In this document: positions 1 through 64,000 of the stretch, piece after piece
Layout of the letters: each line of letters opens with the position of its first letter
Numbering within the stretch: position 1 is the stretch's first letter
Sequence record: ON645936.1
DNA: 64,000 nt
Direction: 5' to 3' (one strand)
DNA from: Escherichia phage N2
Program-made: the position numbers and the translations under genes
Notes under the pieces: generated by a model
Told to the model about the DNA's origin: nothing
The model's input: the letters and a program-made list of their open reading frames with translations, nothing else
Databases searched by the model: none

Positions 1-254
1 AGTCTCAAAAAGAAAAAGTCTCTGCTCTGGTCGAAGGTATGGATTATTCAGATGAATTCTCAAGTAAATTGAGTGCCATCGTAGAAATGGTGAAGAAGTC
101 TAATAAAGATGAAAGCACTATTACTGAGGGTATAAATACTCCTGATACTGAAGCAGCCGGACTGAATTTCGTCACTGAAGCTGTAGAAGATAAAGCTGCA
201 CCTGGTGCAGAAGATATTGTAAGTGTATATGCGAAAGTCGCATCTCGTTTCTAA
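1..254 (+). CDS. Prohead core/scaffold protein gp22, C-terminal end (5' truncated by window edge)
   Basis: Frame open from window edge to stop at 252-254, directly upstream of gp23 as in T4 head gene order; identity by position only. Confidence 0.5.
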   Translation, partial: SQKEKVSALVEGMDYSDEFSSKLSAIVEMVKKSNKDESTITEGINTPDTEAAGLNFVTEAVEDKAAPGAEDIVSVYAKVASRF

Positions 255-272
255 TTTTAAAGGTTAACACAA

Positions 273-1838
273 ATGACTATCAAAACTAAAGCTGAACTTT
301 TGAACAAATGGAAGCCATTACTGGAAGGTGAAGGCCTGCCGGAAATCGCTAATAGCAAGCAGGCTATTATCGCTAAAATCTTCGAAAACCAGGAAAAAGA
401 TTTCGAAGTATCCCCTGAATATAAAGACGAGAAAATCGCTCAGGCATTTGGTTCTTTCTTGACCGAAGCTGAAATTGGTGGTGACCACGGTTATAATGCT
501 ACCAACATCGCTGCAGGTCAGACTTCTGGCGCAGTAACTCAGATTGGCCCAGCTGTTATGGGTATGGTACGTCGTGCCATTCCTAACCTGATTGCTTTCG
601 ATATTTGCGGTGTTCAGCCGATGAACAGCCCGACTGGCCAGGTATTCGCACTGCGTGCAGTATACGGTAAAGACCCGGTCGCTTCTGGTGCTAAAGAAGC
701 ATTCCACCCAATGTATGGTCCAGATGCAATGTTCTCTGGTCAGGGTGCTGCTAAGAAATTCACAGCTCTGGCTGCTAGCACACAAACCGTTGTAGGTGAT
801 ATCTATACTCACTTCTTCCAGGACACTGGTACTGTGTATCTGCAAGCTTCCGCTGTAGTAACAATCGATCCTAGTGCTAGTGATGCAGCTAAATTAGATG
901 CTGAAATTAAGAAACAAATGGAAGCTGGTGCACTGGTAGAAATCGCTGAAGGTATGGCTACTTCTATTGCTGAACTTCAGGAAGGTTTCAATGGTTCTAC
1001 CGATAACCCATGGAATGAAATGGGCTTCCGTATCGATAAACAAGTTATCGAAGCTAAATCTCGCCAGCTGAAAGCTGCTTACTCTATCGAATTAGCACAA
1101 GACCTCCGCGCTGTTCACGGTATGGATGCTGATGCTGAACTGTCTGGCATTCTGGCTACAGAAATTATGCTGGAAATCAACCGTGAAGTTGTTGATTGGA
1201 TTAACTACTCCGCTCAGGTTGGTAAATCTGGTATGACCCTGACTCCAGGTTCTAAAGCTGGTGTATTTGACTTCCAGGATCCGATTGATATTCGTGGTGC
1301 TCGCTGGGCGGGTGAATCCTTTAAAGCTCTGTTGTTCCAGATTGACAAAGAAGCAGTTGAAATTGCTCGTCAGACCGGTCGTGGTGAAGGTAACTTCATT
1401 ATCGCTTCCCGTAACGTAGTTAACGTTCTGGCTTCAGTTGATACCGGCATTTCTTATGCTGCACAAGGTCTGGCTACCGGCTTTAACACTGATACTACCA
1501 AGTCAGTATTTGCTGGTGTTCTGGGTGGTAAATACCGTGTATATATCGACCAGTATGCTAAACAGGATTATTTCACTGTAGGTTATAAAGGTCCGAACGA
1601 AATGGATGCTGGTATTTACTATGCTCCATATGTAGCTCTGACTCCGCTGCGTGGTTCCGATCCGAAGAACTTCCAACCAGTAATGGGATTCAAAACTCGT
1701 TACGGTATCGGTATCAACCCATTTGCAGAATCCGCTGCTCAGGCTCCGGCTTCTCGCATTCAAAGCGGTATGCCTTCTATTCTGAATAGCCTTGGTAAAA
1801 ACGCTTACTTCCGCCGTGTATATGTTAAAGGTATCTAA
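273..1838 (+). CDS. 23: Major capsid protein gp23
   Basis: 521-aa ORF; MTIKTKAELLNKWKPLLEGEG... matches T4 gp23 as I recall it; same length; followed by hairpin terminator. Confidence 0.96.
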   Translation: MTIKTKAELLNKWKPLLEGEGLPEIANSKQAIIAKIFENQEKDFEVSPEYKDEKIAQAFGSFLTEAEIGGDHGYNATNIAAGQTSGAVTQIGPAVMGMVRRAIPNLIAFDICGVQPMNSPTGQVFALRAVYGKDPVASGAKEAFHPMYGPDAMFSGQGAAKKFTALAASTQTVVGDIYTHFFQDTGTVYLQASAVVTIDPSASDAAKLDAEIKKQMEAGALVEIAEGMATSIAELQEGFNGSTDNPWNEMGFRIDKQVIEAKSRQLKAAYSIELAQDLRAVHGMDADAELSGILATEIMLEINREVVDWINYSAQVGKSGMTLTPGSKAGVFDFQDPIDIRGARWAGESFKALLFQIDKEAVEIARQTGRGEGNFIIASRNVVNVLASVDTGISYAAQGLATGFNTDTTKSVFAGVLGGKYRVYIDQYAKQDYFTVGYKGPNEMDAGIYYAPYVALTPLRGSDPKNFQPVMGFKTRYGIGINPFAESAAQAPASRIQSGMPSILNSLGKNAYFRRVYVKGI

Positions 1839-1852
1839 TCTTTGACGATTTA

Positions 1853-1880
1853 AGGGACCTTCGGGTCCCTTTAGTTGTTT
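1853..1880 (+). terminator. Intrinsic terminator after gene 23
   Basis: GGGACC-UUCG-GGUCCC hairpin followed by U-rich tract. Confidence 0.7.
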
Positions 1881-1886
1881 TTATGG

Positions 1887-1894
1887 TATAAATA
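1887..1894 (+). promoter_or_regulatory. Late promoter TATAAATA (gene 24)
   Basis: Exact TATAAATA 28 nt upstream of gp24 ATG. Confidence 0.7.
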
Positions 1895-1921
1895 AATCAT
1901 ATAAACCAAAAGGAAAGCGCA

Positions 1922-3205
1922 ATGGCTAAAATCAACGAACTTCTGCGCGAGTCAACCACAACGAATAGCAACTCAATCGGTCGCCCAAATCTCGTTGCTT
2001 TGACTCGCGCTACCACTAAATTAATATATTCCGACATTGTAGCAACACAAAGAACTAATCAACCTGTTGCTGCTTTTTATGGTATCAAATACCTTAACCC
2101 AGACAATGAATTTACATTTAAAACTGGTGCTACTTACGCTGGCGAAGCTGGGTACGTAGACCGAGAACAAATCACAGAATTAACAGAAGAGTCTAAATTA
2201 ACTCTCAATAAAGGCGATTTATTCAAATATAATAATATCGTTTATAAAGTATTAGAAGATACACCATTTGCTGATATTGAAGAAAGCGATTTAGAATTAG
2301 CTCTTCAGATTGCAATTGTTCTTTTAAAGGTTCGTCTATTTTCTGATGCAGCATCAACAAGCAAATTTGAAAGCTCTGATAGCGAAATTGCGGATGCTAG
2401 ATTCCAGATTAATAAATGGCAAACCGCAGTTAAATCTCGTAAACTTAAAACTGGCATTACAGTTGAATTAGCACAAGATTTAGAAGCAAATGGATTCGAT
2501 GCTCCTAATTTCTTGGAAGATTTGCTTGCAACTGAAATGGCGGATGAAATCAATAAAGATATTCTGCAATCTTTGATTACAGTATCAAAACGCTATAAAG
2601 TTACAGGAATTACTGATACTGGATTCATTGATTTGAGTTATGCATCTGCACCTGAAGCTGGTCGTTCATTATACCGAATGGTGTGTGAAATGGTTTCGCA
2701 TATCCAAAAAGAATCAACTTATACTGCAACGTTCTGTGTTGCTTCAGCTCGTGCCGCTGCGATTCTTGCTGCATCAGGTTGGTTAAAACATAAACCAGAA
2801 GATGATAAATATCTTTCACAAAATGCCTATGGGTTCTTAGCTAATGGTTTACCGCTTTATTGCGATACTAACAGCCCATTAGATTATGTAATCGTTGGCG
2901 TAGTAGAAAATATTGGTGAAAAAGAAATTGTCGGATCAATTTTCTATGCTCCGTATACAGAAGGTCTTGACTTAGATGACCCTGAACATGTAGGTGCATT
3001 TAAAGTTGTAGTTGATCCAGAAAGCTTACAACCATCTATCGGTTTATTGGTTAGATATGCTTTATCTGCAAATCCTTACACTGTAGCAAAAGATGAAAAA
3101 GAAGCAAGAATAATTGATGGTGGAGACATGGATAAAATGGCGGGTCGTTCAGATTTGTCTGTTTTATTAGGTGTTAAATTACCAAAAATTATCGTTGATG
3201 AATAA
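1922..3205 (+). CDS. 24: Head vertex protein gp24 (gp23 paralog)
   Basis: 427 aa, T4 gp24 length and position; TATAAATA late promoter 28 nt upstream; shared motifs with gp23 (ELAQDL, FYAPY). Confidence 0.92.
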   Translation: MAKINELLRESTTTNSNSIGRPNLVALTRATTKLIYSDIVATQRTNQPVAAFYGIKYLNPDNEFTFKTGATYAGEAGYVDREQITELTEESKLTLNKGDLFKYNNIVYKVLEDTPFADIEESDLELALQIAIVLLKVRLFSDAASTSKFESSDSEIADARFQINKWQTAVKSRKLKTGITVELAQDLEANGFDAPNFLEDLLATEMADEINKDILQSLITVSKRYKVTGITDTGFIDLSYASAPEAGRSLYRMVCEMVSHIQKESTYTATFCVASARAAAILAASGWLKHKPEDDKYLSQNAYGFLANGLPLYCDTNSPLDYVIVGVVENIGEKEIVGSIFYAPYTEGLDLDDPEHVGAFKVVVDPESLQPSIGLLVRYALSANPYTVAKDEKEARIIDGGDMDKMAGRSDLSVLLGVKLPKIIVDE

Positions 3206-3207
3206 AA

Positions 3208-3235
3208 CAAAGGGACCAAAAGGTCCCTTTTTATT
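3208..3235. terminator. Bidirectional intrinsic terminator between gene 24 (+) and rnlB (-)
   Basis: AAGGGACC-AAAA-GGUCCCUU hairpin flanked by A/T runs on both sides. Confidence 0.65.
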
Positions 3236-4239
3236 TAACTTACCAATTCAATCCAAGCCGGACGAAGTACATCTTGTACCATTTTAACTAATTCCTTTTT
3301 AATCAAAGAAGGATTATCCGCTTGAGTTAGAGTAATACCTTCACGAGAAGTTTCTTCCAAAATATCTTGAACAGTTAGCCCCATCACCTTTCCAAAATCT
3401 TTTGGACCAATTTCGCCAATTTTAGAAATAACATTATTTACTCGGTTCAGTGTAACGTAGCAAGCTAAAATTCCCAGCAATTTATTATCAGCTTCTGACA
3501 ACTCAACTTTAGCTTTAATAGGCTTATCAGACTTTTTCTTTTCGCTAAATTTAGAGTTCTTGCATTTAATAGCGACACGATTGCCATTAGGCATCCAAGA
3601 AGGATAACAAGGTTTCAATACATATCCTTCAGCAGTAAATACTTCGCCTTTTGCTTCGGCATTCCAAACGCATTTATTTGCATCAACTAATCCAGCATGG
3701 TCTACTGTAAAATTATAATCCTGGACGACAGAATCTAAATCATTTGGCAATTTAATAAGTTCTTCAAATTTACCACGACCCAAAAGTGGAGCCATTTTAA
3801 ATTTGAATGTATTACAGAATGATTCCATCATATAATCATCGACATAAGTCACATCACCACTTTCTGTAGTAACAATAATGTCAAATACATAAAAATCTTT
3901 ATCACCATAATCGACATTCTTCTGAATGCCAGGTCCAGCGAATTCGCCGAAGACTTGATAAGATACAACTGCCGAAGTTTCCATAATATCTTGTACTGCT
4001 TTAATGGAATCAGCGTAATTCTTTAGAATAATTTCATACCCAAAGAAATCTTCAGCAGGAAGAATCGGTCCAGTACGTTTAGCACAAGTTGCTTTATCGC
4101 GTTCAATAATCAGTGAGAAATTTGTGCCATGAATCTTTTCACGAGCTACCCATTCGCCGCCAGTCAATCCTAAACTGTAAAGTTTTTCAATGAACTTAGA
4201 ATTGTAATGATTTTCAAGACTGCTATACTTTTTAAACAT
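3235..4239 (-). CDS. rnlB: RNA ligase 2 (Rnl2)
   Basis: 334 aa; [16 protein letters not shown]... and ligase motif KIHGTN (lysine nucleotidyltransferase motif I) as in T4 Rnl2. Confidence 0.92.
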
Positions 4240-4248
4240 AATTAATCC

Positions 4249-4527
4249 TCAAAATGTAATTTCTAACCAATCACCATCACGCTGATCACTATTGACTTTA
4301 AAGCTAAATCCTTCTTTTCTCAGCCAATCACCAATTTCTTCAGTAATCAATTTATCGCGAGCAGTGCAATAATAACTAAAATATGTTTTACCTTGCTCAG
4401 CTGCTTTATTAGCAAGTTCCGAAAAATCTTTAATAAAACACTCTAGTTTAAACTGTTTACTTTTAAGTGCTTTTTCGCGTAATTGATTAGCGAAAGATTC
4501 ATTTTCATAAAAATCATACTGTTCCAT
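4249..4527 (-). CDS. Hypothetical protein
   Basis: 92-aa ORF tightly packed downstream of rnlB on minus strand; no recognisable motif. Confidence 0.5.
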   Translation of the reverse strand: MEQYDFYENESFANQLREKALKSKQFKLECFIKDFSELANKAAEQGKTYFSYYCTARDKLITEEIGDWLRKEGFSFKVNSDQRDGDWLEITF

Positions 4528-4729
4528 TTTTCACCTTTTTATTAATATGTCTTTTTCTATAGACAACTTTTTCTCGAGTCTCAAATTTATTCTTAGCAGT
4601 CATAGCTCGAGCCCATAATACAGCCACTTCCTTTGCCTGTAAGTTCAATTCACGAGCAATTTCAATGAATGACTTTCCAGACTCATGGAGTGTAAACACC
4701 ACAACCTCAGTTCTCATAATCAATCTCAT
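4514..4729 (-). CDS. Hypothetical protein
   Basis: 71-aa ORF overlapping start of downstream ORF; basic C-terminus; no motif recognised. Confidence 0.45.
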   Translation of the reverse strand: MRLIMRTEVVVFTLHESGKSFIEIARELNLQAKEVAVLWARAMTAKNKFETREKVVYRKRHINKKVKNGTV

Positions 4730-4794
4730 GTTATCGAGTTAATGCCATTATATACAACGTTTTCTGATTGTGTTTTGCGTGCTTTCAAAATGAA

Positions 4795-4815
4795 GAAAGG
4801 GGCCGAAGCCCCTAA
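4795..4815 (-). terminator. Intrinsic terminator after hoc
   Basis: GGGGC-CGAA-GCCCC hairpin with U-run on minus strand. Confidence 0.65.
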
Positions 4816-4817
4816 GA

Positions 4818-5948
4818 TTATGGATAGGTATAGATGATACCAGTTTCTAAAGCAGTTTTATGAATGATGTATCCATTACGCGATTCTTGGACATCAACTT
4901 CTGGATAATCTTTCATCATCTTCTGGAGAGTGTAACGATGCAGGTAGTATTTACTATCTGGATCGTCAGTTTTCCAATCTTTACCTTCTTCAGTCATTTT
5001 TTGGATTTCATCCATAACCCACCAACCGCACCAGATGTAAGCTGAAGTACGATGTGGAAGAGGATGGACATAAGGCAATTCACCTTCTGGTTCTGGAGCA
5101 ACTTTATCAGTTACCTGAACTTGACCTGTTGCTGTAATAGTTTTGCTATCATAATCAGCAGCAGTAACAGTTGCAGTAACTTCAATAGTTTGACTTCCAA
5201 TAGATGAGGTATCAACTGTATATACATTAGTTGACCCTTCTACAGGAGAAGAATCTTTCTTCCACGAGTAAGTAATTTGTGCTTCTTCTGGAGCACCCGT
5301 AACATTAGCCGTAAATGTAGCCGAAGCATCTTTCTGAACGTTAATAGAAGGAGGAGTCAATGTAACCTGTGGATTCATTGTCTTCTTATTAACCGTTAAT
5401 GACACTTCATTAGAAGTAACGCTTAGTGCATCATAATCTGTCGCGGTTACTTGAGCTATACACTTGATTTTTTTAACTCCGCTTGTGGTAGGAGTGTAAT
5501 TGAATGTAGCGCTAGTTGCTTCGTCCACAGGAGAATCATCTACATACCACTGATACGTAGCAGATGCTCCATCAGGTTGAGAAGCTAAGGCAGCAGTAAA
5601 TTGAACTGGGGTTCCGATTACTCCAGCGTCAGGGTTATCAGGAGTTACAGCCAATGTAGTTGACTGAGTTTTATTTTTAACTGTGATAGTTGTTGTCGCT
5701 TCAGCCGTTTCCGGGCCTCCTTCAGAAAGTGTATTTGTTGCAACAACTTTAATTGTTTTTGTTCCAGCAGGTCCTTTTAATACATAATTAAAAGTTGCTT
5801 CAGCTCCATCTTGTGGAACATTATCTACGCTCCAAGCATATGTAATAGGTCCATCTCCAGTTTGACCACTGGGTGTAGCAGTAAACTGCTGAGTCTGATC
5901 TATAACTCCAGTAGGTGTTTTAGGAGTTATATCAACTGTAAAAGTCAT
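4818..5948 (-). CDS. hoc: Highly immunogenic outer capsid protein Hoc (Ig-like domains)
   Basis: 376 aa, T4 Hoc length and position between gene 24 region and inh; repeated Thr/Val-rich Ig-like segments; hairpin terminator downstream. Confidence 0.85.
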   Translation of the reverse strand: MTFTVDITPKTPTGVIDQTQQFTATPSGQTGDGPITYAWSVDNVPQDGAEATFNYVLKGPAGTKTIKVVATNTLSEGGPETAEATTTITVKNKTQSTTLAVTPDNPDAGVIGTPVQFTAALASQPDGASATYQWYVDDSPVDEATSATFNYTPTTSGVKKIKCIAQVTATDYDALSVTSNEVSLTVNKKTMNPQVTLTPPSINVQKDASATFTANVTGAPEEAQITYSWKKDSSPVEGSTNVYTVDTSSIGSQTIEVTATVTAADYDSKTITATGQVQVTDKVAPEPEGELPYVHPLPHRTSAYIWCGWWVMDEIQKMTEEGKDWKTDDPDSKYYLHRYTLQKMMKDYPEVDVQESRNGYIIHKTALETGIIYTYP

Positions 5949-5957
5949 AAGTTATCC

Positions 5958-6638
5958 TTATTTTAATGTTACGAAAGAAGAATTGCGTGTTTCACGAATT
6001 AAAACTGATCCATCACGATTAATGTAATAAATTAAGCTAAATAAAGTTTGGTGTGCTGACGCGTGTTCAAAACTAGTTGGGTGAGATTTCCAATCCGGAG
6101 TTTCAGCTATCCATTGATAAATCCACCAAGGAACAGTGCAGAATCCTGGATTTTTTCCAATCAGCTGAAGATTCGGACTAAAGTTTTCCGGAAGAGTAAA
6201 TACAGACGGCTTTTCAGATTCAATAATCTCAGCTACAGCCTGTTCAAATTTTTCTTCAACAAAAGGAGTATCTTCAATCAAAACATCGGTATTTTCGGGA
6301 ATTTTATCCATTTCTACTACTTCAATTTTAATATCAGATTTAACCGGAGAATCAATCAGAAGTGCTGCTTCTGGATTGACTTCTTCATCGTCATATTTTA
6401 ACCCCTCTGCGGCATCAGCAGCATCAATTAAGTCTTTAATAGATAACCCATCAGTCTCTGGCATAGGTTCACTAGCGAGCTTCTGGAGGGCTTCTTCAAT
6501 ATCAGCAACGATATTATCAAAAGATTTATTCTTTTTGACCTTTATACCAAACTGTTCAGCGTATTCAGCTAATTTAGCTTTAGCTTCTTTGTTATCATCA
6601 AGAGCCTTCAGCTCTGCAATATAATCTTTATCTATCAT
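5958..6638 (-). CDS. inh: Inhibitor of prohead protease Inh
   Basis: 226 aa acidic protein at the T4 inh position between hoc and uvsW. Confidence 0.7.
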   Translation of the reverse strand: MIDKDYIAELKALDDNKEAKAKLAEYAEQFGIKVKKNKSFDNIVADIEEALQKLASEPMPETDGLSIKDLIDAADAAEGLKYDDEEVNPEAALLIDSPVKSDIKIEVVEMDKIPENTDVLIEDTPFVEEKFEQAVAEIIESEKPSVFTLPENFSPNLQLIGKNPGFCTVPWWIYQWIAETPDWKSHPTSFEHASAHQTLFSLIYYINRDGSVLIRETRNSSFVTLK

Positions 6639-6651
6639 AATATTTCCTCAG

Positions 6652-6659
6652 TATAAATA
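6652..6659 (+). promoter_or_regulatory. Late promoter TATAAATA (uvsW)
   Basis: Exact TATAAATA 30 nt upstream of uvsW ATG. Confidence 0.7.
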
Positions 6660-6688
6660 TAGATATATTTATTACATGGTATTTAGAC

Positions 6689-8200
6689 ATGACTGACATT
6701 AAAGTACATTTTTATGATTTTAGTCACGTGAGAATTGATTGTGAAGAAAGTACATTTCATGAACTCCGTGATTTCTTTAGCTTCGAAGCTGACGGGTATC
6801 GGTTTAATCCGAAGTACAGATATGGCAACTGGGATGGACGAATCCGTCTTTTAGATTATAATCGCCTTCTTCCGTTCGGATTAGTCGGGCAAATTAAAAA
6901 GTTCTGTGATAACTTTGGCTATAAAGCCTGGATTGACCCGCAAATTAACGAAAAAGAAGAATTATCAAGAAAAGATTTTGATGAATGGCTTTCTAAATTA
7001 GAAATCTATTCAGGCAATAAAAGAATTGAACCGCATTGGTATCAAAAAGATGCAGTGTTCGAAGGATTAGTTAATCGTCGTAGAATTCTTAATCTTCCAA
7101 CATCCGCAGGTAAATCCTTAATTCAAGCTTTGCTTGCACGTTATTATTTGGAAAATTATGAAGGTAAAATTCTTATCATTGTTCCAACAACTGCTCTGAC
7201 AACTCAGATGGCTGATGACTTTGTTGACTATCGTTTATTCAGTCATGCAATGATAAAGAAAATCGGTGGTGGAGCATCAAAAGATGATAAATATAAAAAT
7301 GATGCACCAGTCGTTGTTGGTACATGGCAAACTGTAGTTAAACAACCAAAAGAATGGTTCTCACAGTTTGGAATGATGATGAATGATGAATGCCATCTTG
7401 CTACAGGAAAAAGTATTTCATCTATCATATCAGGTTTAAATAACTGCATGTTCAAATTTGGTTTGTCTGGTTCATTACGTGATGGCAAAGCCAATATCAT
7501 GCAGTATGTTGGAATGTTTGGTGAAATATTTAAGCCAGTAACGACTTCTAAATTAATGGAAGATGGACAAGTAACTGAGCTAAAAATTAATAGTATTTTT
7601 CTTCGCTATCCCGATGAGTTCACTACTAAATTAAAGGGAAAAACTTACCAAGAAGAAATAAAAATTATTACTGGGCTCAGTAAAAGAAATAAATGGATCG
7701 CTAAATTAGCTATTAAGCTTGCGCAAAAAGATGAAAACGCTTTTGTCATGTTTAAACATGTATCGCATGGTAAAGCTATTTTCGATTTAATTAAAAATGA
7801 ATACGATAAAGTTTATTACGTATCAGGGGAAGTTGATACCGAAACCCGCAACGTAATGAAAACCTTAGCTGAAAATGGTAAAGGAATAATTATAGTAGCG
7901 AGTTATGGTGTATTTTCTACTGGTATTTCAGTTAAAAATCTGCATCATGTTGTTTTAGCGCACGGCGTTAAATCAAAAATCATTGTATTACAAACAATCG
8001 GTCGTGTATTACGTAAGCATGGTTCTAAAACAGTCGCAACAGTCTGGGACCTCATAGATGATTGTGGCGTTAAGCCAAAATCTGCTAATACGAAAAAGAA
8101 ATATGTCCATTTGAACTATCTTTTAAAACACGGCATTGATCGTATTCAGCGCTACGCAGATGAAAAATTTAATTACGTAATGAAAACAGTTAATTTATAA
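6689..8200 (+). CDS. uvsW: UvsW DNA/RNA helicase (SF2)
   Basis: 503 aa; Walker A-like PTSAGKS, DEAD-like MNDECH, helicase C motifs (TIGRVLR); TATAAATA 30 nt upstream. Confidence 0.9.
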   Translation: MTDIKVHFYDFSHVRIDCEESTFHELRDFFSFEADGYRFNPKYRYGNWDGRIRLLDYNRLLPFGLVGQIKKFCDNFGYKAWIDPQINEKEELSRKDFDEWLSKLEIYSGNKRIEPHWYQKDAVFEGLVNRRRILNLPTSAGKSLIQALLARYYLENYEGKILIIVPTTALTTQMADDFVDYRLFSHAMIKKIGGGASKDDKYKNDAPVVVGTWQTVVKQPKEWFSQFGMMMNDECHLATGKSISSIISGLNNCMFKFGLSGSLRDGKANIMQYVGMFGEIFKPVTTSKLMEDGQVTELKINSIFLRYPDEFTTKLKGKTYQEEIKIITGLSKRNKWIAKLAIKLAQKDENAFVMFKHVSHGKAIFDLIKNEYDKVYYVSGEVDTETRNVMKTLAENGKGIIIVASYGVFSTGISVKNLHHVVLAHGVKSKIIVLQTIGRVLRKHGSKTVATVWDLIDDCGVKPKSANTKKKYVHLNYLLKHGIDRIQRYADEKFNYVMKTVNL

Positions 8201-8216
8201 GGGCTTCGGCCCTTTG
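8199..8216 (+). terminator. Hairpin after uvsW
   Basis: AAGGGC-UUCG-GCCCUU hairpin; weak U-tract. Confidence 0.45.
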
Positions 8217-8225
8217 GAGAAAAAG

Positions 8226-8456
8226 ATGTTACTAGGATTTAAACAATTTCTTTATGAAGCTTCTATTGATGAATTTATGGGTAAAATTGCCTCTTGCCAA
8301 ACATTAGAAGGTCTAGAAGAACTTGAAGCTTATTATAAGAAAAGAGTTAAAGAAACTGAATTAAAAGATACTGATGACATCTCTGTCAGAGATGCTTTGG
8401 CAGGAAAAAGAGCTGAATTAGAAGATTCAGACGATGAAGTAGAAGAAAGCTTTTAA
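8226..8456 (+). CDS. UvsW.1 small acidic protein
   Basis: 76 aa from MLLGFKQ... with GGAG RBS; position after uvsW as in T4; start chosen at second ATG of track ORF. Confidence 0.6.
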   Translation: MLLGFKQFLYEASIDEFMGKIASCQTLEGLEELEAYYKKRVKETELKDTDDISVRDALAGKRAELEDSDDEVEESF

Positions 8457-8511
8457 ATTAAAAAAGGCCCAACCAAAAAGGAAGGGCCAAAACTATAGAC
8501 TAAAGGTCACA

Positions 8512-8679
8512 CTATAGCAAAAGTTGAGTTTCATTTAATTGTTCTTCCGAACTTTCTGAAACTGGTAGTTCTTTAATGTAATTATAGCAAGGCCCAGGAT
8601 GTACAGGACCTTTGTCTGTTTCAACAACCAATGCAGAATCGATTGGAGTTTTACAGACAACACAAATCTTATCTGACAT
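8512..8679 (-). CDS. Hypothetical small zinc-ribbon-like protein
   Basis: Track ORF 8512..8742 trimmed to MSDKICVVCK... start with GGAGA RBS; CxxC...C motif; late promoter 26 nt upstream. Confidence 0.5.
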   Translation of the reverse strand: MSDKICVVCKTPIDSALVVETDKGPVHPGPCYNYIKELPVSESSEEQLNETQLLL

Positions 8680-8704
8680 GATTGTCTCCTTTTGAATATA
8701 GTAA

Positions 8705-8712
8705 TATTTATA
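8705..8712 (-). promoter_or_regulatory. Late promoter TATAAATA (minus strand, small Zn-ribbon ORF / uvsY region)
   Basis: Reverse complement of tatttata gives TATAAATA 26 nt upstream of the MSDKICVVCK start. Confidence 0.55.
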
Positions 8713-8802
8713 AACCCATTTTAATCCGCATTTCTTGTACACGGATTAAGCAAGCTTCCATCTCTGCTAATAGTCGAAATACTTCTTTATAATCTGTCAT
8801 AT

Positions 8803-9030
8803 TTACCCCATATCTCTCATATGCATATCAATGCCCATATCTTTAGAATAAAAATATTCATCAAGATATCCGGCAAATTTTCCTTTAATATAAAGGACAT
8901 CTTCACCACATGGGTGGTCGGCCAGGATACGAATATCCTGACGCTTAAGATTATACTTTTTCATTAAGAATTGAATTTCCGTTTCAAATTCTTCTTCATA
9001 ATTAAAAGCATCATCAATGCTATATCTCAT
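8803..9030 (-). CDS. Hypothetical protein
   Basis: 75-aa ORF immediately upstream-adjacent to uvsY on minus strand, stop overlapping uvsY region. Confidence 0.5.
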   Translation of the reverse strand: MRYSIDDAFNYEEEFETEIQFLMKKYNLKRQDIRILADHPCGEDVLYIKGKFAGYLDEYFYSKDMGIDMHMRDMG

Positions 9031-9443
9031 TATTTTCCAGCCTCAAATGCCCGCATGTCTTGAATATGCTTAATAGCAAATCCTCGTGATTTGATAGCAT
9101 CAAGAGCTCCGCTACAGAAATCTAATAAAATTCCCCAATACTGTAATGAAGTATCAACTTTTAAAACATCCTTATCAGCTGATAGAACTGTCTTCATTTC
9201 TGATTTCTCATAACGGTCCATACTAAATTCATCACCATCTCCTCGTCCCGAGTAGTAGTCTAATCTAGCTTTAAGAGCAACTTTTTTCTGTGCGTCAATT
9301 CTAAGCATTTCCTTTTTAATACTTGAATGCTTATTGAGCCATTTACTATATAACATCACATTATTAGCTGCTTCATACTGTAATTTAGTCGAATCTATAA
9401 ACACATCTTTCTTCAATTCTTCTTGAAGATCTTCTAATTTCAT
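9030..9443 (-). CDS. uvsY: Recombination mediator UvsY
   Basis: 137 aa, T4 UvsY length and position; MKLEDLQEELKKD... N-terminus. Confidence 0.88.
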   Translation of the reverse strand: MKLEDLQEELKKDVFIDSTKLQYEAANNVMLYSKWLNKHSSIKKEMLRIDAQKKVALKARLDYYSGRGDGDEFSMDRYEKSEMKTVLSADKDVLKVDTSLQYWGILLDFCSGALDAIKSRGFAIKHIQDMRAFEAGK

Positions 9444-9509
9444 ATTGTTCTCTATTCAATTGTTATTGGATGGACTTAGATTCATTATACCACGTTTACG
9501 CGTGAAGCA

Positions 9510-9908
9510 TTATACTCTATTACTGGAAGCCAGTTGCAGTTTTATCTGCTCAATATCATCAGGGTTATCGATGACTGAAAAGCGTATTTCTACTATCAGA
9601 GTATAATCATCATAAACTGGTATTACATTAACTGCTAATTTATCAATACGCGGCTCATAGTTTCTTACTGCGCTTTCGATGTTACGCTCAACTGTATCAG
9701 CAGTAAGAGGAGTCATATTCTCAAAAAGCTGATCAGATAAATCGCATCCAAATTCTGGGTCAAAAGGTCTCGACCCTTTTCTGGTTGTAATAATTCCTAA
9801 AAGGCTATTTTTAATTGACCTTAATCCAAGAGATCTAGAAACATCTTTGTCCCAATCCATTTTCATTTCTGGGTCAATGTCAGAATAAAGCTTATTAATA
9901 TTTGCCAT
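9510..9908 (-). CDS. 25: Baseplate wedge subunit gp25
   Basis: 132 aa, T4 gp25 length; position before gp26; lysozyme-like baseplate protein family by context. Confidence 0.88.
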   Translation of the reverse strand: MANINKLYSDIDPEMKMDWDKDVSRSLGLRSIKNSLLGIITTRKGSRPFDPEFGCDLSDQLFENMTPLTADTVERNIESAVRNYEPRIDKLAVNVIPVYDDYTLIVEIRFSVIDNPDDIEQIKLQLASSNRV

Positions 9909-10534
9909 TACAATAGCTCAAAGAATTCTTTGAGTCCTCTTATTACATGAGCGTGAGATTTTCCACACTCTGGACACTTAATTGGAACAGCCAAATACAC
10001 AGTAGGCTTTAAAAGCATATCTTTTATAGCTACAATATCTGACTCTGTGATGATAGAATATAAATCTTCCAACTCTTTTTCATTTAAGTCTTCAACTGGA
10101 ATGCTTTCCCCGTTAGCATGAATCGTTTCTATGCATGATACTATCATGTGGGCTATATTTTTATCATCAAAAATTTTAGGGTAATGGAACTTAATTTTAA
10201 TGTCACCCAGTGTATACCAGAGGTCTTCTGGTGCATCTATTTGCGTATGTAATAGATTTATATGGGTTGGTATTTCAGTTCCACAGGTGCACTTCCAGGA
10301 GTTTTCGTGATTAACTTCTCCAAGAGAATGCGCCCATAAATGAATCAGCAGTAGTTCTGATTCTTGGCGGTTTAAATCTTTTGCATTTGTGCAGTCTTTG
10401 ATTAGCTTTTTAACGATCTCTTCTACTGAACCGTTCTTTTTAGCAGTAATAAGTTCTAGATATTCTTTAAGAGTAAATGCGCGACAGTTGATTATTTTAG
10501 AACCAACTCTCACATCAAATTTGTATTCATACAT
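9908..10534 (-). CDS. 26: Baseplate hub subunit gp26
   Basis: 208 aa; divergent from gp51 as in T4; stop/start overlap with gp25. Confidence 0.82.
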
Positions 10535-10559
10535 ATTTAGCTCCTTTATTTATCATATT

Positions 10560-10567
10560 TATAAATA
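10560..10567 (+). promoter_or_regulatory. Late promoter TATAAATA (gene 51 operon)
   Basis: Exact TATAAATA upstream of gp51 RBS AAAAGGAG. Confidence 0.65.
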
Positions 10568-10584
10568 GAATAAAAGGAGCATCT

Positions 10585-11334
10585 ATGGCAAACATTATTC
10601 GTTGTAAATTACCAGATGGTGTTCATCGTTTTAAACCATTTACGGTAGAAGATTATCGAGATTTTTTGTTAGTTCGAAACGATATAGAACATCGGTCACC
10701 ACAAGAACAAAAAGAAATAATTGCTGATTTAATTGCTGATTATTTTGGAGACTATCCGAAGACTTGGCAACCATTTATATTTTTACAGGTATTTGTAGGG
10801 TCAATAGGTAAAACTAAAGTACCGGTCATATTTGTATGTCCAAAATGTAAAAAAGAAAAGACAGTTCCATTTGAAATATATCAAAAAGAATTAAAGGAAC
10901 CTGTTTTTGATGTAGCTAATGTTAAAATTAAATTAAAGTTTCCTTCTAAGTTTTATGAAAATAAAGCAAAGATGATTACTGAAAATATTCATTCTGTTCA
11001 AGTAGATGAAACATGGTATGATTGGAAGGAAATTAGTGAATCAAGTCAAATAGAACTTGTTGATGCCATCGAGATAGAAACATTAGAAAAAATTCTCGAT
11101 GCAATGAATCCTATTAATTTAACATTGCATATGTCCTGCTGTGATAAGTATGTAAAAAAATACACTGATATAGTAGATGTGTTTAAGCTATTAGTTAACC
11201 CAGATGAGATATTTACTTTTTATCAAATTAATCACACACTCGTAAAAAGTAATTATAGCTTAAATTCAATAATGAAAATGATTCCTGCCGAGCGCGGATT
11301 CGTATTAAAACTGATTGAGAAGGATAAACAATAA
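10585..11334 (+). CDS. 51: Baseplate hub assembly catalyst gp51
   Basis: 249 aa, T4 gp51 length; TATAAATA late promoter upstream; ATGA-type coupling to gp27. Confidence 0.85.
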
Positions 11335-12509
11335 TGAGTATGTTGCAACGCCCAGGATATCCAAATCTCAGCGTTAAATTATTTGATAGCTACGACGCTT
11401 GGAGTAATAATAGATTTGTTGAATTAGCTGCTACTATTACCACGTTAACTATGCGGGATTCTCTTTATGGCCGAAATGAAGGAATGCTGCAGTTTTATGA
11501 TTCTAAAAACATCCATACAAAAATGGATGGAAATGAAATAATTCAGATTTCTGTAGCTAATGCAAACGATATTAATAATGTTAAAACAAGAATTTATGGA
11601 TGTAAGCATTTTTCTGTGTCAGTAGATTCAAAGGGTGATAACATCATTGCTATTGAATTGGGAACTATTCATTCCATAGAAAATCTTAAATTTGGTAGAC
11701 CGTTTTTCCCTGATGCAGGTGAATCTATAAAGGAAATGCTTGGCGTCATTTATCAAGACCGTACGCTATTGACTCCAGCGATAAATGCTATAAATGCTTA
11801 TGTTCCTGATATTCCGTGGACTAGTACATTTGAAAACTATTTGTCGTATGTTAGAGAAGTTGCTCTAGCTGTAGGAAGTGACAAATTTGTATTTGTATGG
11901 CAAGACATCATGGGAGTTAACATGATGGACTATGACATGATGATAAATCAAGAACCATATCCAATGATTGTCGGTGAGCCATCTTTAATAGGTCAATTCA
12001 TCCAAGAATTAAAATATCCATTAGCATATGATTTCGTTTGGTTGACTAAATCGAATCCTCACAAACGTGACCCAATGAAAAATGCTACTATCTATGCTCA
12101 TTCATTTTTAGATTCTTCATTGCCAATGATTACTACAGGAAAGGGCGAAAACTCTATTGTAGTGTCAAGGTCAGGTGCTTATTCTGAAATGACTTATAGG
12201 AATGGATATGAAGAAGCTATTCGTCTTCAAACTATGGCGCAATACGATGGCTATGCTAAATGTTCTACTGTCGGTAATTTTAACTTGACACCTGGCGTTA
12301 AAATTATTTTTAATGATAGTAAAAACCAATTTAAAACAGAATTTTACGTTGATGAAGTTATTCACGAATTATCCAATAATAATTCAGTAACTCATCTTTA
12401 TATGTTCACTAATGCAACGAAACTGGAAACAATAGATCCAGTTAAGGTTAAAAATGAATTTAAATCTGATACTACCACTGAAGAAAGTAGTTCTTCCAAT
12501 AAGCAATAA
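11334..12509 (+). CDS. 27: Baseplate hub subunit gp27
   Basis: 391 aa, T4 gp27 length and order 51-27-28-29. Confidence 0.9.
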
Positions 12510-12987
12510 AGAAATTTCTATTCCTAAAATGGGTCTTAAACATTATAACATTTTAAAAGATGTTAAAGGACCCGATGAAAATTTAAAACTTTTGATCGAT
12601 TCTATTTGTCCAAATTTATCACCGGCAGAAGTTGATTTCGTTTCTATTCATTTATTGGAATTTAATGGAAAGATTAAATCTCGTAAAGAAATAGATGGTT
12701 ATACTTATGACATTAATGATGTTTATGTATGCCAAAGATTGGAATTTCAATACCAAGGAAATACATTTTATTTTAGACCTCCTGGAAAATTTGAACAATT
12801 TTTAACGGTGAGCGATATGTTATCCAAATGCTTGCTTAAGGTCAATGATGAAGTTAAAGAAATTAATTTTCTTGAGATGCCAGCATTCGTTTTAAAATGG
12901 GCAAATGACATTTTTACAACTTTAGCAATTCCTGGCCCTAATGGTCCAATAACCGGAATTGGCAATATTATTGGATTATTTGAATGA
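12454..12987 (+). CDS. 28: Baseplate hub distal subunit gp28
   Basis: 177 aa, overlaps gp27 3' end in another frame as in T4. Confidence 0.8.
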
Positions 12988-14756
12988 AAAAGCCACAAGA
13001 AATGCAAACGATGCGTAGAAAAGTTATTTCAGATAATAAACCAACACAGGAAGCGGCTAAATCCGCTTCTAACACTTTATCTGGACTTAACGATATATCT
13101 ACGAAATTGGATGATGCTCAAGCTGCTTCTGAATTAATTGCTCAAACTGTCGAAGAAAAATCGAATGAAATAATTGGAGCAATTGACAACGTAGAAAGCG
13201 CAGTGAGTGATACTACTGCCGGTTCTGAGTTAATTGCTGAAACTGTCGAAATTGGCAATAATATTAATAAAGAAATCGGTGAATCACTCGGGAGCAAATT
13301 AGATAAATTAACAAGTTTACTAGAACAAAAAATTCAGACAGCTGGAATTCAACAGACGGGAACTAGTTTAGCTACGGTTGAAAGCGCTATTCCTGTTAAA
13401 GTTGTTGAGGATGATACAGCTGAATCTGTGGGTCCTTTATTACCGGCTCCTGAAGCAGTTAATAATGATCCTGATGCTGATTTTTTCCCTACCCCTCAGC
13501 CAGTTGAACCTAAACAAGAATCGCCAGAAGAAAAACAGAAAAAAGACGCATTTAACTTAAAATTATCTCAAGCTTTAGATAAATTAACGAAGACTGTTGA
13601 TTTTGGATTTAAGAAATCTATTTCAATTACTGATAAAATATCAAGCATGCTATTTAAGTATACCGTCAGTGCTGCTATTGAAGCTGCTAAAATGACAGCA
13701 ATGATATTGGCTGTTGTTGTCGGAATAGACCTGTTGATGGTTCATTTCAAATATTGGTCAGATAAATTTTCACAGGCTTGGGATTTGTTTAGTTCAAACT
13801 TTACTAAATTCTCTAGCGAAACCGGAACATGGGGTCCTTTATTACAGAGCATCTTTAGTTCTATTGATGAAATTAAAAAATTCTGGGAAGAGGGAGATTG
13901 GGGTGGTTTGACGGTAGCTATTGTAGAAGGGCTTGGAAAGGTTCTTTATAATTTAGGTGAACTTATTCAGCTTGGAATGGCTAAATTATCTGCGGCAATT
14001 CTTCGAGTTATTCCTGGTATGAAGGATACTGCTGATGAAGTAGAAGGAAGAGCACTAGAAAATTTCCAAAATACTACAAATGCTTCTCTTAGCAAAGAAG
14101 ACCAAGAAAAAGTTGCAAATTATCAATATAAAAGAATGAATGGAGACCTTGGTCCGATAGCAAAAGGGTTAGACAAAATTGCGAACTGGAAAACTCGTGC
14201 ATCTAACTGGATTCGTGGTGTTGATAATAAAGAAGCACTAACGACTGATGAAGAGAGAGCAGAGGAAGAAGAAAAATTAAAGCAACTTTCTCCGGAGGAA
14301 GCTAAAATTGCTTTAATGAAAGCTAATGAAGCTCGTGCTGCTATGAATCGTTTTGATCAATATGCCGATTCAGCTGACATGAGTAAAGATTCAACGGTTA
14401 AATCAGTTGAAGCTGCCTATGAAGACCTTAAAAAACGGATGGATGACCCGGATTTAAATAATTCACCGGCAGTTAAAAAAGAACTTGCTGCTAGATTTTC
14501 TAAAATTGATGCTACTTATCAAGAGCTCAAGAAAAATCAGCCTAATGCCAAACCTGAAACTTCTGCTAAATCGCCAGAAGCAAAACAAGTCCAGGTTATT
14601 GAAAAGAACAAAGCACAGCAAGCTCCTGTTCAACAAGCATCTCCTTCGATCAATAATACTAATAATGTTATTAAGAAAAATACTGTCGTTCATAATATGA
14701 CACCCGTAACGAGCACGACTGCTCCTGGTGTATTTGATGCGACTGGAGTTAATTAA
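12984..14756 (+). CDS. 29: Baseplate hub subunit / tail length determinator gp29
   Basis: 590 aa, T4 gp29 length; extended coiled/helical tape-measure-like composition. Confidence 0.9.
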   Translation: MKKPQEMQTMRRKVISDNKPTQEAAKSASNTLSGLNDISTKLDDAQAASELIAQTVEEKSNEIIGAIDNVESAVSDTTAGSELIAETVEIGNNINKEIGESLGSKLDKLTSLLEQKIQTAGIQQTGTSLATVESAIPVKVVEDDTAESVGPLLPAPEAVNNDPDADFFPTPQPVEPKQESPEEKQKKDAFNLKLSQALDKLTKTVDFGFKKSISITDKISSMLFKYTVSAAIEAAKMTAMILAVVVGIDLLMVHFKYWSDKFSQAWDLFSSNFTKFSSETGTWGPLLQSIFSSIDEIKKFWEEGDWGGLTVAIVEGLGKVLYNLGELIQLGMAKLSAAILRVIPGMKDTADEVEGRALENFQNTTNASLSKEDQEKVANYQYKRMNGDLGPIAKGLDKIANWKTRASNWIRGVDNKEALTTDEERAEEEEKLKQLSPEEAKIALMKANEARAAMNRFDQYADSADMSKDSTVKSVEAAYEDLKKRMDDPDLNNSPAVKKELAARFSKIDATYQELKKNQPNAKPETSAKSPEAKQVQVIEKNKAQQAPVQQASPSINNTNNVIKKNTVVHNMTPVTSTTAPGVFDATGVN

Positions 14757-14764
14757 GGAATAAT

Positions 14765-15859
14765 ATGGCAATTGTTAAAGAAATAACTGCTGATTTAATT
14801 AAAAAGTCCGGTGAAAAAATTTCAGCCGGACAGAGTACTAAATCAGAAGTAGGAACTAAAACATACACTGCCCAGTTTCCAACTGGGCGTGCTAGTGGTA
14901 ATGACACTACAGGGGACTTCCAGGTAACAGATCTATATAAGAATGGATTATTATTTACTGCATACAATATGTCATCTAGGGATTCTGGAAGTCTTAGATC
15001 GATGAGATCTAACTACTCTTCTTCATCTTCGAGTATTTTACGTACGGCCAGAAACACTATCAGTAATACAGTATCAAAACTGTCAAATGGATTAATATCA
15101 GATAATAATTCAGGAACAATAAGTAAAGCCCCTGTCGCAAACATTCTTTTACCAAGATCTAAATCTGATGTTGATACATCATCACATAGATTTAATGATG
15201 TTCAAGAAAGTCTTATCAGCAGAGGCGGAGGTACTGCTACTGGTGTGCTAAGTAATATTGCTTCAACTGCAGTATTTGGGGCACTGGAAAGTATAACGCA
15301 AGGTATAATGGCTGATAATAATGAACAGATTTATACGACAGCCAGAAGTATGTATGGCGGTGCTGAGAATAGAACTAAAGTGTTTACATGGGATTTGACG
15401 CCACGTTCAACAGAAGATTTAATGGCTATTATTAATATCTATCAATATTTTAACTATTTTTCTTATGGTGAAACGGGTAAATCTCAATACGCTGCTGAAA
15501 TAAAGGGGTATTTAGATGATTGGTATCGTTCTACTTTAATTGAACCTTTATCTCCGGAAGACGCAGCTAAAAATAAAACGCTATTTGAGAAAATGACATC
15601 GAGTTTAACTAACGTTCTAGTAGTTTCAAACCCGACAATTTGGATGGTGAAAAACTTTGGCGCAACATCTAAGTTTGATGGAAAAACGGAAATATTTGGC
15701 CCATGCCAAATACAGAGCATCAGATTTGATAAAACACCTAATGGTAACTTTAACGGATTAGCTATTGCTCCAAACCTCCCTAGTACATTTACTCTTGAGA
15801 TTACTATGAGAGAAATTATCACGTTAAACCGTGCTTCTTTATATGCGGGGACTTTTTAA
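14765..15859 (+). CDS. 48: Baseplate tail tube cap gp48
   Basis: 364 aa, T4 gp48 length and position. Confidence 0.9.
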   Translation: MAIVKEITADLIKKSGEKISAGQSTKSEVGTKTYTAQFPTGRASGNDTTGDFQVTDLYKNGLLFTAYNMSSRDSGSLRSMRSNYSSSSSSILRTARNTISNTVSKLSNGLISDNNSGTISKAPVANILLPRSKSDVDTSSHRFNDVQESLISRGGGTATGVLSNIASTAVFGALESITQGIMADNNEQIYTTARSMYGGAENRTKVFTWDLTPRSTEDLMAIINIYQYFNYFSYGETGKSQYAAEIKGYLDDWYRSTLIEPLSPEDAAKNKTLFEKMTSSLTNVLVVSNPTIWMVKNFGATSKFDGKTEIFGPCQIQSIRFDKTPNGNFNGLAIAPNLPSTFTLEITMREIITLNRASLYAGTF

Positions 15860-16824
15860 TGTATTCTTTAGAGGAATTTAATAATCAAGCAATAAACGCA
15901 GATTTCCAACGTAATAATATGTTTAGCTGCGTTTTTGCGACAACTCCATCAACTAAAAGCTCTTCGTTGATAAGTTCAATTAGCAACTTTTCTTATAATA
16001 ACTTGGGTCTAAATTCAGATTGGTTAGGATTGACTCAAGGCGATATTAATCAGGGAATTACAACGCTAATTACTGCTGGCACACAAAAACTGATAAGAAA
16101 ATCAGGGGTTAGTAAATATCTTATTGGTGCCATGAGTCAACGTACAGTTCAAAGTTTATTAGGCTCATTTACAGTTGGTACATATTTAATTGACTTCTTT
16201 AACATGGCATATAACTCATCTGGATTGATGATATACTCCGTAAAAATGCCAGAGAATAGATTATCCTATGAAACTGACTGGAACTATAATTCTCCTAATA
16301 TTCGTATAACTGGGAGAGAATTAGACCCTTTGGTTATTTCATTTAGAATGGATTCAGAGTCGTGTAATTATCGTGCAATGCAAGACTGGGTTAACGCTGT
16401 TCAAGACCCAGTAACTGGACTGCGTGCGTTGCCACAAGATGTCGAGGCAGACATTCAGGTTAATCTTCATGCTCGTAATGGATTACCTCATACTGCAGTG
16501 ATGTTCACCGGATGCATTCCAGTGTCAGTGAGCGCTCCTGAGTTATCATATGATGGAGATAACCAAATAACTACATTTGATGTTACTTTTGCGTATAGAG
16601 TCATGCAGGCTGGAGCAGTTGATAGACAAGCTGCGCTTGAGTGGCTTGAATCTGCTGCTATAAATGGCATTCAAAGCGTTCTCGGAAATAGTGGAGGTGT
16701 TACTGGACTATCTAATTCGCTTTCACGACTTAGTAGATTAGGAGGAACTGCGGGAAGCATTTCAAACATTAATACTATGACGGGAATTGTCAATTCGCAA
16801 AGTAAAATATTAGGAGCAATATAA
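15859..16824 (+). CDS. 54: Baseplate tail tube initiator gp54
   Basis: 321 aa; ATGT/TAATG coupling to gp48; hairpin terminator after stop. Confidence 0.9.
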   Translation: MYSLEEFNNQAINADFQRNNMFSCVFATTPSTKSSSLISSISNFSYNNLGLNSDWLGLTQGDINQGITTLITAGTQKLIRKSGVSKYLIGAMSQRTVQSLLGSFTVGTYLIDFFNMAYNSSGLMIYSVKMPENRLSYETDWNYNSPNIRITGRELDPLVISFRMDSESCNYRAMQDWVNAVQDPVTGLRALPQDVEADIQVNLHARNGLPHTAVMFTGCIPVSVSAPELSYDGDNQITTFDVTFAYRVMQAGAVDRQAALEWLESAAINGIQSVLGNSGGVTGLSNSLSRLSRLGGTAGSISNINTMTGIVNSQSKILGAI

Positions 16825-16825
16825 C

Positions 16826-16852
16826 AATGGGGACCTTTCGGTCCCCATATTT
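16826..16852. terminator. Intrinsic terminator after gene 54 (convergent with alt region)
   Basis: GGGGACC-UUUC-GGUCCCC hairpin followed by UAUUUUUAUUU. Confidence 0.7.
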
Positions 16853-17143
16853 TTATTTACGGAATGAAATAAAAGCAGCAACTGAAGCAACTAAACTGTC
16901 TTCAATATAAACTTCAATTTTTACCGGAGCTTCTGACTCAAATTTACCTGTTACTACACCTTGGAAAATGCTTTCAGTCTGCTCTGGCTTTGAAAAATTT
17001 TCAGAAGGAAAAATTCCGAACTTTTTATCTGTTCCAAAAATTTTGATAAATTCATCATAAACTGCTTCATTAAAAGCATTATCAGCAGGAATAACGCCTT
17101 CAACTACAAGTTCTTGACCTAAAAAGCGCAAAGAAGATTTCAT
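16853..17143 (-). CDS. Hypothetical protein (alt-upstream region)
   Basis: 96-aa ORF with GAGGA RBS directly downstream of an early promoter unit. Confidence 0.5.
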   Translation of the reverse strand: MKSSLRFLGQELVVEGVIPADNAFNEAVYDEFIKIFGTDKKFGIFPSENFSKPEQTESIFQGVVTGKFESEAPVKIEVYIEDSLVASVAAFISFRK

Positions 17144-17169
17144 TTTATGTTCCTCATGTTATGTCAGTA

Positions 17170-17210
17170 AATCTACTATAACACAACACGAGGGACTTGT
17201 AAACTACATT
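17170..17210 (-). promoter_or_regulatory. T4-type early promoter (GTTTAC-N18-TATAGT), minus strand
   Basis: rc reads GTTTACAAGTCCCTCGTGTTGTGTTATAGT; overlaps 3' end of Alt-paralog ORF; near-duplicate at ~30857-30897. Confidence 0.6.
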
Positions 17211-17562
17211 TTGAACTTTTTAGTACGCGTAATAGGCATGCGTCGATTTTATACTGTTTCATTGTTTGAAGAGCAGTATCAAAAACCGCATTAATGACAC
17301 CAATTGGATTTCCACCCAAGTTTTTAAGTTTAACTAATGATAGTTTCTCATTAACACCTATCATTACGATATGCATCATTTTATCGCCTGGCTTAACGTT
17401 TTTATTTGTATCACCGCCAGAGGTGTATGTACAAAATCTAAATCCAGGAAGCACGCTTTCTTCGCCGGCTTGAATAGCAAAAATTTGAGGTATTTTATGC
17501 TTAGGATTTAAGTTAACAACCGGCGCCGAAGCGCCGTCAAATAATTCTGTAATAAGTTCCAT
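17176..17562 (-). CDS. Alt N-terminal-domain paralog (putative packaged internal protein)
   Basis: 128 aa; about 60 percent identical to first ~120 aa of adjacent Alt (MELITELFD...NLNPK.KIPQIF...CTYTSGGDTN...GDKMMHIV...QYKIDAC). Confidence 0.6.
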   Translation of the reverse strand: MELITELFDGASAPVVNLNPKHKIPQIFAIQAGEESVLPGFRFCTYTSGGDTNKNVKPGDKMMHIVMIGVNEKLSLVKLKNLGGNPIGVINAVFDTALQTMKQYKIDACLLRVLKSSKCSLQVPRVVL

Positions 17563-17565
17563 GAT

Positions 17566-19662
17566 TTATCCTTGAACGAACTTGTAAGGCATGTTTGTAA
17601 TATCTATGCAAGACGCAATAATTCCGAGAGATGATTCTGCTTTCTGTTTAACATTTGATGAAACAAATGATGCAAAGTCAACTCTGTCTTCTATTTCAAT
17701 ATCACCTGTCATTGCAACTACTTCGCCGGTTTCCATTAGACGGTCACCGTCATAAATTACTGATTCGGTGAGTTCTTCCGTAGTCATAACTTCGGCTTGA
17801 ATGAGTTTTGTATTATTAAATGTTATTCCGTCATTATTAGAAGCATCAGTTATTTTGTTAACTTTGACCATCAATCCGCGCGGTAGAATAACTTCAGCTT
17901 CTGATGCTATTCCGAGACTTCCTGGATATACAACATTAACTTTATGAGCTCCATCAATTGCCCATCCTATTTGAACTTTAACATATTCAGGATTTTCTTT
18001 ATACGCTCTTATTTCGCTTGGATTAATAGTTATTCCTTCTTCATTTTTATCAACCGTTAATTCATTGCGAGCTTCTGGTTCTAAAAGACCGATACCAGCA
18101 TGTGTAATTCCAAAACGTCCAAAAATGATAGGAGTTAAAGAAGTAGATACAAAATTTCTGAAATAGAACACTTTATTTTTAACTAGTGCTTCGTATATAG
18201 GAGCAGTCATACTTTGAGCACGATAAACTGTAATGCCTTCTGGTATACGGTCACCATTTTCAAAGGCTGAATCTAAATTATTTATCGCAGATTCAATTTC
18301 TTTTTCACTCATTACCTCATATCGTTCTGGATTGTAGCGGCCTAAAAGAAGATTATTGATGTCAGTATATCCTGCTCCACAATACTCTCTAATGCCGCGC
18401 TTTTGTGATGGAGTATATTTAGAACCATCACGGGCAATAGTAATATCAATCATTGGACCTGCACCAACTCCAGAAAAACTATAAATCATTCGTTTGAGGA
18501 ATACAGTTTTTGCTGCGTTCCAGGAATTTTTAGTTATTTCTTCCCAGACTTCATCTGACTGTCCTTTGCGGGTTTTATTATGTGTATCAAGCCAATTATC
18601 TTTATATTCTTCAAAGAATTGATTAACAGCTGCTGCGTATTTCTCTAAACATTTTATTGAAGTAGTTGGTTCATTTTTGATCGCATTAAGAATTACATCT
18701 TTAATTTTTTCAGAAACCTCATCAACCTCACTTTTTGAAACGAATTTATAGTAATGGCGAAGTTCATTTGTAGTTCCTTCGGCAATAATTTTTGCTGCCT
18801 TAGTTTTAGAAGCTAATGAATTAATTCCAAGCTTCATTTCTTCTGCTTCGGGAATTAAAGGAGCGGTAGCAGGTTTATTAAAATTGGCTGCGGTAGATTC
18901 ATACTTCTGGAATAATTCGCTTTCAAATCTAGAAGATTCTAATGATTGACTTTGTGCAATTGCTCTACGGGAAATTTTAACTTTAACGATTACAGCTTGG
19001 TCAGAACGTTTATCATTTTCTTGCGCAATAGATGCTGCAATTGCCTCATTTTTAGTTACTTGAGCTCCAGTATCTTTGTTGATATAAACATCGCCGACCT
19101 TCGATTCAACTTTAGTAAAGAGCTCGGTACTAATTTCCGGAACTCCTGGAATGTCTTCTAATGATACATTTTTGCGATGTATAAGAATATATGCATACTT
19201 TTTATCGTAATCCCAGATTTCCTTAAGAAGGACGTATCTGCCACCTGAACGACTACGGATAAGTCTATCAGCAATAACTTGAATTTGTCGAGCTTGACCA
19301 GCAGTTTTAGACTTAAGAATACGAAGCATACAAGCATCAATTTTATACTGGCGCATCGTCTGCATTGCAACAGTAAAAACTGAATTGATATAATTAATTG
19401 GGCTTGGACCGAGACCTTTTAATTTAGCAATTGAACCTTTAGCAGTTAATGTAAAAGGAACAATATGCATCATTTTATCGCCCATCTTTAAATCACGGTT
19501 AGTATCACCTCCAGATGTATAGGTACATAAACGAAAGCCCGGTTGTTCAATTGCATCATCAACATGAACTGAAAAAATTTGTGGTATTTTCTTCTTTGGA
19601 TTTAAGTTTGTAATCGGAAGAGTAGTATCTTCGTCAAATAATTCTGTAATAAGTTCCATCAT
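17566..19662 (-). CDS. alt: ADP-ribosyltransferase Alt
   Basis: 698 aa at T4 alt position; T4 Alt-like N-terminus; C-terminal region with Arg/STS/ExE-type ART elements (YRAQ, STSLT, SEAEV). Confidence 0.88.
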   Translation of the reverse strand: MMELITELFDEDTTLPITNLNPKKKIPQIFSVHVDDAIEQPGFRLCTYTSGGDTNRDLKMGDKMMHIVPFTLTAKGSIAKLKGLGPSPINYINSVFTVAMQTMRQYKIDACMLRILKSKTAGQARQIQVIADRLIRSRSGGRYVLLKEIWDYDKKYAYILIHRKNVSLEDIPGVPEISTELFTKVESKVGDVYINKDTGAQVTKNEAIAASIAQENDKRSDQAVIVKVKISRRAIAQSQSLESSRFESELFQKYESTAANFNKPATAPLIPEAEEMKLGINSLASKTKAAKIIAEGTTNELRHYYKFVSKSEVDEVSEKIKDVILNAIKNEPTTSIKCLEKYAAAVNQFFEEYKDNWLDTHNKTRKGQSDEVWEEITKNSWNAAKTVFLKRMIYSFSGVGAGPMIDITIARDGSKYTPSQKRGIREYCGAGYTDINNLLLGRYNPERYEVMSEKEIESAINNLDSAFENGDRIPEGITVYRAQSMTAPIYEALVKNKVFYFRNFVSTSLTPIIFGRFGITHAGIGLLEPEARNELTVDKNEEGITINPSEIRAYKENPEYVKVQIGWAIDGAHKVNVVYPGSLGIASEAEVILPRGLMVKVNKITDASNNDGITFNNTKLIQAEVMTTEELTESVIYDGDRLMETGEVVAMTGDIEIEDRVDFASFVSSNVKQKAESSLGIIASCIDITNMPYKFVQG

Positions 19663-19711
19663 ATCCTCTCTAGTGTTTATTCTATTTATAAAATTAAAGG
19701 CCTGAAGGCCT

Positions 19712-19900
19712 TTAATAATCTAGTGGTAAGAGAGTACGATATATTTCAAACTTTGGCCCTTTTTCATAGGCATCAAATGTTTCTGTGAATTTATTATAAG
19801 CATATGCATCTACAAATTCGAGAACGATTTGTGATACAGAAGTAGAAACATCTCCACCTTCTTTTTGAGCCACGACAATTGTTTCTAAGTAAGCTTTCAT
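19712..19900 (-). CDS. Hypothetical protein
   Basis: 62-aa ORF, stop overlaps ligase start; hairpin terminator downstream. Confidence 0.45.
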   Translation of the reverse strand: MKAYLETIVVAQKEGGDVSTSVSQIVLEFVDAYAYNKFTETFDAYEKGPKFEIYRTLLPLDY

Positions 19901-21357
19901 AGACCAGTTACCTCATGAAAATCACCAAATACATCCTCGAATGTATTAGCTTTAGTTTTATCTTCACGTAAACGAATCGCAATCGGAAGAAATAATTTAA
20001 CGTAATCAGTGCGGCCATCAGATTTTAACCAACCGTTGCATTCGCACTCTAGAATTTTTCCAATATAATAATTTTGGTTTTCCATAATGCGAGTACGGTC
20101 AAGTTCATGTGATTTTACACCAGCTTTATCTTTTAAGCCTGAACCTGCATTGACTTTAATTTTTCCACACTCTGATTCAAGAATAAATCCACCAGCTTTA
20201 GTAGGGTCTTTACGGTGAGGATAAATTCCTACAATTTTTAAATCAACATCAATTACTTCTTTAAATTTATAGAGATTTTTTGAACGAGCATTTTCCCACA
20301 ATCCATCTGTATTTTTGAGAATAATACCTTCAAGACCTTGGTCAATATACTTTTTATAAATTACCTTAGCTTCATCTAGGTTATTTACTACTTGGTTTTC
20401 AATTAAAATTACTTTATCATATCCTGATGTCATTTGTTCTAGTTTAGAAAAACGTACATCATATTTTAAACGAAACGTCGGAAGACCGTATATTTCTACT
20501 AACGGAACATAATCCCAGACCTGAAACTTCATGCATTTGGCTTCTTTTTCGGAAATGGTTCCTTTTAAGGATTTATTGGCGATTCCATTAGAAGCAGTAC
20601 GAGATTCCGCTACTTCGGCGAATTCTTTAGCTTTGCTAATTTCAGGAGTGTCAAAAAGAAAATCTAGGCCTTCTGGTTCCTTTTCAACTTGCTCATGGTA
20701 TACCAATTCGCCATCGATTAACACGCCTTCTGGATGAATCTGGCGGGCTTCAGCAGTCATTTTGATTAACTCTTCCTTAAGAAGATCTAATCCTAGGTAT
20801 TCATTGCCAGCTCGCGATAAAAGACGAACATCATCTAATTCATCACCTCGGACTTCAGCAAAACACCGAGCTCCATCTGCTTTTAACTGCGCAAAAGCTG
20901 GAAATTTGATATTCTTACTAATGCCTTTTTCATCATAAGAACTTGCAAGCATTTGAGGTTGTTCAGGAATTAAACCTGGCCAAACTTTGTTTGCAATAGA
21001 TACTGAAGCACCGCATTCAAGGTCTCGCATCATAACTCGACGTAGTACTTCAACATCATCCTTTTTACCATCGGTGATATACCCAGTTAATTCCTCAATT
21101 GCTGCATTTCCAGTCAATTTCCGAGTAGCTAACGTAAATTCAATAAAGTCAAGCATATCGGTAATGGTCAGCATTCCAAAACTCTGGGTAGCAATACCAG
21201 GCTTAGGCCATTTCTTGATATAATACTGTAACCCACGAGAATAAGTCAGACGATATACTCGTTTAAGCAATTCATTATCTTTATTCTTTTCAAGAATTGC
21301 TTGCTTCTGCTTAGTTGATCCAATAGATGCTATTTCATTCAGAATTTTAAGAATCAT
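19897..21357 (-). CDS. 30: ATP-dependent DNA ligase gp30
   Basis: 486 aa; MILKILNEIASIGSTKQKQAILEKN... and KADG adenylation motif as in T4 DNA ligase. Confidence 0.95.
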   Translation of the reverse strand: MILKILNEIASIGSTKQKQAILEKNKDNELLKRVYRLTYSRGLQYYIKKWPKPGIATQSFGMLTITDMLDFIEFTLATRKLTGNAAIEELTGYITDGKKDDVEVLRRVMMRDLECGASVSIANKVWPGLIPEQPQMLASSYDEKGISKNIKFPAFAQLKADGARCFAEVRGDELDDVRLLSRAGNEYLGLDLLKEELIKMTAEARQIHPEGVLIDGELVYHEQVEKEPEGLDFLFDTPEISKAKEFAEVAESRTASNGIANKSLKGTISEKEAKCMKFQVWDYVPLVEIYGLPTFRLKYDVRFSKLEQMTSGYDKVILIENQVVNNLDEAKVIYKKYIDQGLEGIILKNTDGLWENARSKNLYKFKEVIDVDLKIVGIYPHRKDPTKAGGFILESECGKIKVNAGSGLKDKAGVKSHELDRTRIMENQNYYIGKILECECNGWLKSDGRTDYVKLFLPIAIRLREDKTKANTFEDVFGDFHEVTGL

Positions 21358-21489
21358 TGCTCATCCTTCAAAGTTTGGTTTACAGCTCTATTATAAATCA
21401 ATTCATCATTAAGCTCAGGCAAAGACTTATGATATGTAGTTCTAACTTTATTTCCTTGCATCCAGTGCTTGACGTAAATGAAACCTTGC

Positions 21490-21621
21490 TCTACACATTT
21501 TTAAAAATTCGTTCGTCTTTTTGAGCTCGGAATTCTGGATTGCATCTAAAAAATTGATTTACGTGACCGTAATCACGTGTAGTATTACCTTCATTTTCAT
21601 AAATAGTGTGAACGACAAACA
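21490..21621 (-). CDS. Hypothetical small protein (about 43 aa, below ORF-track cutoff)
   Basis: Own translation of minus strand: MFVVHTIYENEGNTTRDYGHVNQFF...; start overlaps upstream stop (TAATG); coordinates approximate. Confidence 0.3.
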
Positions 21622-22485
21622 TTAGAATGCTCCTTGGAAAATATTATCACCACTAGTAAATCTATTAAAATACCCTGCATCACCAGGCTTAGTATAACTC
21701 CACGTATGGAATGGATTCATATGATACGGGTGTGTATAATATGGATTATATGGATGTGTATAATATGGATTATACGGATTAAATCCAGGAGTTCTCCAGG
21801 TAGTGTTCCAGCGAAAAGAATCGTTTTTAATCATCTTTTCAATTACATCTTTTATAGCTTTTTCACTATCAAAACTTTCTTTATTTTCCTTTGGTGAAAA
21901 AAGCTTATTCTCTACATCGTTCCATGTATAAACTCGCTGAGCAGTTTTTGGAATACTGTCACGTTCCCCTCGAGCCATCCAATAAACTGGAACATTTAAT
22001 ATTTCACTCGCATGATCGCAGTGGTGAGCGAGATCGTCAATATAACAAATTACGTTATATTTCTCTTTTGCCTTTTTGAACAACTCTTCTTTTGAAGAAT
22101 CATGGCCACACATCAGTACTTCTGAGAAGGCACCAGGAAAAAGAGCATTCAAATTAAATTGACGATTCAGCAGAGCGTCAATAGAATCACCCAGTGCTGT
22201 AACAGCTACAAAATTATAATCTTCTTTTAATTTGTTAATTACACACAGAGCATCTTTATATGGAGACAAGTAACGAATAAAATCCGAACGATTGTATTTT
22301 TCAATTAACTTGACGCCAAGTTCTTCATCACAATTAAAAAGTTTACCAGGAGAAATAAATTTTTCATCTTGGATCATTTTTAAAATATGTTCCAACGGAA
22401 GATTATATTTCTGAGCAAAATAAGGAAGGCCTGATTGCCAGCTTAAGCATACTCCATCAATATCAGTTAAAATAGTAGGCTTCAT
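21622..22485 (-). CDS. HAD-superfamily phosphatase-like protein with C-terminal Pro/Tyr repeats
   Basis: 287 aa; N-terminal ILTDIDGV (DxDx[T/V] HAD motif I); tandem NPYYTHPY repeats near C-terminus. Confidence 0.65.
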   Translation of the reverse strand: MKPTILTDIDGVCLSWQSGLPYFAQKYNLPLEHILKMIQDEKFISPGKLFNCDEELGVKLIEKYNRSDFIRYLSPYKDALCVINKLKEDYNFVAVTALGDSIDALLNRQFNLNALFPGAFSEVLMCGHDSSKEELFKKAKEKYNVICYIDDLAHHCDHASEILNVPVYWMARGERDSIPKTAQRVYTWNDVENKLFSPKENKESFDSEKAIKDVIEKMIKNDSFRWNTTWRTPGFNPYNPYYTHPYNPYYTHPYHMNPFHTWSYTKPGDAGYFNRFTSGDNIFQGAF

Positions 22486-22946
22486 AGAGAGTCTCTTAAT
22501 AGGTTTAACACATCAATAAATTCAGCTTCGGTTAGTATTGTATCATCTTTTGTTAGACCACTAGCCATGCTGTGCTTCAAAACTTTTCCTTTCGAGGCTT
22601 GTAATGCATCACGAAAACCCTTGTTTTGAATCGCTGCTTCAAAATATGCATTTGTGTATAATTCTTTCCACGCCGGAGAGTATCTTGAAAACGGAACTCC
22701 AAGCCAGAAGAGGGTCCCACGGTCCTGAGCTCTAGCATAAGACCTTCCAGCTTGTTGAGCGGCAAGCCCGGATAACCCAAATATACGACGTTGTTGTTCA
22801 ACATTTTTCACCTTGCATCCTTGGAGGAATCCTTCAAGACCTCCAAATTGAATACCATCCATAACGAAAGGCCATTGGGCGAAATTGCTTAATGCACATG
22901 ATGGCCATCTAAAATTGCTTCTTATCTCTAGCTCAGACATTTTCAA
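22482..22946 (-). CDS. NADAR/YbiA-like (DUF1768-type) protein
   Basis: 154 aa; LSNFAQWPFVMDG...EGFLQGCK resembles YbiA FSNFAAWPIKVDG...EHYFQAQK core; no search run. Confidence 0.55.
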   Translation of the reverse strand: MKMSELEIRSNFRWPSCALSNFAQWPFVMDGIQFGGLEGFLQGCKVKNVEQQRRIFGLSGLAAQQAGRSYARAQDRGTLFWLGVPFSRYSPAWKELYTNAYFEAAIQNKGFRDALQASKGKVLKHSMASGLTKDDTILTEAEFIDVLNLLRDSL

Positions 22947-23139
22947 TACTTATAATTTCAACATCAGCCCAATGACCATAGCAAGGAAGACGAAATTCAA
23001 CTGGCCAGTTAGGGTCCTTTTCTAATATAATAGACTTAACTTGCGGTTCTTCGTGTTCATCAGTATACGGACCTTTATACGTTACTTTATATGTGACCTT
23101 AATGTACTGAATTCCAAAAATCTTATTAATTATATTCAT
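22933..23139 (-). CDS. Hypothetical protein
   Basis: 68-aa ORF in tightly packed minus-strand array. Confidence 0.4.
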   Translation of the reverse strand: MNIINKIFGIQYIKVTYKVTYKGPYTDEHEEPQVKSIILEKDPNWPVEFRLPCYGHWADVEIISIENV

Positions 23140-23333
23140 ACTAATTCCTTTAATCCATAGATAGGAGATAATTCATCACCCATACGAAGGTCTTCATTTC
23201 CATCTACCCAAGAAACAATATAAGCCTCTTTTATTTGAATACCACTCCATTTAAATGGAGGTAGAACCTTAGAAATTAATCCAGGTATACCAACTCCCTT
23301 TAATTCAACAGTTTGACCTAAAAAGAATTTCAT
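23136..23333 (-). CDS. Hypothetical protein
   Basis: 65-aa ORF, overlapping stop/start with neighbours. Confidence 0.4.
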   Translation of the reverse strand: MKFFLGQTVELKGVGIPGLISKVLPPFKWSGIQIKEAYIVSWVDGNEDLRMGDELSPIYGLKELV

Positions 23334-23620
23334 TAAAACCTCATCTGAAACCCGTGTGATTTAACATTACCGCCACCAATATCAGAAATGTTAATTTCAC
23401 GCGCAATTGAAGGGTCAATATCAATTTCACGATTGAGTTTAGTGATAGCTAGGGTATCACGGCCATTTACAGTACGGAACTCTAAAGGGCAGACTACATT
23501 AACGTAGTTTTTAATCGATTCACTGGTAGGCTGCAAATGAGCAGGAAGGTCTTTAGGTGCCTTTGAGAAAACCACTTCACAGAAATTTTTGCGGGTATCA
23601 AAATAAGTAGTCATAAACAT
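23333..23620 (-). CDS. Hypothetical protein
   Basis: 95-aa ORF; hairpin terminator upstream of it separates it from next unit. Confidence 0.45.
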   Translation of the reverse strand: MFMTTYFDTRKNFCEVVFSKAPKDLPAHLQPTSESIKNYVNVVCPLEFRTVNGRDTLAITKLNREIDIDPSIAREINISDIGGGNVKSHGFQMRF

Positions 23621-23661
23621 AATATTTTCCTCAATAGGGGGCCGAAGCCCCTCATTTTATT

Positions 23662-24039
23662 TTAAATATCAAATTCGTTAAGAACTACATCAAAGATTGC
23701 TTCAAGATGCTCAGGTTTAGCTCTATTACTCAGAATATGACGAATCCAAGTTTTAACCAGAAGCTTACGATTAACGCCATTCCAGCAAGGATGAGTCCCT
23801 AAATCGCGTTGACGAAAATCATCATCTAATGCGATTTTAAAAGAAGAACCTTCTTTCGTGATTGAAACCGTGATGCCATTTTCAAATCGCATATAAACGT
23901 AGTTAGGAGTCATATACTGTTCAATTTCGCATACTGATCCATTTTGATGTTTCCAAAGGCAGATAGTATCAATAGAACCTGCAATACCATTAGAAACATA
24001 TTTACGTTCAAAGTTGATGTAGTTCATTTTATTCTCCAA
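23662..24039 (-). CDS. Hypothetical protein
   Basis: 125-aa ORF downstream of an early promoter unit. Confidence 0.5.
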   Translation of the reverse strand: MENKMNYINFERKYVSNGIAGSIDTICLWKHQNGSVCEIEQYMTPNYVYMRFENGITVSITKEGSSFKIALDDDFRQRDLGTHPCWNGVNRKLLVKTWIRHILSNRAKPEHLEAIFDVVLNEFDI

Positions 24040-24059
24040 GGTGTTTAATTGCGGTACAG

Positions 24060-24095
24060 GTATATAATATCATATCCTGTACCAAAGTAAACAAT
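24060..24095 (-). promoter_or_regulatory. T4-type early promoter, minus strand
   Basis: rc GTTTAC then ~17 nt then TATTAT/TATATA; 20 nt upstream of ORF 23662..24039 start region. Confidence 0.5.
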
Positions 24096-24427
24096 TATTT
24101 TACTACTTTCCAATGCTGCATGTCAAGTTTACCAACTTTTTTCATCTTCTCAATTAAGCGTTCGGCACGTTGGCGAGCTGTAACATAATGCCATTCGCCT
24201 AATTCATTTTGTTCAATTTTTCCAACGATTACTGTATTCAATTCATAAATCCAACCAGTAAAGAAATTATGAACTTGGATTGCAAAGGTGAAATCTGTTC
24301 CCATACCTTCTGTTGTTTCTACTTCAATAATATCACCTTCAACTGCCATTAAGAACCACATAGTTTCATCATATTTACCATTGAAGCATTTAGTTTTAAC
24401 TGTAGCGTTCAGATTAATCGTTTTCAT
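24095..24427 (-). CDS. Hypothetical protein
   Basis: 110-aa ORF downstream of an early promoter unit. Confidence 0.5.
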   Translation of the reverse strand: MKTINLNATVKTKCFNGKYDETMWFLMAVEGDIIEVETTEGMGTDFTFAIQVHNFFTGWIYELNTVIVGKIEQNELGEWHYVTARQRAERLIEKMKKVGKLDMQHWKVVK

Positions 24428-24449
24428 TTTATTCTCCTTTGTTGGTGTA

Positions 24450-24490
24450 AGATAATACTATCACAAAGGAACCATACTGTAAACAACTTT
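24450..24490 (-). promoter_or_regulatory. T4-type early promoter, minus strand
   Basis: rc GTTTAC-N18-TAGTAT upstream of ORF 24095..24427. Confidence 0.55.
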
Positions 24491-24511
24491 ATGCAATCTT
24501 TGGAAAATAAA

Positions 24512-24537
24512 AAAGGACTCCCGAAGGAGTCCTCAAC
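24512..24537 (-). terminator. Intrinsic terminator, minus strand
   Basis: GGACUCC-UUCG-GGAGUCC hairpin followed by UUUUUUAUUUU on minus strand. Confidence 0.7.
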
Positions 24538-24714
24538 TTATGCTTTCTGCTTACCAAAACGAGAAGCATCATCTCGAAGAACCGCACGTGCTCGGCGCAT
24601 GATCTTCTCAACAGTTTGATTGATACGAGAGTTCGACCCACGCTTGTAGCCAGCGCGTTTAGAATCACCAACTTTCTTTTCAACTGCTTTCTTTGCTTTA
24701 GCTTGTTTTGCCAT
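24538..24714 (-). CDS. Small basic protein
   Basis: Track ORF 24538..24756 trimmed to MAKQAKAKKAV... start; Lys/Arg-rich; hairpin terminator follows. Confidence 0.45.
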   Translation of the reverse strand: MAKQAKAKKAVEKKVGDSKRAGYKRGSNSRINQTVEKIMRRARAVLRDDASRFGKQKA

Positions 24715-24833
24715 TATAAATTCTCTTTTAAATGAAAATGCAGGACTTATTGGCATTGCCTGCGCAAGCCCTCAAGGGGAACATAGGTTTTGAATATTTA
24801 CCGACAGGATAACCATAAACCTCGTCAACATAA

Positions 24834-25082
24834 TTACTTCAGTGTTACCACAAAGTGACGAACTGCTTTTCGTGCAGCAGAAGCCAGAGGCTTAGCATAT
24901 TTAAGTTCATCTTTTTCCTGAAGCTCAGCAGCTAATGCAGTTTGAGCAGGATTCAGATGTTTGAAATAACGCAGGATTTCAAGAGCTTCGGCTTCAACAT
25001 CAATAGATGCGCCATAGTTTTCGTGACCATTATTCCATGCGTTTCGTTGCAGTTCAAGAGCGTGTTGTAATTGTTTAATCAT
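24834..25082 (-). CDS. rIII: Lysis inhibition accessory protein rIII
   Basis: 82 aa, T4 rIII length and position immediately before gene 31. Confidence 0.7.
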   Translation of the reverse strand: MIKQLQHALELQRNAWNNGHENYGASIDVEAEALEILRYFKHLNPAQTALAAELQEKDELKYAKPLASAARKAVRHFVVTLK

Positions 25083-25229
25083 TTAAAAATTCTCGTTAGA
25101 GATTAAAACTCGGTAGTCACGTTCTTCTGAATTTCATCTTCTTTCGACAGATCTCTCAGTTGTAGACTACCACATAGAATTGTTCGGTTAACTTATTATT
25201 CCGACACCCAATTCATATTATTATTTATA

Positions 25230-25565
25230 TCACTTATAAAGACACGGAATAGCTTTATAGTGACAGGTAACAAATTTTTGTTTAATTTCTTTTGGCTGCT
25301 TAAGACCCAGAGCTACAAAAGGATGTGGAACGTTTCGAATTTGACCAACTGGAAGAGAAGTCAAATCACCAACTTCGCAGAAACCTTCAGGAACATCAGG
25401 ACCAACAGAGTGAATTACACACAGTTCAGGAACTTCACCTTGAACACGTTTACCGATAATAAGTCCTGATTCTGTAACTTCTTCATCACCGGCTTGTGCA
25501 GGTTCAGAAACTAAAATAACATATTCACCGACAGCACGAATTGGTAGCTGTTGTACTTCAGACAT
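25230..25565 (-). CDS. 31: Co-chaperonin gp31 (GroES analog)
   Basis: 111 aa, T4 gp31 length; [19 protein letters not shown]... N-terminus. Confidence 0.9.
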
Positions 25566-25622
25566 CGTTTTTCCTTTTTTGTTAACAGATAAATTAATAA
25601 TAACAAATAATTCTTAAAGCAT

Positions 25623-25931
25623 TTATTTACCAATAAATTGGAGCAAATGCTTAACTTTCATACCATTAACAGAAATCAATTTGTCAATAGAAAAACCTCG
25701 CCAAGCGCCAAGTTCAACATCAAATACTGGAATCATATCCGTAGATTCTTTCCGAGTAGATTCAGTCAATTTACCAGTTTGCATGGTTGGCATAAAGTCT
25801 GCATCACGAGTACCTTTCATAGTACGAATAGTACCATCAGACTTTTCAAAAACTACGTTTGAAACACCCATGGACAATTTAGTTTTCAAAATTTCACGAA
25901 TTGCTACTTTCTGTTCAGTTGTCAATTTCAT
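25623..25931 (-). CDS. Hypothetical protein
   Basis: 102-aa ORF after gene 31. Confidence 0.5.
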   Translation of the reverse strand: MKLTTEQKVAIREILKTKLSMGVSNVVFEKSDGTIRTMKGTRDADFMPTMQTGKLTESTRKESTDMIPVFDVELGAWRGFSIDKLISVNGMKVKHLLQFIGK

Positions 25932-26168
25932 TTATTTACCTATTACAGTTTTAATATGGGTTGTTCCACGTTCTTTAAGAGTGGAAAGCAATTTTTGGCA
26001 TTTTTCTAAATCAGATTTCCAACTATACGGTCTATCAATACAAACCCATTCTGACTTATAATACTGCTTCCATTTAGAGAAAAAATATTTCTTATACTCT
26101 ACAGCAAATGAAATGTTCTCGTTAGAATAAGAACTAATTGCTGTGAGTTGTACCAAACGAAATTTCAT
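25932..26168 (-). CDS. Hypothetical protein
   Basis: 78-aa ORF between previous ORF and cd. Confidence 0.45.
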   Translation of the reverse strand: MKFRLVQLTAISSYSNENISFAVEYKKYFFSKWKQYYKSEWVCIDRPYSWKSDLEKCQKLLSTLKERGTTHIKTVIGK

Positions 26169-26749
26169 TATTCACCACAGAATTCGTTGATATTTTCCCA
26201 GTTTAACTTATTCAAGTTTTTCTTAGGAACATTAAACACTTCAATACCTGCATTTCGCAGAATATCATCCCAGCCAGGTTTATTTTTATCGTATGTTTCG
26301 CAATAAACTAGCTTTTTAATACCAGATTGAGCTATCGCTTTTGCGCAATCCGGACATGGAGAAAGTGTTACATACATAGTAGCACCTTCAATTGAAGAAC
26401 CGTTTCGTGCAGCAAACAAAATTGCATTTAGTTCAGCATGAATTTCATTTTTAGACGACCATTCAGAGTGAGCGCTACGATGTTCTTTCGCCAAGACAAA
26501 ACGATCAGTTGAACCAAATGATACGCATTCAGGCTTATGACCTTGAATGATAGTATGTTTAGGCTTATTCAACAACCAACCTTGCTCAGCAGCATAATCA
26601 CAACAGTTCACACCCCCTGCGGGTGAACCATTATATCCGGTAGAAATAATACGTCCATTCTTTTCAATTACTGCTCCTACCTTCCAGGAGCAACATTTTG
26701 ATTCCTGCGATACTAAATATGCAATTTGAAGTACTGTACTCGCTTTCAT
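26168..26749 (-). CDS. cd: dCMP deaminase
   Basis: 193 aa; cytidine/dCMP deaminase zinc motif HAE...PCPDC. Confidence 0.92.
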   Translation of the reverse strand: MKASTVLQIAYLVSQESKCCSWKVGAVIEKNGRIISTGYNGSPAGGVNCCDYAAEQGWLLNKPKHTIIQGHKPECVSFGSTDRFVLAKEHRSAHSEWSSKNEIHAELNAILFAARNGSSIEGATMYVTLSPCPDCAKAIAQSGIKKLVYCETYDKNKPGWDDILRNAGIEVFNVPKKNLNKLNWENINEFCGE

Positions 26750-27084
26750 TTCATAATCACCAGATAAGCAGATTTAGTAGTTTCAACACGATAAATTTCG
26801 TGACGAAGTTTAGTTATACTTTTAATAACAGAACTAATTATATTCTGCCCATCTTTAAAGCGGTTTTTCTTATCAATAAAAACTGCGCCAGTCATCTTTT
26901 TGTGAAGCTCAACTGGATACTTCGTCACAATAATAGCATCATACACAGAAGGATGAATACTATTCACCAGAGTGTCATTCATTAAAGTTATTCTAATGAA
27001 CTGTGCTGTTTCAGAGTCAAGCGCTCTATGATCGCCAGTATCATTTTCAAGACAATTATCAATTATATCAGTTAAATTCATCAT
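26746..27084 (-). CDS. Hypothetical protein
   Basis: 112-aa ORF, stop overlaps cd start. Confidence 0.45.
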   Translation of the reverse strand: MMNLTDIIDNCLENDTGDHRALDSETAQFIRITLMNDTLVNSIHPSVYDAIIVTKYPVELHKKMTGAVFIDKKNRFKDGQNIISSVIKSITKLRHEIYRVETTKSAYLVIMK

Positions 27085-27317
27085 AGTACGCCATACACCC
27101 TTTGTGCTTCAACTAATCCATCAAAATCCAATTTGAGATGTGTTATTTGATCACCATCACCTGGATTCACAATTACTAATACTGAACGAGGAGTTTCGGT
27201 AATAACACGAACCGATGTTTCAGGAAATCGTTCAGAAACCTTATTTACCAATTCCTGTGCAAATAGTTTAACTTTTTCTTGGAATTCTTTAACAGTAATC
27301 GGTTTTTCACTTAGCAT
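27081..27317 (-). CDS. Hypothetical protein
   Basis: 78-aa ORF in coupled array. Confidence 0.45.
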   Translation of the reverse strand: MLSEKPITVKEFQEKVKLFAQELVNKVSERFPETSVRVITETPRSVLVIVNPGDGDQITHLKLDFDGLVEAQRVYGVL

Positions 27318-27838
27318 GTTGATCCCAGCTCCTTACTTTCAACGTTTTTAACTAATTTGACAGAAACTAATTCAGCATCTTGAGTAATCATTACCGGACC
27401 TTCTTCATACTCTTCAAGATATTCTAGAGCTTTCTTTTTAGCTTCTTCCTTCGTATCAGTTTGAGCATAGATATAAAACATACAACCAGTAATACCTACT
27501 ACTTTCCACTTAATTTCTTTATCAGTTTTAATTTCAAATTTACTTACAGAATCATCTTTTTGAACTTCTTCGAAAAAAGAATATTCTAGCATATAAGCAA
27601 TTGAAAACAACGGGCTAACTTTATAGGATTCACCCATTACATCAACAGCTTTATACCAACAATCATCAATTTCGCGTTTAATGCTAATAACATTTTTCGC
27701 AGGATCTATTTTTACTTTAAATGAATTTTCCCCAATAAACTGGGCAATTCGTTTATTAGCCCCGCAAGTTTCATTAAAAATATCTTTATATCCAGCTTTA
27801 AAGCGATAAACCTTATCTTCTTCAAACCATTCGCTCAT
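27311..27838 (-). CDS. Hypothetical protein
   Basis: 175-aa ORF downstream of early promoter unit at ~27860-27900. Confidence 0.5.
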   Translation of the reverse strand: MSEWFEEDKVYRFKAGYKDIFNETCGANKRIAQFIGENSFKVKIDPAKNVISIKREIDDCWYKAVDVMGESYKVSPLFSIAYMLEYSFFEEVQKDDSVSKFEIKTDKEIKWKVVGITGCMFYIYAQTDTKEEAKKKALEYLEEYEEGPVMITQDAELVSVKLVKNVESKELGSTC

Positions 27839-27859
27839 TTCAATTTCCTCATTTGTTTT

Positions 27860-27900
27860 GGTAGAGCTATAATATCACAACTCTACCGTAAAGTAAACTG
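27860..27900 (-). promoter_or_regulatory. T4-type early promoter, minus strand
   Basis: rc GTTTAC then TATTAT-like -10 upstream of ORF 27311..27838. Confidence 0.5.
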
Positions 27901-28176
27901 TTAAATTGCTTTGAATTCTGATGTCTGCGATTCAAAACGAATATCGCCTTTGATAACTAACTCAGCATCAAGACCGAATACGACAATGATATGCGCAGAA
28001 CTTGGATACAGCGTAATGGCAATAGAATCCACCTGGTCTGGAAGCAAAGTGTTCAATACATGAGTCACTTGAGCATGAATTCGAAGCTCAGCTGCGTTAT
28101 CAAGTTTTTCAAACATATTATTAGCGATAATTTGGCTAAACACTACTTCTACGATTTTAGAGTAAGTCGGAAACAT
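27901..28176 (-). CDS. Hypothetical protein
   Basis: 91-aa ORF. Confidence 0.45.
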   Translation of the reverse strand: MFPTYSKIVEVVFSQIIANNMFEKLDNAAELRIHAQVTHVLNTLLPDQVDSIAITLYPSSAHIIVVFGLDAELVIKGDIRFESQTSEFKAI

Positions 28177-28240
28177 ATTTACCTCACATAATTTTCTTCA
28201 AGCCAATCAATAATAGACAAAGTTTCATGGTGCCAAGCCA

Positions 28241-29459
<1,219 letters not shown>

Positions 29460-29463
<4 letters not shown>

Positions 29464-29690
29464 TTATTTTTCTCAACCAATGATTGAATATAATCATGCA
29501 GGTCTTTAGATGCTTTACCCCACTTATTTTGGTATTCATTTTTAAGATTAGCACGTGATTGAGCTAATAAAACATCATTAGTTGGAGGTAAAGATTCTAA
29601 TCGTTGAATCTGACGTCCATAAATCATTGCAGCCATCTCGGATTCATAAATCAATCCTTTGAGATGTTCAAATTGATGCCATGAAATCAT
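29460..29690 (-). CDS. Hypothetical protein
   Basis: 76-aa ORF in coupled array. Confidence 0.4.
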
Positions 29691-29986
29691 TTACATTTAT
29701 CCTCTTTTAGCTCTTGACGATAATAACATATCATAGTTTTTTGGTCATGTACATATCGTTTTACATCATTAAGCCAAATACGAAATTCCTGGGAATCTTC
29801 AAATGGCATACCGACCCAAGCTTTACCATCAATAACTTTAACTTGCCAAGATAGTTTAGCTTCATCATATGACTTTATTTGCACAGGCCAATTAGGATGA
29901 ACTGTTTCTTTCTTTACTTCTAGAGGCTTTGTCGAACAACCAACTAGAAGACCAATAGATAATATTACTGCCGATAGTTTAATCAT
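29687..29986 (-). CDS. Outer-membrane spanin (Rz1-type lipoprotein)
   Basis: 99 aa; signal peptide with lipobox LLVGC; C-terminal Cys; adjacent to i-spanin-like ORF. Confidence 0.65.
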   Translation of the reverse strand: MIKLSAVILSIGLLVGCSTKPLEVKKETVHPNWPVQIKSYDEAKLSWQVKVIDGKAWVGMPFEDSQEFRIWLNDVKRYVHDQKTMICYYRQELKEDKCK

Positions 29987-30336
29987 TTAGAAAGGTCCTG
30001 GATGTCTTCTGCGAACTTGTTGAAGGAGTTGTTGATTTGTTTTTCAACCAATCCTGGCTTATGAGCCACCACATCCGCCTTCTTTGCGTCTTTGCGCAGT
30101 TTTTCATTTTCACGCTCAATAGCAGCAATTGCCTCACGATTTTTATTATTCATCGCATCAATATAATTATACTGAATTCGCAAATTATCTAATGCTAAAG
30201 CGTTTTCATTGGCTGTTTTTGTAATTTCAGTAACCGATGTTTCTAATCTTTCTACCTTATTTTTTAAAATAATAGATGTTCCGCCAAATGCTATTACAAG
30301 TAATAGCAATCCAGCTGTAAAATTACTTACATGCAT
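29983..30336 (-). CDS. Inner-membrane spanin (Rz-type)
   Basis: 117 aa; N-terminal TMD (FTAGLLLLVIAFGGTSIIL) followed by predicted coiled coil. Confidence 0.65.
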   Translation of the reverse strand: MHVSNFTAGLLLLVIAFGGTSIILKNKVERLETSVTEITKTANENALALDNLRIQYNYIDAMNNKNREAIAAIERENEKLRKDAKKADVVAHKPGLVEKQINNSFNKFAEDIQDLSK

Positions 30337-30833
30337 AAAGTTTTAATAACCTCTACAATATCGTCTTGAGAAAGACCGTTAATTAAAATATGATGTTCAG
30401 CCGGAGATTTAGAAATTTTAAAGCATGCCTCAACATCTTCTGCCATATCTGATGCGCTACGATTTGGATTACTAATTCCAAGACGATGTTTTCCCGTCAA
30501 AGGATTAACGATGATGTAGCATTTACAATTATTGATATGAACATTAGGTTGAGTCTGATTAATGAACACATCACAATCATATTTCGCAAGCTGATTTTCT
30601 AAAAAGACTTTCATCTCCTCAACCGCATCAGGAAGCATATCACGGGCTTGCTCAAGACGACGATTTCGATATTCTTTAATGGTCGTTTTCCGCTTGACTT
30701 GCTTAGCTAAATCTTTCTTAAGATCGGTGATATATCCAACTCGACGATTTCCTTTGAATACAGAAATCCCATCTGTAGTATCACCATATGCTTCAACGAC
30801 CATTTCAGTAGTAATAAGCTGTAAATCCATCAT
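30327..30833 (-). CDS. alc: Alc (host transcription unfolding/termination on dC-DNA)
   Basis: 168 aa (T4 Alc 167) directly upstream of rnlA; early promoter unit upstream. Confidence 0.65.
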   Translation of the reverse strand: MMDLQLITTEMVVEAYGDTTDGISVFKGNRRVGYITDLKKDLAKQVKRKTTIKEYRNRRLEQARDMLPDAVEEMKVFLENQLAKYDCDVFINQTQPNVHINNCKCYIIVNPLTGKHRLGISNPNRSASDMAEDVEACFKISKSPAEHHILINGLSQDDIVEVIKTLCM

Positions 30834-30856
30834 AAAGTCCTCATGTTATGTCAGTA

Positions 30857-30894
30857 AAATTACTATAACACAACACGAGGGACTTGTAAACAGC

Positions 30895-30897
<3 letters not shown>
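30857..30897 (-). promoter_or_regulatory. T4-type early promoter (GTTTAC-N18-TATAGT), minus strand, upstream of alc
   Basis: Near-identical copy of the 17170-17210 unit; followed by GAGGA RBS and alc ATG. Confidence 0.6.
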
Positions 30898-32482
<1,585 letters not shown>

Positions 32483-32502
32483 AATAAAATGGGCCTTGCG
32501 GC
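32483..32502 (-). terminator. Hairpin between nrdB and denA
   Basis: GGGCC-GCAA-GGCCC hairpin immediately after nrdB stop. Confidence 0.5.
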
Positions 32503-32509
32503 CCACTCC

Positions 32510-33688
32510 TTAAAAATATTTTTTAAAACTCATCATAACTTTATCATCAACATCATTATCAATCTGTGCTACAAGGTAAGATGACAGTTCTACTTCTTGT
32601 GGTGCAGATTGAACATTATCAGAATTAAGGTATTCACGAATCCAAGGATATGGATGTTTAACCGGAGCATCGGTAATTGGACATGGAAGACCACACTGTT
32701 TCATACGAGATACAGTTAAGTAATCAATAAAGCTCCACATGCTATTTGTATTTAATCCAGGAACATCGCCATCTTTAAATAAATGAACTGCCCAATCTTT
32801 TTCTTGGCGGTTAACTTCCATGAAAATATCAACTGCTTCTTGTTCACACTCTTGAGCAATTTTAACCCATTCATCACCATCAGTACCGGATTGAAGTTGA
32901 CGAATAATATATTGAGTGCCTTTAAGGTGAAGCTGCTCATCACGTGCAATGAACTTCATAATCTTGGCATTACCTTCCATGATTTCCATGTTCTTATGGA
33001 AGTTAAAGGTACATGCAAAAGATACATAAAAACGAATAGCTTCTAAGGCATTAATAACGTGCAAACAGAGGTAAAGAGATTTCATTAGTGCTCGTTTAGC
33101 TTCGGCTTCTTGTTTAATAGCTCGATTTAAACGAAAAACAGCATCAGGAGATTCTTTAGCTAGTTCTGTAAATTCTTTAGCATTTTCCCATTCACGGGTT
33201 TTAGTCAGAACATCATCATAATAGCGACCGATAGATTCAGCACGTTTCATAATAGCTTTATCTAGTACAATCTCATCAAATACCTTCGATGGATCAGTAT
33301 AAAGATTTCGCATGATATGAGTATATGAACGACTGTGAATAGTTTCACTAAAAGTCCATGTAGCAACCCATGTATCAAGGCTTGGGTCTGAAATTAATGA
33401 CATAAGTACAGCAGACGGCGCACGACCTTGAATACTATCAAGTAATGATTGATACTTCAGATTATTAGTAAAAATATTTTGTTGATACTGAGGAAGCTTA
33501 TTAAACTGTGCAGCATCCATCATCAAGTTTACTTCTTCCGGACGCCAGAAAAACGAGAGCGAACGTTCAATAAGTTCTTCAAATACTCGATGCCGTTGAA
33601 TATCATAACGCGCAATACCAAGACCTGAACCAAAAAACATAGGTTCTTTTAAAACATCGACCTGTTTAGTATTAAAAACTGTACTCAT
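32510..33688 (-). CDS. nrdB: Ribonucleotide reductase beta subunit NrdB (uninterrupted)
   Basis: 392-aa contiguous ORF with class Ia R2 diiron ligand regions; no intron gap; hairpin terminator after stop. Confidence 0.94.
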   Translation of the reverse strand: MSTVFNTKQVDVLKEPMFFGSGLGIARYDIQRHRVFEELIERSLSFFWRPEEVNLMMDAAQFNKLPQYQQNIFTNNLKYQSLLDSIQGRAPSAVLMSLISDPSLDTWVATWTFSETIHSRSYTHIMRNLYTDPSKVFDEIVLDKAIMKRAESIGRYYDDVLTKTREWENAKEFTELAKESPDAVFRLNRAIKQEAEAKRALMKSLYLCLHVINALEAIRFYVSFACTFNFHKNMEIMEGNAKIMKFIARDEQLHLKGTQYIIRQLQSGTDGDEWVKIAQECEQEAVDIFMEVNRQEKDWAVHLFKDGDVPGLNTNSMWSFIDYLTVSRMKQCGLPCPITDAPVKHPYPWIREYLNSDNVQSAPQEVELSSYLVAQIDNDVDDKVMMSFKKYF

Positions 33689-35280
33689 TATTTTGTCCTG
33701 TAAACTAAATTTCCACAGTCCCAGATTCTTCTAAGACCATTTGCATAACAATTTTCTACTTCAGTTATTGTATCATCATAATTTTTAAGCTTGTTTTTAA
33801 GCTTATGTTTCATATAGCTTGAGCGGTGAAATACCTCTCCTTTATCGACGTACCAATAACATGGCTCAGAGATATGACTAAATTCCATGACAGAGTCATA
33901 AACATTTGATAATGTACTGCACCATCTTCGATTGCCATAAGATAGACAATTAATTCCTTTTAATAATTTTGAGGCTCCTCCTACAACACAAACCCCTAAT
34001 TTTGAACACATCCTTAAAAGTTCATCACCTGAGCTATATCTAGATTTACCGATAGAAATAATTTGAACTAACTCATTATTGTAATAAAGTCCTTTATACG
34101 TATGAGCTCCTGAGCAAAATCCTTGAAGATGATTCTTATTAATAAATTCTTTTGCCTCATCCTTATTAACAAACCGTGCTTTGCATTTTCGGGCTGGTAT
34201 TCTTTCTGATAATCCTAATTTATGCTTTATAATGGATTTCCAGATCTCTCTTTTTGTATCATCAATCCATTCATTTTCGAAGATGTGAAGTAATTGAATT
34301 CCTTGTGCTTCACACATCTCTGTCTTCATCAAATGATAAGTTTCTTTAATTTTATCTGTTTCCTTTGACCCGCTAGAATGCCAATAAATTCCATCGTATT
34401 CTATAGCCAATTTTTTCTCAGGAATGTAAATATCTAATTCATACGGAGGAATAATTTTTCTAGTTTCTACGCAATCAAATCCTAGATCTAAAATGAATTG
34501 CTCTATAGAACTTTGAGTATAATGAACGTCAATTAGTCCTTTGGATGAAAGAGCTCTATAAGCCGTCATCCGAGAACAATTTGCTAATTGTTGTAGTTCT
34601 TCTATAGAAATTTTGTAATTGATTTTATCTAGTATATCATGATTAATATGACCGTTATTTTTAATAGATTTTCCTATAGATGAATATAACGATGCCTTAT
34701 ATTCTTCAGTCCAATTTAATTTAGTCTTCTTAGATTTTTCGCGAGATTTTCTAGAATGCAGAATATCAACTGATTTACCGTTTTCTATAACTTTTCTCGC
34801 TTCTTTCACACTTTCTAATTGTGAATTATGCGTTACCCCATATCGTTCAATTAAAGTTTTTCTATTTTTATTTCTTGAAATTTTTTGATGAGTTGTTCCA
34901 TATTTTTCTAAAGAATTTTTGTGTTGAAGTTCAGACAAATATTTTTTATATTTTTCTTTTCCGCCAAAATTTGTATCACGGCTTTGAATTCTCTTATCCG
35001 CGAAAAATATCCCTGCGCAGGATTTACTACATGTTGCTGGAAATACACGTTTCTTTGCTGTTTTCAGAGAAATGAAATTTCCACAAACTGCACATTTTAG
35101 ATCGTTAATGTCAATGCCTTCCATAATTTGGAACACATTGAGCTTAAAATCTATTCCATCAGTTAGAAGAGCTTTATCTTCTTCTGTTAGTCTAGATTTA
35201 AGTTTTTCTTCTCCAAATGGAAGAAACTTTCCGTTTTTGTATATATTATCAAACATAGCGTTATTCTTAGTTAACCACAT
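33688..35280 (-). CDS. Multidomain nuclease-like protein at the mobE locus (Zn-finger, YGxTH repeats, HTH-like, Vsr/DUF559-like PD-(D/E)xK motif, unknown C-terminal domain)
   Basis: 530-aa ORF; CAVCGN...CSKSC; EKYGTTHQK/ERYGVTHNS repeats; PYELDIYIPEKKLAIEYDGIYWHS nuclease-like motif; TAATG-coupled to nrdB. Confidence 0.6.
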   Translation of the reverse strand: MWLTKNNAMFDNIYKNGKFLPFGEEKLKSRLTEEDKALLTDGIDFKLNVFQIMEGIDINDLKCAVCGNFISLKTAKKRVFPATCSKSCAGIFFADKRIQSRDTNFGGKEKYKKYLSELQHKNSLEKYGTTHQKISRNKNRKTLIERYGVTHNSQLESVKEARKVIENGKSVDILHSRKSREKSKKTKLNWTEEYKASLYSSIGKSIKNNGHINHDILDKINYKISIEELQQLANCSRMTAYRALSSKGLIDVHYTQSSIEQFILDLGFDCVETRKIIPPYELDIYIPEKKLAIEYDGIYWHSSGSKETDKIKETYHLMKTEMCEAQGIQLLHIFENEWIDDTKREIWKSIIKHKLGLSERIPARKCKARFVNKDEAKEFINKNHLQGFCSGAHTYKGLYYNNELVQIISIGKSRYSSGDELLRMCSKLGVCVVGGASKLLKGINCLSYGNRRWCSTLSNVYDSVMEFSHISEPCYWYVDKGEVFHRSSYMKHKLKNKLKNYDDTITEVENCYANGLRRIWDCGNLVYRTK

Positions 35281-35296
35281 CCTTGTGGTAATTATA

Positions 35297-37561
35297 TCAT
35301 AATTTACAGGATGAACAATCTTCAGCTTTTGGAGTTTCTATTTCGTAATCATCAGTACCGGAACCGTCGCGGGTATTATGATAATAGAAATTTTTTCCGC
35401 CAAAATACCAAAAATACAAAAGGTCATCAATCATTATTGACATTGGAACCTTTCCTTTTGGAAAAATCTGCGGGTCATAATATGTATTCGCTGAAGCTGA
35501 TTGACATACCCATTTCAACATAATAGCTACTTGCGTAAGATAAGGTTTATTACCTTTCTTAGCTAATTTCCACGTATAATCATAGAGGTCTATGTTATGC
35601 TCAATATTGGGCACGACTTGATTAAAGGAACCCTCTTTTGATTCTTTAACAGAGACTGGTCCACGTGGAGGCTCGATACCGTTTGTACTGTTAGAAACTT
35701 GGGAAGATGACTCACATGGCATAAGTGCTGATAATGTGCTATTACGGATGCCAAAGAGCTTAAGGTCTTCCCGCAGCGACGACCAGTCACAAACGTATTT
35801 TGGAGCTGCGATTTGGTCAATCTTTTTATTGTACCAGTCGATAGGTAATTCGCCTCGAGACCAACGAGTGTCTGAATAATATTCGCAAGGTCCTTTTTCT
35901 TTGGCGAGCTTAATGGATGCTTTAATGAGTCCATACTGTAATCTCTCAAATAGTTCATGTGTTAAATCGTTAGCATCTTCATAAGAAGCAAAGTTACTTG
36001 CCAGCCAAGCTGCATAGTTAGTAACACCTACACCGAGGTTACGACGCTTTTTAGCTTTTTCTGCTTCAGGAACTGGATATCCTTGGTAATCCAAAAGATT
36101 ATCAAGAGCACGAACTTGAACTTCTGCCAATTCATTAATTTTATCTTGGTCTTGCCAATCGAAGTTATCTAATACAAATGCGCTAAGGGTACACAATCCA
36201 ATTTCAGCATCAGGACTATTCACATCATTTGTTGGAATAGCAATTTCACAGCACAAGTTACTCTGACGAATAGGTGCCTTTTCACGAATAAACGGAGTAT
36301 AGTTATTCGTATTATCAATGAACTGCACATAAATCCTTGCTGTTCCTGAACGTTCAGTCATGAGCAATTCAAATAGTTCACGGGCTTTAATACGCTTTTT
36401 GCGAATATTAGGGTCTTTTTCTGCGGCTTCATACAATTCACGGAAACGGTCTTGGTCTTTAAAATAAGAATAATAAAGCTCGCCACCCATTTCGTGTGGA
36501 CTGAACAAAGTAATGTAGTCGTTCTTTCCAAAACGTTCCATCATCAAATCATTCAGTTGAACGCCATAATCCATATGACGGATACGGTTTTCTTCTACGC
36601 CTTTGTTATTTTTCAAAACGAGAAGATTTTCAACTTCCAAATGCCAAATAGGATAATAAGCAGTAGCAGCGCCGCCACGAATTCCGCCTTGTGAACATGA
36701 TTTAACAGCAGTCTGAAAATGTTTCCAAAAAGGAATAACGCCAGTATGACGCACTTCACCTGTGCCAATCTTAGAACCTTCGGCACGAATCATACCAACG
36801 TTAATACCAATTCCAGCGCGTTTGGAGATATATTCAACAATTGAAGCAGAAGCCTTATTGATAGACTTCAGCGAATCACCTGCTTCAATAACAACGCATG
36901 AACTAAACTGTCGAGTTGGAGTACGACAACCAGCCATAATAGGAGTTGGCAATGAAATCTGTCGAGTAGATACTGCTTCATAAAAACGGATAACGTGTTT
37001 TAATCTATCAACAGGTTCATCTTGATGCAATGCCATTCCAATAGTCATAAATGCAAACTGTGGAGTTTCATAAATTTGACCAGTGGTTTTATCTTTAACG
37101 AGATATTTTTCTTTTAATTGCATCGCCCCGGAATAAGTAAATTCCATATCCCGCTCGTGCTTAATTTTTGATTCTAAAAATGTAATTTCTTCTGCTGAAT
37201 ATTTTGACAATAATTCAGGGTCATATTTACCTTCATTTACACAGTAAGAAATATGGTCAATAAATGAACGGGGCTCATACTGTCCGTACACGTGTTTACG
37301 AAGAGCAAACATTAAACAGCGTGCAGCTACGTATTGATAATCAGGCTCTTCAACTGAAATAGAATTCGCAGCAGCCTTAATTACAATGGTTTGAATGTCA
37401 TCAGTGGTCATTCCATCACGGAGATATGATTTAATATTTTCATATAATTCATAAGGATCTACTGATGTTCCTTCAGCTGCCCAAGATAAAACTTTAATAA
37501 TTTTTTGTGGGTCAAAGCTCTGAGAAACACCACTACTTTTGATAACATTAATTAATTGCAT
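35297..37561 (-). CDS. nrdA: Ribonucleotide reductase alpha subunit NrdA
   Basis: Track ORF trimmed to MQLINVIKSSG... (755 aa) with GAGGA RBS; ATP-cone plus class I RNR catalytic core. Confidence 0.94.
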   Translation of the reverse strand: MQLINVIKSSGVSQSFDPQKIIKVLSWAAEGTSVDPYELYENIKSYLRDGMTTDDIQTIVIKAAANSISVEEPDYQYVAARCLMFALRKHVYGQYEPRSFIDHISYCVNEGKYDPELLSKYSAEEITFLESKIKHERDMEFTYSGAMQLKEKYLVKDKTTGQIYETPQFAFMTIGMALHQDEPVDRLKHVIRFYEAVSTRQISLPTPIMAGCRTPTRQFSSCVVIEAGDSLKSINKASASIVEYISKRAGIGINVGMIRAEGSKIGTGEVRHTGVIPFWKHFQTAVKSCSQGGIRGGAATAYYPIWHLEVENLLVLKNNKGVEENRIRHMDYGVQLNDLMMERFGKNDYITLFSPHEMGGELYYSYFKDQDRFRELYEAAEKDPNIRKKRIKARELFELLMTERSGTARIYVQFIDNTNNYTPFIREKAPIRQSNLCCEIAIPTNDVNSPDAEIGLCTLSAFVLDNFDWQDQDKINELAEVQVRALDNLLDYQGYPVPEAEKAKKRRNLGVGVTNYAAWLASNFASYEDANDLTHELFERLQYGLIKASIKLAKEKGPCEYYSDTRWSRGELPIDWYNKKIDQIAAPKYVCDWSSLREDLKLFGIRNSTLSALMPCESSSQVSNSTNGIEPPRGPVSVKESKEGSFNQVVPNIEHNIDLYDYTWKLAKKGNKPYLTQVAIMLKWVCQSASANTYYDPQIFPKGKVPMSIMIDDLLYFWYFGGKNFYYHNTRDGSGTDDYEIETPKAEDCSSCKL

Positions 37562-37586
37562 AAGTCCTCTGTAGTAAGTTACCCCA

Positions 37587-37594
37587 TATAAATA
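37587..37594 (+). promoter_or_regulatory. Late promoter TATAAATA driving the free-standing GIY-YIG endonuclease gene
   Basis: Exact TATAAATA 23 nt upstream of ATG, AGGAG RBS between; lies in the divergent gap next to nrdA start. Confidence 0.65.
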
Positions 37595-37616
37595 TAATTT
37601 TATATAGGAGAATATA

Positions 37617-38348
37617 ATGAAATCTGGAATATATGCTATTATAAACACTAAAACTAATAAGCACTATATAGGAAGTGCAATTAATTTTGAAGAACGATGG
37701 AAACGACACTTTAAAGATTTAGATAATGGAAATCATCATTCAATAAAGCTGCAGCGTTCTTATAATAAGCATGGTAAAGATGCTTTCGTATGTAAAATCA
37801 TAGAAGAACTTCCATACGAAAAATCTATCATTATTGAACGTGAAAATTATTGGATGCATGAATATGACTCAAAGGAAAATGGGTATAATATAGCAGACGC
37901 ATCGTTTGGGGATACCTTATCTCATCACCCAAGAAAGCAAGAAATCCTTAATAAAATTTCAAATGCAATTAAAAATAATAATTCAAAATTATCACCAGAA
38001 GAACTTAAGCAAAAACATGGTAGACCTAGAGACATCAAAGGTAAAACTATAGAAGAACACTATGGGTTAGATCGTGCTATAGAAATAAGCAAAAAGTTCC
38101 AAGAAAGAAACGCTGCACTTAATATGAAAGGCATCAATAATCCATATTACGGACAGACGCATACCAATGAAGTTAGAAAACGAATTTCTGACTCACAGAG
38201 AGGTAAAAAGAAACCCCATCTAAGAGTAAGTATAGATGGGGTAGAATATCCAACAATAGCAGAAGCTGTGCGTCAAACCGGAATAAGCAGAAAACTTATA
38301 TCTAAAAGATGCGCTCTAGATTGCTGGGAATCATATTTATACTGCTAA
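37617..38348 (+). CDS. Free-standing GIY-YIG homing endonuclease, I-TevI-like
   Basis: 243 aa; [10 protein letters not shown]...YIGSA...ERWKRHF...SIKLQRS...IIERENYW closely parallels I-TevI catalytic domain; NUMOD3-like [14 protein letters not shown]; C-terminal HTH-like tail. Confidence 0.85.
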
Positions 38349-38582
38349 AGTTCTACATTCGTCATATTGTTTTTCCGTTAAAACAGTAATATCATAATAG
38401 CAATCAGAAGAAGTTTTAACTGTGGAAATTTTATTATCAAAATACTCACGAGTCATTTTATGAGTATAATATTTTTTGCCATAAATGATAATAGGCTGTT
38501 CTGGTCCTGGAACTTCTAACTCGCTTGGATTAGGAAGTGTAAAAAGAACGATACCAGAAGTATCTTTAAATCGTAAAATCAT
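38337..38582 (-). CDS. Hypothetical protein between td and nrdA
   Basis: Track ORF 38337..38594 trimmed to MILRFKD... start with GAGGA RBS; 3' end overlaps the GIY-YIG gene convergently. Confidence 0.4.
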
Positions 38583-38605
38583 ATATCCTCGCAATTAAAT
38601 TAAAA

Positions 38606-38917
38606 TTATACCGCCATTTTTCCTTTCAAGACACCGTGGGACTGATAATCTTTGAGAACGAAATCTTTAGGCCTGAGTTTAAGAATGTATTCCAATTGTT
38701 CTTTAGTAGAAAGATAACGGAATTTATAAGGTAATCCGCCTATTACCAGTTCACAAAGCTCTTTAGATTCACGACGCAAAATTTCTTTACATTGTTCTAC
38801 GTGATTCATATAGATATGAGTATTACCACCAGAAAATATCAAATCTCCTGGAATAAGATTACACATCTTAGCTACAATATGAACTAACGCAGCATATGAT
38901 GCAATATTAAATGGAAG
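38606..38917 (-). CDS. td: Thymidylate synthase, exon 2
   Basis: LPFNIASYA... continues exon 1 ...DVFLG to give conserved TS motif DVFLGLPFNIASYA; 103 codons. Confidence 0.9.
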   Translation of the reverse strand, partial: LPFNIASYAALVHIVAKMCNLIPGDLIFSGGNTHIYMNHVEQCKEILRRESKELCELVIGGLPYKFRYLSTKEQLEYILKLRPKDFVLKDYQSHGVLKGKMAV

Positions 38918-39171
38918 CATTATGTTCAGATAAGGTCGTTAATCTTATCCCGGAATTATATCCAGCTGCATGTCACCATACAGATCAGACTATATCTCCA
39001 TCTTGATGAAGCAAGATGTCTATCGTTTCGAGTCACTTGACCCTACTCCCCAAAGGGATAGTCGTTAGGCATTTAGTTCAAAAGAACATTTAGCACGGGA
39101 TTGTCTACTAGAGAGGTTCCCCGTTTAGATAGATTACAAGTATAAGTCACCTTATACTCAGGCCTCAATTA
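38918..39171 (-). ncRNA. Group I self-splicing intron in td, ORF-less (254 nt)
   Basis: Begins UAAUUGAGGCCUGAGUAUAAGGUGACUUAUAC... and ends ...CUGAACAUAAUG like T4 td intron; splits TS between G183 and L184; short GUUC-UUUU-GAAC hairpin where T4 has I-TevI ORF. Confidence 0.85.
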
Positions 39172-39720
39172 ACCCAAGAACACGTCAACACTTCTTTGAT
39201 ACCACTGCAAATCCAAATAGCCATTACGCACATTAAACTGATAGAACATATGACAAGGCGGTAATGCCATTTGCTTGAGTTCAGCTGGATTCCATGCAGA
39301 AACAACTTGACGTCTATCATTTGGCAGTTTTTTAATACGATCAATAACTTCTACAATTTGGTCTACACCACCAAAATCACGCCACTGTTTTCCATAAATT
39401 GGACCAAGTTCACCACTATGATATCCTAAATCTTTTGCTTGATTTTCGTAATTTTCATCCCAGACTGTTTTGCCTTGAATTAATGAATCGTGTTGAATTA
39501 ATCGTAAATCATTGACATTTGTGCTTCCTGATAAAAACCAAAGTAGCTCAGCAATGCAAGCTTTCCAGGCGAGCTTCTTAGTTGTTACTGCAGGAAAACC
39601 TTTAGTTAAATCCCAGCGTAATTTAGTACCGAACAAAGCAATTGTTCCTGTGCCTGTTCGGTCATCAGTTTCATAGCCATTTTCAAAAATGTCTTTAATT
39701 AAATCTTGGTATTGTTTCAT
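39172..39720 (-). CDS. td: Thymidylate synthase, exon 1
   Basis: 183 codons MKQYQDLIKDIFENGY... with catalytic PPCH; in-frame UAA is first intron codon. Confidence 0.9.
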
Positions 39721-39765
39721 TTAGTACCTTATATAAATTATAATACATTTTATGAAGCTAAATAA

Positions 39766-40128
39766 TCAATACGGTTTAGCATCAAATTTTCTTTCGATTT
39801 CAGGAGTGAAATATAATTCTTTACCACGTTTGGAAAAACGACCAATAATATGATAATTATTCTCATCAAACGTGATATTGCCAATATCCATAGCTTTCAA
39901 CCAAATATCGATATTTCTATCTAGTTTTATATCAAAATTCCAATACGGAGAACTATTACCGAAAATACTGCAAGCGGATTCAGTGCAATAACTGCTGCTA
40001 TAAATCTTGTCTTTGGGAACTACTAATTGATAGACGCCTTTAATAAACTGAGGACCCTGCCATTTTGGTTGTTTCGCGTCTTTTTCTAATAGAATAGGGT
40101 AATAATTAAAGTTCATATTTTCCGCCAC
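39766..40128 (-). CDS. Hypothetical protein inserted between frd and td
   Basis: 120-aa ORF; no recognisable motif; occupies junction where T4 frd and td overlap. Confidence 0.5.
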   Translation of the reverse strand: MAENMNFNYYPILLEKDAKQPKWQGPQFIKGVYQLVVPKDKIYSSSYCTESACSIFGNSSPYWNFDIKLDRNIDIWLKAMDIGNITFDENNYHIIGRFSKRGKELYFTPEIERKFDAKPY

Positions 40129-40136
40129 GCGTTATT

Positions 40137-40963
<827 letters not shown>

Positions 40964-40973
40964 ATTATTTTCC

Positions 40974-41216
40974 TTAAACAGACTTTTTCACAATTTTCCA
41001 ATCAGCTTTAAACTGTTCAACGTCAGAATGGTAAATCCAGAATCCTGCGCTTTCTCCATCCTCATAAAGAGGGCATCCATCGCATTCATCTTCCCATCCC
41101 ATATCACGTAAAAGTTGTTCAGCTTTTTCAACGAGTTCAGAATCTTTACCGATGATATTAAAATACCATTTACCTCTAACTTCTGAATCTTTGATGCTCT
41201 GGCGTTGTAATCTCAT
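40974..41216 (-). CDS. Hypothetical protein
   Basis: 80-aa ORF downstream of early promoter unit at ~41235-41275. Confidence 0.45.
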   Translation of the reverse strand: MRLQRQSIKDSEVRGKWYFNIIGKDSELVEKAEQLLRDMGWEDECDGCPLYEDGESAGFWIYHSDVEQFKADWKIVKKSV

Positions 41217-41234
41217 TTTATTCTCCTTAGTTGA

Positions 41235-41275
41235 TAGGGTAATAGTATCACACTACTACCCTGTTGTAAACTACT
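41235..41275 (-). promoter_or_regulatory. T4-type early promoter, minus strand
   Basis: rc GTTTAC-N18-TACTAT upstream of ORF 40974..41216. Confidence 0.55.
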
Positions 41276-41651
41276 TTTTGAAAGTTTTTCGCAAAAGTTC
41301 AATGATTTCATCTACATTGTTTTCGTCTACAATGCAGTGAATTTTTGTTACGCCAGAAATCTTGTCTTCGACTTCATCTTCTTCAGAAGTCGGTTCTTTA
41401 TACTCACGAAAACAATGAAATTCGTCTTCGCAAATTTCTAAAAGTCTATCTTTGAGATAAAAATGCTTTCCATTTGCACATTCAATGTGTTTTACTGCTT
41501 TGTATCCATTGGCGACTGAAACTTCTTTAACTTCAAACCATCCGCCATTATCTCGAATAGCTTTAACTATTGATGAATTAGAACGTGGACTATAATTAAT
41601 AAATGTATCAATAAGTCTTGGAACAAGTTCATACTTTCTACCAGTATACAT
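41271..41651 (-). CDS. Hypothetical protein
   Basis: 126-aa ORF; hairpin terminator upstream. Confidence 0.45.
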   Translation of the reverse strand: MYTGRKYELVPRLIDTFINYSPRSNSSIVKAIRDNGGWFEVKEVSVANGYKAVKHIECANGKHFYLKDRLLEICEDEFHCFREYKEPTSEEDEVEDKISGVTKIHCIVDENNVDEIIELLRKTFKK

Positions 41652-41695
41652 TGCGTTTTCCTCATTTTAATAGGGGCTTGATAGCCCCTTGATAA

Positions 41696-41923
41696 TTACT
41701 GCTCAATAAATCCTGTGTAAAATTCTACATCTTCAGCATCCATACCGTCACAATATTCATTAACCATAAATTGTTTAAGACGATTTAAAGGACCTTCAAT
41801 AACAACTGAAACATTGCAATTAGGATCATTTAGTGCGCTTATGATACGGAGTTCAGGATAACGATTACAAATAATTTCTTCAATATATTCAAAATCAACA
41901 ACATCAATATCAATTTTAGCCAT
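41696..41923 (-). CDS. Hypothetical protein
   Basis: Track ORF 41696..42052 trimmed to MAKIDIDVV... (75 aa) because 5' part is a promoter/terminator cassette. Confidence 0.45.
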
Positions 41924-41964
41924 GTTATTTTCCTCTTTAATCATCATCAGCAGTATTGCCGATA

Positions 41965-42005
41965 GTTGTATAGTACCACAGTATGCTTTGGTTGTAAACC
42001 GTTTT
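41965..42005 (-). promoter_or_regulatory. T4-type early promoter, minus strand (in ~80-bp terminator-promoter cassette)
   Basis: rc GTTTAC-N18-TACTAT; immediately downstream of gene 32 terminator hairpin; cassette duplicated at ~58291-58370. Confidence 0.55.
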
Positions 42006-42029
42006 GTGAAAAAATTTTTGAAATAAAAA

Positions 42030-42055
42030 AAGGGGACCTCTAGGGTCCCCAATTA
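42030..42055 (-). terminator. Intrinsic terminator after gene 32
   Basis: GGGGACCC-UAGA-GGGUCCCC hairpin followed by U-run, then early promoter. Confidence 0.7.
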
Positions 42056-42072
42056 ATTAGTAATATAATCTA

Positions 42073-42981
42073 TTAAAGGTCATTCAAAAGGTCATCCAGG
42101 TCCGTGTCATCAGCACTAGATGAACTGCCAGAGCTTGAGCTCATAAAATCATCTTCAGTTTTTGTTTTGAAGTCATCAACATTGAATGCATCCAAATCAT
42201 CAGCAACTTTATCAGCTTTCTTAGCGGCAGTTGCTGCGGCACCACCCATAGCAGCAGTTCCCATAACTTGACTGAACTTAGTGCTCAGTTCTTCAAACGA
42301 TTTGAATTTATCTTTAGAAGTCATTTCAGAAAGGTCAACCATTTGTTCGAACAGTTCTTTCTGGAAAGATTCATCATCAATGTTTGGAATCGCAGATTGA
42401 TTCAGGAATTTAGATTCGTCGTAGTTACTAAAACCAGAAACTTGTTTAACTTTCAGTACAAAGTTAGCACCTTCCCACGGACAAGTTACATCAACCGGAG
42501 TTTCACCCATTTCAACATCAACTGCAATCATCGCGTTGATTTTATCCCAGATTTTCTTACCGAAACGGTATTTAAATACTTTACCTTCGTTTTCTGGAGC
42601 AGCTGGGTCTTTTACTACAAGAATGTTAGCCCAGTAAGAAGTTTTACGTTTAACAAGACTGTACTCTTTATTGTCAGTGTTGTACAGATCATTTTTACTG
42701 ATGTACTGACATACTGGACAAGAATCGTAATCACCGTAGGTAGATGAGCATGTTTCGATATACCATTTACCATTTTTCTTGAAACCGTGATTTACAAGAA
42801 GTGCGAATGGTGCTTGTTCATCATTTTTAGACGGAAGAAAACGAATTACTGCTTGACCGTTACCCGCATTATCGAGTTTCAGTTTCCACTCGCCTTTATC
42901 TTCAGAAGAAAAACCACCTTTATTTCCAGCCAGTTTAGCCATTTGCGCAGCGAGTTCAGCAGTAGATTTACGTTTAAACAT
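42073..42981 (-). CDS. 32: Single-stranded DNA-binding protein gp32
   Basis: 302 aa; [17 protein letters not shown]... N-terminus, zinc-binding H/C cluster, acidic Ser/Asp-rich C-terminus. Confidence 0.95.
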
Positions 42982-43075
42982 TTTTATTTCCTTTTTAATT
43001 TAATTAACAGTTGGTGCTATGACGATGTATGACCTCATAGCTGGTCAGTGAGATAATTATAATCTATTTATAATA
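42982..43075 (-). promoter_or_regulatory. Gene 32 leader: late promoter and translational operator/pseudoknot region
   Basis: TATAAATA on minus strand at ~43065-43072; GCUAUGAGGUCAUACAUCGUCAUAGCAC hairpin/pseudoknot-like element then A/U-rich unstructured stretch before AUG. Confidence 0.55.
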
Positions 43076-43080
43076 AGCAA

Positions 43081-43734
43081 TTAATACTTGCAAGATTTCA
43101 CAGTTTCAATGAAAACACTTTTAGCTTTCTGTGAATCAATATTTAAAATTTTTCTATAAGCCTTTAACTTTATAGAATAATTATTCCAGACTAAATTATC
43201 AGTCTGTTCATCATGTTTATCAATTATATTTAAAAACGAATCAAGCAAGATAAACGTCTCAAACGAAATTATATTCGATTGAAGCAGTTTAAAAATATAA
43301 CTTGATTGAACTTTTGGATTATACTCAAAGATTTCTTTAAAAGCAGAAACTTCAACTTTTTTACTAAAATAATAAATGTTGCGAATATCTTCTTCAAACT
43401 TAAATTTAATTTGCTTTAAGCGTCCGATATATTCACGATAAAACACAAGTGCATCAGCGTCAGAGATGTCACCAATCCAAGCATCCTGGTTAGCAACAAG
43501 ATTGCTTATAAAGATTAAAGCAAGTTCCTTTAATTTATATTTTTCTGATAACTTCTGGAAAAAATACTTATCCCTTCGCTTTTGATAAGCGGCATCAGAC
43601 ACCCGCATGCACCAATTATACTTAATTACATCATACTTTCCATTCATATGTTGTTTTATCATTAAGTATAATTTATAAACTGATTTACCATCAATGTATC
43701 TTTCACCACCAGCAGGCATGCGGAGTTTAATCAT
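43081..43734 (-). CDS. 59: Helicase loader gp59
   Basis: 217 aa, T4 gp59 length and N-terminus MIKLRMPAGGERYIDGKS... Confidence 0.92.
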   Translation of the reverse strand: MIKLRMPAGGERYIDGKSVYKLYLMIKQHMNGKYDVIKYNWCMRVSDAAYQKRRDKYFFQKLSEKYKLKELALIFISNLVANQDAWIGDISDADALVFYREYIGRLKQIKFKFEEDIRNIYYFSKKVEVSAFKEIFEYNPKVQSSYIFKLLQSNIISFETFILLDSFLNIIDKHDEQTDNLVWNNYSIKLKAYRKILNIDSQKAKSVFIETVKSCKY

Positions 43735-44069
43735 AGTAGAAAATCTAATGTATTAGTTTTTTCACAACGAACAACAGAAGGACGTAAAAGATTTTCGTCA
43801 ATAGCTTCTGACTGAATTTTTTCAATTATACCCGAAGGAATAAATTTAGCAAATTGAGTTTCAGGAATAGAATTTTCTTCCAAGAATGCTGTTGTAGCTT
43901 CAAGATAACTCATTCCAAACTCTTCTACCATTTTTTCAATAATAAATCCATTTTCTTGACGGTCAAGAAGCTTTGCAATTTCATCCTTTTCTTTCTTAAT
44001 TGAAAGTTCTTTTTCTGAAAGACCGGTCTCATCGACTGGACGAATATCATTTAGAGAAAACTGTGTCAT
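43731..44069 (-). CDS. 33: Late transcription co-activator gp33
   Basis: Track ORF trimmed to MTQFSLNDIRP... (112 aa); position between dsbA and 59. Confidence 0.82.
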   Translation of the reverse strand: MTQFSLNDIRPVDETGLSEKELSIKKEKDEIAKLLDRQENGFIIEKMVEEFGMSYLEATTAFLEENSIPETQFAKFIPSGIIEKIQSEAIDENLLRPSVVRCEKTNTLDFLL

Positions 44070-44316
44070 AAAGTTCAACTACCTCTTCAGTTTCAGCTTC
44101 AAACACATCACGGTTATCTTTATGATACAAAGCTAAAAGACGATTAAACATCTTACCATCAACACCAAGTTCATCTTTAGCACGAATTCGAATATCTTTA
44201 ATCAATTCATTATAACCGGAAATTTTCAGTTTATGATCAGATGCTTCTTTAATAAATTTAGCTAAGTCTTCGCCATGGATAGCTTCATCAAATTCAACCA
44301 TTTCTTTTTTAGCCAT
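44047..44316 (-). CDS. dsbA: dsDNA-binding protein DsbA (late transcription enhancer)
   Basis: 89 aa, T4 DsbA length and position between rnh and 33. Confidence 0.8.
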   Translation of the reverse strand: MAKKEMVEFDEAIHGEDLAKFIKEASDHKLKISGYNELIKDIRIRAKDELGVDGKMFNRLLALYHKDNRDVFEAETEEVVELYDTVFSK

Positions 44317-44324
44317 TATTCACC

Positions 44325-45242
44325 TCAAAATTCATTAATGCTATTAGTTAATTTAGAAAGACCCGCTTTTACAAAATATGAATAAATTTTGCCACGCGGT
44401 GGTAATTTATATGAATTATAGTAATTCACAATGTTTGAAGCAATATTATCAGGAATATAATCAAAATCAATTAGAACTAAATTTTCTTTATATCGATTAT
44501 ATTCAGATTCAGTGAGAAGCACTTTAGCTTGCTCACGGTCATTAGCGATAGCTTCAACAATAGAGGTTTTCATTGAAGGAGTTCGTTCACCTTCAACTCT
44601 GGTAAACCAAAAGTCAGATCGTACTTTAACTGAAGCAACGTTATCCTTTTTATCACCCTTAAGAATTTTAGTCATACAGTCAATTTCAGCAGAACCGCTT
44701 TTAATTTTAACCCATTTCTTATGCATCGGTGACCATTGCTTAACATTTGGATACTTGTGAAGTTGAGTAAAGTCACCATCCGATGAAATGATTAAAATCT
44801 TGTGTCCTTCTAAAGAGAACTTTTTAACAAGAACAGCGATATGGTCATCTGCTTCATACTTATCAATATCCATAACAGTGTATGGCATATAAGCTTTCAA
44901 TTCATCTATAACTTTATGACTGGATTCAAAATAACCTTCCCAGTCCCAAGTAGATTCTTCTCGTGCTTTTCCACGGTTTTTCTTATAGTAATAAGCAAAA
45001 TCACGACGCCAATATCCTGATTTTGCGTTATCGATACACAGTACAATTTTAGTGTATCCAAGAGTTTTTGCTTTTTTGACATTAAACTTAATTGAGTTCA
45101 ATATCAAATGACGAACCATTGATAAATTAATTTTTTCTTTATCTGGAAAGTTTACTAAAGCAGTTGAAAGCGCAATCTGACTAAAGTCAATTAAGCAAAT
45201 TCCTTCTTTGTAATCTTCATCCAGCATCATTTCTAAATCCAT
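44325..45242 (-). CDS. rnh: RNase H / 5'-3' flap exonuclease
   Basis: Track ORF trimmed to MDLEMMLDEDYKEG... (305 aa); FEN-family acidic clusters. Confidence 0.92.
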   Translation of the reverse strand: MDLEMMLDEDYKEGICLIDFSQIALSTALVNFPDKEKINLSMVRHLILNSIKFNVKKAKTLGYTKIVLCIDNAKSGYWRRDFAYYYKKNRGKAREESTWDWEGYFESSHKVIDELKAYMPYTVMDIDKYEADDHIAVLVKKFSLEGHKILIISSDGDFTQLHKYPNVKQWSPMHKKWVKIKSGSAEIDCMTKILKGDKKDNVASVKVRSDFWFTRVEGERTPSMKTSIVEAIANDREQAKVLLTESEYNRYKENLVLIDFDYIPDNIASNIVNYYNSYKLPPRGKIYSYFVKAGLSKLTNSINEF

Positions 45243-45304
45243 ATGAACCTCGTTCAATTAGTGAGATTTCTATTATATACCATCCAAATCTTAAAGTAAA
45301 CAAG

Positions 45305-45312
45305 TATAAATA
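45305..45312 (+). promoter_or_regulatory. Late promoter TATAAATA (gene 34)
   Basis: Exact TATAAATA 35 nt upstream of gp34 ATG. Confidence 0.7.
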
Positions 45313-45346
45313 CTTATTATTGAAAACACAATAGGAGCCCGGGAGA

Positions 45347-48300
45347 ATGGCCGAGATTAAAAGAAAGTTCAGAGCAGAAGACGGTCTGGACGCAGGTGGC
45401 GATAAAATAATCAACGTAGCTTTAGCTGATCGTACCGTAGGAACTGACGGTGTCAACGTTGATTACTTAATTCAAGAAAACACAGTTCAACAATACGATC
45501 CAACTCGTGGATATTTAAAAGATTTTGTAATCATTTATGATAACCGCTTTTGGGCTGCTATAAATGATATTCCAAAACCAGCAGGAGCTTTTAATAGCGT
45601 ACGTTGGAGATCATTACGTACTGATGCTAATTGGACAACTGTTTCATCAGGACCTTATCAATTAAAGTCAGGCGAATCAATTTCAGTTGATACTGCAGCC
45701 GGTAATGACATTACATTTACTTTGCCATCTTCTCCAATTGATGGAGATACTATCGTTCTCCAAGACATTGGAGGAAAACCTGGTGTTAACCAAGTTTTAA
45801 TTACAGCTCCGGTGCAAAGCATTGTAAATTTTAGAGGTCAGCAAGTACGATCAGTACTAATGACTCATCCAAAATCACAGATAGTTTTAATTTTTAGTAA
45901 TCGTCTGTGGCAAATGTACGTTGCTGATTATAGCAGAGAAGCTGCAATTGTAACACCGGCAAGTCTTTATCAGGCGCAATCTAACGATTTTATCGTGCGT
46001 AGATTTACTTCCGCTGCGCCGATTAATATTAAACTTCCGAGATTTGCTAATCATGGCGATATTATTAATTTCGTCGATTTAGATAAACTAAATCCGCTTT
46101 ATCATACAATTGTTACTACATACGATGAAACGACTTCAATACAAGAAGTTGGAACTCATTCCATTGAAGGCCGTACAACAATTGACGGTTTCTTGATGTT
46201 TGATGATAATGAGAAATTGTGGAGATTGTTTGACGGGGATAGTAAAGCACGTTTACGTATTATAACAACTAATTCAAATATTCGTCCAAATGAAGAAGTC
46301 ATGGTATTTGGAGCGAATAACGGAACAACCCAAACAATTGAACTTCAACTTCCAACCGATATTTCCATTGGTGATACTGTTAAAATTTCCATGAATTACA
46401 TGAGAAAAGACCAAACAGTTAAAATCAAAGCTGCCGGTGAAGATAAAATTGCTTCTTCAGTTCAATTGTTGCAATTCCCAAAACGTTCAGAGTATCCGCC
46501 TGAAGCTGAATGGGTGACTGTTCAAGAATTAGTTTTTAACGGCGAAACTAATTATGTTCCAGTTTTAGAGCTTGCTTATATAGAAGATTCTGACGGAAAA
46601 TACTGGGTTGTACAACAAAACGTTCCAACCGTAGAAAGAGTTGATTCTTTAAATGATTCTACTAGAGCAAGATTAGGCGTGATTGCTTTAGCTACACAAG
46701 CTCAAGCTAATGTCGATTTAGAAAATTCTCCACAAAAAGAATTAGCAATTACTCCAGAAACATTAGCTAACCGTACTGCTACAGAAACTCGTAGAGGTAT
46801 CGCAAGAATAGCAACCACTGCTCAAGTGAATCAGAACACTACATTCTCTTTTGCTGATGATATTATCATCACTCCTAAAAAGCTGAATGAAAGAACTGCT
46901 ACAGAAACTCGTAGAGGTGTTGCTGAAATTGCTACGCAACAGGAAACTAATGCAGGTACTGATGATACTACAATCATCACTCCTAAAAAGCTTCAAGCTC
47001 GACAAGGTTCTGAATCATTATCTGGTATTGTAACCTTTGTATCTACCGCAGGAGCTACTCCAGCTTCTAGTCGTGAATTAAATGGTACAAACGTTTATAA
47101 TAAAAACACTAATAATTTAGTTGTTTCGCCTAAAGCTTTGGATCAGTATAAAGCTACTCCAACGCAACAAGGTGCAGTAATTTTAGCAGTTGAAAGTGAA
47201 GTAATTGCTGGACAAAGCCAAGAAGGATGGGCAAATGCGGTTGTAACGCCAGAAACGTTACATAAAAAGACATCAACTGATGCAAGAATTGGTTTAATTG
47301 AAATTGCTACGCAAAGTGAAGTTAATACAGGAACTGATTATACTCGTGCAGTCACTCCTAAAACTTTAAATGACCGTAAAGCAACTGAAAGTTTAAGTGG
47401 TATAGCTGAAATTGCTACACAAGTTGAATTCGACGCAGGCGTCGACGATACTCGTATCTCTACACCATTAAAAATTAAAACCAGATTTAATAGTACTGAT
47501 CGTACTTCTGTTGTTGCTCTATCTGGATTAGTTGAATCAGGAACTCTCTGGGACCATTATACCCTTAATATTCTTGAAGCAAATGAGACACAACGTGGTA
47601 CACTTCGTGTGGCTACGCAAGTTGAAGCTGCTGCAGGAACATTAGATAATGTTTTAATAACTCCTAAAAAGCTTTTAGGTACTAAATCTACTGAAGCACA
47701 GGAAGGTGTTATTAAAGTTGCAACTCAGTCTGAAACTGTAGTTGGAACGTCAGCAAATACTGCTGTATCTCCAAAAAATTTAAAATGGATTGTACAGAGT
47801 GAACCTACTTGGGCAGCTACTACTCTGGTAAGAGGTTTTGTTAAAACTTCATCTGGTTCAATTACATTCGTTGGTAATGATACAGTTGGTTCAACACAGT
47901 CATTAGAATTATACGAGAAAAATAGCTATGCAGTATCACCATATGAATTAAACCGTGTATTAGCAAATTATTTGCCGTTAAAAGCAAAAGCCGTAGATAG
48001 TAATTTACTGGATGGTCTAGATTCATCTCAGTTCATTCGTAGGGATATTGCACAAACGGTTAATGGTTCACTAACCTTAACCCAACAAACGAATCTGAGT
48101 GCCCCTCTTGTATCATCTAGTACTGCTACGTTTGGTGGATCAGTTTCAGCAAATAGTACACTAACCATTTCTAATACTGATGGAACAGCAACTCGTCTGA
48201 TTTTTGAGAAAGGACCTCAAACTGGAACGAACCCGGCTCAAACGATGACAGTCAGCGTGTGGGGGAATCAATTTAGTGGGGAATCAAACACAACACGTTC

Positions 48301-49219
48301 TACCGTATTTGAAGTTAGTGATGAAACATCTTATCACTTTTATTCTCAACGCGATAAAGATGGTAATATAGCATTTAGCATTAATGGTACTGTAATGCCA
48401 ATAAATGTGAATGCTTTAGGTTCTTTGAACGCGAACGGCGTTGCAACATTCGGTAGTTCAGTTACTGCTAATGGCGAATTTATCAGTAAATCGTCGAATG
48501 CTTTTAGAGCAATAAACGGTGATTATGGATTCTTTATTCGTAATGATGCTGCTAACACCTATTTTATGCTTACTGCATCTGGCGATCAGACTGGTGGATT
48601 TAATGGATTACGTCCATTATCAATTAATAATCAATCTGGTCAAGTAACGATTGGTGAAAGCTTAATCATTGCCAAAGGTGCTACTATAACTTCAGGTGGT
48701 TTAACTGTCAACTCGAGAATTCGTTCTCAGGGTACTAAAACCGCTGATTTATACACCCGTGCACCGACATCTGATACTGTAGGATTCTGGTCAATCGATA
48801 TTAACGATTCAGCTACTTATAACCAATTCCCGGGTTATTTTAAAATGGTTGAAAAAACTAATGAAGTGACTGGACTTCCATACTTAGAACGTGGCGAAGA
48901 GGTTAAATCTCCTGGTACATTGACTCAGTTTGGTAACACACTCGATTCGCTTTACCAAGATTGGATTACTTATCCAACGACCCCAGAAGCGCGCACCACT
49001 CGCTGGACACGTACATGGCAGAAAACCAAAAATTCTTGGTCAAGCTTTGTTCAGGTATTTGATGGAGGTAACCCTCCTCAGCCATCTGATATCGGTGCTT
49101 TACCATCTGATAATGCTACAATGGGGAATCTTACTATTCGTGATTTCTTACGAATTGGTAATGTTCGCATTGTTCCTGACCCAGTGAATAAATCTGTTAA
49201 ATTTGAATGGGTTGAATAA
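45347..49219 (+). CDS. 34: Long tail fibre proximal subunit gp34
   Basis: 1290 aa; late promoter 35 nt upstream; internal ...TRRG.A.IAT... sequence repeats. Confidence 0.93.
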   Translation: MAEIKRKFRAEDGLDAGGDKIINVALADRTVGTDGVNVDYLIQENTVQQYDPTRGYLKDFVIIYDNRFWAAINDIPKPAGAFNSVRWRSLRTDANWTTVSSGPYQLKSGESISVDTAAGNDITFTLPSSPIDGDTIVLQDIGGKPGVNQVLITAPVQSIVNFRGQQVRSVLMTHPKSQIVLIFSNRLWQMYVADYSREAAIVTPASLYQAQSNDFIVRRFTSAAPINIKLPRFANHGDIINFVDLDKLNPLYHTIVTTYDETTSIQEVGTHSIEGRTTIDGFLMFDDNEKLWRLFDGDSKARLRIITTNSNIRPNEEVMVFGANNGTTQTIELQLPTDISIGDTVKISMNYMRKDQTVKIKAAGEDKIASSVQLLQFPKRSEYPPEAEWVTVQELVFNGETNYVPVLELAYIEDSDGKYWVVQQNVPTVERVDSLNDSTRARLGVIALATQAQANVDLENSPQKELAITPETLANRTATETRRGIARIATTAQVNQNTTFSFADDIIITPKKLNERTATETRRGVAEIATQQETNAGTDDTTIITPKKLQARQGSESLSGIVTFVSTAGATPASSRELNGTNVYNKNTNNLVVSPKALDQYKATPTQQGAVILAVESEVIAGQSQEGWANAVVTPETLHKKTSTDARIGLIEIATQSEVNTGTDYTRAVTPKTLNDRKATESLSGIAEIATQVEFDAGVDDTRISTPLKIKTRFNSTDRTSVVALSGLVESGTLWDHYTLNILEANETQRGTLRVATQVEAAAGTLDNVLITPKKLLGTKSTEAQEGVIKVATQSETVVGTSANTAVSPKNLKWIVQSEPTWAATTLVRGFVKTSSGSITFVGNDTVGSTQSLELYEKNSYAVSPYELNRVLANYLPLKAKAVDSNLLDGLDSSQFIRRDIAQTVNGSLTLTQQTNLSAPLVSSSTATFGGSVSANSTLTISNTDGTATRLIFEKGPQTGTNPAQTMTVSVWGNQFSGESNTTRSTVFEVSDETSYHFYSQRDKDGNIAFSINGTVMPINVNALGSLNANGVATFGSSVTANGEFISKSSNAFRAINGDYGFFIRNDAANTYFMLTASGDQTGGFNGLRPLSINNQSGQVTIGESLIIAKGATITSGGLTVNSRIRSQGTKTADLYTRAPTSDTVGFWSIDINDSATYNQFPGYFKMVEKTNEVTGLPYLERGEEVKSPGTLTQFGNTLDSLYQDWITYPTTPEARTTRWTRTWQKTKNSWSSFVQVFDGGNPPQPSDIGALPSDNATMGNLTIRDFLRIGNVRIVPDPVNKSVKFEWVE

Positions 49220-49227
49220 GAGGTATT

Positions 49228-50343
49228 ATGGAAAAATTTATGGCAGAGTTTGGACAAGGATATGTCCAAACGCCATTTTTATCGGAAAGCAATTCAGTAA
49301 GATACAAAATAAGCATAGCGGGTTCTTGCCCGCTTTCTACAGCAGGACCATACGTTAAATTTCAGGATAATCCTATCGGAAGTCAAACATTTAGCGCAGG
49401 ACTTCATTTAAGAGTTTTTGACCCTTCTACAGGAGCATTAGTTGATAGTAAGTCATATGCTTTTTCGACTTCAAATGATACTACATCAGCTGCTTTTGTT
49501 AGTTTCATGAATTCTTTTTCAAACAACAGACTTGTTGCTATATTAACCAGCGGAAAGGTTAATTTTCCTCCTGAGGTAGTATCTTGGCTAAGAGCCGCGG
49601 GAACGTCTGCTTTTCCATCTGATTCTATATTGTCAAGATTTGACGTATCATATGCTGCTTTTTACACTTCTTCTAAAAGAGCTATTGCATTAGAGCATGT
49701 TAAACTGAGCAACAGAAAAAGCACAGATGACTATCAAACTATTTTAGATGTGGTGTTTGACAGTTTAGAAGACGTTGGAGCTACCGGCTTTCCAAGAAGA
49801 ACGTATGAAAGCGTTGAGCAATTTATGTCAGCGGTTGGTGGAACTAATAACGAAATTGCGCGATTGCCAACTTCAGCTGCCATAAGTAAATTATCTGATT
49901 ATAATTTAATTCCTGGTGATGTTCTTTATCTTAAAACACAGCTATACGCCGATGCTGATTTACTTGCGCTTGGAACCACAAATATATCTATCCGTTTTTA
50001 TAATGCATCAAATGGATATATTTCTTCAACACAAGCTGAGTTTACCGGGCAAGCTGGGTCTTGGGAATTAAAAGAAGATTATGTAGTTGTTCCAGAAAAC
50101 GCTGTGGGATTTACGATATATGCACAAAGAACTGCACAAGCTGGCCAAGGTGGCATGAGAAATTTAAGCTTTTCTGAAGTATCAAGAAACGGCGGTATTT
50201 CAAAACCTGCTGAATTTGGCGTCAATGGTATTCGTGTTAATTATATCTGTGAATCTGCTTCACCTCCGGATATAATGGTACTTCCTACACAAGCATCGTC
50301 TAAAACTGGTAAAGTGTTTGGGCAAGAATTTAGAGAAGTATAA
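49228..50343 (+). CDS. 35: Long tail fibre hinge connector gp35
   Basis: 371 aa at T4 gp35 position; hairpin terminator after stop. Confidence 0.9.
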   Translation: MEKFMAEFGQGYVQTPFLSESNSVRYKISIAGSCPLSTAGPYVKFQDNPIGSQTFSAGLHLRVFDPSTGALVDSKSYAFSTSNDTTSAAFVSFMNSFSNNRLVAILTSGKVNFPPEVVSWLRAAGTSAFPSDSILSRFDVSYAAFYTSSKRAIALEHVKLSNRKSTDDYQTILDVVFDSLEDVGATGFPRRTYESVEQFMSAVGGTNNEIARLPTSAAISKLSDYNLIPGDVLYLKTQLYADADLLALGTTNISIRFYNASNGYISSTQAEFTGQAGSWELKEDYVVVPENAVGFTIYAQRTAQAGQGGMRNLSFSEVSRNGGISKPAEFGVNGIRVNYICESASPPDIMVLPTQASSKTGKVFGQEFREV

Positions 50344-50344
50344 A

Positions 50345-50372
50345 TTGAGGGAGCCTTCGGGTTCCCTTTTTC
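50345..50372 (+). terminator. Intrinsic terminator after gene 35
   Basis: GGGAGCC-UUCG-GGUUCCC hairpin followed by UUUUUCUUU. Confidence 0.7.
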
Positions 50373-50374
50373 TT

Positions 50375-50382
50375 TATAAATA
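50375..50382 (+). promoter_or_regulatory. Late promoter TATAAATA (gene 36)
   Basis: Exact TATAAATA 24 nt upstream of gp36 ATG, after gp35 terminator. Confidence 0.7.
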
Positions 50383-50405
50383 CTATTAAAATAAAGGGGC
50401 ATACA

Positions 50406-51071
50406 ATGGCTGATTTAAAAGTAGGTTCAACAACTGGAGGCTCTGTCATTTGGCATCAAGGAAATTTTCCATTGAATCCAGCCGGTGACGATGTACTCTA
50501 TAAATCATTTAAAATATATTCAGAATATAATAAACCACAAGCTGCTGATAACGATTTCGTTTCTAAAGCTAATGGTGGTACTTATGCGTCAAAGGTAACA
50601 TTTAACGGCGGCGTGCAAATACCATATGCTATAAACAATACAAACCAAAGCGGTATTTATCCTGGCAATGGTGATGCTGCTACTTTTGATACAGCAAATA
50701 TTGATATTGTTTCATGGTATGGTATTGGTTTTAAATCATCACAGGGTTCAGCAGCCAGAACTGTAGTAATCAATACACGTAATGGTGATATTAGTACAAA
50801 AGGTGTTGTATCCGCTGCAGGTCAAGTAAGAAGTGATATGCCGACGCCAATTGCAGCGAATGACCTTACTAGAAAGGACTATGTTGATGGAGCAATAAAT
50901 ACTGTTACGGCAAATGCGAACTCTAGGGTGTTGCGTTCTGGTGACACTATGATTGGTAATTTAACCGCACCAAACTTTTTCTCGCAGAATCCTGCATCTC
51001 AACCTTCTCACGTTCCACGATTTGACCAAATCGTAATTAAGGATTCTGTTCAAGATTTCGGCTATTATTAA
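50406..51071 (+). CDS. 36: Long tail fibre distal connector gp36
   Basis: 221 aa, T4 gp36 length; TATAAATA 24 nt upstream. Confidence 0.9.
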
Positions 51072-51079
51072 GAGGACTT

Positions 51080-54000
51080 ATGGCTACTTTAAAACAAATA
51101 CAATTTAAAAGAAGCAAAACCGCAGGTGCACGTCCTGCTGCTTCAGTATTAGCCGAAGGTGAATTGGCTATAAACTTAAAAGATAGAACAATTTTTACTA
51201 AAGATGATACAGGAAATATCATTGACTTAAGCATTTCTGCTGGTGGTAATATCAGTGGAAATATCACTCAAACCGGAGATTATACACAGACTGGAAAATT
51301 TAATTTAATTGGTCCGCAAATTGTAGCAAGCGGTGGATATATTGAGTTTAATTATCGTACGACTGGAAGCGGCTCGTGGTCTGGTCAACACGCTGCAAAA
51401 GCTCCAATTTTTGTAGATTTGAGCTCCGCTCTTTCCACATCTGAATATAATCCTATAATTAAACAGCGCTTTAAAGATGGAACTTTTTCTGTTGGTACGT
51501 TAGTAAATGAAGGAAGTTTTAAGATTCATTATATCAATGAATCGGGAACTTCAAAATACTGGACATTTCGTAGAGATGGTGGATTTGTTGTTGATACAGG
51601 AAGTTTGACAGTATCAGATGGTAATATTTCTGCATCAGGCAATATTAACTCGGCAACTGGATTTGTTTCTGCACCACGCGTCAATACAAAAAATATTAAC
51701 TTGAGTTCTAAAACCTTTATCACGAATAATGACGCGGGTTATGACATTGTTTCTTTACCTACCTGGGTTTATAACCCACCGGCCGATGGTTCCGACAATA
51801 CTACAAATGGATTGAACTATTTGCGTAAATTACGTGCATCAAGTGCAGCAAGTATTTTCCATGAAATTGCCGATTGCCGAAAAGGTAAGCCACAAGAAAT
51901 TTCTTGGTGGACAGGCGTAGGCCCGGAATCTTTCCTATGGGCGTTTGATATCTCCGGTCGTATTACTGCAGGTAAATCTATTTCAGTAGGTCTTCCTGAT
52001 AACGGTGCAAATGGACGTTATCCTTTAGATTCTGCCATTTCTATCGGTATTGCAATTGGTGATAATGACACCGGTATTAAATGGGTCCGCGATGGCGTTT
52101 ATGACCTGATGGCTAACGGTATTTCATCCGCTACCATTTTGAACAACGGTATTAATAGTACTAAAAAATTGATGGTTGGTTATAGCCGCGATTCTGGTAC
52201 TACTTGGGATTACCCAAATAACAACCAAGCAATGTTTACTGCGCGTACCGATGTTGATGGTAATAATAACGGCGATGGTCAGACTCATATCGGTTATAAC
52301 AGTAATTCTAAAATGTATCACTATTTCCGTGGCACGGGTCGTATGTCTGTTAGCATGGGCGATGGACTTCTTGTTGAGCCAGGTATTTTAGATATTAAAA
52401 CTGGGTCTAATAGAGTTGCTATTAGAGCAGATGGTACATTTGACTCAACTCAACGTATTTCAATGCGTACGGGCTTGTTTTTAAATGGTGATGATAATAC
52501 CAATGCTTTGTCATTTAAAGCTCCTTCCGGTGTAGATGGTACCAAAACTATTAACTGGGATGCAGGCACTCGTAACGGACAGAATAAAAATACTGTTTCA
52601 ATTAAAGCATGGGGTAATGCCTTTAACTCAGTTCCCGGTATTAGAGAAACTGTATTTGAAGTATATGATTCACAAGGTTATTATTTTTATTCACAACGCC
52701 AGCGCCCAGAAGGTTCTGAAACTGTTGGGCCCGTTGTAACCCAGTTCAATGGACCAGTTAATGCTAACGGCTCTATTAGCACTGCAGGAAATCTTAAAGT
52801 TGATGGTTTAAGCACTTTAAACGGTAATGTTACAATGAAGAACGGCTTGTTTGTCCAAGGTGGTTCTTCTATTACCGGACAAGTAAAAATTGGTGGAACA
52901 GCTGATGCATTAAGAATTTGGAATGCCGAATACGGTGCTATTTTCCGTCGCTCAGAAACAGCATTACATATTATCCCGACTCCTAAAGATGCTGGTGAAA
53001 GTGGTGGAATAAGTAATCTCCGCCCATTAAGTATTAGTCTTAATAATGGTATGGTACAAATGCGTCATTCGGTTACATTAGGCGACGATGGATTAGGCGG
53101 CAATATGGTTACTATTGATAATGATAGTAAACTTGTTGTGATAACTTCTAATACCAGATTAAGCCCTAATTTCCGCATGCAAATAGGCCACTCGTCTTAT
53201 ATTGATGTTGAATGCACTAACTCTGTTCGCCCGGCAGGTGCTGGTTCGTTTGCTTCACAGAATAACGAAAATGTTCGTGCACCGTTCTATATGAATATCG
53301 ACCGTGGTGATAATAGTACTTATATTCCAATTTTGAAGCAACGTTACGTTCAAGGAGATAGTACTTATTCTATTGGCACCTTAATTTCTCAAGGAGACTT
53401 CCGCGTACATTATCACCAGGGCACTAGTACTACCGGAACTGATATAAGTTGGGAATTCCGTCGTACTGGTGACTTCCGCACACCTGGTAAAATTATTGCC
53501 GGTGCTGCTACTCTTGGCACTGATGGCAATATTACGGGTGGTTCTGGTAACTTTGCTAACTTAAACAGTACAATTGAATCACTTAAAACTGATATTGTTT
53601 CAAGTTATCCTATTGGAGCTCCAATTCCATGGCCAACGGATACTCCTCCTGACGGTTACGCTATTATGGAAGGTCAGACTTTTGATAAGTCTGCATATCC
53701 AAAGCTAGCTGTTGCATATCCTAGCGGTGTTATTCCAGATATGCGCGGGCAGACTATCAAGGGTAAACCAAGCGGTCGTGATGTTTTGAGCGCAGAAGCA
53801 GATGGTGTTAAGGCTCATAGCCATAGTGCATCTGCTTCAAATACTGACTTAGGCACTAAAACCACATCAAGCTTTGACTATGGTACGAAGAACACTAATA
53901 GTACTGGTGCTCACACTCACTCTGTAAGTGGTACAACAAGTGCTGCTGGTAACCACGCTCATCACTTAGGTCTACTATTAGTTATCGGCGATGATGCTTT

Positions 54001-54154
54001 GTACGGTTATACAACCATTGGTAACAGTCTACCTAGAACACTTGACTGGCTTGACAAAGAGACAATAAGTTCCCTAACACTAACACAACTGGTAACCATA
54101 CACACACATGGTCTGGTACTACAAGCGGTGCTGGTGACCATTCCCACTCTGTAG
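51080..54154 (+). CDS. 37: Long tail fibre distal subunit gp37, main reading frame (ends prematurely relative to conserved C-terminus)
   Basis: 1024 codons; T4 gp37-like body with HxH boxes ([21 protein letters not shown]); final ~30 codons look out of frame. Confidence 0.88.
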
Positions 54155-54282
54155 GTATTGGTGCTCATACCCACACGGTAGCGATTGGTTCGCATGGTCA
54201 TACTATCACTGTAAATAGTACAGGTAATACAGAAAACACGGTTAAAAACATTGCTTTTAACTATATCGTTCGTTTAGCATAA
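54055..54282 (+). pseudogene. 37: gp37 C-terminal segment in the -1 frame (His-box needle repeat and conserved ...[11 protein letters not shown] terminus)
   Basis: Frame 1 reads ...[70 protein letters not shown] then hairpin terminator; joins main frame only via 1-nt shift near 54046-54070. Confidence 0.75.
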
Positions 54283-54306
54283 GGAGAGGGGCTTCGGCCC
54301 CTTCTA
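54283..54306 (+). terminator. Hairpin after gene 37
   Basis: GGGGC-UUCG-GCCCC hairpin directly after the [10 protein letters not shown] stop. Confidence 0.6.
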
Positions 54307-54309
54307 AAT

Positions 54310-54861
54310 ATGAAAATCTATCATTATTATTTTGACACAAAAGAATTTTACAAAGAAGAAAATTACAAACCGATTAAAGGTCTTGGTCTTCCAGCTCATT
54401 CAACAACTAAAAAGCCTTTAGAACCTAAAGAAGGATACGCAGTTGTATTTGATGAACGTATTCAGGATTGGGTTTATGAAGAAGACCATCGCGGCAAACG
54501 GGCATGGACTTTTAATAAAGAAGAAATTTTTATAAATGACATTGGAAGCCCAGTTGGTATAACTTTTGATGAGCCTGGCGAATTTGATATATGGACTGAT
54601 GATGGTTGGAAAGAAGATGAAACATATAAACGGGTTTTAATTCGTAATAGAAAAATTGAAGAATTATATAAAGAATTCCAAGTATTGAGTAATATGATCG
54701 AAGCTTCAGCTGCAAATAAAAAGGAAAAATTCTATTATCAAAACCTTAAACGGTTCTTTGCTCTTTTAGAAAAGCATGAGCATTTAGGTGGTGAATTCCC
54801 TGCATGGCCTGAAAAAGAACGGAAGCCTTGGTATAAGCGTTTATTCAAGCATTACGTATAA
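54310..54861 (+). CDS. 38: Tail fibre assembly chaperone gp38 (T4 type)
   Basis: 183 aa; MKIYHYYFDTKEFYKEENYKP... matches T4 gp38 as recalled. Confidence 0.92.
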   Translation: MKIYHYYFDTKEFYKEENYKPIKGLGLPAHSTTKKPLEPKEGYAVVFDERIQDWVYEEDHRGKRAWTFNKEEIFINDIGSPVGITFDEPGEFDIWTDDGWKEDETYKRVLIRNRKIEELYKEFQVLSNMIEASAANKKEKFYYQNLKRFFALLEKHEHLGGEFPAWPEKERKPWYKRLFKHYV

Positions 54862-54864
54862 ATA
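54857..54864 (+). promoter_or_regulatory. Late promoter TATAAATA (holin t), inside 3' end of gene 38
   Basis: Exact TATAAATA 19 nt upstream of t ATG with AAAGGAGGG RBS. Confidence 0.7.
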
Positions 54865-54882
54865 TCTTAAAAAGGAGGGTCT

Positions 54883-55539
54883 ATGGCAGCACCTAGAATA
54901 TCATTTTCGCCCTCTGATATTCTATTTGGTGTTCTAGATCGCTTGTTCAAAGATAACGCTACCGGGAAAGTTCTTGCTTCCCGGGTAGCTGTCGTAATTC
55001 TTTTGTTTATAATGGCGATTGTTTGGTATAGGGGAGATAGTTTCTTTGAGTACTATAAGCAATCAAAGTATGAAACATACCGTGAAATTATTGAAAAGGA
55101 AAGAACTGCACGCTTTGAATCTGTCGCCCTGGAACAACTCCAGATAGTTCATATATCATCTGAGGCAGACTTTAGTGCGGTGTATTCTTTCCGCCCTAAA
55201 AACTTAAACTATTTTGTTGATATTATAGCATACGAAGGAAGATTACCTTCAACAATAACTGAAAAATCACTTGGAGGATATCCTGTTGATAAAACTATGG
55301 ATGAATATACAGTTCATTTAAATGGACGTCATTATTATTCCAACTCAAAATTTGCTTTTTTACCAACTAAAAAGCCTACTCCCGAAATAAACTACATGTA
55401 CAGTTGTCCATATTTTAATTTGGATAATATCTATGCTGGAACGATAACCATGTACTGGTATAGAAATGATCATATAAGTAATGACCGCCTTGAATCAATA
55501 TGTGCTCAGGCGGCCAGAATATTAGGAAGGGCTAAATAA
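54883..55539 (+). CDS. t: Holin T
   Basis: 218 aa; single N-terminal TMD (VAVVILLFIMAIVWY) and large periplasmic domain; TATAAATA 19 nt upstream. Confidence 0.92.
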   Translation: MAAPRISFSPSDILFGVLDRLFKDNATGKVLASRVAVVILLFIMAIVWYRGDSFFEYYKQSKYETYREIIEKERTARFESVALEQLQIVHISSEADFSAVYSFRPKNLNYFVDIIAYEGRLPSTITEKSLGGYPVDKTMDEYTVHLNGRHYYSNSKFAFLPTKKPTPEINYMYSCPYFNLDNIYAGTITMYWYRNDHISNDRLESICAQAARILGRAK

Positions 55540-55812
55540 TTATTTGTTCGTATACATCTCTAGATATCGATATACACCCTCAAAACCCTCGTTGAATTCG
55601 TCGATGAGGGTTTTCTTATCTTCTTGGGTTAATTCAGAAACAATTTTACGGAATGAATTCTGATTCAACTTTCTACCTTCATGCGTTACTCCAATCTCAT
55701 TCAGAAATGCAATAAAATTAGCACGATTCTCAACAATATCTTCTCTGGAAAATTTAATCAAAATAGACGCAACAGTAATAATTTCACGAACTGTATCAAT
55801 GTTTTTATTCAT
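55540..55812 (-). CDS. asiA: Anti-sigma70 factor AsiA
   Basis: 90 aa; MNKNIDTVREIITVASILIKFSRED... as in T4 AsiA. Confidence 0.9.
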   Translation of the reverse strand: MNKNIDTVREIITVASILIKFSREDIVENRANFIAFLNEIGVTHEGRKLNQNSFRKIVSELTQEDKKTLIDEFNEGFEGVYRYLEMYTNK

Positions 55813-55823
55813 TAACTATACCA

Positions 55824-55977
55824 CTCAATTAGTTGACTTTATTATAATATCATCAGACGTTTGATTTGTAAACTGGTCTGTGTTATTTTCTTCAAAAATT
55901 TTTTCTACGAATTCCTTGAACGACTCACGTTCCTGAGCTACATTATGCTCGATTACCTTTTCAAGATTATGACTCAT
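55824..55977 (-). CDS. Hypothetical small acidic protein (50 aa, below track cutoff)
   Basis: Own translation MSHNLEKVIEHNVAQERESFKEFVEKIFEENNTDQF...; ATGA overlap with arn stop; coordinates approximate. Confidence 0.35.
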
Positions 55978-56252
55978 TCGAAATAATCTTCAATTTCGTA
56001 ATCATGGACGTAAATCATTATAGTTTTTAATACATCATCAATACTTTTTCCTGGAGCTGGAATTACGTAAAAATATCCTGCTTTTGAGAGGTCTTTATAA
56101 GTTCCAACCAAGAAATCATTATTCTCGAGATGTAGTTCTTCAACTAATTCATTAACAATTGAGTGGTATAAATTTGGTAGAAACTTATATAGCTTTTCTA
56201 GAATATCAATTTTTATTGTATATTGAACTACAGATTGAGAATCAATAATCAT
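55974..56252 (-). CDS. arn: Anti-restriction nuclease protein Arn (acidic DNA mimic)
   Basis: 92 aa, acidic; T4 Arn length and position after asiA. Confidence 0.78.
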   Translation of the reverse strand: MIIDSQSVVQYTIKIDILEKLYKFLPNLYHSIVNELVEELHLENNDFLVGTYKDLSKAGYFYVIPAPGKSIDDVLKTIMIYVHDYEIEDYFE

Positions 56253-56335
56253 AGACCTTCCCCTTATGTTTCTGTTTGCGATTAGATTCTTTAAACGCTT
56301 TCTTCTTATCTTTATGGACAGAAGCTCTATTAAAA

Positions 56336-56554
56336 TTATGTTTTGCGACTAAATTGTTCATAATGCTGAATTACCTCTCTTAAACATTTGCATGTGAATG
56401 AAAACTTTTTAGCTACACCACATTCAAATATATGTTCTCTTAAATCACGTGTATCAGTATATCCCATCTCAACAATAAAATGCCGTATTAGATTTTTATC
56501 TTTATCATTGAGAGAGTTAAAATAATCGGATTTTGAATTAATTTCCCTGGCCAA
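56336..56554 (-). CDS. Hypothetical protein
   Basis: 72-aa ORF. Confidence 0.4.
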   Translation of the reverse strand: MAREINSKSDYFNSLNDKDKNLIRHFIVEMGYTDTRDLREHIFECGVAKKFSFTCKCLREVIQHYEQFSRKT

Positions 56555-56834
56555 ATTGAATCACCTTCAGTTGACGTTTTAGTTCTTTTATCATTTCTTC
56601 GTTCATCGCAATATAAAGATCGCGTAAAGCAGGCTTTAGCATTCCATTTATTGGGGAACTAAATGGACATACATAATCTTTTCCTACGAGCTTTTTAGTG
56701 AATTCCATATTACAGAACTGAAATGCCGGTTCATTGGCATAAATTCCCCAATTGGTTGACATCATTTTATTGGCATATTCCAATGCCTGGATTTGATTCA
56801 TAATTCCATCAATTTGAAACTTTTTAATATTCAT
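56538..56834 (-). CDS. Hypothetical protein
   Basis: 98-aa ORF. Confidence 0.4.
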   Translation of the reverse strand: MNIKKFQIDGIMNQIQALEYANKMMSTNWGIYANEPAFQFCNMEFTKKLVGKDYVCPFSSPINGMLKPALRDLYIAMNEEMIKELKRQLKVIQFGQGN

Positions 56835-57295
56835 TAGTAAAGGTCCTCAGAGTAAAGTTCTTTTTCACTACCACCGCGTTCAATACGTACTTGTCCAGCA
56901 TAAGTTGCAATAATCATTGCTTCTTCACGTGTCCAATAATTACTATATTGGTCAATAAACCCTTGGTCATCATCACAAACTTGTTGAGTAACTAATTGAG
57001 GTTTAACTACATCTAAAACTTCTGCCATATCTTTAGAATAATGACGAGCACCTGGAATAACAAGATTTCGTCCATCTTTTAATTTAAAACGATTGGCGGC
57101 ACAAACAATTCGTCGTTGATACTTTTGGTTTTCATCCCAGTATGCGGTCTGCCAACAGATTTCAGGAACTTCTTTCAGAATATCTTCTTCTGTGCATTTA
57201 TAACCATGTGCTTTAAATTTTTCAGCAAGACTTTCTGGAGTCTCACGAGATAAAGGAACATTCAGCATTTTTAAACGATTGATAAATGGGTTCAT
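56834..57295 (-). CDS. Hypothetical protein
   Basis: 153-aa ORF. Confidence 0.45.
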
Positions 57296-57621
57296 TTAAA
57301 CCATCCTTTAATACGTTGCCACAAAGTTTTCTGTTGAGCTTTGTTAACACCAATTGAGCGAATAACCGGTTGAGATTCCTGGAATTCTTTATAATCAGCA
57401 AGGTAAATTTCGTAAGCTGCATCTGTAAATGAACTTATCGCTGCCATAAAATTATTGCGAATACCTACTGGAGCATCTTTACTTTCACGAATAATCATGT
57501 ATTTACCAGTCTTAATCTTTACGATAGTTCCAAGATAAGCTCCATGGTACCAGATATCCCACCCCTCTTGAGTGGGTTCTGCACAACGACGAAGTTCATT
57601 AACAATTTCTAACTTGTTCAT
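57292..57621 (-). CDS. Hypothetical protein
   Basis: 109-aa ORF, overlaps previous start. Confidence 0.45.
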
Positions 57622-57631
57622 TATTTATTCC

Positions 57632-58267
57632 TCACAGTTCAGATGCTACGGTGATTACTGCTTCAATGTTTTCTGCCGAGCGTTTAATGTCAAGATACAC
57701 ATTACCGTTTTTAGCGATTTTACATGACATTCCGATATCAGTAAATTTCTGAATATGATGTTCCATCATTTTGTATCCAAAAATTCGCATATTTCCATTG
57801 TTGTTAATTTCAAAATTACGAATTCCGTGAGTGCGTTTTTCTAAAATAGCGAGATAGTTACTGCGATAAGTTTCAACTTTTTTGAGAACAAATCCATTTT
57901 CATCTAAAAGTTTTAACATAAGGTCTTTATCTTCTTCCATATCAGAAGTAATTTCGCGAGCTTTACGAGTTGCTCGTTTTTTCAGCAGTTCCGGAGCATT
58001 TTCCTGTGCGTATAAAGTTGCTGCATTTGAAATAATATCCTGAGCTTCACCTGTAATGATTAATCCATCACCAGATTTCTCCACCAGGCCTTTTTTAATC
58101 AATACCCCAATATTACTATTAACTACTGCATTACCTAAATCTGGATGCACCTCACGAACTTCTGCGGCTGTAATGAAATCTTTCTTAGCAATGGTAATTA
58201 AAATCGCAGCAGTTTTTTCATTCAGAACATCGTTAGAAGCTTTGATGATGTAAGTTACTTTAGACAT
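57632..58267 (-). CDS. motA: Middle transcription activator MotA
   Basis: 211 aa; MSKVTYIIKASNDVLNEKTAAILITIAKK... as in T4 MotA; early promoter unit upstream. Confidence 0.9.
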   Translation of the reverse strand: MSKVTYIIKASNDVLNEKTAAILITIAKKDFITAAEVREVHPDLGNAVVNSNIGVLIKKGLVEKSGDGLIITGEAQDIISNAATLYAQENAPELLKKRATRKAREITSDMEEDKDLMLKLLDENGFVLKKVETYRSNYLAILEKRTHGIRNFEINNNGNMRIFGYKMMEHHIQKFTDIGMSCKIAKNGNVYLDIKRSAENIEAVITVASEL

Positions 58268-58299
58268 TTTCTAATCTCCGTAATTCTGTATCAGTAGTT

Positions 58300-58345
58300 G
58301 ATAGTTGTATAGTACCACAGTATGCTTTGGTTGTAAACCGTTTTG
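58300..58345 (-). promoter_or_regulatory. T4-type early promoter, minus strand, upstream of motA
   Basis: rc GTTTAC-N18-TACTAT; near-identical to the 41965-42005 unit. Confidence 0.6.
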
Positions 58346-58367
58346 TGAAAAAAAATTTGAAATAAAA

Positions 58368-58392
58368 AAGGGAGAGCCTCGGCTCTCCCTAA
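58368..58392 (-). terminator. Intrinsic terminator (in cassette upstream of motA promoter)
   Basis: GGGAGAGCC-GAGGCUCUCCC hairpin followed by U-run on minus strand. Confidence 0.65.
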
Positions 58393-58394
58393 AA

Positions 58395-58544
58395 TTACTG
58401 CATGACTGTGATAACTGTCATGATAACACGTTGAATGCCGAACGCAAGAAGACCTCCTGCTACGGCTGGAACAACACCTAAACCCGCCAGTAAAATGCTA
58501 CCAGATACTAATGCCGCGCTCGTAATACCAATGAATGGACTCAT
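58395..58544 (-). CDS. Hypothetical small membrane protein (49 aa, below track cutoff)
   Basis: Own translation MSPFIGITSAALVSGSILLAGLGVVPAVAGG...; ATGA overlap with gene 52 stop; coordinates approximate. Confidence 0.3.
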   Translation of the reverse strand: MSPFIGITSAALVSGSILLAGLGVVPAVAGGLLAFGIQRVIMTVITVMQ

Positions 58545-59869
58545 TTAATTTCCTCTAAATCTTTAGTGTATTCTGTAACTACATCAGTAGTTTTCCAATA
58601 TTCGTTTTCTTCTTTTTTAGCTTTAGCTTCTTCAGCAAGTTTCTTTGCTTCGTCGGAAGTCATATGAAAAATATTCATTCCGACTAGTTTATCAACATAA
58701 GAAGAATACATATCAATTTTAGAAAGTTCTTCGGTCAGTTCTTTACGAGTTTTACCCTGCACAACAATTTCACCTGAAATTACTTTCTTAATGAAATGTG
58801 CCTTGGCAAAGGCTAAACGAAATGCTGATTCAGTTTCTTTGATTTTGTTATCAATTCGTTTTTGGACATAAGTTTTACGAACTTCAACGAAGTCTTTGAT
58901 TAAATCAACTACGTTATCGTAAACTTGCAGCTTTCCTTTCTCATTAATGACTGTAATATTCTGAGAACGACGCTCAATCAACCCGAAGTCTTTCATGATT
59001 TTTGCATGGCGTTCTTCTTCGTTATCACTCAAAGAGTATTCTTTGCGGAATTTAACTTTAAAGCCAAAACCATGCTCACCGCAAGCATCATCCCATGTAA
59101 TGAAGCCTTTATCTTCAAGCGGGTCTAAGATTTTACTCACGTAAGTTTCACGATCGTACTTATATGGAATCTCAGTGATATTCATTTGAGTTCGTGAAGT
59201 AAACTTGTATGTTCCACGAATTTCATATTGACCGTCAATTTCAACGACTTCACCACGAAATTCTGGGAATTCTACCTTCGGTTTAGTTACTTTCTTTCCT
59301 TGAAGAGCTTGTAATACAGCTTTCTTGACAGAAGAAACACTATGAGGAAGAATGTAAGTTGCATAACCAGTTGCAATACCGGAAACACCATTAAGAAGAA
59401 CAGTAGGAATAATAGGCAAATAGAAAGCAGGCGGAATGTGTTCTTTATCTTGATGTACCGGAGCATATTCAGTATCTTTATATACGTTATAGAAATTTTT
59501 ACTTACACGAGCAAAAATATAACGACTCGCCGCTGCTTTTTGAACGGTACGAGAACCAAAGTTTCCTTGACCATCTAACAAAGGAAAGTTATTATTCCAA
59601 GTGTTAGCCATCAAAGCCCCTGCATCTTGTGCAGAGTTTTCGCCATGATGATATCCAAGGTCCGCTACACCGCCTGCAATAGAAGCGAGTTTGTGAAACT
59701 TATCTTTATTTCCTCGTGCCAAATCAAGAGCTCGAGCAATAACAAATCGTTGAACTGGCTTAAATCCATCAATCATATTTGGGATAGCACGATTTTCAAC
59801 CGTGTACATAGCATAAGCCAGTGCTTCATTATCAATGATACTTTTTAAATCGCGATTATTCAGTTGCAT
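58541..59869 (-). CDS. 52: DNA topoisomerase II medium subunit gp52
   Basis: 442 aa; type II topoisomerase A-subunit-like region with active-site Tyr context (AASRYIFARV). Confidence 0.92.
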   Translation of the reverse strand: MQLNNRDLKSIIDNEALAYAMYTVENRAIPNMIDGFKPVQRFVIARALDLARGNKDKFHKLASIAGGVADLGYHHGENSAQDAGALMANTWNNNFPLLDGQGNFGSRTVQKAAASRYIFARVSKNFYNVYKDTEYAPVHQDKEHIPPAFYLPIIPTVLLNGVSGIATGYATYILPHSVSSVKKAVLQALQGKKVTKPKVEFPEFRGEVVEIDGQYEIRGTYKFTSRTQMNITEIPYKYDRETYVSKILDPLEDKGFITWDDACGEHGFGFKVKFRKEYSLSDNEEERHAKIMKDFGLIERRSQNITVINEKGKLQVYDNVVDLIKDFVEVRKTYVQKRIDNKIKETESAFRLAFAKAHFIKKVISGEIVVQGKTRKELTEELSKIDMYSSYVDKLVGMNIFHMTSDEAKKLAEEAKAKKEENEYWKTTDVVTEYTKDLEEIK

Positions 59870-59875
59870 AAATTT

Positions 59876-60014
59876 ACCATACTAGTGAATGTAGTGCCAT
59901 AATAACATCAGAAATGAAAAGCACGACTTGAATTAATCCGAACATTACTCCATAATATAGTGCTACCAATAAAGCAGCAAGGGCTACTGAGTAGCCCAAG
60001 ATTTTCTTAATCAT
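59876..60014 (-). CDS. Hypothetical small membrane protein (about 46 aa)
   Basis: Own translation MIKKILGYSVALAALLVALYYGVMFGL...; hydrophobic; coordinates approximate. Confidence 0.3.
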
Positions 60015-60165
60015 TAGTAGATAACAACACAAATGTTAAATATGCACACATACCCTGAGCTAAAGCTTGTGAAAACACGCTGCTGGCATCAATACAGATA
60101 GTTAAAACACATGCTACTATCCAACAAATAAATGAAATAACTCCTAATAATTTTGCAATATTCAT
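60007..60165 (-). CDS. ac: Small membrane protein, likely acridine-resistance protein Ac
   Basis: Own translation MNIAKLLGVISFICWIVACVLTICIDASS... (~52 aa); size and position between 52 and stp as in T4. Confidence 0.5.
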   Translation of the reverse strand: MNIAKLLGVISFICWIVACVLTICIDASSVFSQALAQGMCAYLTFVLLSTND

Positions 60166-60172
60166 ATTTTCC

Positions 60173-60253
60173 TCACTGGCGTCCGAAGATGCCTTTAGTT
60201 TTAAGATTATTACGATAGAACTGCATCACATGTTCGTTATGGAAATTGCTCAT
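60173..60253 (-). CDS. stp: Stp peptide (26 aa; modulator of host PrrC/EcoprrI system)
   Basis: Own translation [26 protein letters not shown]; TAATG overlap with ndd stop. Confidence 0.8.
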
Positions 60254-60708
60254 TAATATGCCTGCAAAACAAATTTAAAGTTATCAGCCAACATACGGTT
60301 CATTTCTTCAAGCGTTTGATACTCAGAATGATGATTACGAGTAAACGCTAAAGCTAACTGACCCTTTCCAAATCCCGTCGTCAGAGGTTTCATCTTAGAA
60401 GCAGGTAGATAAAATACTGTGTATGCAACATTGTTATTCGCAATAGTACGCGCGAGCTGAGACCGACGCTGGCGAATATGACTTAGAACTGCACTGAATC
60501 CTTGCTTAGAACGCTGATTACCTACATAAAACCGCGCAGATACACACGAACTATCAAATGGACCACCAAATTTGCTCACTAAAAAGTAAAATCCAGGGTT
60601 AGACAAAATGTCTTTATGTGGAGTTCCAAAAACCCATTCACCGCCCTTGATTGTACCAATAACAGTTGCCCCTGCATTATTCAGATCAGTAACAGTCATA
60701 TATTTCAT
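60253..60708 (-). CDS. ndd: Nucleoid disruption protein Ndd
   Basis: Track ORF trimmed to [23 protein letters not shown]... (151 aa) as in T4 Ndd. Confidence 0.85.
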
Positions 60709-60768
60709 TTTAATTTCCTCTAAATTATTTTCTACTCCAAGGCCGCATGAATACATACGGCCGATAAA

Positions 60769-60984
60769 TTAATCGTCGCAGTCGACGCTTAATTCCCAGA
60801 ACTCTTCTACAGTATAAGTTTCAGTATCATTTTCAATACAGAAACGTTCATTGCTGTTATTTGCTAAAGTAGCGTTAACTGTCATTTTCTCGCTAGTGCT
60901 TTTAAGAGGCGAAATACGAATTAACTGATCACCATTATCTAAGCAAAAAATTTCACCAACTTTTACATCTTTAAAGATTTTCAT
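60769..60984 (-). CDS. Hypothetical protein
   Basis: 71-aa ORF after ndd. Confidence 0.45.
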   Translation of the reverse strand: MKIFKDVKVGEIFCLDNGDQLIRISPLKSTSEKMTVNATLANNSNERFCIENDTETYTVEEFWELSVDCDD

Positions 60985-61099
60985 AATTCACCTCAGGGAG
61001 TATAAAATCCAAATGCAGTTGTTGACCATCCCATCCAATACGGAAAATTTGCGCCAATGTAAAACATAAGAATATAAAACCAACCACTCAGCAAATTCA

Positions 61100-61297
61100 T
61101 CATTTTACACCATTCCAAATTGTTTCAACTACAGATTTTAAGCCATTTTGATGAATGTCCATTCCGACAACTGCCATCAAATAGATTCCAACTACAACTG
61201 AACCCAAGGCGAAAATCAGCATGAAAATGAATAAAGCTGGAAAAATATTATCGAAAAACCATTCAATAAATGTAAAGGCACTGCGTTTACGCTTCAT
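61100..61297 (-). CDS. Hypothetical small membrane protein
   Basis: Track ORF trimmed to MKRKRSAF... with GAGGA RBS; two hydrophobic segments. Confidence 0.4.
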   Translation of the reverse strand: MKRKRSAFTFIEWFFDNIFPALFIFMLIFALGSVVVGIYLMAVVGMDIHQNGLKSVVETIWNGVK

Positions 61298-61304
61298 ATT
61301 TTCC

Positions 61305-61418
61305 TCACATAAATCCAAAGTAAGCGTTTAATACATCAATCATTAAAACGATTGGGAATATACTCAAAACTACTAATATTATAACTACATTCCATATAGC
61401 TTTAACAATCTTTTTCAT
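61305..61418 (-). CDS. Hypothetical small membrane protein
   Basis: Track ORF trimmed to MKKIVKAIWNVVIILVVLSIF... with GGAGGA RBS; 5' remainder of track ORF is promoter DNA. Confidence 0.35.
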   Translation of the reverse strand: MKKIVKAIWNVVIILVVLSIFPIVLMIDVLNAYFGFM

Positions 61419-61439
61419 TTTCTGTTCCTCCGTAGTTGA

Positions 61440-61480
61440 TAGAGTAATAATACCACAGAGGAACGGTCTTGTAAACAACT
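61440..61480 (-). promoter_or_regulatory. T4-type early promoter, minus strand
   Basis: rc GTTTAC-N18-TATTAT upstream of small membrane ORF. Confidence 0.5.
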
Positions 61481-61693
61481 TTTTTAAAAATATTCGTAAT
61501 AAATGTGAATACCAATCACTACTGCCGAAACTTGTGCAACCCACCACGCACAAGCAATAAGTACAGAATTAAAAATTTTCATAATAACCTCATCACAAAA
61601 GTAAATGTTAAACAAATTAATGGAATACTAATTAACCAAACGAAACACCACCATAATGAACTCATAGTTCAATCTCAACGATTTTCATTTTAC

Positions 61694-61900
61694 TCAATAA
61701 TCCGCTAAAAGATCGACAATTGCATCACGAAGACACTTATTCGCAATACGTTTAAGAGCAATTTCAGTTTCTGGAGCATTTTGAATAATCATTGAATTCA
61801 ATTCAGCCTCAGCAAACTGAAGTTCTTTAACTAATTCAGCTTTATATTTTCCTTGCCCTTTCTTAGCTTTTGCTCGTTTTAATTCAGCCGTAGTAAACAT
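61694..61900 (-). CDS. Hypothetical protein
   Basis: Track ORF trimmed to MFTTAELKRAKAKKGQ... (68 aa) with GGAGA RBS downstream of early promoter unit. Confidence 0.45.
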   Translation of the reverse strand: MFTTAELKRAKAKKGQGKYKAELVKELQFAEAELNSMIIQNAPETEIALKRIANKCLRDAIVDLLADY

Positions 61901-61924
61901 TTTTATTCTCCAATCCATATCAGT

Positions 61925-61970
61925 TGATAGTTGTATAGTACCACGGTCCTTGTGGTATGTAAACCGTTTT
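61925..61970 (-). promoter_or_regulatory. T4-type early promoter, minus strand
   Basis: rc GTTTAC-N18-TACTAT upstream of ORF 61694..61900. Confidence 0.55.
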
Positions 61971-61980
61971 GTGAAAATTT

Positions 61981-62538
61981 TTAAATAGAAAGATACCATC
62001 CGTTGTAGTTGCTTTTTCTTACAACCTTACGAAGGTCTTCTCTATCACCGATGAACTTCGGAGTGTACTGGATGACACCTGGATGAATTTCTTTAGTGTT
62101 GAATATAATTATACAGTCAGCGACTTGATGATTCAGAATGGGCCCTAGATTTATTCCAGAACCGTATGGATACTCTCCGCTGCATCCGGTTGTTACCGAA
62201 ATCCAACGTGAGTCAGTTTGATGTGTCTTAACTTCTACACGAAGTCCACAGTATCTTGGGTGCGCCAATACATCCCATGCGTACGTATACGGGTCATTAA
62301 CATCCTCTTGGCCTTTGTTAACATACCCGCTCAGCCAATCTGCTACAAAAAACTCTGCATACACAGCGATACGGCATCTTTCGATAACTTCTGCTTTATC
62401 CTGGTTCGGGTTTTGTTTTAAAGAGTATCTTGCTGTATCAGCAATTTTGACCTTCATTTCACTAGTCAAGTCACTGTTCGATAGGGTAAATGTCGGAATC
62501 TGAAATAGTCTCTGTAAACCCGGATTCGTTTTCTGCAT
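61981..62538 (-). CDS. denB: Endonuclease IV (dC-specific endonuclease)
   Basis: 185 aa, T4 DenB length and position between ndd cluster and rIIB. Confidence 0.75.
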   Translation of the reverse strand: MQKTNPGLQRLFQIPTFTLSNSDLTSEMKVKIADTARYSLKQNPNQDKAEVIERCRIAVYAEFFVADWLSGYVNKGQEDVNDPYTYAWDVLAHPRYCGLRVEVKTHQTDSRWISVTTGCSGEYPYGSGINLGPILNHQVADCIIIFNTKEIHPGVIQYTPKFIGDREDLRKVVRKSNYNGWYLSI

Positions 62539-62800
62539 TTAGACTTTCCTTTTTACCACTAAGATAAGCGTTATATACTTTAAGAGTACCATAATAAATT
62601 CGATCATTTTCATTTAAAGACTCACGGTCAAGTTCATCGAGTTTCTTTTTATCCATGACTATAACATCATTGCAGTAAAGAACTCCAAGTTTTTCGTGAC
62701 CAAACTCAAATTTATTACAGTACACAATATTAGCGTGATGATTTCCGTGCAGTTTAATCTCTTTTATGTCGGAATCACCGATATTCATACAATAAATCAT
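62471..62800 (-). CDS. Hypothetical protein
   Basis: 109-aa ORF whose 3' end overlaps denB 5' end by ~68 nt. Confidence 0.4.
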   Translation of the reverse strand: MIYCMNIGDSDIKEIKLHGNHHANIVYCNKFEFGHEKLGVLYCNDVIVMDKKKLDELDRESLNENDRIYYGTLKVYNAYLSGKKESLNAENESGFTETISDSDIYPIEQ

Positions 62801-62838
62801 AATTTTTCCTTAAAACAAAAGGGCCGAAGCCCCTTATT

Positions 62839-63033
62839 TTATTTGAATTGTGCAATTCTTTTCTCTAAACAATCTGCATAAGATTTCATTGAGATGAACT
62901 GCGAAAGTAGTAATTCTTGCTCAACTGCATTAACCGTTGAAAACTTTTCACTTTCTAAAAATTTGCTCAGTGCATTAATTTTGAGCATTAATTGATCGTA
63001 TTCTTCTTTTACTCGTGCCTGATAACCTAACAT
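62839..63033 (-). CDS. Hypothetical protein
   Basis: 64-aa ORF flanked by hairpin terminators. Confidence 0.4.
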   Translation of the reverse strand: MLGYQARVKEEYDQLMLKINALSKFLESEKFSTVNAVEQELLLSQFISMKSYADCLEKRIAQFK

Positions 63034-63044
63034 AATTTTCCTTA

Positions 63045-63065
63045 GTTAAGGGCCGAAGCCCTTAT
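63045..63065 (-). terminator. Intrinsic terminator after rIIB
   Basis: AAGGGC-UUCG-GCCCUU hairpin after rIIB stop. Confidence 0.6.
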
Positions 63066-64000
63066 TTAAATTGTTCAGTAACGTCTTCAACTACTTCATA
63101 TTGGCAGGTACGCATTTTAGCATCGTTGTAATCAATCGGAATTGATACTACATCGCGAGGATGTACTTTAACTTTTACAACTCGGCTGGTTGAACTGCCA
63201 AAGTGACGAATATAAGATTTAGAACACACATGCAGACCACGAGAACAAGTTTGTGTATCATCGTCATTCACACGAGTACGTGGCATTTTAACTACTTTAC
63301 CAGGACTGTTATCAAAGGTATTTGAGTGACAGTCAAAGTAATTGCTGCGAACTACTTTCCAAGCATAGAAGTAGCCGTCTTCTGTAATTTCAATATCGTT
63401 TGCTACCAAGAAATCAAAGAGTCGAGATACCGCCTTTTGGCTCGGGTTTTCTAACAGATTTTCCAAGAACGGAAAATAAAATTCAAAGTTTTCGCCTTTT
63501 TCCATCGAATCGAGAATACGATCAACTAAACCAGACCGCAATTCAATATTTTGATAGAACAAGCTTCCACCTTCAATTCGAACATCACCAGAAATATATT
63601 TTTCAACAGCGCGACGAACGTTAATTTTTTGCGCTGCTTCTTCCAATTTATCTGCAACAAGCAGATTAAGAATTTCTTGGAAGTTTGAATGAGTATTAGG
63701 AGTTGCGTTATAAGTTACGCCATCAACAGTAATTGAAATGAATTTTTTAGATGCATTCCAAATAATGTCAGATTTAGCAACTGGAGCAATAGCTACATCA
63801 CTCTTAACTTCAACTGTAATGTCACCGCTAATGGTAACTTTGGAGCGCTCAACTTCTTCAGCATTTTTCAAAACACGACGGATTGTGTCAACCGATACAC
63901 CTTGCCAATCAGCCAATTCCTGCTGGGTATAATTACCACTTGAATACAGTTTGACAATTTCAGCTTGTTCGTTTTTGGTCAGGCATTTAATATTGTACAT
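63062..64000 (-). CDS. rIIB: rIIB (rapid-lysis/lysis inhibition, membrane-associated)
   Basis: 312 aa; MYNIKCLTKNEQAEIVKLYSSGNYTQQELADW... as in T4 rIIB; start codon is last 3 nt of window. Confidence 0.9.
   Translation of the reverse strand: MYNIKCLTKNEQAEIVKLYSSGNYTQQELADWQGVSVDTIRRVLKNAEEVERSKVTISGDITVEVKSDVAIAPVAKSDIIWNASKKFISITVDGVTYNATPNTHSNFQEILNLLVADKLEEAAQKINVRRAVEKYISGDVRIEGGSLFYQNIELRSGLVDRILDSMEKGENFEFYFPFLENLLENPSQKAVSRLFDFLVANDIEITEDGYFYAWKVVRSNYFDCHSNTFDNSPGKVVKMPRTRVNDDDTQTCSRGLHVCSKSYIRHFGSSTSRVVKVKVHPRDVVSIPIDYNDAKMRTCQYEVVEDVTEQFK

Follow-up and report, generated by a model that had tools for sequence, protein, structure and literature searches.

Features of the window and comparison with T4

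The window (the whole 64-kb stretch of the Escherichia phage N2 record ON645936.1) was aligned with T4 by BLAST, the check that had been proposed in an earlier, sequence-only reading of this DNA. It is colinear with T4 positions 104673-168903 at ~94-98% identity, with a divergence of 3-6% throughout and breakpoints at the junctions named in that reading; the closest public genomes are 96-97% identical to it. Six selfish endonuclease genes of T4 (segD, segE, segG, mobE, I-TevIII and I-TevI) are absent and two other endonuclease genes are carried instead, hef and a free-standing relative of I-TevI. The alignment and the T4 annotation therefore uphold the claim that the window comes from a relative of T4 whose introns and homing endonucleases form a different set. 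The features considered below are listed in Table 1.

Table 1. Coordinates of the genes, intergenic regions and predicted mobile elements in the window
Feature	Position	Strand	Remark
Gene 23-24 intergenic region, empty segD site	1839-1921	.	83 bp; BLAST against T4
inh-uvsW intergenic region, empty segE site	6639-6688	.	50 bp; TATAAATA at 6652-6659
nrdB, single 392-aa ORF	32510-33688	-	no intron, no I-TevIII
hef, predicted free-standing homing endonuclease gene, 530 aa	33688-35280	-	replaces T4 nrdB.1 and mobE
nrdA	35297-37561	-	start ATG 37561-37559; endonuclease gene on each flank
Putative mobile unit with I-TevI paralogue, 783 bp	37567-38349	+	replaces T4 nrdA.1
Putative I-TevI paralogue ORF, 243 aa	37617-38348	+	Pfam GIY-YIG
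nrdA.2 homologue (DUF5496)	38337-38594	-	convergent, overlaps 3' end of paralogue gene
td exon 2	38606-38917	-	conceptual splicing
Predicted td group I intron, 254 nt, no ORF	38918-39171	-	Rfam RF00028
td exon 1	39172-39720	-	conceptual splicing
Gene 32-59 intergenic region, empty segG site	42982-43080	.	99 bp

Empty seg sites

The T4 RefSeq annotation has segD at the 23-24 junction, segE at inh-uvsW and segG at 32-59, as the sequence-only reading had stated. BLAST placed the breakpoints within these junctions: T4 106522-107310 (segD), 112045-112679 (segE) and 147919-148541 (segG) are replaced by positions 1850-1909, 6676-6694 and 43045-43079 of the window, respectively. The 23-24 gap had been described as 84 bp of terminator and promoter only. 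It is 1 bp shorter and does contain a terminator hairpin (1852-1871) with a T-run and a late-promoter motif, TATAAATA (1887-1894), together with a ribosome-binding site; the lengths read for the other two gaps, 50 bp and about 100 bp, were right.

T-even phages vary widely in homing endonuclease content, and such variation is normal in the group. Among the phage-collection records, segD was found in 55, segE in 159 and segG in 142, against ~730 that match the td region of the window. Most public genomes thus have empty seg sites, T4 being an endonuclease-rich outlier; published tables give 15 endonuclease genes for T4, 1 for T2, 2 for RB14 and none for RB26 (PMC2993671). The T4 sites of segD, segE, segG, mobE and I-TevIII are conserved and recognisable in the window, but all five genes are absent, as they are from most sequenced Tequatrovirus genomes. 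The complement is therefore distinct, as had been claimed, when T4 is the reference, but it is not distinctive within the genus.

nrdB and the hef gene

Positions 33012/33015 of the window abut T4 138457/139058 in the BLAST alignment, the equivalent of the T4 intron being at ~33008-33015. Since the two T4 positions are joined directly, the ~600-bp nrdB intron is absent, and the uninterrupted nrdB has neither intron nor I-TevIII, as first read. Rfam revealed no second intron in the window besides that of td. Codon 42 of nrdB, in the region nicked by MobE, is an Arg codon, CGT; since it fits neither the susceptible T2 state (AAG) nor the T4 state (CGG), susceptibility to MobE could not be predicted from it. 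The nrdB ORF also contains a hypervariable patch at ~33089-33178.

The gene between nrdA and nrdB is 99.6% identical in nucleotides, over 1593 bp, to the hef gene of phage U5 (AY262133.2), with three differences in 530 aa, and matches PHROG 3339 (E=3e-151). Its similarities to Vsr-like proteins are weak, both with Pfam PF18741 (22 bits, below the cut-off of 38.2; E=1.7e-4) and with PDB 3r3p (I-Bth0305I; E=0.029 over residues 272-353); the Vsr-like EDxHD family includes Hef-type enzymes (PMC3239194). Judged by its identity to the U5 gene, it is the hef already described in that phage (Sandegren, Nord & Sjoberg 2005), where it likewise lies between nrdA and nrdB. The two loci differ in that the annotated ATG start of U5 hef is AAG here, the ORF beginning 14 codons later, and in that nrdB carries an intron in U5 but not in the window; cleavage of nrdB by the U5 enzyme has been reported (PMC2988022). 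The gene is found in 16 records only, every copy being at least 99.4% identical. An endonuclease gene does occur at nrdA-nrdB, as the sequence-only reading had stated; to say that it occurs there instead of the T4 set is, however, skewed, because the T4 annotation has mobE as well as nrdB.1 between nrdA and nrdB. The site therefore differs from that of T4 in gene identity, not in occupancy.

The td intron without I-TevI

The earlier list of mobile elements, right as to the seg sites and nrdB, had overlooked the td intron. The RF00028 model scores 72.6 bits on it (gathering score 50; E=1.7e-16). The insertion site is that of T4, exon 1 ending in ...TTGGGT and exon 2 following with ...ATAATG; conceptual splicing restores the frame, and the resulting thymidylate synthase of 286 aa is 94% identical to that of T4 (271 identities in an alignment of 287 positions that includes the stop). 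Over its first 84 nt and its last 158 nt the intron is 96-100% identical to the T4 td intron, which is ~1016 nt long. In the hairpin at 38999-39018 a compensatory change from A:U to U:A keeps the pairing. A 12-nt hairpin, GTTC-TTTT-GAAC (39076-39087), stands where T4 has a 775-bp segment (143705-144479) with the I-TevI ORF and the region upstream of it, and there is no endonuclease ORF in the intron. td thus keeps a predicted self-splicing group I intron of the T4 type, from which I-TevI is cleanly absent.

Introns without the I-TevI gene occur in 42 public records, in at least three different forms. The form found here could be ancestral, that is, never invaded, rather than a product of I-TevI loss. 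The GTTC-TTTT-GAAC hairpin is not what a simple deletion from T4 would leave, and the CE1 (262 nt) and HP3 (320 nt) forms retain P6a arms of the T4 type, the HP3 form keeping in addition sequence that codes for the I-TevI C-terminus. However, the 96-100% identity of the rest of the intron to I-TevI-containing introns implies a very recent common ancestor, and at least two other ORF-less forms are clearly deletion derivatives, so that loss of I-TevI is frequent. On balance we consider an ancestral state unlikely, though it keeps a real share of the probability.

A free-standing I-TevI paralogue between nrdA and td

An endonuclease-type gene had also been announced at td-nrdA, and the GIY-YIG ORF bears this out. 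The unit that contains it has the late-promoter motif TATAAATA (37587-37594) and a Shine-Dalgarno sequence, AGGAG (37606-37610). The GIY-YIG domain of its product is recognised by Pfam PF01541 (55.5 bits; cut-off 22.6) and matches PDB 1mk0 (E=1e-39); the GIY and YIG motifs are present, with aligned Arg (ERWKRH) and Glu (IERENYW) motifs. The C-terminus has NUMOD3 (28 bits against 20.4) and a helix-turn-helix match to PDB 1i3j (E=2.8e-7 over residues 156-239), whereas the I-TevI_DNA-bd model, at 21.4 bits, stays under its cut-off of 27.

Overall identity to I-TevI is 46%, and it falls from 70% in the catalytic domain to 41% in the linker, 31% in the DNA-binding domain and 5% in the zinc finger. 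The finger is in fact absent from the linker, since the corresponding segment lacks cysteines and matches I-TevI at 1 of 20 residues. Three residues that tune the cleavage preference of I-TevI, K26, C39 and T95 (PMC5009752), are E, N and S here. The two proteins share NUMOD3, the C-terminal helix-turn-helix, a late-promoter motif and a similar length (245 aa for I-TevI, 243 aa here), but I-TevI is borne by the td intron, while this gene stands free on the plus strand, opposite to its neighbours nrdA and nrdA.2 and outside the intron, which does not fit orthology. We therefore regard the product as a putative endonuclease that is a paralogue of I-TevI, not I-TevI itself. With a dN/dS of 0.03-0.11, and an intact ORF in the six other copies checked (6/6), it is under purifying selection.

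The paralogue is a minority gene, found in 7 Tequatrovirus phages and in 18 of ~150 Jiaodavirus-type records. The whole unit is 93% identical to its counterpart in Klebsiella phage KP179, against ~72% for the flanks, with sharp steps at 37567 and 38349. Such a contrast with Klebsiella Jiaodavirus phages shows that the unit has crossed from one genus to another, and recently. The neighbour kept in both genera is the start of nrdA, not the td insertion site. A 2010 review noted that convincing evidence for the transfer of free-standing endonuclease genes between phage genera was lacking (PMC2993671); the drop in identity from 93% in the unit to ~72% outside it documents such a move cleanly.

Possible trans homing of the td intron

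The paralogue gene lies 570 bp from the ORF-less td intron, i.e. within the range reported for co-conversion in T4 crosses, which extends up to 2 kb (PMC2790892). This juxtaposition is the only point that we consider modestly new: the paralogue might move the intron in trans. The fuller scenario, rather improbable in our view, would be that the paralogue, recently come from Klebsiella T4-like phages, replaced the intron-borne I-TevI, and that the break it makes at nrdA-td now co-converts the td intron into intron-less phages. If so, this locus would offer a snapshot from nature of how endonucleases turn over between an intron and the DNA beside it. It would resemble the trans homing of T4 mobE/I-TevIII (Wilson & Edgell 2009) and collaborative homing (Zeng, Bonocora & Shub 2009), in which a free-standing gene likewise lies less than 2 kb from an intron without a working endonuclease. 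Unlike in both of these, the free-standing gene is here a paralogue of the usual endonuclease of the intron, and it is also found beside intron-less td genes.

Collaborative homing in a stricter form is more doubtful still: the paralogue would recognise and cut intron-less td genes at the point where the intron inserts, and the two would make up a bipartite element of the kind formed in cyanophage S-PM2 by F-CphI and the psbA intron. This form accords with the 570-bp distance and with a homology to I-TevI that is full-length, C-terminal helix-turn-helix included; I-BmoI and I-TevI have a common target in spite of low identity (PMC5009752), and such systems have been proposed to arise when a free-standing endonuclease gene takes the place of one borne by the intron (PMC10448857). 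But genes at least 98% identical to the paralogue adjoin an intron-less td in ECO07P5 and Ozark and an intron with I-TevI in sutha, LH2 and TB004, and td is intron-less in both Klebsiella carriers examined, KP179 and KpV477. The divergence of the DNA-binding domain, the loss of the zinc finger, the substitutions at the three cleavage-tuning residues and the conservation across genera of the nrdA start rather than the td site also speak against it. The evidence thus leans against a strict dependence of the td intron on the paralogue.

Co-occurrence of endonuclease and intron is not the rule: in close relatives the same paralogue is found beside all three td states, i.e. no intron, an intron with I-TevI and an ORF-less intron. 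Two of 8 paralogue carriers have an ORF-less intron, against 42 of ~700 records overall, samples too few and non-independent to support an association. Sliding identity among carrier genomes showed a highly polymorphic td 3' end and no carrier-specific haplotype, the 5' end of nrdA being 97-100% identical whether or not a genome carries the paralogue, so that no target of the paralogue could be inferred from co-conversion tracts. An operator of the I-TevI style was sought by comparing the 55 nt upstream of the paralogue with td, nrdA and T4 nrdA.1-td; scores were no better than those of shuffled sequences, in a test of low power since the I-TevI positive control itself gives a 10-nt match only. 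The three td states make a ready natural system in which to test trans homing and the cycle of gain and loss of intron endonucleases.

Origin of the differences and expected behaviour in mixed infection

Taken together, these comparisons indicate that the window very probably makes up the rightmost 64 kb of a T4-type genome (genus Tequatrovirus) whose selfish-element content differs from that of T4 because endonuclease genes come and go independently at each site, brought in by homing and removed by deletion. It is next to inconceivable that the differences are artefacts of a collapsed assembly or of a T4 strain that had undergone deletions in the laboratory: we found nothing in favour of this, the 3-6% divergence spans the entire window, junctions are clean and carry functional motifs, the same seg sites are empty in most of hundreds of independent genomes, and CJY920 independently combines hef, the paralogue and the 254-nt intron.

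Four further ORFs that are insertions by comparison with T4 (27311-27838, 29143-29463, 39766-40128 and 40718-40963) were considered as endonuclease candidates and rejected: they gave no Pfam match and belong to PHROGs of unknown function only. The remainder of the window, from 43 to 64 kb, yielded no additional endonuclease gene or intron.

All the elements here are of known kinds, and the finding as first stated is routine. Its main use is correct annotation, which tells what loci would be converted in T4 crosses and which of its genes the phage could pass on. By analogy with established T4 biology, SegE, SegG and MobE from a co-infecting T4 would cut near empty sites of the present genome, into which T4 markers would then be converted. 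SegD reportedly does not promote homing of its own gene (Sokolov et al. 2018), which means that the empty 23-24 site may not act as a target for conversion. Hef and the paralogue would spread in the opposite direction. td would be shielded from I-TevI, because its intron splits the homing site, and the neighbouring ORF-less intron would be carried along by co-conversion wherever in the vicinity the paralogue made its break.

Endonuclease sites in a T4-like backbone

BLAST alignment showed the window to be colinear with T4 (NC_000866) from 104673 onwards, up to the last position of the T4 record (168903); identity is 94-98% in most aligned blocks. Its first 25 kb are about 96-97% identical to hundreds of Escherichia and Shigella T4-type phages (Tequatrovirus), with no identical record among the matches of the public-sequence search. 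In the T4 annotation, segD (GIY-YIG) lies between genes 23 and 24, segE between inh and uvsW, segG between 32 and 59, nrdB.1 with the HNH gene mobE between nrdA and nrdB, a defective I-TevIII within the nrdB intron and I-TevI within the td intron. These seg positions are the ones given in a sequence-only reading, and the aligned junctions are as it stated.

The absences of segD, segE, segG and the nrdB intron are real and clean: no remnant of the three genes or of the nrdB intron gene was found at the four empty sites. The gaps measure 83, 50 and 99 bp, against 84, 50 and about 100 bp in the sequence-only reading, and the 23/24 gap holds a ribosome-binding site besides the terminator and promoter already noticed. 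As claimed, nrdB is uninterrupted, i.e. a single ORF of 392 aa, where the alignment skips from T4 138457 to 139058, exactly the T4 intron location. Identity to T4 is 87.6% in 41221-43044 (frd.2-gene 32 side) versus 98.7% in 43080-44537 (gene 59 side); the jump falls exactly on the empty segG site, in keeping with published accounts in which the limits of exchange are marked by nuclease genes.

In a collection of 50,697 phage records, T4 segD was found in 55, segE in 159 and segG in 142; about 730 records match the td region of the window and 443 cover most of its first 25 kb. A published table gives 15 endonuclease genes for T4, 1 for T2, 2 for RB14 and none for RB26 (PMC2993671). Empty sites are not unusual: T4 is the outlier and the window represents the common state. 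The claim of an endonuclease complement distinct from that of T4 was borne out, but this complement is ordinary for the genus by the seg counts and the published table, and the td intron with its missing I-TevI had been overlooked.

Positions of features in the window (T4 positions where indicated)
Feature	Position	Strand	Remarks
23/24 gap	1839-1921		83 bp; read from sequence
23/24 junction	1850-1909		In place of T4 106522-107310; BLAST
Terminator hairpin and T-run	1852-1871		In 23/24 gap; sequence
Late-promoter motif TATAAATA	1887-1894		In 23/24 gap; sequence
inh/uvsW gap	6639-6688		50 bp; TATAAATA at 6652-6659; sequence
inh/uvsW junction	6676-6694		In place of T4 112045-112679; BLAST
ORF absent from T4	27311-27838	minus	175 aa
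ORF absent from T4	29143-29463	minus	106 aa
hef	33688-35280	minus	530 aa; U5 hef match
TATAAATA of I-TevI paralogue	37587-37594		Upstream of ORF, with Shine-Dalgarno sequence
I-TevI paralogue ORF	37617-38348	plus	243 aa; GIY-YIG and NUMOD3 domains; opposite to neighbours
td exon 2	38606-38917	minus	
td exon 1	39172-39720	minus	
ORF absent from T4	39766-40128	minus	120 aa
ORF absent from T4	40718-40963	minus	81 aa
32/59 gap	42982-43080		99 bp; sequence
32/59 junction	43045-43079		In place of T4 147919-148541; BLAST

hef between nrdA and nrdB

A free-standing endonuclease gene separates nrdA from nrdB. At 99.6% DNA identity it matches the hef gene of phage U5 (AY262133.2, whose annotation reads 'Hef, homing endonuclease'), and the two products differ by 3 amino acids. 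Only 16 records hold hef, every copy at least 99.4% identical, a pattern that fits an element in recent spread. Hef-type proteins are assigned in the literature to the Vsr-like EDxHD nuclease family (PMC3239194); direct Vsr-like matches of the window Hef are weak (Pfam PF18741 below cut-off; PDB 3r3p, E=0.029). nrdB is the reported cleavage target of hef (PMC2988022). An endonuclease gene had been read here as occurring instead of the T4 ones: the gene is present, but T4 has mobE at the same place, so the difference is which endonuclease gene is carried, not occupancy. This replacement of mobE by hef was reportedly described in 2005.

The U5-annotated hef start, ATG, is AAG in the window (35280-35322); the window gene must therefore begin with the following ATG (35280), for which there is a good ribosome-binding site, and the U5 annotation may be 14 codons too long. 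A patch of 25-29 aa in NrdB (33089-33178, codons about 171-198) exists in three unrelated versions in the window, T4 and U5, although elsewhere NrdB hardly differs among them. The patch is 70-150 nt upstream from where the intron inserts and adjoins hef or mobE; it may be a hot spot of recombination or endonuclease evasion.

A transferred I-TevI paralogue

The endonuclease-type gene noticed between td and nrdA replaces T4 nrdA.1 (BLAST) and encodes a paralogue of I-TevI, aligned over its full length with 46% identity (catalytic domain 70%, linker 41%, DNA-binding region 31%). The zinc-finger segment shares 1 of 20 residues with I-TevI and has no cysteines. A PDB search matched the protein to the catalytic (E=1e-39) and DNA-binding (E=2.8e-7) domains of I-TevI. 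I-TevI residues K26, C39 and T95, whose substitutions shift cleavage preference (PMC5009752), are E, N and S in the paralogue. Six further copies that were checked also have the ORF intact, and dN/dS is 0.03-0.11, which argues that the gene probably encodes a working protein; it is annotated in about 25 genomes and uncharacterised.

Copies of the paralogue at 98% identity or more are confined to seven phages of Tequatrovirus (CJY920, Ozark, TB004, LH2, ECO07P5, RPN226 and sutha). Of about 150 records from Klebsiella phages of Jiaodavirus type, 18 have it at 90-93%. Phage KP179 is 93% identical to the window across 37567-38349 and only 72-78% in the flanking nrdA, nrdB and td, a sharp step showing that a 783-bp unit has passed horizontally between the two genera. 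The greater dS among Klebsiella copies (0.36 versus 0.05-0.08 among coliphage copies) suggests, but does not prove, a Klebsiella phage source. Among paralogue carriers, identity drops to 0.53-0.87 at the td 3' end (38600-38800), the adjoining endonuclease gene being 97-100% identical in the same carriers; the drop marks a recombination boundary directly beside the mobile gene.

A td intron without I-TevI

Rfam detected one group I intron (38966-39181, minus strand, 72.6 bits versus a gathering score of 50). This 254-nt intron splits td at the T4 insertion site, and the joined exons encode a thymidylate synthase of 286 aa, 94% identical to that of T4. Where T4 has its 775-bp I-TevI segment (143705-144479), the window has a 12-nt hairpin, GTTC-TTTT-GAAC (39076-39087); the rest is 96-100% identical to the T4 intron and in one helix an A:U pair has become U:A by compensatory change, which is consistent with a maintained ribozyme. 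td introns lacking the I-TevI gene were found in 42 public records in at least three forms: 254 nt (window, CJY920, 236Ecol005PP), 262 nt (CE1) and 320 nt (HP3, which keeps the coding sequence of the I-TevI C-terminus). I-TevI has therefore been lost repeatedly. The I-TevI homing-site region (39172-39219, 38885-38917) is unusually polymorphic at synonymous sites among close phages; 10 of 48 exon-1 bases and 4 of 33 exon-2 bases differ from T4, and the cleavage motif CAACG is CAAAG in the window.

A break made nearby by the paralogue could plausibly mobilise this intron in trans, incidentally. That the paralogue has functionally replaced the intron-borne I-TevI is, as a full reading, unlikely. 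Collaborative homing, in which the paralogue would target the td insertion site itself, is less likely still. The layout would suit a tie between the paralogue and the ORF-less intron: the gene lies 570 bp from the intron, within the 2-kb co-conversion range of T4 crosses (PMC2790892), and takeover from an intron-borne endonuclease by a free-standing one is a proposed route to such arrangements (PMC10448857). However, the paralogue gene adjoins an intron-less td in ECO07P5 and Ozark, td introns containing I-TevI in sutha, LH2 and TB004, and an ORF-less intron only in the window and CJY920; td is also intron-less in KP179 and KpV477, the only Klebsiella carriers checked for it. What adjoins the unit in both genera is the start codon of nrdA, 6-8 bp away from its left edge. 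The td insertion site is therefore unlikely to be the paralogue's target, and two computational approaches did not locate a target site.

Mixed infections and other differences from T4

In mixed infections, T4 SegE, SegG and MobE should cut the window genome near the empty sites, converting in T4 markers. SegD, reportedly, does not drive its own gene's homing. In the MobE nick region, window nrdB codon 42 is Arg (CGT), neither the susceptible nor the T4 allele. The window td should escape I-TevI because the intron splits its site; for hef and the paralogue, spread into T4 is predicted.

None of the elements is of a new kind: hef has been described before, and dozens of public genomes carry the ORF-less td intron, although it has gone largely unremarked. 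The full combination of hef, paralogue and 254-nt intron was found in only one public record, CJY920 (unverified, unannotated). In CJY920, nrdB is interrupted by a short group I intron of about 310 nt with no ORF (1196-1472 of the CJY920 stretch, Rfam 71.7 bits), which is absent from the window.

Pfam revealed no nuclease domain in the four ORFs absent from T4, and the PHROG families to which they all belong have no known function; one of the four separates frd from td, two genes that overlap in T4. T4 133646-133966 (about 320 bp, cd.4 and most of cd.5) has no window counterpart (junction 28204-28213). A 128-aa ORF (17176-17562, minus strand) spans alt.-2 and alt.-1, which according to the T4 record stem from an old duplication of alt that a stop codon has split; the window copy appears unsplit. 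Gene 37 (51225-54075, distal tail fibre) has diverged strongly from T4, with 70-78% identity or no alignment at all; such divergence is expected of a gene that determines host range.

Follow-up and report, generated by a model that had tools for sequence, protein, structure and literature searches.

A 128-residue reading frame next to alt in Escherichia phage N2 is very likely a deletion remnant of a second, full-length Alt paralog

In phage T4, Alt (gpAlt) is a mono-ADP-ribosyltransferase that is packaged in about 40 copies, reportedly loses a small N-terminal peptide to gp21, and is injected into the host (PMC9958956). Two small genes, alt.-1 (NP_049810, 61 aa) and alt.-2 (NP_049809, 67 aa), lie between alt and alt.-3 in the T4 record, where they are together described as “an old duplication of the first part of alt” that later acquired a stop and a new start. 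Nolan and colleagues (2006) list alt.-1 and alt.-2 among the paralogous duplications of alt, and a full-length alt duplicate is also present in the distant T4-like phage 44RR (ORF187c; PMC1524935). The gene that follows, alt.-3, is a real but dispensable T4 gene, C-terminal extension mutants of which escape the CmdTAC defence system (PMC11618068).

Here we describe the corresponding locus in a 64,000-nucleotide stretch of the Escherichia phage N2 sequence, hereafter the window. The window is that of a T4-like phage of the genus Tequatrovirus, with genes 29, 48, and 54 on the plus strand at 12984-16824. Downstream of these genes, on the minus strand, alt is followed by an open reading frame (ORF) of 128 codons. 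We compare this ORF with Alt, with T4 alt.-1 and alt.-2, and with the larger genes found at the same place in related phages.

The reading frame beside alt and its T4 counterpart

The features of the locus are as follows.

19683-19690, minus strand: late-promoter motif TATAAATA, which precedes the start of alt by about 20 nt; a putative function, assigned from the motif only
17566-19662, minus strand: alt, 698 aa, encoding the packaged ADP-ribosyltransferase; parent of the paralog family
17569-17573, minus strand: Shine-Dalgarno sequence AAGGA of the 128-aa ORF, within the last alt codons and 6 nt before the ATG
17176-17562, minus strand: 128-aa ORF with an ATG start; codons 1-116 are the 5′ end of the second Alt paralog
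codons 117-128 of that ORF, minus strand: out-of-frame read-through tail, SKCSLQVPRVVL
16853-17143, minus strand: alt.-3 homolog, 96 aa, DUF5498 (PF17602, E = 1.4e-64), served by the embedded promoter

Transcription on the minus strand thus meets alt, the 128-aa ORF, and the 96-aa ORF in that order. The 128-aa ORF starts 3 nt past the alt stop codon, and its AAGGA site also serves the full-length paralog in phage Ac3, where it is annotated as a ribosome-binding site. Since a late-promoter motif lies upstream of alt and our scan of the interval from alt to alt.-3 returned no terminator on the minus strand, the 128-aa ORF is probably co-transcribed with alt. The motif itself agrees with the late synthesis of packaged Alt. 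Two plus-strand ORFs in this region (17294-17473 and 17371-17511) were set aside because they are short and antisense to a conserved minus-strand frame, and a plus-strand terminator-like site at 17225-17243 was taken as a chance match because it is antisense to the direction of transcription. Of additional note, a 9-bp GC-rich hairpin, ATGGGGACC…GGTCCCCAT, lies at 16827-16848, where gene 54 and alt.-3 converge; either strand of it scores as a terminator, and the records of phages e11/2, G8, Ac3, and Lutter have a terminator annotated there.

An earlier sequence-only reading had described the ORF as adjoining alt, as sharing about 60% identity with the first ~120 residues of Alt, and as lacking the catalytic portion; the span it gave, 17151-17565, comprises the ORF at 17176-17562 together with the downstream promoter and leader. 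The pairwise alignment that it had called for bears out these points. By BLASTP, the 128-aa ORF and Alt share 73 identities over 117 positions (62%) with one gap (E = 3e-49), and the aligned span, residues 1-116 of the ORF against residues 2-118 of Alt, is not low-complexity and lies far past chance. The N-terminus MELITELF is that of Alt, residue for residue. Local Pfam and NCBIfam searches returned zero matches of any kind to the 128-aa ORF, the ADP-ribosyltransferase domain included; in Alt, PF03496 matches residues 379-628. The catalytic Arg, Ser-Thr-Ser, and Glu-x-Glu motifs fall within the deleted part described below and so lie outside the ORF. A precomputed annotation of PF26846 (“Tevenvirinae_ADPRT”) exists for both the 128-aa product and Alt. 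In our alignment, only residues ~1-116 of a conserved block of ~238 residues are present in the ORF.

The ORF corresponds to alt.-1 and alt.-2 of T4. PHROG 23015, the Alt.-1 family, matches aa 1-56 (E = 1.7e-41), and PHROG 15247, the Alt.-2 family, matches aa 62-128 (E = 5.7e-49); as in T4, the ORF lies between alt and alt.-3 on the early strand. DNA identity to T4 alt.-1/alt.-2 is ~97%, and both phages share the same out-of-frame tail and the same stop inside the alt.-3 promoter. The window and T4 align without a difference over the stretch that opens with GTACTAAAAAGTTCAAAATGTAG and closes with the TAG in TATAGT, and the junction and tail are common, base for base, to the window, T4, SYGD1, and F26. 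The two phages differ at codon 54: T4 has lost one A from an A-run, which splits its frame in two, whereas the window has AAATAAAAAC (17403) where T4 has AAATAAAAC and retains a single 128-aa ORF. Phage F26 has also lost one A there and additionally carries GAA → TAA at codon 6. The absence from the window of the internal frameshift is an allelic state of the same locus, and SYGD1 carries the unsplit ORF too, annotated as “ADP-ribosyltransferase exoenzyme.” A check of synteny in T4, likewise suggested by the sequence-only reading, returned the same locus with the same junction under the names alt.-1 and alt.-2. Judged by these comparisons, the feature is the one already known as T4 alt.-1/alt.-2, of which the window carries the rarer, unsplit allele. 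The relic itself matters little, having been described in the T4 record and by Nolan and colleagues; what can be corrected is how it is thought to have arisen.

The full-length paralog in relatives and the deletion junction

We searched window positions 16800-19700 by megablast against 50,697 phage records, of which 537 matched. In most of these 537, the match covers 4.6 kb in two pieces, as against 2.9 kb here, and two “Alt-like ADP-ribosyltransferase” genes are annotated. The order of the locus in phage PP01 is alt (697 aa), the 685-aa gene PP01_203, and alt.-3, and the same full-length paralog, 685 aa long, is found in T2, PP01, wV7, HP3, Kha5h, Ac3, and PYPS2T (e.g., BBC14538 and YP_010073850; RB32ORF194c type). 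At least 80% of the full-length gene is held by 400 of 497 matching records, T2 included, or ~80% of sequenced Tequatrovirus, and T4-type records hold only its first 348 nt. PP01_203 is 42% identical to the Alt of the window over its whole length (E = 7e-164) and bears PF03496 (E = 2.5e-20); the motifs LYRG, FVSTS, and EAEVILP are present in all 7 intact copies examined. Across the whole gene, these 7 copies vary at 170 synonymous and 31 non-synonymous sites (pN/pS 0.05). The intact paralog is, on this pattern of substitution, under strong purifying selection, as would be expected of a working gene. Our literature search found no published function for the 685-aa second Alt paralog.

The intact paralogs resemble the 128-aa ORF in their first 116 residues, in which a single residue differs (F111L), and they share its ribosome-binding site, position, and downstream promoter. 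In contrast, they continue for 569 more codons, including the ADP-ribosyltransferase domain, which the window does not have, and the tail SSKCSLQVPRVVL separates the 128-aa product from the intact paralog. T4, which serves as the model for ADP-ribosylation by viruses, is therefore a naturally occurring knockout for a fourth enzyme of the ADP-ribosyltransferase type. A further case is phage sutha (PV245934.1), in which positions 21925-22052 match only the last 128 nt of the second paralog although the record annotates a pair of Alt-like genes. The locus may thus exist in a third form, with either a different paralog allele or another rearrangement.

The point at which the window departs from the intact genes can be placed precisely, and the relevant features are given below.

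PP01 piece 1905-3962 and T2 piece 401-2458: loci of the full-length paralog, absent from the window at 17215-17223
17215-17223, minus strand: deletion junction, with one surviving copy of the 9-bp direct repeat CTAAAAAGT
17204-17214, minus strand: orphaned last codons and TAG (17204-17206) of the ancestral paralog, …TTC AAA ATG TAG, from the three-way alignment

Aligned with PP01, the window shows a clean 1,690-bp gap, and the two flanking alignments overlap by 9 nt at window 17215-17223. In intact genes, two copies of CTAAAAAGT flank the missing 1,690 bp, one at codons 114-116 and the other 6 codons before the stop. The repeat is a perfect 9-mer in 5 of 7 intact carriers (T2, Ac3, wV7, PYPS2T, and HP3) and matches at 8 of 9 positions in PP01 and Kha5h. 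A three-way alignment of the window with both sides of PP01 places the crossover within CTAAAGAGT / CTAAAAAGT. Upstream of the junction, the window tracks the 5′ end of PP01_203 at 97.8% DNA identity; the remnant is only 68-69% identical to the alt gene (69% to the alt of PP01), and it therefore derives from a paralog that had already diverged. Downstream of the junction, the window tracks the last 20 nt of PP01_203 and then the intergenic promoter. A length of 1,690 bp is not divisible by three, so the reading frame shifts across the junction: what was once …AAG TTC AAA ATG TAG is now read …AGT TCA AAA TGT AGT…. The old TAG (17206-17204) is bypassed because of this frame change, and 12 new codons then lead to a TAG in a −10 box.

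The conserved block between Alt and the paralog extends to ~residue 238, and the cut falls in its middle, so that it does not coincide with an evident domain boundary. The sequence-only reading had taken the ORF for a duplicated packaging or targeting module; what the ORF holds is instead the first 116 codons of a whole paralog, cut in mid-block. Its alternative description, a remnant of an alt duplication, holds as far as the word remnant goes, with the difference that a whole 685-aa paralog, not a partial copy, was cut by a 1,690-bp out-of-frame deletion.

In our view, the 128-aa ORF is very probably a decaying deletion remnant of a second full-length alt gene, in effect a pseudogene that is still open here. 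We propose the following course of events. In an ancestor, as in T2, PP01, and most Tequatroviruses today, the interval from gene 30/alt.1 to alt.-3 would have contained two complete alt paralogs in tandem. Recombination between the 9-bp repeats, or slippage during replication, would then have removed 1,690 bp of the downstream paralog, leaving its ribosome-binding site, start codon, and 116 N-terminal codons fused out of frame to its last codons. Translation would skip the old TAG and proceed for 12 codons to a chance TAG in the −10 box of the alt.-3 early promoter, and the product, if made, would have no catalytic domain and about half of the conserved N-terminal region. Such a frame would no longer be maintained by selection: relatives with the same junction have broken it repeatedly, and the T4 alt.-1/alt.-2 split is one of these breaks. 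A deletion, not an insertion, is indicated because the missing segment is genuine Alt-type coding sequence, as its identity to Alt, PF03496 match, and motifs attest. Given the identity of the remnant to the paralog, the orphaned 3′ codons, and the working-gene pattern of the intact copies, duplication of the whole gene followed by an internal deletion is the only reasonable history. The duplication is old, and the deletion took place within the genus.

The promoter cassette at the end of the reading frame

The 3′ end of the 128-aa ORF overlaps the signals of alt.-3, which are listed here with their second copy.

17175-17204, minus strand: early-type promoter of alt.-3, with −35 GTTTAC at 17199-17204 and TG-extended −10 TATAGT at 17175-17180
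17151-17204, minus strand: 54-nt promoter-leader-SD cassette (GTTTAC…GAGGA), from direct comparison
30838-30891, minus strand: second cassette copy upstream of alc, identical at 52 of 54 positions, 13.7 kb away
17149-17196, minus strand: predicted hairpin in the read-through RNA, which pairs the promoter spacer and −10 region with the alt.-3 SD GAGGA (17151-17155)

The sigma-70-type match that scores best within 16800-17700 (10 of 12 positions) lies on the minus strand at 17203-17175 and reads TTTACA-17 nt-TATAGT, the TG being extended. The TAG stop of the 128-aa ORF (17178-17176) sits within the −10 hexamer. An equivalent promoter is annotated at the matching spot in phage Lutter, and each of the 7 intact carriers that we examined keeps the alt.-3 promoter after its full-length paralog. 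That the ORF runs into the promoter is a by-product of the frameshift at the junction and not a designed arrangement. That the last codons of the ORF overlap an early promoter duplicated upstream of alc had been noticed from the sequence, and this is confirmed by an exact 31-nt copy: the window contains the 31-mer GTTTACAAGTCCCTCGTGTTGTGTTATAGTA at two places only, 17174-17204 and 30861-30891, the latter between the RNA ligase gene and alc, against 0 matches in 100 shuffles. Many relatives, too, show two places that match a query including the 54-nt cassette.

For read-through RNA from 17215 to 17130, the predicted hairpin has an energy of −23 kcal/mol (z = −4.4), a stability that 0 of 200 shuffled sequences reached. 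The alt.-3 ribosome-binding site is in the 3′ arm of the predicted hairpin, and the alc copy of the cassette has the same hairpin arms by inspection. According to this fold, transcripts from the embedded promoter would start inside the hairpin, leaving the alt.-3 ribosome-binding site free.

Decay of the frame, rival readings, and comparison with known systems

A 261-nt query spanning the junction is matched in one piece by 90 of 499 records. As a sample for lesions, we used 17 junction carriers, namely the window and 16 fetched from the list of ~90 ranked by similarity to the window; all 16 align across the junction in one piece. The states of the ORF are as follows, the three lesion categories overlapping.

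14 of 17 carriers: 1-bp deletion in the A-run at codon 54
8 of 17 carriers: nonsense GAA → TAA at codon 6
1 of 17 carriers (PD112): second 1-bp deletion
2 of 17 carriers (window and SYGD1): ORF open

The ORF is thus broken by a frameshift and/or a nonsense codon in 15 of the 17, and the two main lesions occur both apart (in T4, the 1-bp deletion only; in SG1, the nonsense codon only) and combined. Since searches for homologous proteins gave 3 and 6 proteins, we took prevalence instead from exact-sequence look-ups in an assembly collection of 15 billion proteins. The exact 128-aa protein was on only 3 contigs, the exact Alt.-2 of T4 on 178, and the 92-aa SG1-type form on ~30.

The substitutions tell of constraint in a similar way. 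At codons 1-115, the 7 intact paralogs show 27 synonymous changes and 1 non-synonymous change; the changes found only in remnants are 7 synonymous and 11 non-synonymous, with the nonsense codon counted among the latter, and the remnants have in addition suffered two independent 1-bp deletions. Counted in a small sample, with sites treated as independent and phylogeny and recombination ignored, the ratio differs between remnant and intact genes (Fisher p = 2.3e-5), and that of the remnant shows no difference from the neutral expectation of 78% non-synonymous changes (p = 0.09). On these counts, the substitutions of the remnant look unconstrained, pointing in the same direction as the disabling lesions. 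From the relatives of this phage, we infer that the frame has no function here either.

The number of deletion events could be one or more, as identical junctions could arise repeatedly at the same microhomology. The locus is a mosaic. At 698 aa, the alt gene of the window belongs to the long allele type seen in PP01 and T2, and that of T4 is a 682-aa allele; since the T4-type remnant adjoins both alt allele types in different phages, recombination has shuffled alleles and remnants. Over 20 kb, records in the phage collection reach at most ~97% identity to the window.

The names given to these fragments in databases also deserve mention. Products of 61, 67, 92, and 128 aa are often called “ADP-ribosyltransferase” or “RNA polymerase-ADP-ribosyltransferase Alt” in GenBank with no catalytic domain in them, examples being SYGD1_134, ELT1_217, SG1 ASZ76109, and HMD-9 XRL28041/2; many records thus carry a label that the remnant does not justify. 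The Kha5h record calls its intact gene an “apparent insertion in alt.-2,” which likely reverses the direction of change. The usual wording can be corrected accordingly: T4 appears to have lost most of a complete second ADP-ribosyltransferase gene, which is kept in about four-fifths of its sequenced relatives.

Could the open frame nevertheless encode a functional small protein? With its strong ribosome-binding site and a probable place on the late alt transcript, the ORF of the window may well be translated. Prohead proteases cleave according to the rule (L/I)-x-E, and the shared N-terminus, MELITE↓LF, fits this rule. From the ribosome-binding site, the predicted co-transcription with alt from the late-promoter motif with no terminator between them, and the N-terminus identical to that of Alt, the product could be made and might even enter heads. 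One reading accordingly holds that the open 128-aa product is made late with Alt, enters the prohead core through the shared N-terminal propeptide or region, and is then injected or competes for packaging. We regard this as very improbable. The frame is broken in 15 of 17 carriers, and in 8 of them the stop at codon 6 takes away the residue behind which the protease would cut. In addition, the substitutions look unconstrained, the truncation falls inside a block conserved to ~residue 238 and not at a boundary, and the 12 residues of the tail stem by accident from promoter sequence. The sequence-only reading had envisaged a second injected protein or a decoy, and both are disfavoured on the same grounds of lesions and substitutions. 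It is likewise doubtful in the extreme that, in the phages with an open frame (the window, SYGD1, and a few metagenomic contigs), the product, made from the late alt transcript and taken into the prohead core with the propeptide of Alt, is injected as a small passenger or, by competing with Alt, reduces its copy number; if so, nature would have carried out the experiment that shows how little of Alt is needed for capsid targeting. Our literature search returned neither expression or proteomic data on Alt.-1 or Alt.-2, nor the actual cleavage site of Alt or the part of it that directs packaging, PMC9958956 giving only “small N-terminal peptides.” An AlphaFold2 model of Alt residues 1-250 from a 6-sequence alignment had a mean pLDDT of 54.9, too poor for placing domain boundaries, and a PDB sequence search with Alt gave weak matches to the binary-toxin catalytic domain only and none for the N-terminal region.

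A different possibility is that the frame is kept open for translational coupling, in that ribosomes reading the remnant to its stop at 17176 would melt the 5′ arm of the hairpin and free the alt.-3 ribosome-binding site. The hairpin is predicted to be strong and to pair the alt.-3 SD, the stop codon of the remnant sits within its 5′ arm, and the alt.-2 frame, ending at the same stop, is open in most broken alleles, the exceptions being PD112 and slur03/VEc20 (internal stop). Such a role is, however, purely inferential and seems very unlikely to us: in phages with the intact paralog, the stop is upstream of the hairpin and yet alt.-3 is still conserved; the own promoter of alt.-3 starts transcripts inside the hairpin, so that coupling would be unnecessary; and in PD112, a second frameshift returns the downstream reading to the ancestral paralog frame, so that translation would stop at the old TAG (17204-17206) before it reached the hairpin. 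The remaining alternative concerns origin. It holds that only the first ~350 bp of alt were copied in tandem and that the 685-aa genes arose later by insertion, and both the wording of the T4 record (“first part of alt”) and the insertion note of Kha5h would favour it. We find it scarcely credible, since the 1,690-bp “insert” is in frame, homologous to alt throughout, and endowed with its own ADP-ribosyltransferase domain, and since the window retains the last codons and stop of the paralog, out of frame, downstream of the junction. Moreover, the junction coincides with the 9-bp direct repeat of which intact genes carry two copies, the remnant is far closer to the 5′ end of the paralog (97.8%) than to alt (69%), and full-length duplicates also occur in distant T4-like phages (44RR ORF187c; PMC1524935). 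A partial duplication with later insertion is thus contradicted by the anatomy of the junction, and a foreign origin of the 3′ part is excluded by its homology to alt. Internal deletion from a whole second paralog remains the reading that we prefer.

Seen as a deletion remnant, the ORF can be set against the systems to which it is closest. To T4 gpAlt, which is packaged and injected, it shows its 62% identity over the first 117 residues, MELITE included; it differs in having no catalytic domain and only about half of the conserved N-terminal region. For several T4 genes (e, soc, and 49), only the transcript from the nearer promoter is translated, and the arrangement at alt.-3, in which the embedded promoter would yield a transcript with a free ribosome-binding site, resembles theirs. 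The 54-nt cassette recalls the PeSL cassettes of T4-like phages (Arbiol et al. 2010, PMC2839356; Comeau et al. 2014, PMC4122927), which are likewise short, repeated, intergenic units of an early promoter and a stem-loop; we liken the two by architecture, not by consensus sequence, and the window holds two copies in 64 kb. Although the cassette is repeated, the deletion that formed the remnant used the repeat CTAAAAAGT and not the cassette. The present cassette also differs from PeSL in that its promoter lies inside the predicted hairpin, whose 3′ arm bears the ribosome-binding site of the next gene.

Follow-up and report, generated by a model that had tools for sequence, protein, structure and literature searches.

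The open reading frame at 22482..22946 on the minus strand of the window, that is, of the whole 64,000-nucleotide stretch of Escherichia phage N2 (ON645936.1) that was analysed, is gene 30.3, situated between 30.4 and 30.2, and it is very probably the adfN gene of a T4-like phage, encoding a NADAR protein that clears guanine-ADP-ribose from phage DNA and so defeats DarTG1. The identity, fold, residues, integrity and context of this adfN were observed in the window itself. By its close likeness to the T4 protein, the allele, which carries the single change I125M, is expected to act like T4 AdfN in both enzymatic activity and anti-DarTG1 phenotype. The finding is already known: the earlier note, made from the sequence alone, identified the protein correctly, and the identification is not new. 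The NADAR biochemistry of 30.3 dates from 2024, and its standing as the main anti-DarTG1 factor of T-even phages comes from genetics and transposon sequencing, both from 2025.

Gene 30.3 and its place in the genome

The window genome is a mosaic Tequatrovirus (T4-like). The 2.3 kb around 30.3 are 97% identical to phage phiC600P9 and are matched by 666 phage records, and the 10 kb around 30.3 are 97% identical to other T4-like coliphages. The minus-strand gene order is that of T4, namely alt, alt.1, ligase 30, 30.1, 30.2, 30.3, 30.4, 30.5, 30.6 and 30.7, followed by 30.8, rIII, 31, 31.1, 31.2 and cd. The genes to which the argument refers are located as follows.

17566..19662, minus strand: alt.
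19897..21357, minus strand: DNA ligase 30.
21622..22485, minus strand: gene 30.2, whose N-terminal domain (residues 1 to about 200) has a HAD fold and is deoxyribonucleotidase-like, followed by a lineage-specific NPY-rich tail, assigned from motifs, AlphaFold and Foldseek; context, outside the mechanism.
22482..22940, minus strand: coding sequence of gene 30.3/adfN (152 aa plus stop), a phage-type NADAR, predicted DNA guanine-ADP-ribose glycohydrolase.
22938..22946, minus strand: start region of 30.3, with the mechanical TTG start at 22946 (154 aa) and the ATG at 22940..22938, assigned from T4 annotation, alignment and sequence.
22933..23139, minus strand: gene 30.4, 68 aa, of no known family, whose stop falls just after the start of 30.3.

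The frame of 154 aa counted from the TTG, as the earlier note had it, is present in the window, and its start is here moved to the ATG at 22940. This ATG (152 aa) is most likely the real start, not the TTG at 22946, because it is the annotated start of T4 30.3, because the alignment runs residue for residue from that Met, and because the published numbering of E36 and K43 is reproduced only in this way. The ATG lies 3 nt ahead of the stop of the upstream gene 30.4 (22935..22933; AATGTCTGA), and the stop of 30.3 overlaps the start of 30.2 (ATGA); the genes are thus tightly packed, and 30.4 and 30.3 are probably translationally coupled.

Compared to T4 gp30.3, the window protein is identical at 151 of 152 residues, and the sole change, I125M, corresponds to the family consensus HSMG. 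The gene departs from that of T4 at 11 nucleotides, and 10 of these changes are synonymous. The Pfam family PF08010 (Phage_30_3) is matched with E=2.3e-70 and 235 bits, against a gathering cut-off of 36, over model positions 1-138 of 138, and a gp30.3 homologue is encoded in 1510 GenBank phage records (at least 99% identical in 213 of them and 100% identical in one, phage teqskov). Judged from the PF08010 score, the 10 synonymous changes among 11 and these 1510 records, 30.3 is a genuine gene rather than a chance open reading frame. In a sample of 30 of the 1510 records, the homologue was almost always labelled 'hypothetical protein'. The practical value of the assignment is therefore annotation, in which the databases are behind the AdfN literature; moreover, an intact adfN predicts that the phage grows on DarTG1 hosts, a help in forecasting host range for phage therapy.

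Relation to the NADAR superfamily

With the window protein as the query, neither the Pfam NADAR profile PF08719 nor NCBIfam gave a match at E≤1, and the best phmmer match among PDB sequences (E=0.6) was spurious, an unrelated protein of the ATP pyrophosphatase superfamily. The PHROGs search returned a single family, the unnamed phrog_652. Since the single-protein searches gave nothing usable, the link to NADAR was reached through a family alignment and the fold. By gathering 104 gp30.3 homologues and aligning 58 of them, it was found that 23 of these 58 members match PF08719 singly, with a best E of 1.5e-7. When compared with the PDB, the profile of the alignment matched only E. coli YbiA (2b3w, E=0.0066); the SNFA.WP..DG motifs are superposed in this match, and the YbiA counterparts of E36 and K43 are a Glu and a Lys. 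The comparison with PF08719 that the earlier note had proposed would look negative if run naively with the window protein, and the matches arise among other members of the family; the NADAR link is real but indirect. The positions in the protein that carry this assignment are listed below, in the numbering from the ATG.

22854..22889, minus strand: S18-N-F-A-Q-W-P-F-V-M-D-G29, the YbiA-like N-terminal NADAR motif, from codon check and alignment to YbiA FSNFAAWPIKVDG.
22833..22835, minus strand: codon of the catalytic Glu36, invariant in the 58-member alignment and aligned to a YbiA Glu; E36A impairs T4 AdfN (PMC11825919).
22812..22814, minus strand: codon of Lys43, present in at least 90% of the alignment and aligned to a YbiA Lys; K43A impairs T4 AdfN (PMC11825919).
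22572..22574, minus strand: codon CAC of His123, the final residue of the last beta-strand (120-123 in the model), invariant in the alignment and, from the literature, the marker of the phage NADAR clade.
22488..22529, minus strand: intact C-terminal helix, residues 138-151, from the helix in the model, the full length of 152 aa and the RB69 truncation data.

The codon check confirmed the SNFAxWP...DG core that the earlier note had picked out, as S18-N-F-A-Q-W-P24 followed by D28-G29. Among the 58 aligned members, S18, N19 and F20 are invariant, and D28 and G29 are found in at least 90%. It is worth noting that the residue at the end of the last strand separates the NADAR types, being Glu in the YbiA type, Asp in the DarG1 type and His in phage NADARs (PMC11125620, PMC11543638). 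The conserved Glu and Lys after the SNF motif, as well as the last-strand His, are all present in the window protein. Its predicted model adopts the alpha+beta NADAR fold, a helical core between two small beta-sheets, and the protein runs at full length to its stop with the C-terminal helix, without a frameshift of the RB69 type. Taken together, the transitive Pfam matches, the profile match to YbiA, the fold and the catalytic residues support membership of the window protein in the NADAR/YbiA superfamily, as the earlier note had supposed, the membership at the sequence level being transitive.

Among the characterized NADARs, the one closest to the window protein is T4 gp30.3/AdfN (the anti-DarT factor NADAR, PF08010), with which it shares 151 of 152 residues, the length, the place between 30.4 and 30.2, and E36, K43, H123 and the C-terminal helix; I125M is the only difference. 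DarG1 (e.g., that of G. lovleyi, PDB 8bat), the NADAR antitoxin of DarTG1, differs in several respects. The window gene is an orphan with no adjacent DarT gene: its neighbours are 30.4 and 30.2, and no ADP-ribosyltransferase lies nearer than Alt, which is about 2.8 kb away, acts on protein substrates and is packaged in the virion. The window protein has no N-terminal extension (152 aa versus 219), it has His123 where DarG1 has the last-strand Asp, and T4 AdfN, unlike the antitoxin, cannot neutralise DarT1 in uninfected cells. In E. coli YbiA (2b3w), the Phytophthora NADAR (8bau) and PF08719, the last-strand catalytic residue is Glu, which is His in the window protein; YbiA-type enzymes have C-ADPr and riboflavin intermediates as further substrates, whereas the T4 NADAR does not act on C-ADPr (PMC11543638, PMC12945103). 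The orphan phage NADARs AdfN-Bas32 (T5-like) and AdfN-Bas60 (Vequintavirinae) likewise counter DarTG1 by removing G-ADPr, but they fall in other NADAR clades, entered their phages independently and are active outside the context of a T-even infection. Two further anti-DarT factors are known from T4: AdfM (Tk.4), a macrodomain of another fold, is directed at DarTG2 (thymidine), and AdfA (61.2) binds the toxin and does not repair DNA.

Probable removal of guanine-ADP-ribose and alternative functions

Gene 30.3 was reportedly predicted to encode a NADAR in 2012. In the De Souza and Aravind classification of NADARs, as cited in PMC11125620 and PMC11543638, the phage gp30.3 proteins already form a separate group. 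Schuller et al. showed in 2023 that NADARs reverse the ADP-ribosylation of guanine by DarT1 (PMC11543638), and in 2024 purified T4 gp30.3 was found to take off guanosine-ADPr and not thymidine-ADPr (PMC11125620); cytidine-ADPr is not removed by the T4 NADAR either, according to a report of 2026 (PMC12945103). By recombination between T2 or T4 and RB69, Johannesman et al. mapped the DarTG1 resistance of T-even phages to 30.3 in 2025 and renamed the gene adfN; T4 gp30.3 is a DNA guanine-ADP-ribose glycohydrolase, both necessary and sufficient for this resistance (PMC11825919). Once adfN is deleted, T4 and T2 form no plaques on DarTG1 cells, and ectopic adfN rescues RB69, in which a frameshift in the phage's own allele has removed the last 15 residues; the truncation data indicate that full activity needs the C-terminal helix (PMC11825919). 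The substitutions E36A and K43A weaken the rescue by T4 AdfN, and the purified protein strips ADP-ribose off DarT1-modified DNA while the E36A protein does not (PMC11825919). In a transposon-sequencing study of T4 from 2025, 30.3 was dispensable on K-12 and lost on DarTG1 (bioRxiv 10.1101/2025.11.20.689424).

Based on these results, a mechanism for the window adfN may be proposed. The gene would supply a minimal, core-only NADAR from the leftward gene string 30.7-30.2. When the DarT1 toxin of the host ADP-ribosylates guanines in replicating phage DNA, AdfN would hydrolyse the N-glycosidic bond between guanine and ADP-ribose by using Glu36, Lys43 and the clade-specific His123; consequently, unmodified DNA would be restored and phage replication could continue. 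In effect, the phage would carry its own copy of the DarG1 antitoxin as an orphan. Since the window allele bears E36, K43, H123, its full length and the C-terminal helix at 138-151, it is likely to clear guanine ADP-ribose and to neutralise DarTG1. The suggestion in the earlier note of a reversal of nucleic-acid ADP-ribosylation that counters DarT is in agreement with the T4 protein, which is 99% identical, reverses the guanine ADP-ribosylation by DarT1 and is needed on DarTG1 hosts (PMC11825919, PMC11125620, bioRxiv 10.1101/2025.11.20.689424).

The values for individual genes in the DarTG1 screen were taken from sheet S6 of Extended Data Table 6 (bioRxiv 10.1101/2025.11.20.689424), whose rows were used from gene-26 onwards, past the rows of gene-1 to gene-25, for the most part essential structural genes. 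Insertions in 30.3 are strongly depleted (log2FC -7.25, adjusted p 0), and those in 30.2 (-0.12, p=0.61), 30.1 (-0.01), alt (-0.01), modA (+0.11), modB (+0.13) and nudE (-0.03) are neutral; 61.2/adfA stands at -0.34, which is not significant, and the value of -3.0 for 30.5 is caused by one outlier site (bioRxiv 10.1101/2025.11.20.689424). In the rows from gene-26 to the end, the only gene besides 30.3 with adjusted p<0.05 is 30.4, which falls from 375.9 to 108.0 (log2FC -1.79, adjusted p=0.014), and in the DarTG2 sheet insertions in both 30.3 and 30.4 are unaffected (bioRxiv 10.1101/2025.11.20.689424).

The depletion of 30.4 bears on a further property of the T4 enzyme. T4 AdfN does not rescue uninfected cells from DarT1 toxicity and rescues non-T-even phages only weakly, which implies that the picture of an enzyme acting alone is incomplete; because of this dependence on T-even infection, its authors postulated a potentiating factor of T-even phages. 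Gene 30.4 abuts 30.3, was detected in 14 of 14 T-even-type loci and in no other locus of a survey of 80 viral contigs, and is depleted on DarTG1 (log2FC -1.79) and unaffected on DarTG2 (bioRxiv 10.1101/2025.11.20.689424). These observations, together with the restriction of T4 AdfN function to T-even infections, would fit gp30.4 being the T-even factor for full AdfN-T4 activity, with 30.4 and 30.3 as a two-gene counter-defence unit. We regard this as unlikely. The simpler reading of the 30.4 depletion is a polar effect on 30.3, since 30.4 is the next gene upstream and ends just inside 30.3, and the identity among 30.4 sequences is 38-47% versus about 85% for 30.3, a much faster evolution that argues against a tight partnership. 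Nevertheless, 30.4 is a cheap candidate for the factor on which AdfN depends.

A different possibility is that the main role of the protein is not DNA repair but the hydrolysis of soluble molecules derived from NAD or ADP-ribose, such as immune signals or RNA-repair by-products, by which it would counter NAD-based or signalling defences. Contextual arguments have led to such a role being proposed for phage NADARs (PMC9503650), and it would suit a core-only enzyme with a small active site whose YbiA-type relatives act on small N-glycosides. On the other hand, the activity on DNA and the genetic need specific to DarTG1 were demonstrated directly for T4 (PMC11825919, bioRxiv 10.1101/2025.11.20.689424), and 30.3 is unaffected on DarTG2 and in one further comparison (bioRxiv 10.1101/2025.11.20.689424). 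The flanking reading frames of the distant homologues, compared by clustering, include no conserved shared gene that would point to NAD metabolism. In the cited literature no 30.3 phenotype against NAD-depleting or signalling systems was found, nor was any other evidence for the role against NAD-depleting defences that the earlier note had considered. A main role on soluble substrates is accordingly improbable compared to the removal of guanine-ADP-ribose from DNA.

The earlier note had also seen in gp30.3, the HAD-type neighbour gp30.2 and the nearby alt a module handling ADP-ribosylation or NAD metabolites. The HAD assignment itself holds, as the motifs, the AlphaFold model and Foldseek agree. 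A first 10-sequence profile of gp30.2 against the PDB gave nothing meaningful, and single members reached the Pfam families HAD_2 and NT5C only at E=0.05-0.07. The assignment needed a deeper alignment and structure prediction; the sequence-profile match to the 5'(3')-deoxyribonucleotidase 2jao was weak (E=0.023). HAD motifs I-IV (DxD, T/S, K, DD) are found as D8/D10, T96, K132 and D150-D151; D8, D10 and K132 do not vary among 40 homologues, at least 90% of which keep T96 and D150/D151. The AlphaFold model of residues 1-212 has a pLDDT of 92.8. Its best Foldseek match is again 2jao (E=4.7e-8), with 103 matches at E≤1e-3, and all 50 of the matches listed are HAD-superfamily structures or designs on that fold.

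A single ADP-ribose- or NAD-handling unit of gp30.3 with gp30.2, with Alt about 2.8 kb off, or with both, may appear attractive in view of the overlap between the 30.3 stop and the 30.2 start (ATGA), the four complete catalytic motifs of a true HAD fold in gp30.2, and the order 30.3-30.2-ligase(-alt), which is kept across T4-like genomes down to about 42-47% identity. In addition, Iyer et al. described the NADARs of T4-like phages as early genes beside ADP-ribosyltransferases (PMC9503650). However, insertions in 30.2, alt, modA, modB and nudE are neutral on DarTG1 (bioRxiv 10.1101/2025.11.20.689424), and the best structural match of gp30.2, a 5'(3')-deoxyribonucleotidase, points to nucleotide-pool metabolism. 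We know of no NADAR that acts on arginine-ADP-ribose, the product of Alt. In the locus survey, in which 30.2, ligase and alt were sought within 6 kb of the gp30.3 homologue in 80 viral contigs, 30.2 was found in 19, of which 18 were genomes of the T-even type or their close T4-like relatives; ligase and alt near the homologue were likewise confined to T4-like genomes. About 60 of the 80 loci, whose proteins are about 40% identical, had none of the three within 6 kb, and when the flanking open reading frames within 4 kb were clustered, no neighbour family occurred at more than 6 of these 60 distant loci. The module idea is largely refuted for DarTG1, and the chance that the three genes form one unit is slim indeed. 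Based on the neutral 30.2 and alt insertions and the lack of a conserved neighbour in the distant loci, adfN behaves as a stand-alone counter-defence gene whose T4 neighbours reflect lineage synteny.

Finally, the idea that the phage carries 30.3 as an auxiliary metabolic gene for a housekeeping N-glycosidase of the YbiA type, with riboflavin-pathway intermediates as its substrates, is hardly credible: the N-terminal motif SNFAQWPFVMDG is indeed very near the YbiA motif SNFAAWPIKVDG, YbiA is the sole PDB sequence match of the family profile and some databases label the homologues 'YbiA (DUF1768)', but the Glu of the YbiA subfamily is replaced by the invariant His123, the phage clade groups nearest the DarG1 type, the T4 NADAR does not have the C-ADPr activity of YbiA-type enzymes (PMC12945103), and 30.3 is dispensable except under DarTG1 (bioRxiv 10.1101/2025.11.20.689424).

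Minor features of the region

Inside 30.3, the alternative-frame open reading frame 30.3' that is annotated in T4 is intact in the window (22577..22804, minus strand). As a conserved second product it was rejected, since 8 of 14 relatives have ACG, ATT or ATC instead of its ATG and nearly all 30.3 substitutions are nonsynonymous in its frame; the nucleotide differences between T4 and the window that fall inside it are all nonsynonymous in that frame. The frame is oddly stop-free in 13 of the 14 relatives. At the distant loci of the survey, long open reading frames (up to 270 aa) antisense to the NADAR gene cluster as 'families' in 36 of 60 and 23 of 60 loci, and they are probably shadow reading frames. 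The phrog_652 profile, which has 296 positions, was matched over positions 126-272 only, hinting at an N-terminal extension in some members.

A scan for sigma-70 promoters and terminators over 19.6-25.7 kb stayed at the background level (25 sites versus 22 expected), and the MotA-box pattern of middle promoters had no site in 22.9-25.5 kb; no transcription unit around 30.3 could be defined from these scans. A GC-rich hairpin capped by a UUCG tetraloop, which reads GGGGC-TTCG-GCCCC on the coding strand, occupies 23637..23653 in the gap that separates the 30.7 stop from the 30.6 start, and its opposite strand scores as terminator-like.

Several neighbours of 30.3 depart from their T4 counterparts. 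The gp30.2 protein has 287 aa in the window and 278 in T4, and its NPY/HPY-rich tail (21622..21850, minus strand) contains an extra 'YTHPYNPYYT' repeat unit compared to T4 and then diverges; in the homologues of more distant T4-like phages (205-212 aa), the tail is wholly absent. In gene 30.1 (DUF3045; 21354..21622, minus strand), a 1-nt deletion in an A-run (A7 to A6, at about nt 120) relative to T4 ends the open reading frame after 43 aa, the remainder continuing in a different frame. Possible readings are a pseudogene, a homopolymer sequencing error and a slippery site. The alt product has 698 aa in the window and 682 in T4, and the 3' part of the gene shares only about 72% of its nucleotides with T4. 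Just downstream of alt, 17237..17562 is 68% like the first 330 nt of alt and resembles the T4 alt.-1/alt.-2 duplication or a second alt paralogue.

Follow-up and report, generated by a model that had tools for sequence, protein, structure and literature searches.

A T4-type pair of separated spanin genes in the alc-pseT region of Escherichia phage N2

Between alc and pseT, on the minus strand of the Escherichia phage N2 genome, lie two small adjacent reading frames, one for a protein with an N-terminal hydrophobic segment and the other for a protein with a lipobox. An earlier note on this DNA, made from its letters, had read the two as separate i-spanin and o-spanin genes, far removed from the holin gene and embedded in an early region. 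Do they indeed specify a two-component spanin, do they serve some other envelope function, or is the resemblance fortuitous? The question was addressed within what we call the window, i.e., the whole stretch of 64,000 nucleotides that was analysed (sequence record ON645936.1).

Both frames announced for the interval 29687-30336 are present, on the minus strand. One, a 117-aa ORF at positions 29983-30336 whose sequence opens MHVSNFTAGLLLLVIAFGGTSIILKNK, is pseT.3, the gene for the i-spanin (inner-membrane anchor plus helical periplasmic domain). The other, a 99-aa ORF at 29687-29986 with the opening sequence MIKLSAVILSIGLLVGCSTK, is pseT.2, the gene for the o-spanin precursor (mature lipoprotein, 83 aa). 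The two genes share a single ATGA tetranucleotide at 29983-29986 (minus strand; junction sequence CTTTCTAAATGATTAAA), in which the TGA stop codon of pseT.3 overlaps the ATG start codon of pseT.2. Annotations of T4, PP01, PhAPEC2, SP18, STML-198, Mineola, LC53 and RB16 show this 4-nt overlap as well. As these four nucleotides are all that the two frames have in common, the architecture is of the "separated" type; the ATGA overlap probably couples translation of pseT.2 to that of pseT.3. The surrounding genes are arranged in much the same way. Upstream and in the same direction, alc (30327-30833, minus strand; PF17527 ALC, E 4.5e-92) overlaps the start of pseT.3 by 10 nt and, downstream from pseT.2, a 76-aa ORF starts again inside an ATGA overlap (29687-29690). 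Likely, this densely packed string of genes is coupled in translation. The gene order, rnlA-alc-pseT.3-pseT.2-pseT.1-pseT, all on one strand, is also that of T4; among the neighbours, the PseT polynucleotide kinase/phosphatase is recognised by PF25109 (E 1.2e-56), and RNA ligase 1 is encoded upstream.

The identity of the pair became apparent from alignment with the T4 spanin genes. In BLASTP comparisons, the 117-aa protein is identical to T4 PseT.3 (NP_049837) at 115 of 117 positions (E 6e-85) and the 99-aa protein to T4 PseT.2 (NP_049836) at 98 of 99 (E 6e-75), with the sole mismatch in the latter falling on X86, a position left ambiguous in the T4 record. Both genes are named "Rz-like spanin" in RefSeq. 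The PHROG families matched over the full length of each protein carry this same name: phrog_739 for PseT.3 (E 6.2e-38) and phrog_812 for PseT.2 (E 3.5e-43). These matches, together with the 98-99% identity to the T4 pair, uphold the assignment to separate o-spanin and i-spanin genes; the arrangement likewise proved to be that of T4, as the earlier note had maintained, down to the protein lengths and the order of the genes. A megablast search with the segment 29100-30900 returned 523 phage records with identities of up to 98.1%, nearly all of them from Tequatrovirus and relatives; the names in these records include alc, Rz-like spanin (twice), pseT.1 and polynucleotide kinase. Scans of both proteins against Pfam and NCBIfam produced no family above threshold and no curated model covers either one, so that family membership rests on the PHROGs, on identity to T4 and on annotation. 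The i-spanin did draw Pfam matches to Crescentin rod, DUF4446 and BRE1; these lay far under the gathering scores and were rejected, being read as a reflection of coiled-coil composition.

Inspection of PseT.2 revealed the elements of a lipoprotein precursor. Codons 1-17 (29936-29986, minus strand) specify a signal peptidase II signal peptide ending in the lipobox LLVG|C. The sequence VILSIGLLVGC, residues 7 to 17, fits a PROSITE PS51257-type pattern, a lysine (Lys3) occupies the n-region, Cys17 (codon TGT at 29936-29938) is the lipidation site and Ser18 stands at position +2; the call was made by this pattern test rather than by a trained predictor. Under the +2 rule of the Lol system, serine at +2 is of the outer-membrane sorting type. 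The 99-aa lipobox protein had thus been correctly recognised, except that "secreted", the word used for it, calls for a minor correction: the product is expected to be a lipoprotein anchored in the outer membrane, not a freely secreted protein. PseT.2 contains three cysteines, at positions 17, 87 and 98. The last two are periplasmic and fall within codons 87-98 (29693-29728, minus strand). A single-sequence AlphaFold2 model of PseT.2 was poor (pLDDT 51) and displays strands, then a helix, then strands. The predicted pattern agrees with the beta-alpha-beta fold predicted for T4 PseT.2 (PMC6139136), an agreement to which we attach no weight. A search of PDB sequences with PseT.2 gave nothing meaningful (best E 0.22).

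The 117-aa product also conforms to its initial description as a protein with an N-terminal transmembrane segment and a coiled coil. Its best 19-residue Kyte-Doolittle window, with a mean of 2.24 against the usual cut-off of 1.6 for a membrane span, covers residues 6 to 24 (FTAGLLLLVIAFGGTSIIL; 30265-30321, minus strand); this, too, is a hydropathy test and not the output of a trained predictor. No second hydrophobic segment is found, and the a/d heptad pattern is strongest at approximately residues 24-55 (score peak 0.82, residues 24-53). In a single-sequence AlphaFold2 model (mean pLDDT 88), residues 6-24 are helical and part of a continuous helix from 5 to 91, followed by a second helix from 94 to 116; the break at 92-93 adjoins Lys93-Pro94. 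Published work ascribes two helices to T4 PseT.3, the first one only being prone to form a coiled coil (PMC6139136). PseT.3 contains no cysteine. One feature of the protein runs against expectation. The N-terminus, MHVSNF (codons 1-6, 30319-30336, minus strand), has no Lys or Arg ahead of the transmembrane segment, and the basic residues K25, K27 and R30 come after it, a charge bias opposite to that suggested by the positive-inside rule for an N-in/C-out protein. Hence, the rule alone would not predict such an orientation; a type II (N-in/C-out) topology is what the T4 complementation data described below would imply.

Could a lipobox and a hydrophobic stretch have arisen by accident in two chance or mis-called reading frames? 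In AT-rich phage DNA, short ORFs of some 100 aa occur frequently, and the lack of any Pfam or NCBIfam family match might be taken in the same sense. Comparison with relatives points the other way. A tblastn search with PseT.2 retrieved 1241 phage records, with identity ranging down to approximately 30%. Eight diverged loci were then compared: those of Mosigvirus PhAPEC2, Gaprivervirus SP18, Gelderlandvirus STML-198, Jiaodavirus Mineola, Winklervirus LC53, Cinqassovirus Aeh1, Pseudotevenvirus RB16 and the T5-like Myunavirus My1. In all eight, a helical protein with a hydrophobic N-terminus is encoded immediately ahead of a small lipoprotein gene. In distant genera protein identity is as low as 30-36% and the functional residues are unchanged. 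Alignments of 10 homologues from nine genera (T4-like and T5-like) show Cys17, Pro34, Cys87 and Cys98 of PseT.2 to be invariant, as are K93, P94 and L96 of PseT.3 (K93-P94-x-L96, inside the conserved C-terminal segment KPGLVEKQIN). All 10 PseT.3 homologues are hydrophobic at the N-terminus, and the coiled-coil part drifts freely among them. One would expect to see just this if what matters for function in the two proteins were the lipid anchor, the disulfide cysteines and a C-terminal contact region. Besides this conservation, the start/stop overlaps are themselves conserved, the PHROG E-values lie between 6e-38 and 3.5e-43 and both T4 proteins have been detected, by proteomics and with antibody (PMC6139136, PMC9697503). 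Conservation and published protein detection already refute the notion of chance ORFs, whose probability we regard as vanishingly small.

The same alignments brought to light a variation at the C-terminus. In two phages, Aeromonas phage Aeh1 and the T5-like Pectobacterium phage My1, the i-spanin carries an additional cysteine-containing tail (…CIMGAKKCK in Aeh1, L009:509-892; …CATGNSQYCP in My1, L010:545-913), which is absent from the cysteine-free T4-type protein. The disulfide arrangement may differ in these two branches.

The sequence features, orthology, synteny and residue conservation of the pair are direct observations, and we conclude with great confidence that pseT.3 and pseT.2 constitute the two-component spanin, of separated architecture, of this Tequatrovirus (T4-like phage). 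As a spanin pair of the T4 type has already been characterised, the finding is correct but ordinary and adds nothing to spanin biology. Its main value is in the correct annotation of the pair in a T4-like genome. In many deposited T4-like genomes both spanin genes are labelled "hypothetical protein", which makes the assignment useful for annotation transfer. In addition, a few records give the name "DNA helicase", "DNA metabolism protein" or "flap endonuclease" to a feature within the aligned stretch 29100-30900.

Some other peculiarities of the surrounding DNA were recorded along the way. A 106-aa ORF at 29143-29463 (minus strand), between pseT.1 and pseT, matches phrog_2364 (unknown function; E 2e-58) and has no T4 counterpart, positions 29144-29456 of the window being unmatched in the T4 interval 134000-140500. 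In PP01 the ORF is annotated as hypothetical; for RB32, a protein so labelled is listed somewhere in the aligned stretch. Since its start and stop both overlap the neighbouring genes, it is probably a real gene that was inserted or lost. On one side of it, pseT (28241-29146, minus strand) has just about 83% DNA identity to T4 pseT, whereas the neighbouring stretch pseT.1-alc-rnlA-denA (29457-33012) has 96.7% identity to T4; this step in identity places a mosaic junction at or near the 106-aa ORF. Further along, at about 33012-33015, the alignment skips some 600 bp of T4 (positions 4458 to 5059 of the T4 locus, L003), an nrdB stretch that contains the defective I-TevIII gene (L003 4594-4887). 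From this gap, nrdB of the present phage appears to be intronless.

The location of the pair raises the issue of when it is expressed. The earlier note had placed it in the pseT-alc early region. This is borne out by the classing of the T4 genes: pseT.2 yields an early RNA and an early protein, and pseT.3 an early RNA and a middle protein, as do alc and pseT (Wolfram-Schauerte et al. 2022 supplement, PMC9697503). Furthermore, the minus strand between 25229 and 38334, which takes in the 8 kb upstream of the spanin genes, contains no exact match to the T4 late-promoter motif, TATAAATA; matches with one mismatch occur at chance level (199 observed, 192 expected). From the T4 early classing and the absence of TATAAATA in these 8 kb it follows that the spanin genes sit within a prereplicative transcription unit. 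A scan of 28000-34000 for sigma-70-like promoters stayed at background level (25 found, 24.1 expected). TTTACA-17-TATAGT at 30890-30862 (minus strand), ahead of alc, is a candidate sigma-70-like promoter, and a loose match to the MotA box at 32071-32046 (minus strand), ahead of rnlA, is another candidate element.

Such timing might be taken to mean that the main role of the two proteins is not to disrupt the outer membrane at all, but, for instance, to exclude superinfecting phages, to stabilise the envelope while lysis is inhibited or to protect against lysis from without, with the spanin-like complementation of lambda as a side effect. The pair sits among host-takeover and nucleotide-metabolism genes, the spanin genes have no late promoter motif, and T4-type phages already make other early envelope proteins, Imm and Sp. 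The T4 orthologues are, moreover, transcribed and translated early, long before lysis (PMC9697503). Early synthesis nonetheless fits the spanin model too, since intact peptidoglycan keeps spanins inert. Also, the T4 orthologues are functionally fully equivalent to Rz/Rz1 and have a specific cysteine requirement (PMC6139136); the combination of a transmembrane protein and a lipoprotein is kept in nine genera, including a T5-like phage with different neighbours; and the part of the window that was searched revealed no further disruptor of the outer membrane. Altogether, we consider a main role of this kind very unlikely and favour the two-component spanin. A more modest variant would have the spanin complex, built early (as the T4 omics data indicate) and encoded among host-takeover genes, fulfil a second, pre-lysis role: bracing or tethering the envelope during lysis inhibition, or modulating superinfection. 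Our analysis provides nothing in favour of such a role, which we judge very unlikely. The lysis-inhibited state itself, a long one, is controlled by holin T, RI and RIII.

Where, then, are the partners of the spanins? The earlier note had located the holin gene at 54883 and described the lysis cassette as split across the window. The holin gene, t (218 aa), does lie at 54883-55539 on the plus strand (PF11031 Phage_holin_T, E 2.5e-117), that is, 24.5 kb from the spanin genes and on the opposite strand; a TATAAATA element at 54857-54864 (plus strand) ends 19 nt before the ATG of t. This lysis-timing partner is joined, as a third locus connected with lysis, by the lysis-inhibition accessory gene rIII (24837-25082, minus strand), identified by tblastn as 100% identical to T4 RIII over 82 aa. 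A TATAAATA match is also present at 25222-25229 (minus strand), approximately 140 nt upstream of rIII on the same strand. As to the endolysin gene, e, tblastn with an approximate T4 lysozyme query found no match in the window, which is consistent with e lying far off, as it does in T4. The description of a split cassette calls for a minor correction: phages of the T4 type lack a lysis cassette that could be split, and the endolysin gene is not in the window. In short, the genome carries the standard dispersed lysis set, with t, pseT.3/pseT.2 and rIII in the window and the endolysin gene elsewhere.

The T4 orthologues and the analogous lambda proteins suggest a plausible course of events. PseT.3 would insert in the inner membrane through its N-terminal helix and expose to the periplasm a long helix, coiled-coil-prone at approximately residues 24-55, followed by a hinge at Lys-Pro and a C-terminal helix that is short and conserved. 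PseT.2 would be exported by the Sec pathway, lipidated at Cys17, cleaved by signal peptidase II and, since position +2 holds Ser rather than Asp, delivered by the Lol system to the outer membrane, into its inner leaflet; PseT.2 dimers would become linked via Cys87 and Cys98. The C-terminal parts of PseT.3 and PseT.2 would bind each other across the periplasm, so that the complex would span this compartment through the peptidoglycan mesh. Complexes would be built early in infection, from prereplicative alc-pseT transcripts, and stay inert until holin T, made late, triggers and lysozyme removes the peptidoglycan. The freed complexes would then move sideways, collapse and fuse inner and outer membranes, thereby completing lysis. 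For this phage, the topology of the proteins, their contact surface and membrane fusion are what T4 and lambda would lead one to expect; both the C-terminal contact between i- and o-spanin and the disruption of the outer membrane have been demonstrated for the 98-99% identical T4 proteins.

The closest known system is the T4 pair itself, presented by Kongari et al. 2018 (PMC6139136) as the paradigm of the separated two-component spanin. In that study, T4 pseT.3/pseT.2, which are located away from t and e, complemented a lambda RzamRz1am (Rz-/Rz1-) phage, and the PseT.2 mutants C87S, C98S and the double mutant were non-lytic, showing both cysteines to be essential in T4. All of the sequence features on which the study relied are unchanged in the proteins of the window. 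As in T4, the proteins have 117 and 99 aa, the genes overlap by ATGA and are flanked by alc upstream and pseT.1 and pseT downstream, the lipobox and Cys87/Cys98 are the same and the i-spanin is cysteine-free. The differences amount to two conservative substitutions in PseT.3 (N26 for H, D50 for N), to Ile86 of PseT.2, where the T4 record is ambiguous, and, at the level of the locus, to the additional 106-aa ORF (29143-29463) between pseT.1 and pseT. None touches a known functional residue.

Resemblance to lambda Rz/Rz1 is functional in nature. Here as in lambda, an inner-membrane protein, presumably of type II, whose periplasmic domain is helical is paired with a small lipoprotein of the outer membrane, disulfide links of the homotypic kind are required and the T4 pair can functionally replace the lambda one (PMC6139136). 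The Pfam Rz/Rz1 models gave no match, the o-spanin being without any Pfam match and the i-spanin having only sub-threshold coiled-coil matches; the sole links to the lambda Rz/Rz1 side are two weak PHROG matches (E 6e-6 and 2e-3) of PseT.3 to other families of spanins. PseT.3/PseT.2 is a functional analogue of Rz/Rz1, not a member of the same sequence family. Unlike the lambda genes, those of the T4 type are separated and not embedded, and lie outside any late lysis cassette; the o-spanin is predicted to have a beta-alpha-beta fold, as opposed to being proline-rich or unstructured; and the cysteines are confined to the o-spanin, where both are essential (PMC6139136). Lastly, the pair shares with u-spanins of the T1 gp11 type an outer-membrane lipoprotein signal and a role in the same last step of lysis (PMC6139136). 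The u-spanin, however, is one protein that combines an N-terminal lipobox with a C-terminal transmembrane segment, whereas here the two anchors are on two proteins.

Follow-up and report, generated by a model that had tools for sequence, protein, structure and literature searches.

What occupies the gap between nrdA and nrdB in Escherichia phage N2, and is homing all that its product does? In the window (the whole 64,000-nucleotide stretch of DNA that was analysed), nrdA (35297..37561) and an intronless nrdB (32510..33688) flank an open reading frame (ORF) listed mechanically as 33688..35280 and 530 amino acids long, all three on the minus strand. The first-pass annotation had placed a multidomain nuclease-like gene here, and the sequence confirms the frame, its length and its position. 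In DNA with a G+C content of approximately 32%, and with 2675 homologs of the protein in the database at E<=1e-5, a frame of 530 codons is far beyond chance.

The hef gene and its insertion

Judged by its sequence, the gene is hef of phage U5, which is already known together with its nuclease family. U5 Hef had been mentioned at first as a possible relative; the N2 protein proves to be 99.4% identical to it over 530 amino acids (3 amino-acid differences; 7 nucleotide differences in 1593 at the DNA level), and both genes lie in the same slot between nrdA and nrdB with the same TAATG junction to nrdB. PHROG 3339 (“homing endonuclease”) matches the protein over its full length (E=3e-151). Hef of phage U5 (GenBank AY262133) was published by Sandegren, Nord and Sjoberg in 2005 (NAR 33:6203; PMID 16257983) as a free-standing homing endonuclease. 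U5 Hef cleaves nrdB according to a review (PMC2988022), and Hef-type proteins have been assigned to the Vsr-like EDxHD family of homing endonucleases (Taylor et al. 2011, PMC3239194). No paralog of hef was found in the window.

Where does the gene begin? The first ATG of the frame (35280) belongs to a small hairpin (ACCACA-AGGA-TGTGGT; 35274..35289, minus strand) directly 3′ of the nrdA stop, where it lies in the 3′ arm, and the relatives of hef use a start equivalent to M9, with the sequence MF(D/E)NI. The product is therefore probably 522 amino acids long, with the true coding sequence running over 33688..35256 (minus strand) from M9 at 35256. The annotation of phage LH2 also puts the hef start at the MFDNI position. 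A hairpin of different sequence is found at the same place in phiR1-RT, in Acj9 and in the HEG-less phage JE01. Hairpins that sequester the ribosome-binding site (RBS) are a feature known from other T4 homing endonuclease genes; for hef, no RBS-sequestering structure, promoter or terminator of its own rises above background (fold z-score 0.32), and from 33000 to 38333 the minus strand has no TATAAATA. The lack of an own promoter and of such a hairpin counts against the homing model. At the other end of the gene, the TAATG from which coupling to nrdB had been proposed is indeed an overlap, the TAA stop of hef and the start of nrdB having one base in common (33686..33690, minus strand; ...AAAATAATGAGT...). 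An AGGA lies 8 nucleotides upstream of the nrdB start, inside the 3′ end of hef.

Compared by blastn with JE01, a Tequatrovirus phage, hef forms a clean insertion of approximately 1.6 kb (33695..35289, minus strand), lower in G+C than its flanks, that replaces approximately 38 nucleotides of a 51-nucleotide nrdA-nrdB spacer. The adjoining first 300 or so nucleotides of nrdB (33389..33688, minus strand) are a diverged tract, with 70–97% identity to JE01 in 60-nucleotide windows against 95–100% further downstream. Within this tract, nucleotides 21–30 of nrdB encode K8Q9 in common among the hef-containing phages and N8P9 in JE01 and T4. The hef-linked substitutions at nucleotides 21–30 and approximately 100–135 may be immunity changes or co-converted markers. 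With these polymorphisms, the tract is a candidate for the target and co-conversion zone.

The gene itself is far more uniform than its surroundings. The identity of hef DNA is 99.56% to U5 and 99.87% to LH2, while that of the flanking nrdA and nrdB is 93–96%; among Tequatrovirus phages the divergence amounts to 0.1–0.4% in hef and 4–7% in the flanking genes. So much lower a divergence in hef than in its flanks suggests recent transfer, and as far as sequence comparison goes it fits recent homing. Among approximately 990 related phage records, only 16 contain hef, a patchy distribution that is typical of a mobile gene. The phage collection has 1041 copies of Hef-type genes in 420 records, and the Hef-type homing endonuclease family comprises more than 13,000 sequence clusters. 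In Yersinia phage phiR1-RT the nrdA-nrdB gap likewise contains an ortholog, as it does in Acinetobacter phage Acj9. Across genera, Hef is intact and its divergence is only a little greater than that of NrdA and NrdB. A gene that is purely selfish would be expected to decay, and this counts against the homing model.

The nuclease and its N-terminal modules

A predicted nuclease domain of the Vsr/DUF559 type (EDxHD family) spans residues 254–354 approximately (34219..34521, minus strand). It has the Vsr-type nuclease fold of the EDxHD family, and its candidate catalytic residues are D283, E294, D296 and H301; H316 and K319 are also invariant. Both D283 and H301 are conserved in 120 of 120 homologs. 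D283 aligns with the metal-binding Asp (D196 in I-Bth0305I, D51 in Vsr) and H301 with the general-base His (H213 and H69, respectively). EDxHD takes its first letter from E170 of I-Bth0305I; the aligned column contains Glu in 106 of the 120 homologs and Gln in Hef (Gln256) and 11 relatives, a substitution which, as read from the alignment, counts against an active homing endonuclease of the EDxHD type. The equivalent of I-Bth D222 and Vsr D97 is D309 (Asp in 70/120) or E313, the alignment being gappy there.

All the motifs that the first-pass annotation described from the sequence are present: the Cys cluster, two YGxTH motifs, a helix-turn-helix-like stretch, and PYELDIYIPEKKLAIEYDGIYWHS at 279–302. 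The last of these had been taken for a Vsr/DUF559-like PD-(D/E)xK motif. Its Vsr/DUF559 character stands, but the canonical (D/E)xK is rejected in favor of a Vsr-type variant without Lys, which reads E294-Y-D296 and then H301. GIY-YIG and HNH motifs had been said to be missing, and Pfam gives neither domain in Hef at E<=1. PHROG 559 bears the name “HNH endonuclease,” which is a label only. The earlier view of a multidomain endonuclease, neither GIY-YIG nor HNH, with a Vsr/DUF559-like core is supported by the domains and by the identity with U5 Hef.

The region preceding the nuclease is an array of small modules that are variable across the Hef family, in contrast to the constant core of nuclease and C-terminal domain. 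First comes a zinc ribbon (C63-x2-C66...C84-S-K-S-C88; 35017..35094, minus strand) of the FCS/YacG-like kind, recognized by Cys conservation and by weak profile matches to YacG and FCS zinc fingers (E approximately 0.6); its four Cys are kept in 113–114 of 120 homologs. Two tandem helical repeats of 21 amino acids follow, LQHKNSLEKYGTTHQKISRNK and NRKTLIERYGVTHNSQLESVK (34804..34929, minus strand). YGTTH (127–131) and YGVTH (147–151) fall exactly 20 residues apart within these two adjacent units, which are probably a DNA-binding module. A resemblance of the YGxTH repeats to NUMOD3 had been suggested; Pfam PF07460 does not match the N-terminal 240 amino acids at E<=10, although the product of a neighboring GIY-YIG gene, used as a positive control, matches at E=2e-6, and the assignment is dropped. 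The repeats fall under a weak match to DUF7487. A helix-turn-helix-like segment (residues 224–248; 34537..34611, minus strand) completes the array.

We read hef, with a probability of approximately 0.9, as a U5-type free-standing homing endonuclease gene at its customary locus in the nrdA-nrdB gap. Its transcript would probably be shared with the nrd genes. The zinc ribbon, the two helical repeats and the helix-turn-helix, which make up the variable N-terminal array, would recognize an extended target within or close to the 5′ portion of nrdB in hef-lacking phages, and the metal-dependent Vsr-type domain (D283, E294, H301) would cut it, with a double-strand cut presumably made by a dimer, by analogy with I-Bth0305I. 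The break would then be repaired by recombination on the hef-containing genome as template, so that hef and the markers beside it pass to the genome that had been cut. For the N2 copy, endonuclease activity is predicted from sequence; the published activity is that of the U5 protein, which is 99.4% identical. The annotation we give to the gene in the window is hef, Hef/EDxHD-family homing endonuclease, start 35256. One feature of the protein is left unexplained by the homing model: the constant presence, behind the nuclease, of a Mom-like domain whose pocket residues are conserved.

The C-terminal domain

The C-terminal third of Hef had been left unplaced. It looks like a Mom-like GNAT domain (residues 356–530; 33691..34215, minus strand), and this is the only fresh point that we can add on the gene. 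The GNAT that it matches best in structure is Mom of phage Mu (PDB 8BV8), and the alignment of the Hef family profile with the Mom profile (hhalign) gives a probability of 90% (E=1.6e-6). The AF2 model of Hef is confident throughout (mean pLDDT 95). When the Hef family alignment was used directly as a profile against the PDB sequences, Mom was not reached, so the link required fold comparison and profile-profile alignment. The Pfam Mom model (PF25680) does not match the Hef protein of the window; its 27.1-bit cut-off is passed by two homologs, P0061 at 30.1 bits and P0065 at 33.6 bits, and a Mom HMM matches 39 of 121 Hef family members at E<0.01. Neither Hef nor Mom has an NCBIfam model. In the literature searched, no paper was found that connects Hef with Mom.

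Conserved residues of the domain include H384, E420, R423, S437, N450, R452 and Y461, and the domain carries a basic insertion, HRSSYMKHKLKNKL (residues 485–498), which may correspond to the HTH-like insertion of Mom. Mom of Mu carries out a Gly-tRNA-dependent N6-adenine modification of DNA, with glycine taken from the charged tRNA; R111, S124 and R151 are essential, and mutation of D149 or Y59 impairs the protein (Nat Commun 2026, PMC13219725). The elucidation of this chemistry is recent (preprint 2023, paper 2026). In Hef, R423 corresponds to Mom R111 (119/120), R452 to R151 (120/120), Y461 to Y159 (118/120) and H384 to H58 (118/120). S437 is invariant and stands at the start of helix α-3 as S124 does in Mom; the automatic alignment is ambiguous there, and we provisionally regard the two as probably equivalent. 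Mom D149 aligns with N450 (Asn in 94/120, Asp in 26/120) and Mom Y59 with L385.

What might such a domain do for a homing endonuclease? It is a constant core with the nuclease across the whole Hef family, so target specificity probably does not lie in it. It may act catalytically on DNA adenine or be a scaffold. The latter reading, to which we give somewhat less than even odds, makes the domain a catalytically inert GNAT descendant and structural partner of the nuclease, which might dimerize two nuclease domains for the double-strand cut or clamp the DNA; Hef would then be a conventional homing endonuclease with a single activity. Such a role accords with the replacement of D149 by Asn and of Y59 by Leu, with the shortening of helix α-3, and with an AF2 model that is confident throughout. 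It also accords with the dimerization that I-Bth0305I requires for its double-strand break (PMC3239194) and with the inactivity of a monomeric W48A mutant of Mom, itself a dimer (PMC13219725). I-Bth0305I, however, dimerizes and cuts without a Mom-like domain, and an inert domain can hardly explain why residues aligned with the catalytic and pocket residues of Mom are near-invariant across homologs of 34–60% identity.

It is this near-invariance (R423, R452, Y461 and H384, aligned with essential or important Mom residues, and S437, probably so), in a domain conserved at least as well as the nuclease, that lends some appeal to a second reading, which we nevertheless consider unlikely. Hef would be a bifunctional, single-chain element resembling a restriction-modification system, with a second catalytic activity on top of homing: the Mom-like domain would covalently modify DNA adenine in the manner of Mom, with an aminoacyl-tRNA or acyl-CoA as donor, protecting or marking the resident genome, and the fused nuclease would cut DNA that lacks the modification, whether from co-infecting phages or from the host. 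The structural match to Mom and the hhalign probability are in keeping with it. Several features of the domain are not: Asn450 in place of D149 (Asn in 94 of 120 homologs, Asp in 26), Leu385 in place of Y59, a helix α-3 that is approximately 12 residues shorter, the ambiguous alignment around S124, and a score of the window protein below the Pfam Mom model. PADLOC, moreover, matches only its “homing endonuclease” model and no defence system. Hef is also reported, in the 2005 work of Sandegren and coworkers, to cleave the DNA of the phage that carries it and not only hef-lacking DNA, which counts against this reading. In favor of two activities, the same reading has been proposed for the REase-Mom fusions of jumbo phages (Iyer et al. 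2021, PMC7824862), a paper in which Hef and homing endonucleases are not mentioned. Finally, it is very improbable that hef is a domesticated or decaying remnant, no longer active as a mobile endonuclease and kept only for the RBS and translational coupling that its 3′ end gives to the essential nrdB gene: the TAATG overlap with the AGGA upstream, the absence of an own promoter above background and the Gln at the E170-equivalent position would suit a remnant, but the ORF is intact with every other catalytic residue conserved, activity has been reported for the near-identical protein of U5, the likeness of hef among phages relative to its flanks indicates recent transfer, and its distribution is as patchy as that of a mobile gene.

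For the N2 window alone the significance of the homing reading is small, since the gene is already known as hef. The wider interest is that a validated homing endonuclease and the very large family around it carry a domain whose closest match in structure is Mom and in which residues aligned with the essential ones of Mom are retained. Whether a homing endonuclease also modifies DNA bears on how free-standing endonucleases spare their own genome. We think it doubtful, though not far-fetched, that the Hef-type family is bifunctional in this sense, its invariant C-terminal domain being an active nucleic-acid-modifying transferase that marks or protects adenines at its own target. If true, Hef-type selfish genes would be single-chain elements of the restriction-modification kind, and Mom-type hypermodification of DNA would be far commoner in phages than is now thought.

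Comparison with known systems

The closest system, U5 Hef, differs from the N2 copy in its surroundings. The U5 record starts the coding sequence 42 nucleotides further upstream, at an ATG made by an nrdA polymorphism (GATGAT in U5, GAAGAT in N2) and absent from the N2 window, and the nrdB of U5 contains a group I intron, in contrast to that of N2. In T4 the same slot directly after nrdA is taken by mobE. The first-pass annotation was right about mobE but not about the small nrdA.x frames, as the T4 gap contains mobE and nrdB.1, and the frames nrdA.1 and nrdA.2 are located outside it, in the interval from td to nrdA. Like hef, mobE has a TAATG overlap, but with the nrdA stop and not with the nrdB start. 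MobE also targets nrdB as Hef does, its nicks mapping to the 5′ region of the gene. The proteins are unrelated: MobE belongs to the HNH family, has 141 amino acids and possesses neither a Vsr nor a GNAT domain.

I-Bth0305I (PDB 3R3P) shares with Hef the nuclease fold and the core residues (D283 = D196, D296 = N208, H301 = H213), as well as a modular N-terminal DNA-binding region with a helix-turn-helix. E170 of I-Bth0305I is Gln in Hef. The former is intron-encoded, has 266 amino acids and ends with its nuclease domain, whereas Hef is free-standing and continues into the extra Mom-like domain of 175 amino acids. For this domain the comparison is with Mu Mom, whose GNAT fold has an insertion between the last strands, as in Hef, and whose aligned blocks contain H58, E107, R111, R151, Y159 and probably S124. 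Mom is a stand-alone protein of 241 amino acids from a temperate phage, under Com control; the Hef domain is fused behind a nuclease and departs from Mom at D149, at Y59 and in the length of helix α-3. The fusion itself has a counterpart in jumbo phages, where Iyer, Anantharaman, Krishnan, Burroughs and Aravind described proteins that, in a layout like that of Hef, combine an REase-fold domain with a GNAT of the Mom family, and interpreted them as conflict systems resembling restriction-modification (PMC7824862).

Hef in the gap between nrdA and nrdB

The nrdA-nrdB gap is occupied by a single ORF of 530 codons (33688..35280, minus strand), just as the first-pass annotation described. It lies downstream of nrdA (35297..37561, minus strand; bounds from comparison with annotated relatives) and upstream of an intronless nrdB (32510..33688, minus strand; 392 amino acids). 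The junction reads ...ACAAAATAATGAGT..., so the stop codon of the ORF and the nrdB start codon overlap by one base. Each motif listed in that annotation is found at its expected position, and neither GIY-YIG nor HNH, both of which it had declared absent, is matched in Pfam. The kinship to Hef of phage U5, raised there as a possibility, proves real: in a tblastn search of GenBank phage records, the U5 record (AY262133, “hef: Hef, homing endonuclease”) shows 99.4% identity over all 530 residues, with 3 amino acid and 7 nucleotide differences. PHROG 3339 (“homing endonuclease”) also matches Hef from end to end (E = 3e-151). The observation is confirmed and its interpretation supported. Neither the gene nor its nuclease family is new; our contribution is to place the C-terminal domain and to correct the start codon.

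A free-standing homing endonuclease is the published and best-supported explanation of this gene, and we give it a probability of roughly 0.9. Work of Sandegren, Nord and Sjoberg from 2005 reportedly found that Hef cleavage is site-specific and near its own gene, and that DNA with and without hef is cut. Copies of hef at least 99% identical occur in 15 further records of T4-like phages (mostly Tequatrovirus; hosts Escherichia, Shigella, and Salmonella), at the same locus in every one checked. Since approximately 990 related records match the region around hef, occupation of this slot by the gene is rare and patchy.

Insertion, start codon, and age

Compared with JE01, a Tequatrovirus phage that lacks homing endonuclease genes, the hef insertion (33695..35289, approximately 1.6 kb) takes the place of about 38 of the 51 nt in the spacer: homology continues to 7 nt past the nrdA stop and restarts 6 nt upstream of the nrdB start codon. 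The native nrdB leader of JE01 (spacer at approximately 1890..1940 of that locus) is thereby replaced by the 3' end of hef, which contains AGGA 8 nt upstream of the nrdB start. In T4, mobE, which encodes an HNH-family endonuclease in the same gap, starts in a TAATG like that at the hef-nrdB junction, but the stop codon it overlaps is that of nrdA (position 5417 of the T4 locus). The G+C content of hef is 0.27-0.34, versus about 0.40 in nrdA. The hef DNA of the window is 99.56% identical to that of U5 and 99.87% to that of LH2, a hef+ relative, whereas identity in the adjoining parts of nrdA and nrdB is 93-96%. A gene so much closer between phages than its flanks is what one expects of an element that has been spreading recently.

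In the U5 record, the hef CDS begins 42 nt further upstream. That ATG exists because U5 nrdA reads GATGAT; the window reads GAAGAT at this position, so the U5 start is unavailable. The window ORF has its first ATG (35280) within the 3' arm of a hairpin with a 6-bp stem (ACCACA-AGGA-TGTGGT; 35274..35289, minus strand), directly 3' of the nrdA stop. MF(D/E)NI, equal to M9 of the window ORF, is where homologs of 50-75% identity begin and where the gene is annotated to begin in LH2; in phiR1-RT and Acj9 this start is preceded by AGGAGG or GGAG. The starts at the M9 equivalent, together with the placement of the first ATG in the hairpin, indicate that the real CDS is probably 33688..35256 (522 amino acids). 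Differently sequenced hairpins lie at the equivalent place in phiR1-RT (approximately 3476..3489 of its locus), Acj9 (approximately 3466..3489), and JE01 (approximately 1917..1934). With a hairpin directly after the nrdA stop in four loci, stems unrelated, and JE01 among them without any endonuclease gene, the nrdA-nrdB operon may contain a conserved RNA element between its cistrons.

Orthologs of Hef occupy the same gap in other genera (3501..5060 in the phiR1-RT locus and 3501..5102 in the Acj9 locus, versus 33688..35256 in the window). Identities to the window for Hef, NrdA, and NrdB are 65%, 76%, and 74% in Yersinia phage phiR1-RT and 49%, 57%, and 53% in Acinetobacter phage Acj9. This ortholog divergence tracks NrdA and NrdB; Hef has therefore long been associated with the site and is subject to purifying selection. 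Decay nearly in step with NrdA and NrdB across genera is unusually slow for a selfish endonuclease gene.

Neighboring sequences

Measured against JE01 in 60-nt windows, identity is 70-97% over approximately the first 300 nucleotides of nrdB (33389..33688, minus strand) and 95-100% over the remainder. Some nrdB substitutions are hef-linked and absent from hef- phages, e.g., K8Q9 (hef+) versus N8P9; nucleotides 21-30 read TAAACAGGTC in the window, LH2, and U5 and AAA(C/T)CCAGTT in JE01 and T4, and a second cluster lies at nucleotides 100-135 (approximately). Such substitutions could confer immunity at the target site or be markers that were co-converted. It is also in this 5' part of nrdB that MobE nicks have been mapped. 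In U5, LH2, and most other hef+ relatives, nrdB is split by a group I intron with an I-TevIII remnant, whereas the window combines hef with an intronless nrdB, so inheritance of hef is not strictly tied to that of the intron.

A second homing endonuclease gene (37617..38348, plus strand) lies opposite in strand to hef, in the td-nrdA gap; its product matches Pfam GIY-YIG (7e-15) and NUMOD3 (2e-6) as well as the I-TevI DNA-binding domain. An exact T4 late-promoter consensus, TATAAATA (37587..37594, plus strand), is found 30 nt upstream of its ATG. The mechanical nrdA ORF opens with a GTG and so has a 29-codon 5' extension (37562..37648, minus strand) ahead of the start that relatives are annotated with, from which nrdA measures 754 amino acids (2265 nt). 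The extension is probably not translated; the opposite-strand GIY-YIG gene begins within it. T4 has nrdA.1 and nrdA.2 in this gap instead, while phiR1-RT resembles the window in carrying a homing endonuclease gene there on the opposite strand.

Domain architecture and the Mom-like domain

The AF2 model of Hef, based on 120 homologs, is confident throughout (mean pLDDT 95). A zinc ribbon (residues 63-88; C-x2-C...C-S-x2-C), its four cysteines present in 113-114 of the 120 homologs, weakly resembles YacG and FCS zinc fingers (E about 0.6). Two tandem 21-residue helical repeats, each with (K/R)YGxTH (residues 118-159), are covered by a weak Pfam DUF7487 match; the earlier likening of them to NUMOD3 fails, for NUMOD3 is unmatched here while it matches the adjacent GIY-YIG protein at E = 2e-6. 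A helix-turn-helix-like segment follows (residues 224-248). This N-terminal region varies across homologs, with swapped modules including DUF7487, DUF723, DUF4379 zinc finger, and CapR. The conserved part (residues 256-527, approximately) holds the nuclease and the Mom-like domain together in all 120 top homologs. The constant core thus looks like a working module and the variable N-terminus like a specificity module. The C-terminal domain alone as query gives 13,104 matches at E ≤ 1e-3 among 1.84 billion cluster representatives; in nearly all of the best 150 it is C-terminal, in proteins of 450-680 amino acids.

The Pfam model (PF25680) of Mom, the DNA-modifying enzyme of phage Mu, scores above cut-off for two Hef homologs (P0061 and P0065) and not for window Hef itself. 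Of 121 Hef-family sequences, 39 are matched by a Mom-family HMM built here (E < 0.01), and when the two family profiles are aligned with hhalign, the probability is 90% (E = 1.6e-6, 147 columns). We read residue pairs from the aligned blocks and counted conservation in the 120 homologs. Mom H58 corresponds to Hef H384 (118/120), E107 to E420 (119/120), R111 to R423 (119/120), R151 to R452 (120/120), and Y159 to Y461 (118/120). Mom Y59 pairs with L385 (Leu in 115/120) and D149 with N450 (Asn in 94, Asp in 26). S124 probably pairs with S437 (120/120); both residues open helix alpha-3. The automatic alignment is ambiguous in this stretch, and the Hef helix is approximately 12 residues shorter than that of Mom. 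For Mom function, R111, S124, and R151 are essential, with H58, Y59, and Y159 important as well (PMC13219725). Mapped onto Hef, these mutant data indicate that the functional residues are mostly, not all, kept.

Within the homing endonuclease reading, we tentatively entertain the Mom-like domain as an inert scaffold or dimerization part, at somewhat less than even odds. That it is a true second catalytic activity on DNA, still putative, seems to us rather unlikely. Full-text literature searches returned no paper combining Mom, GNAT, and homing endonuclease, or tying Hef-like proteins to Mom; as the sole trace of a link, two Acinetobacter phage homologs bear the product name “putative nuclease/acetyltransferase protein” in GenBank. 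Iyer et al. 2021 (PMC7824862), who do not mention Hef, gave the second-activity reading to the REase-Mom fusions of jumbo phages.
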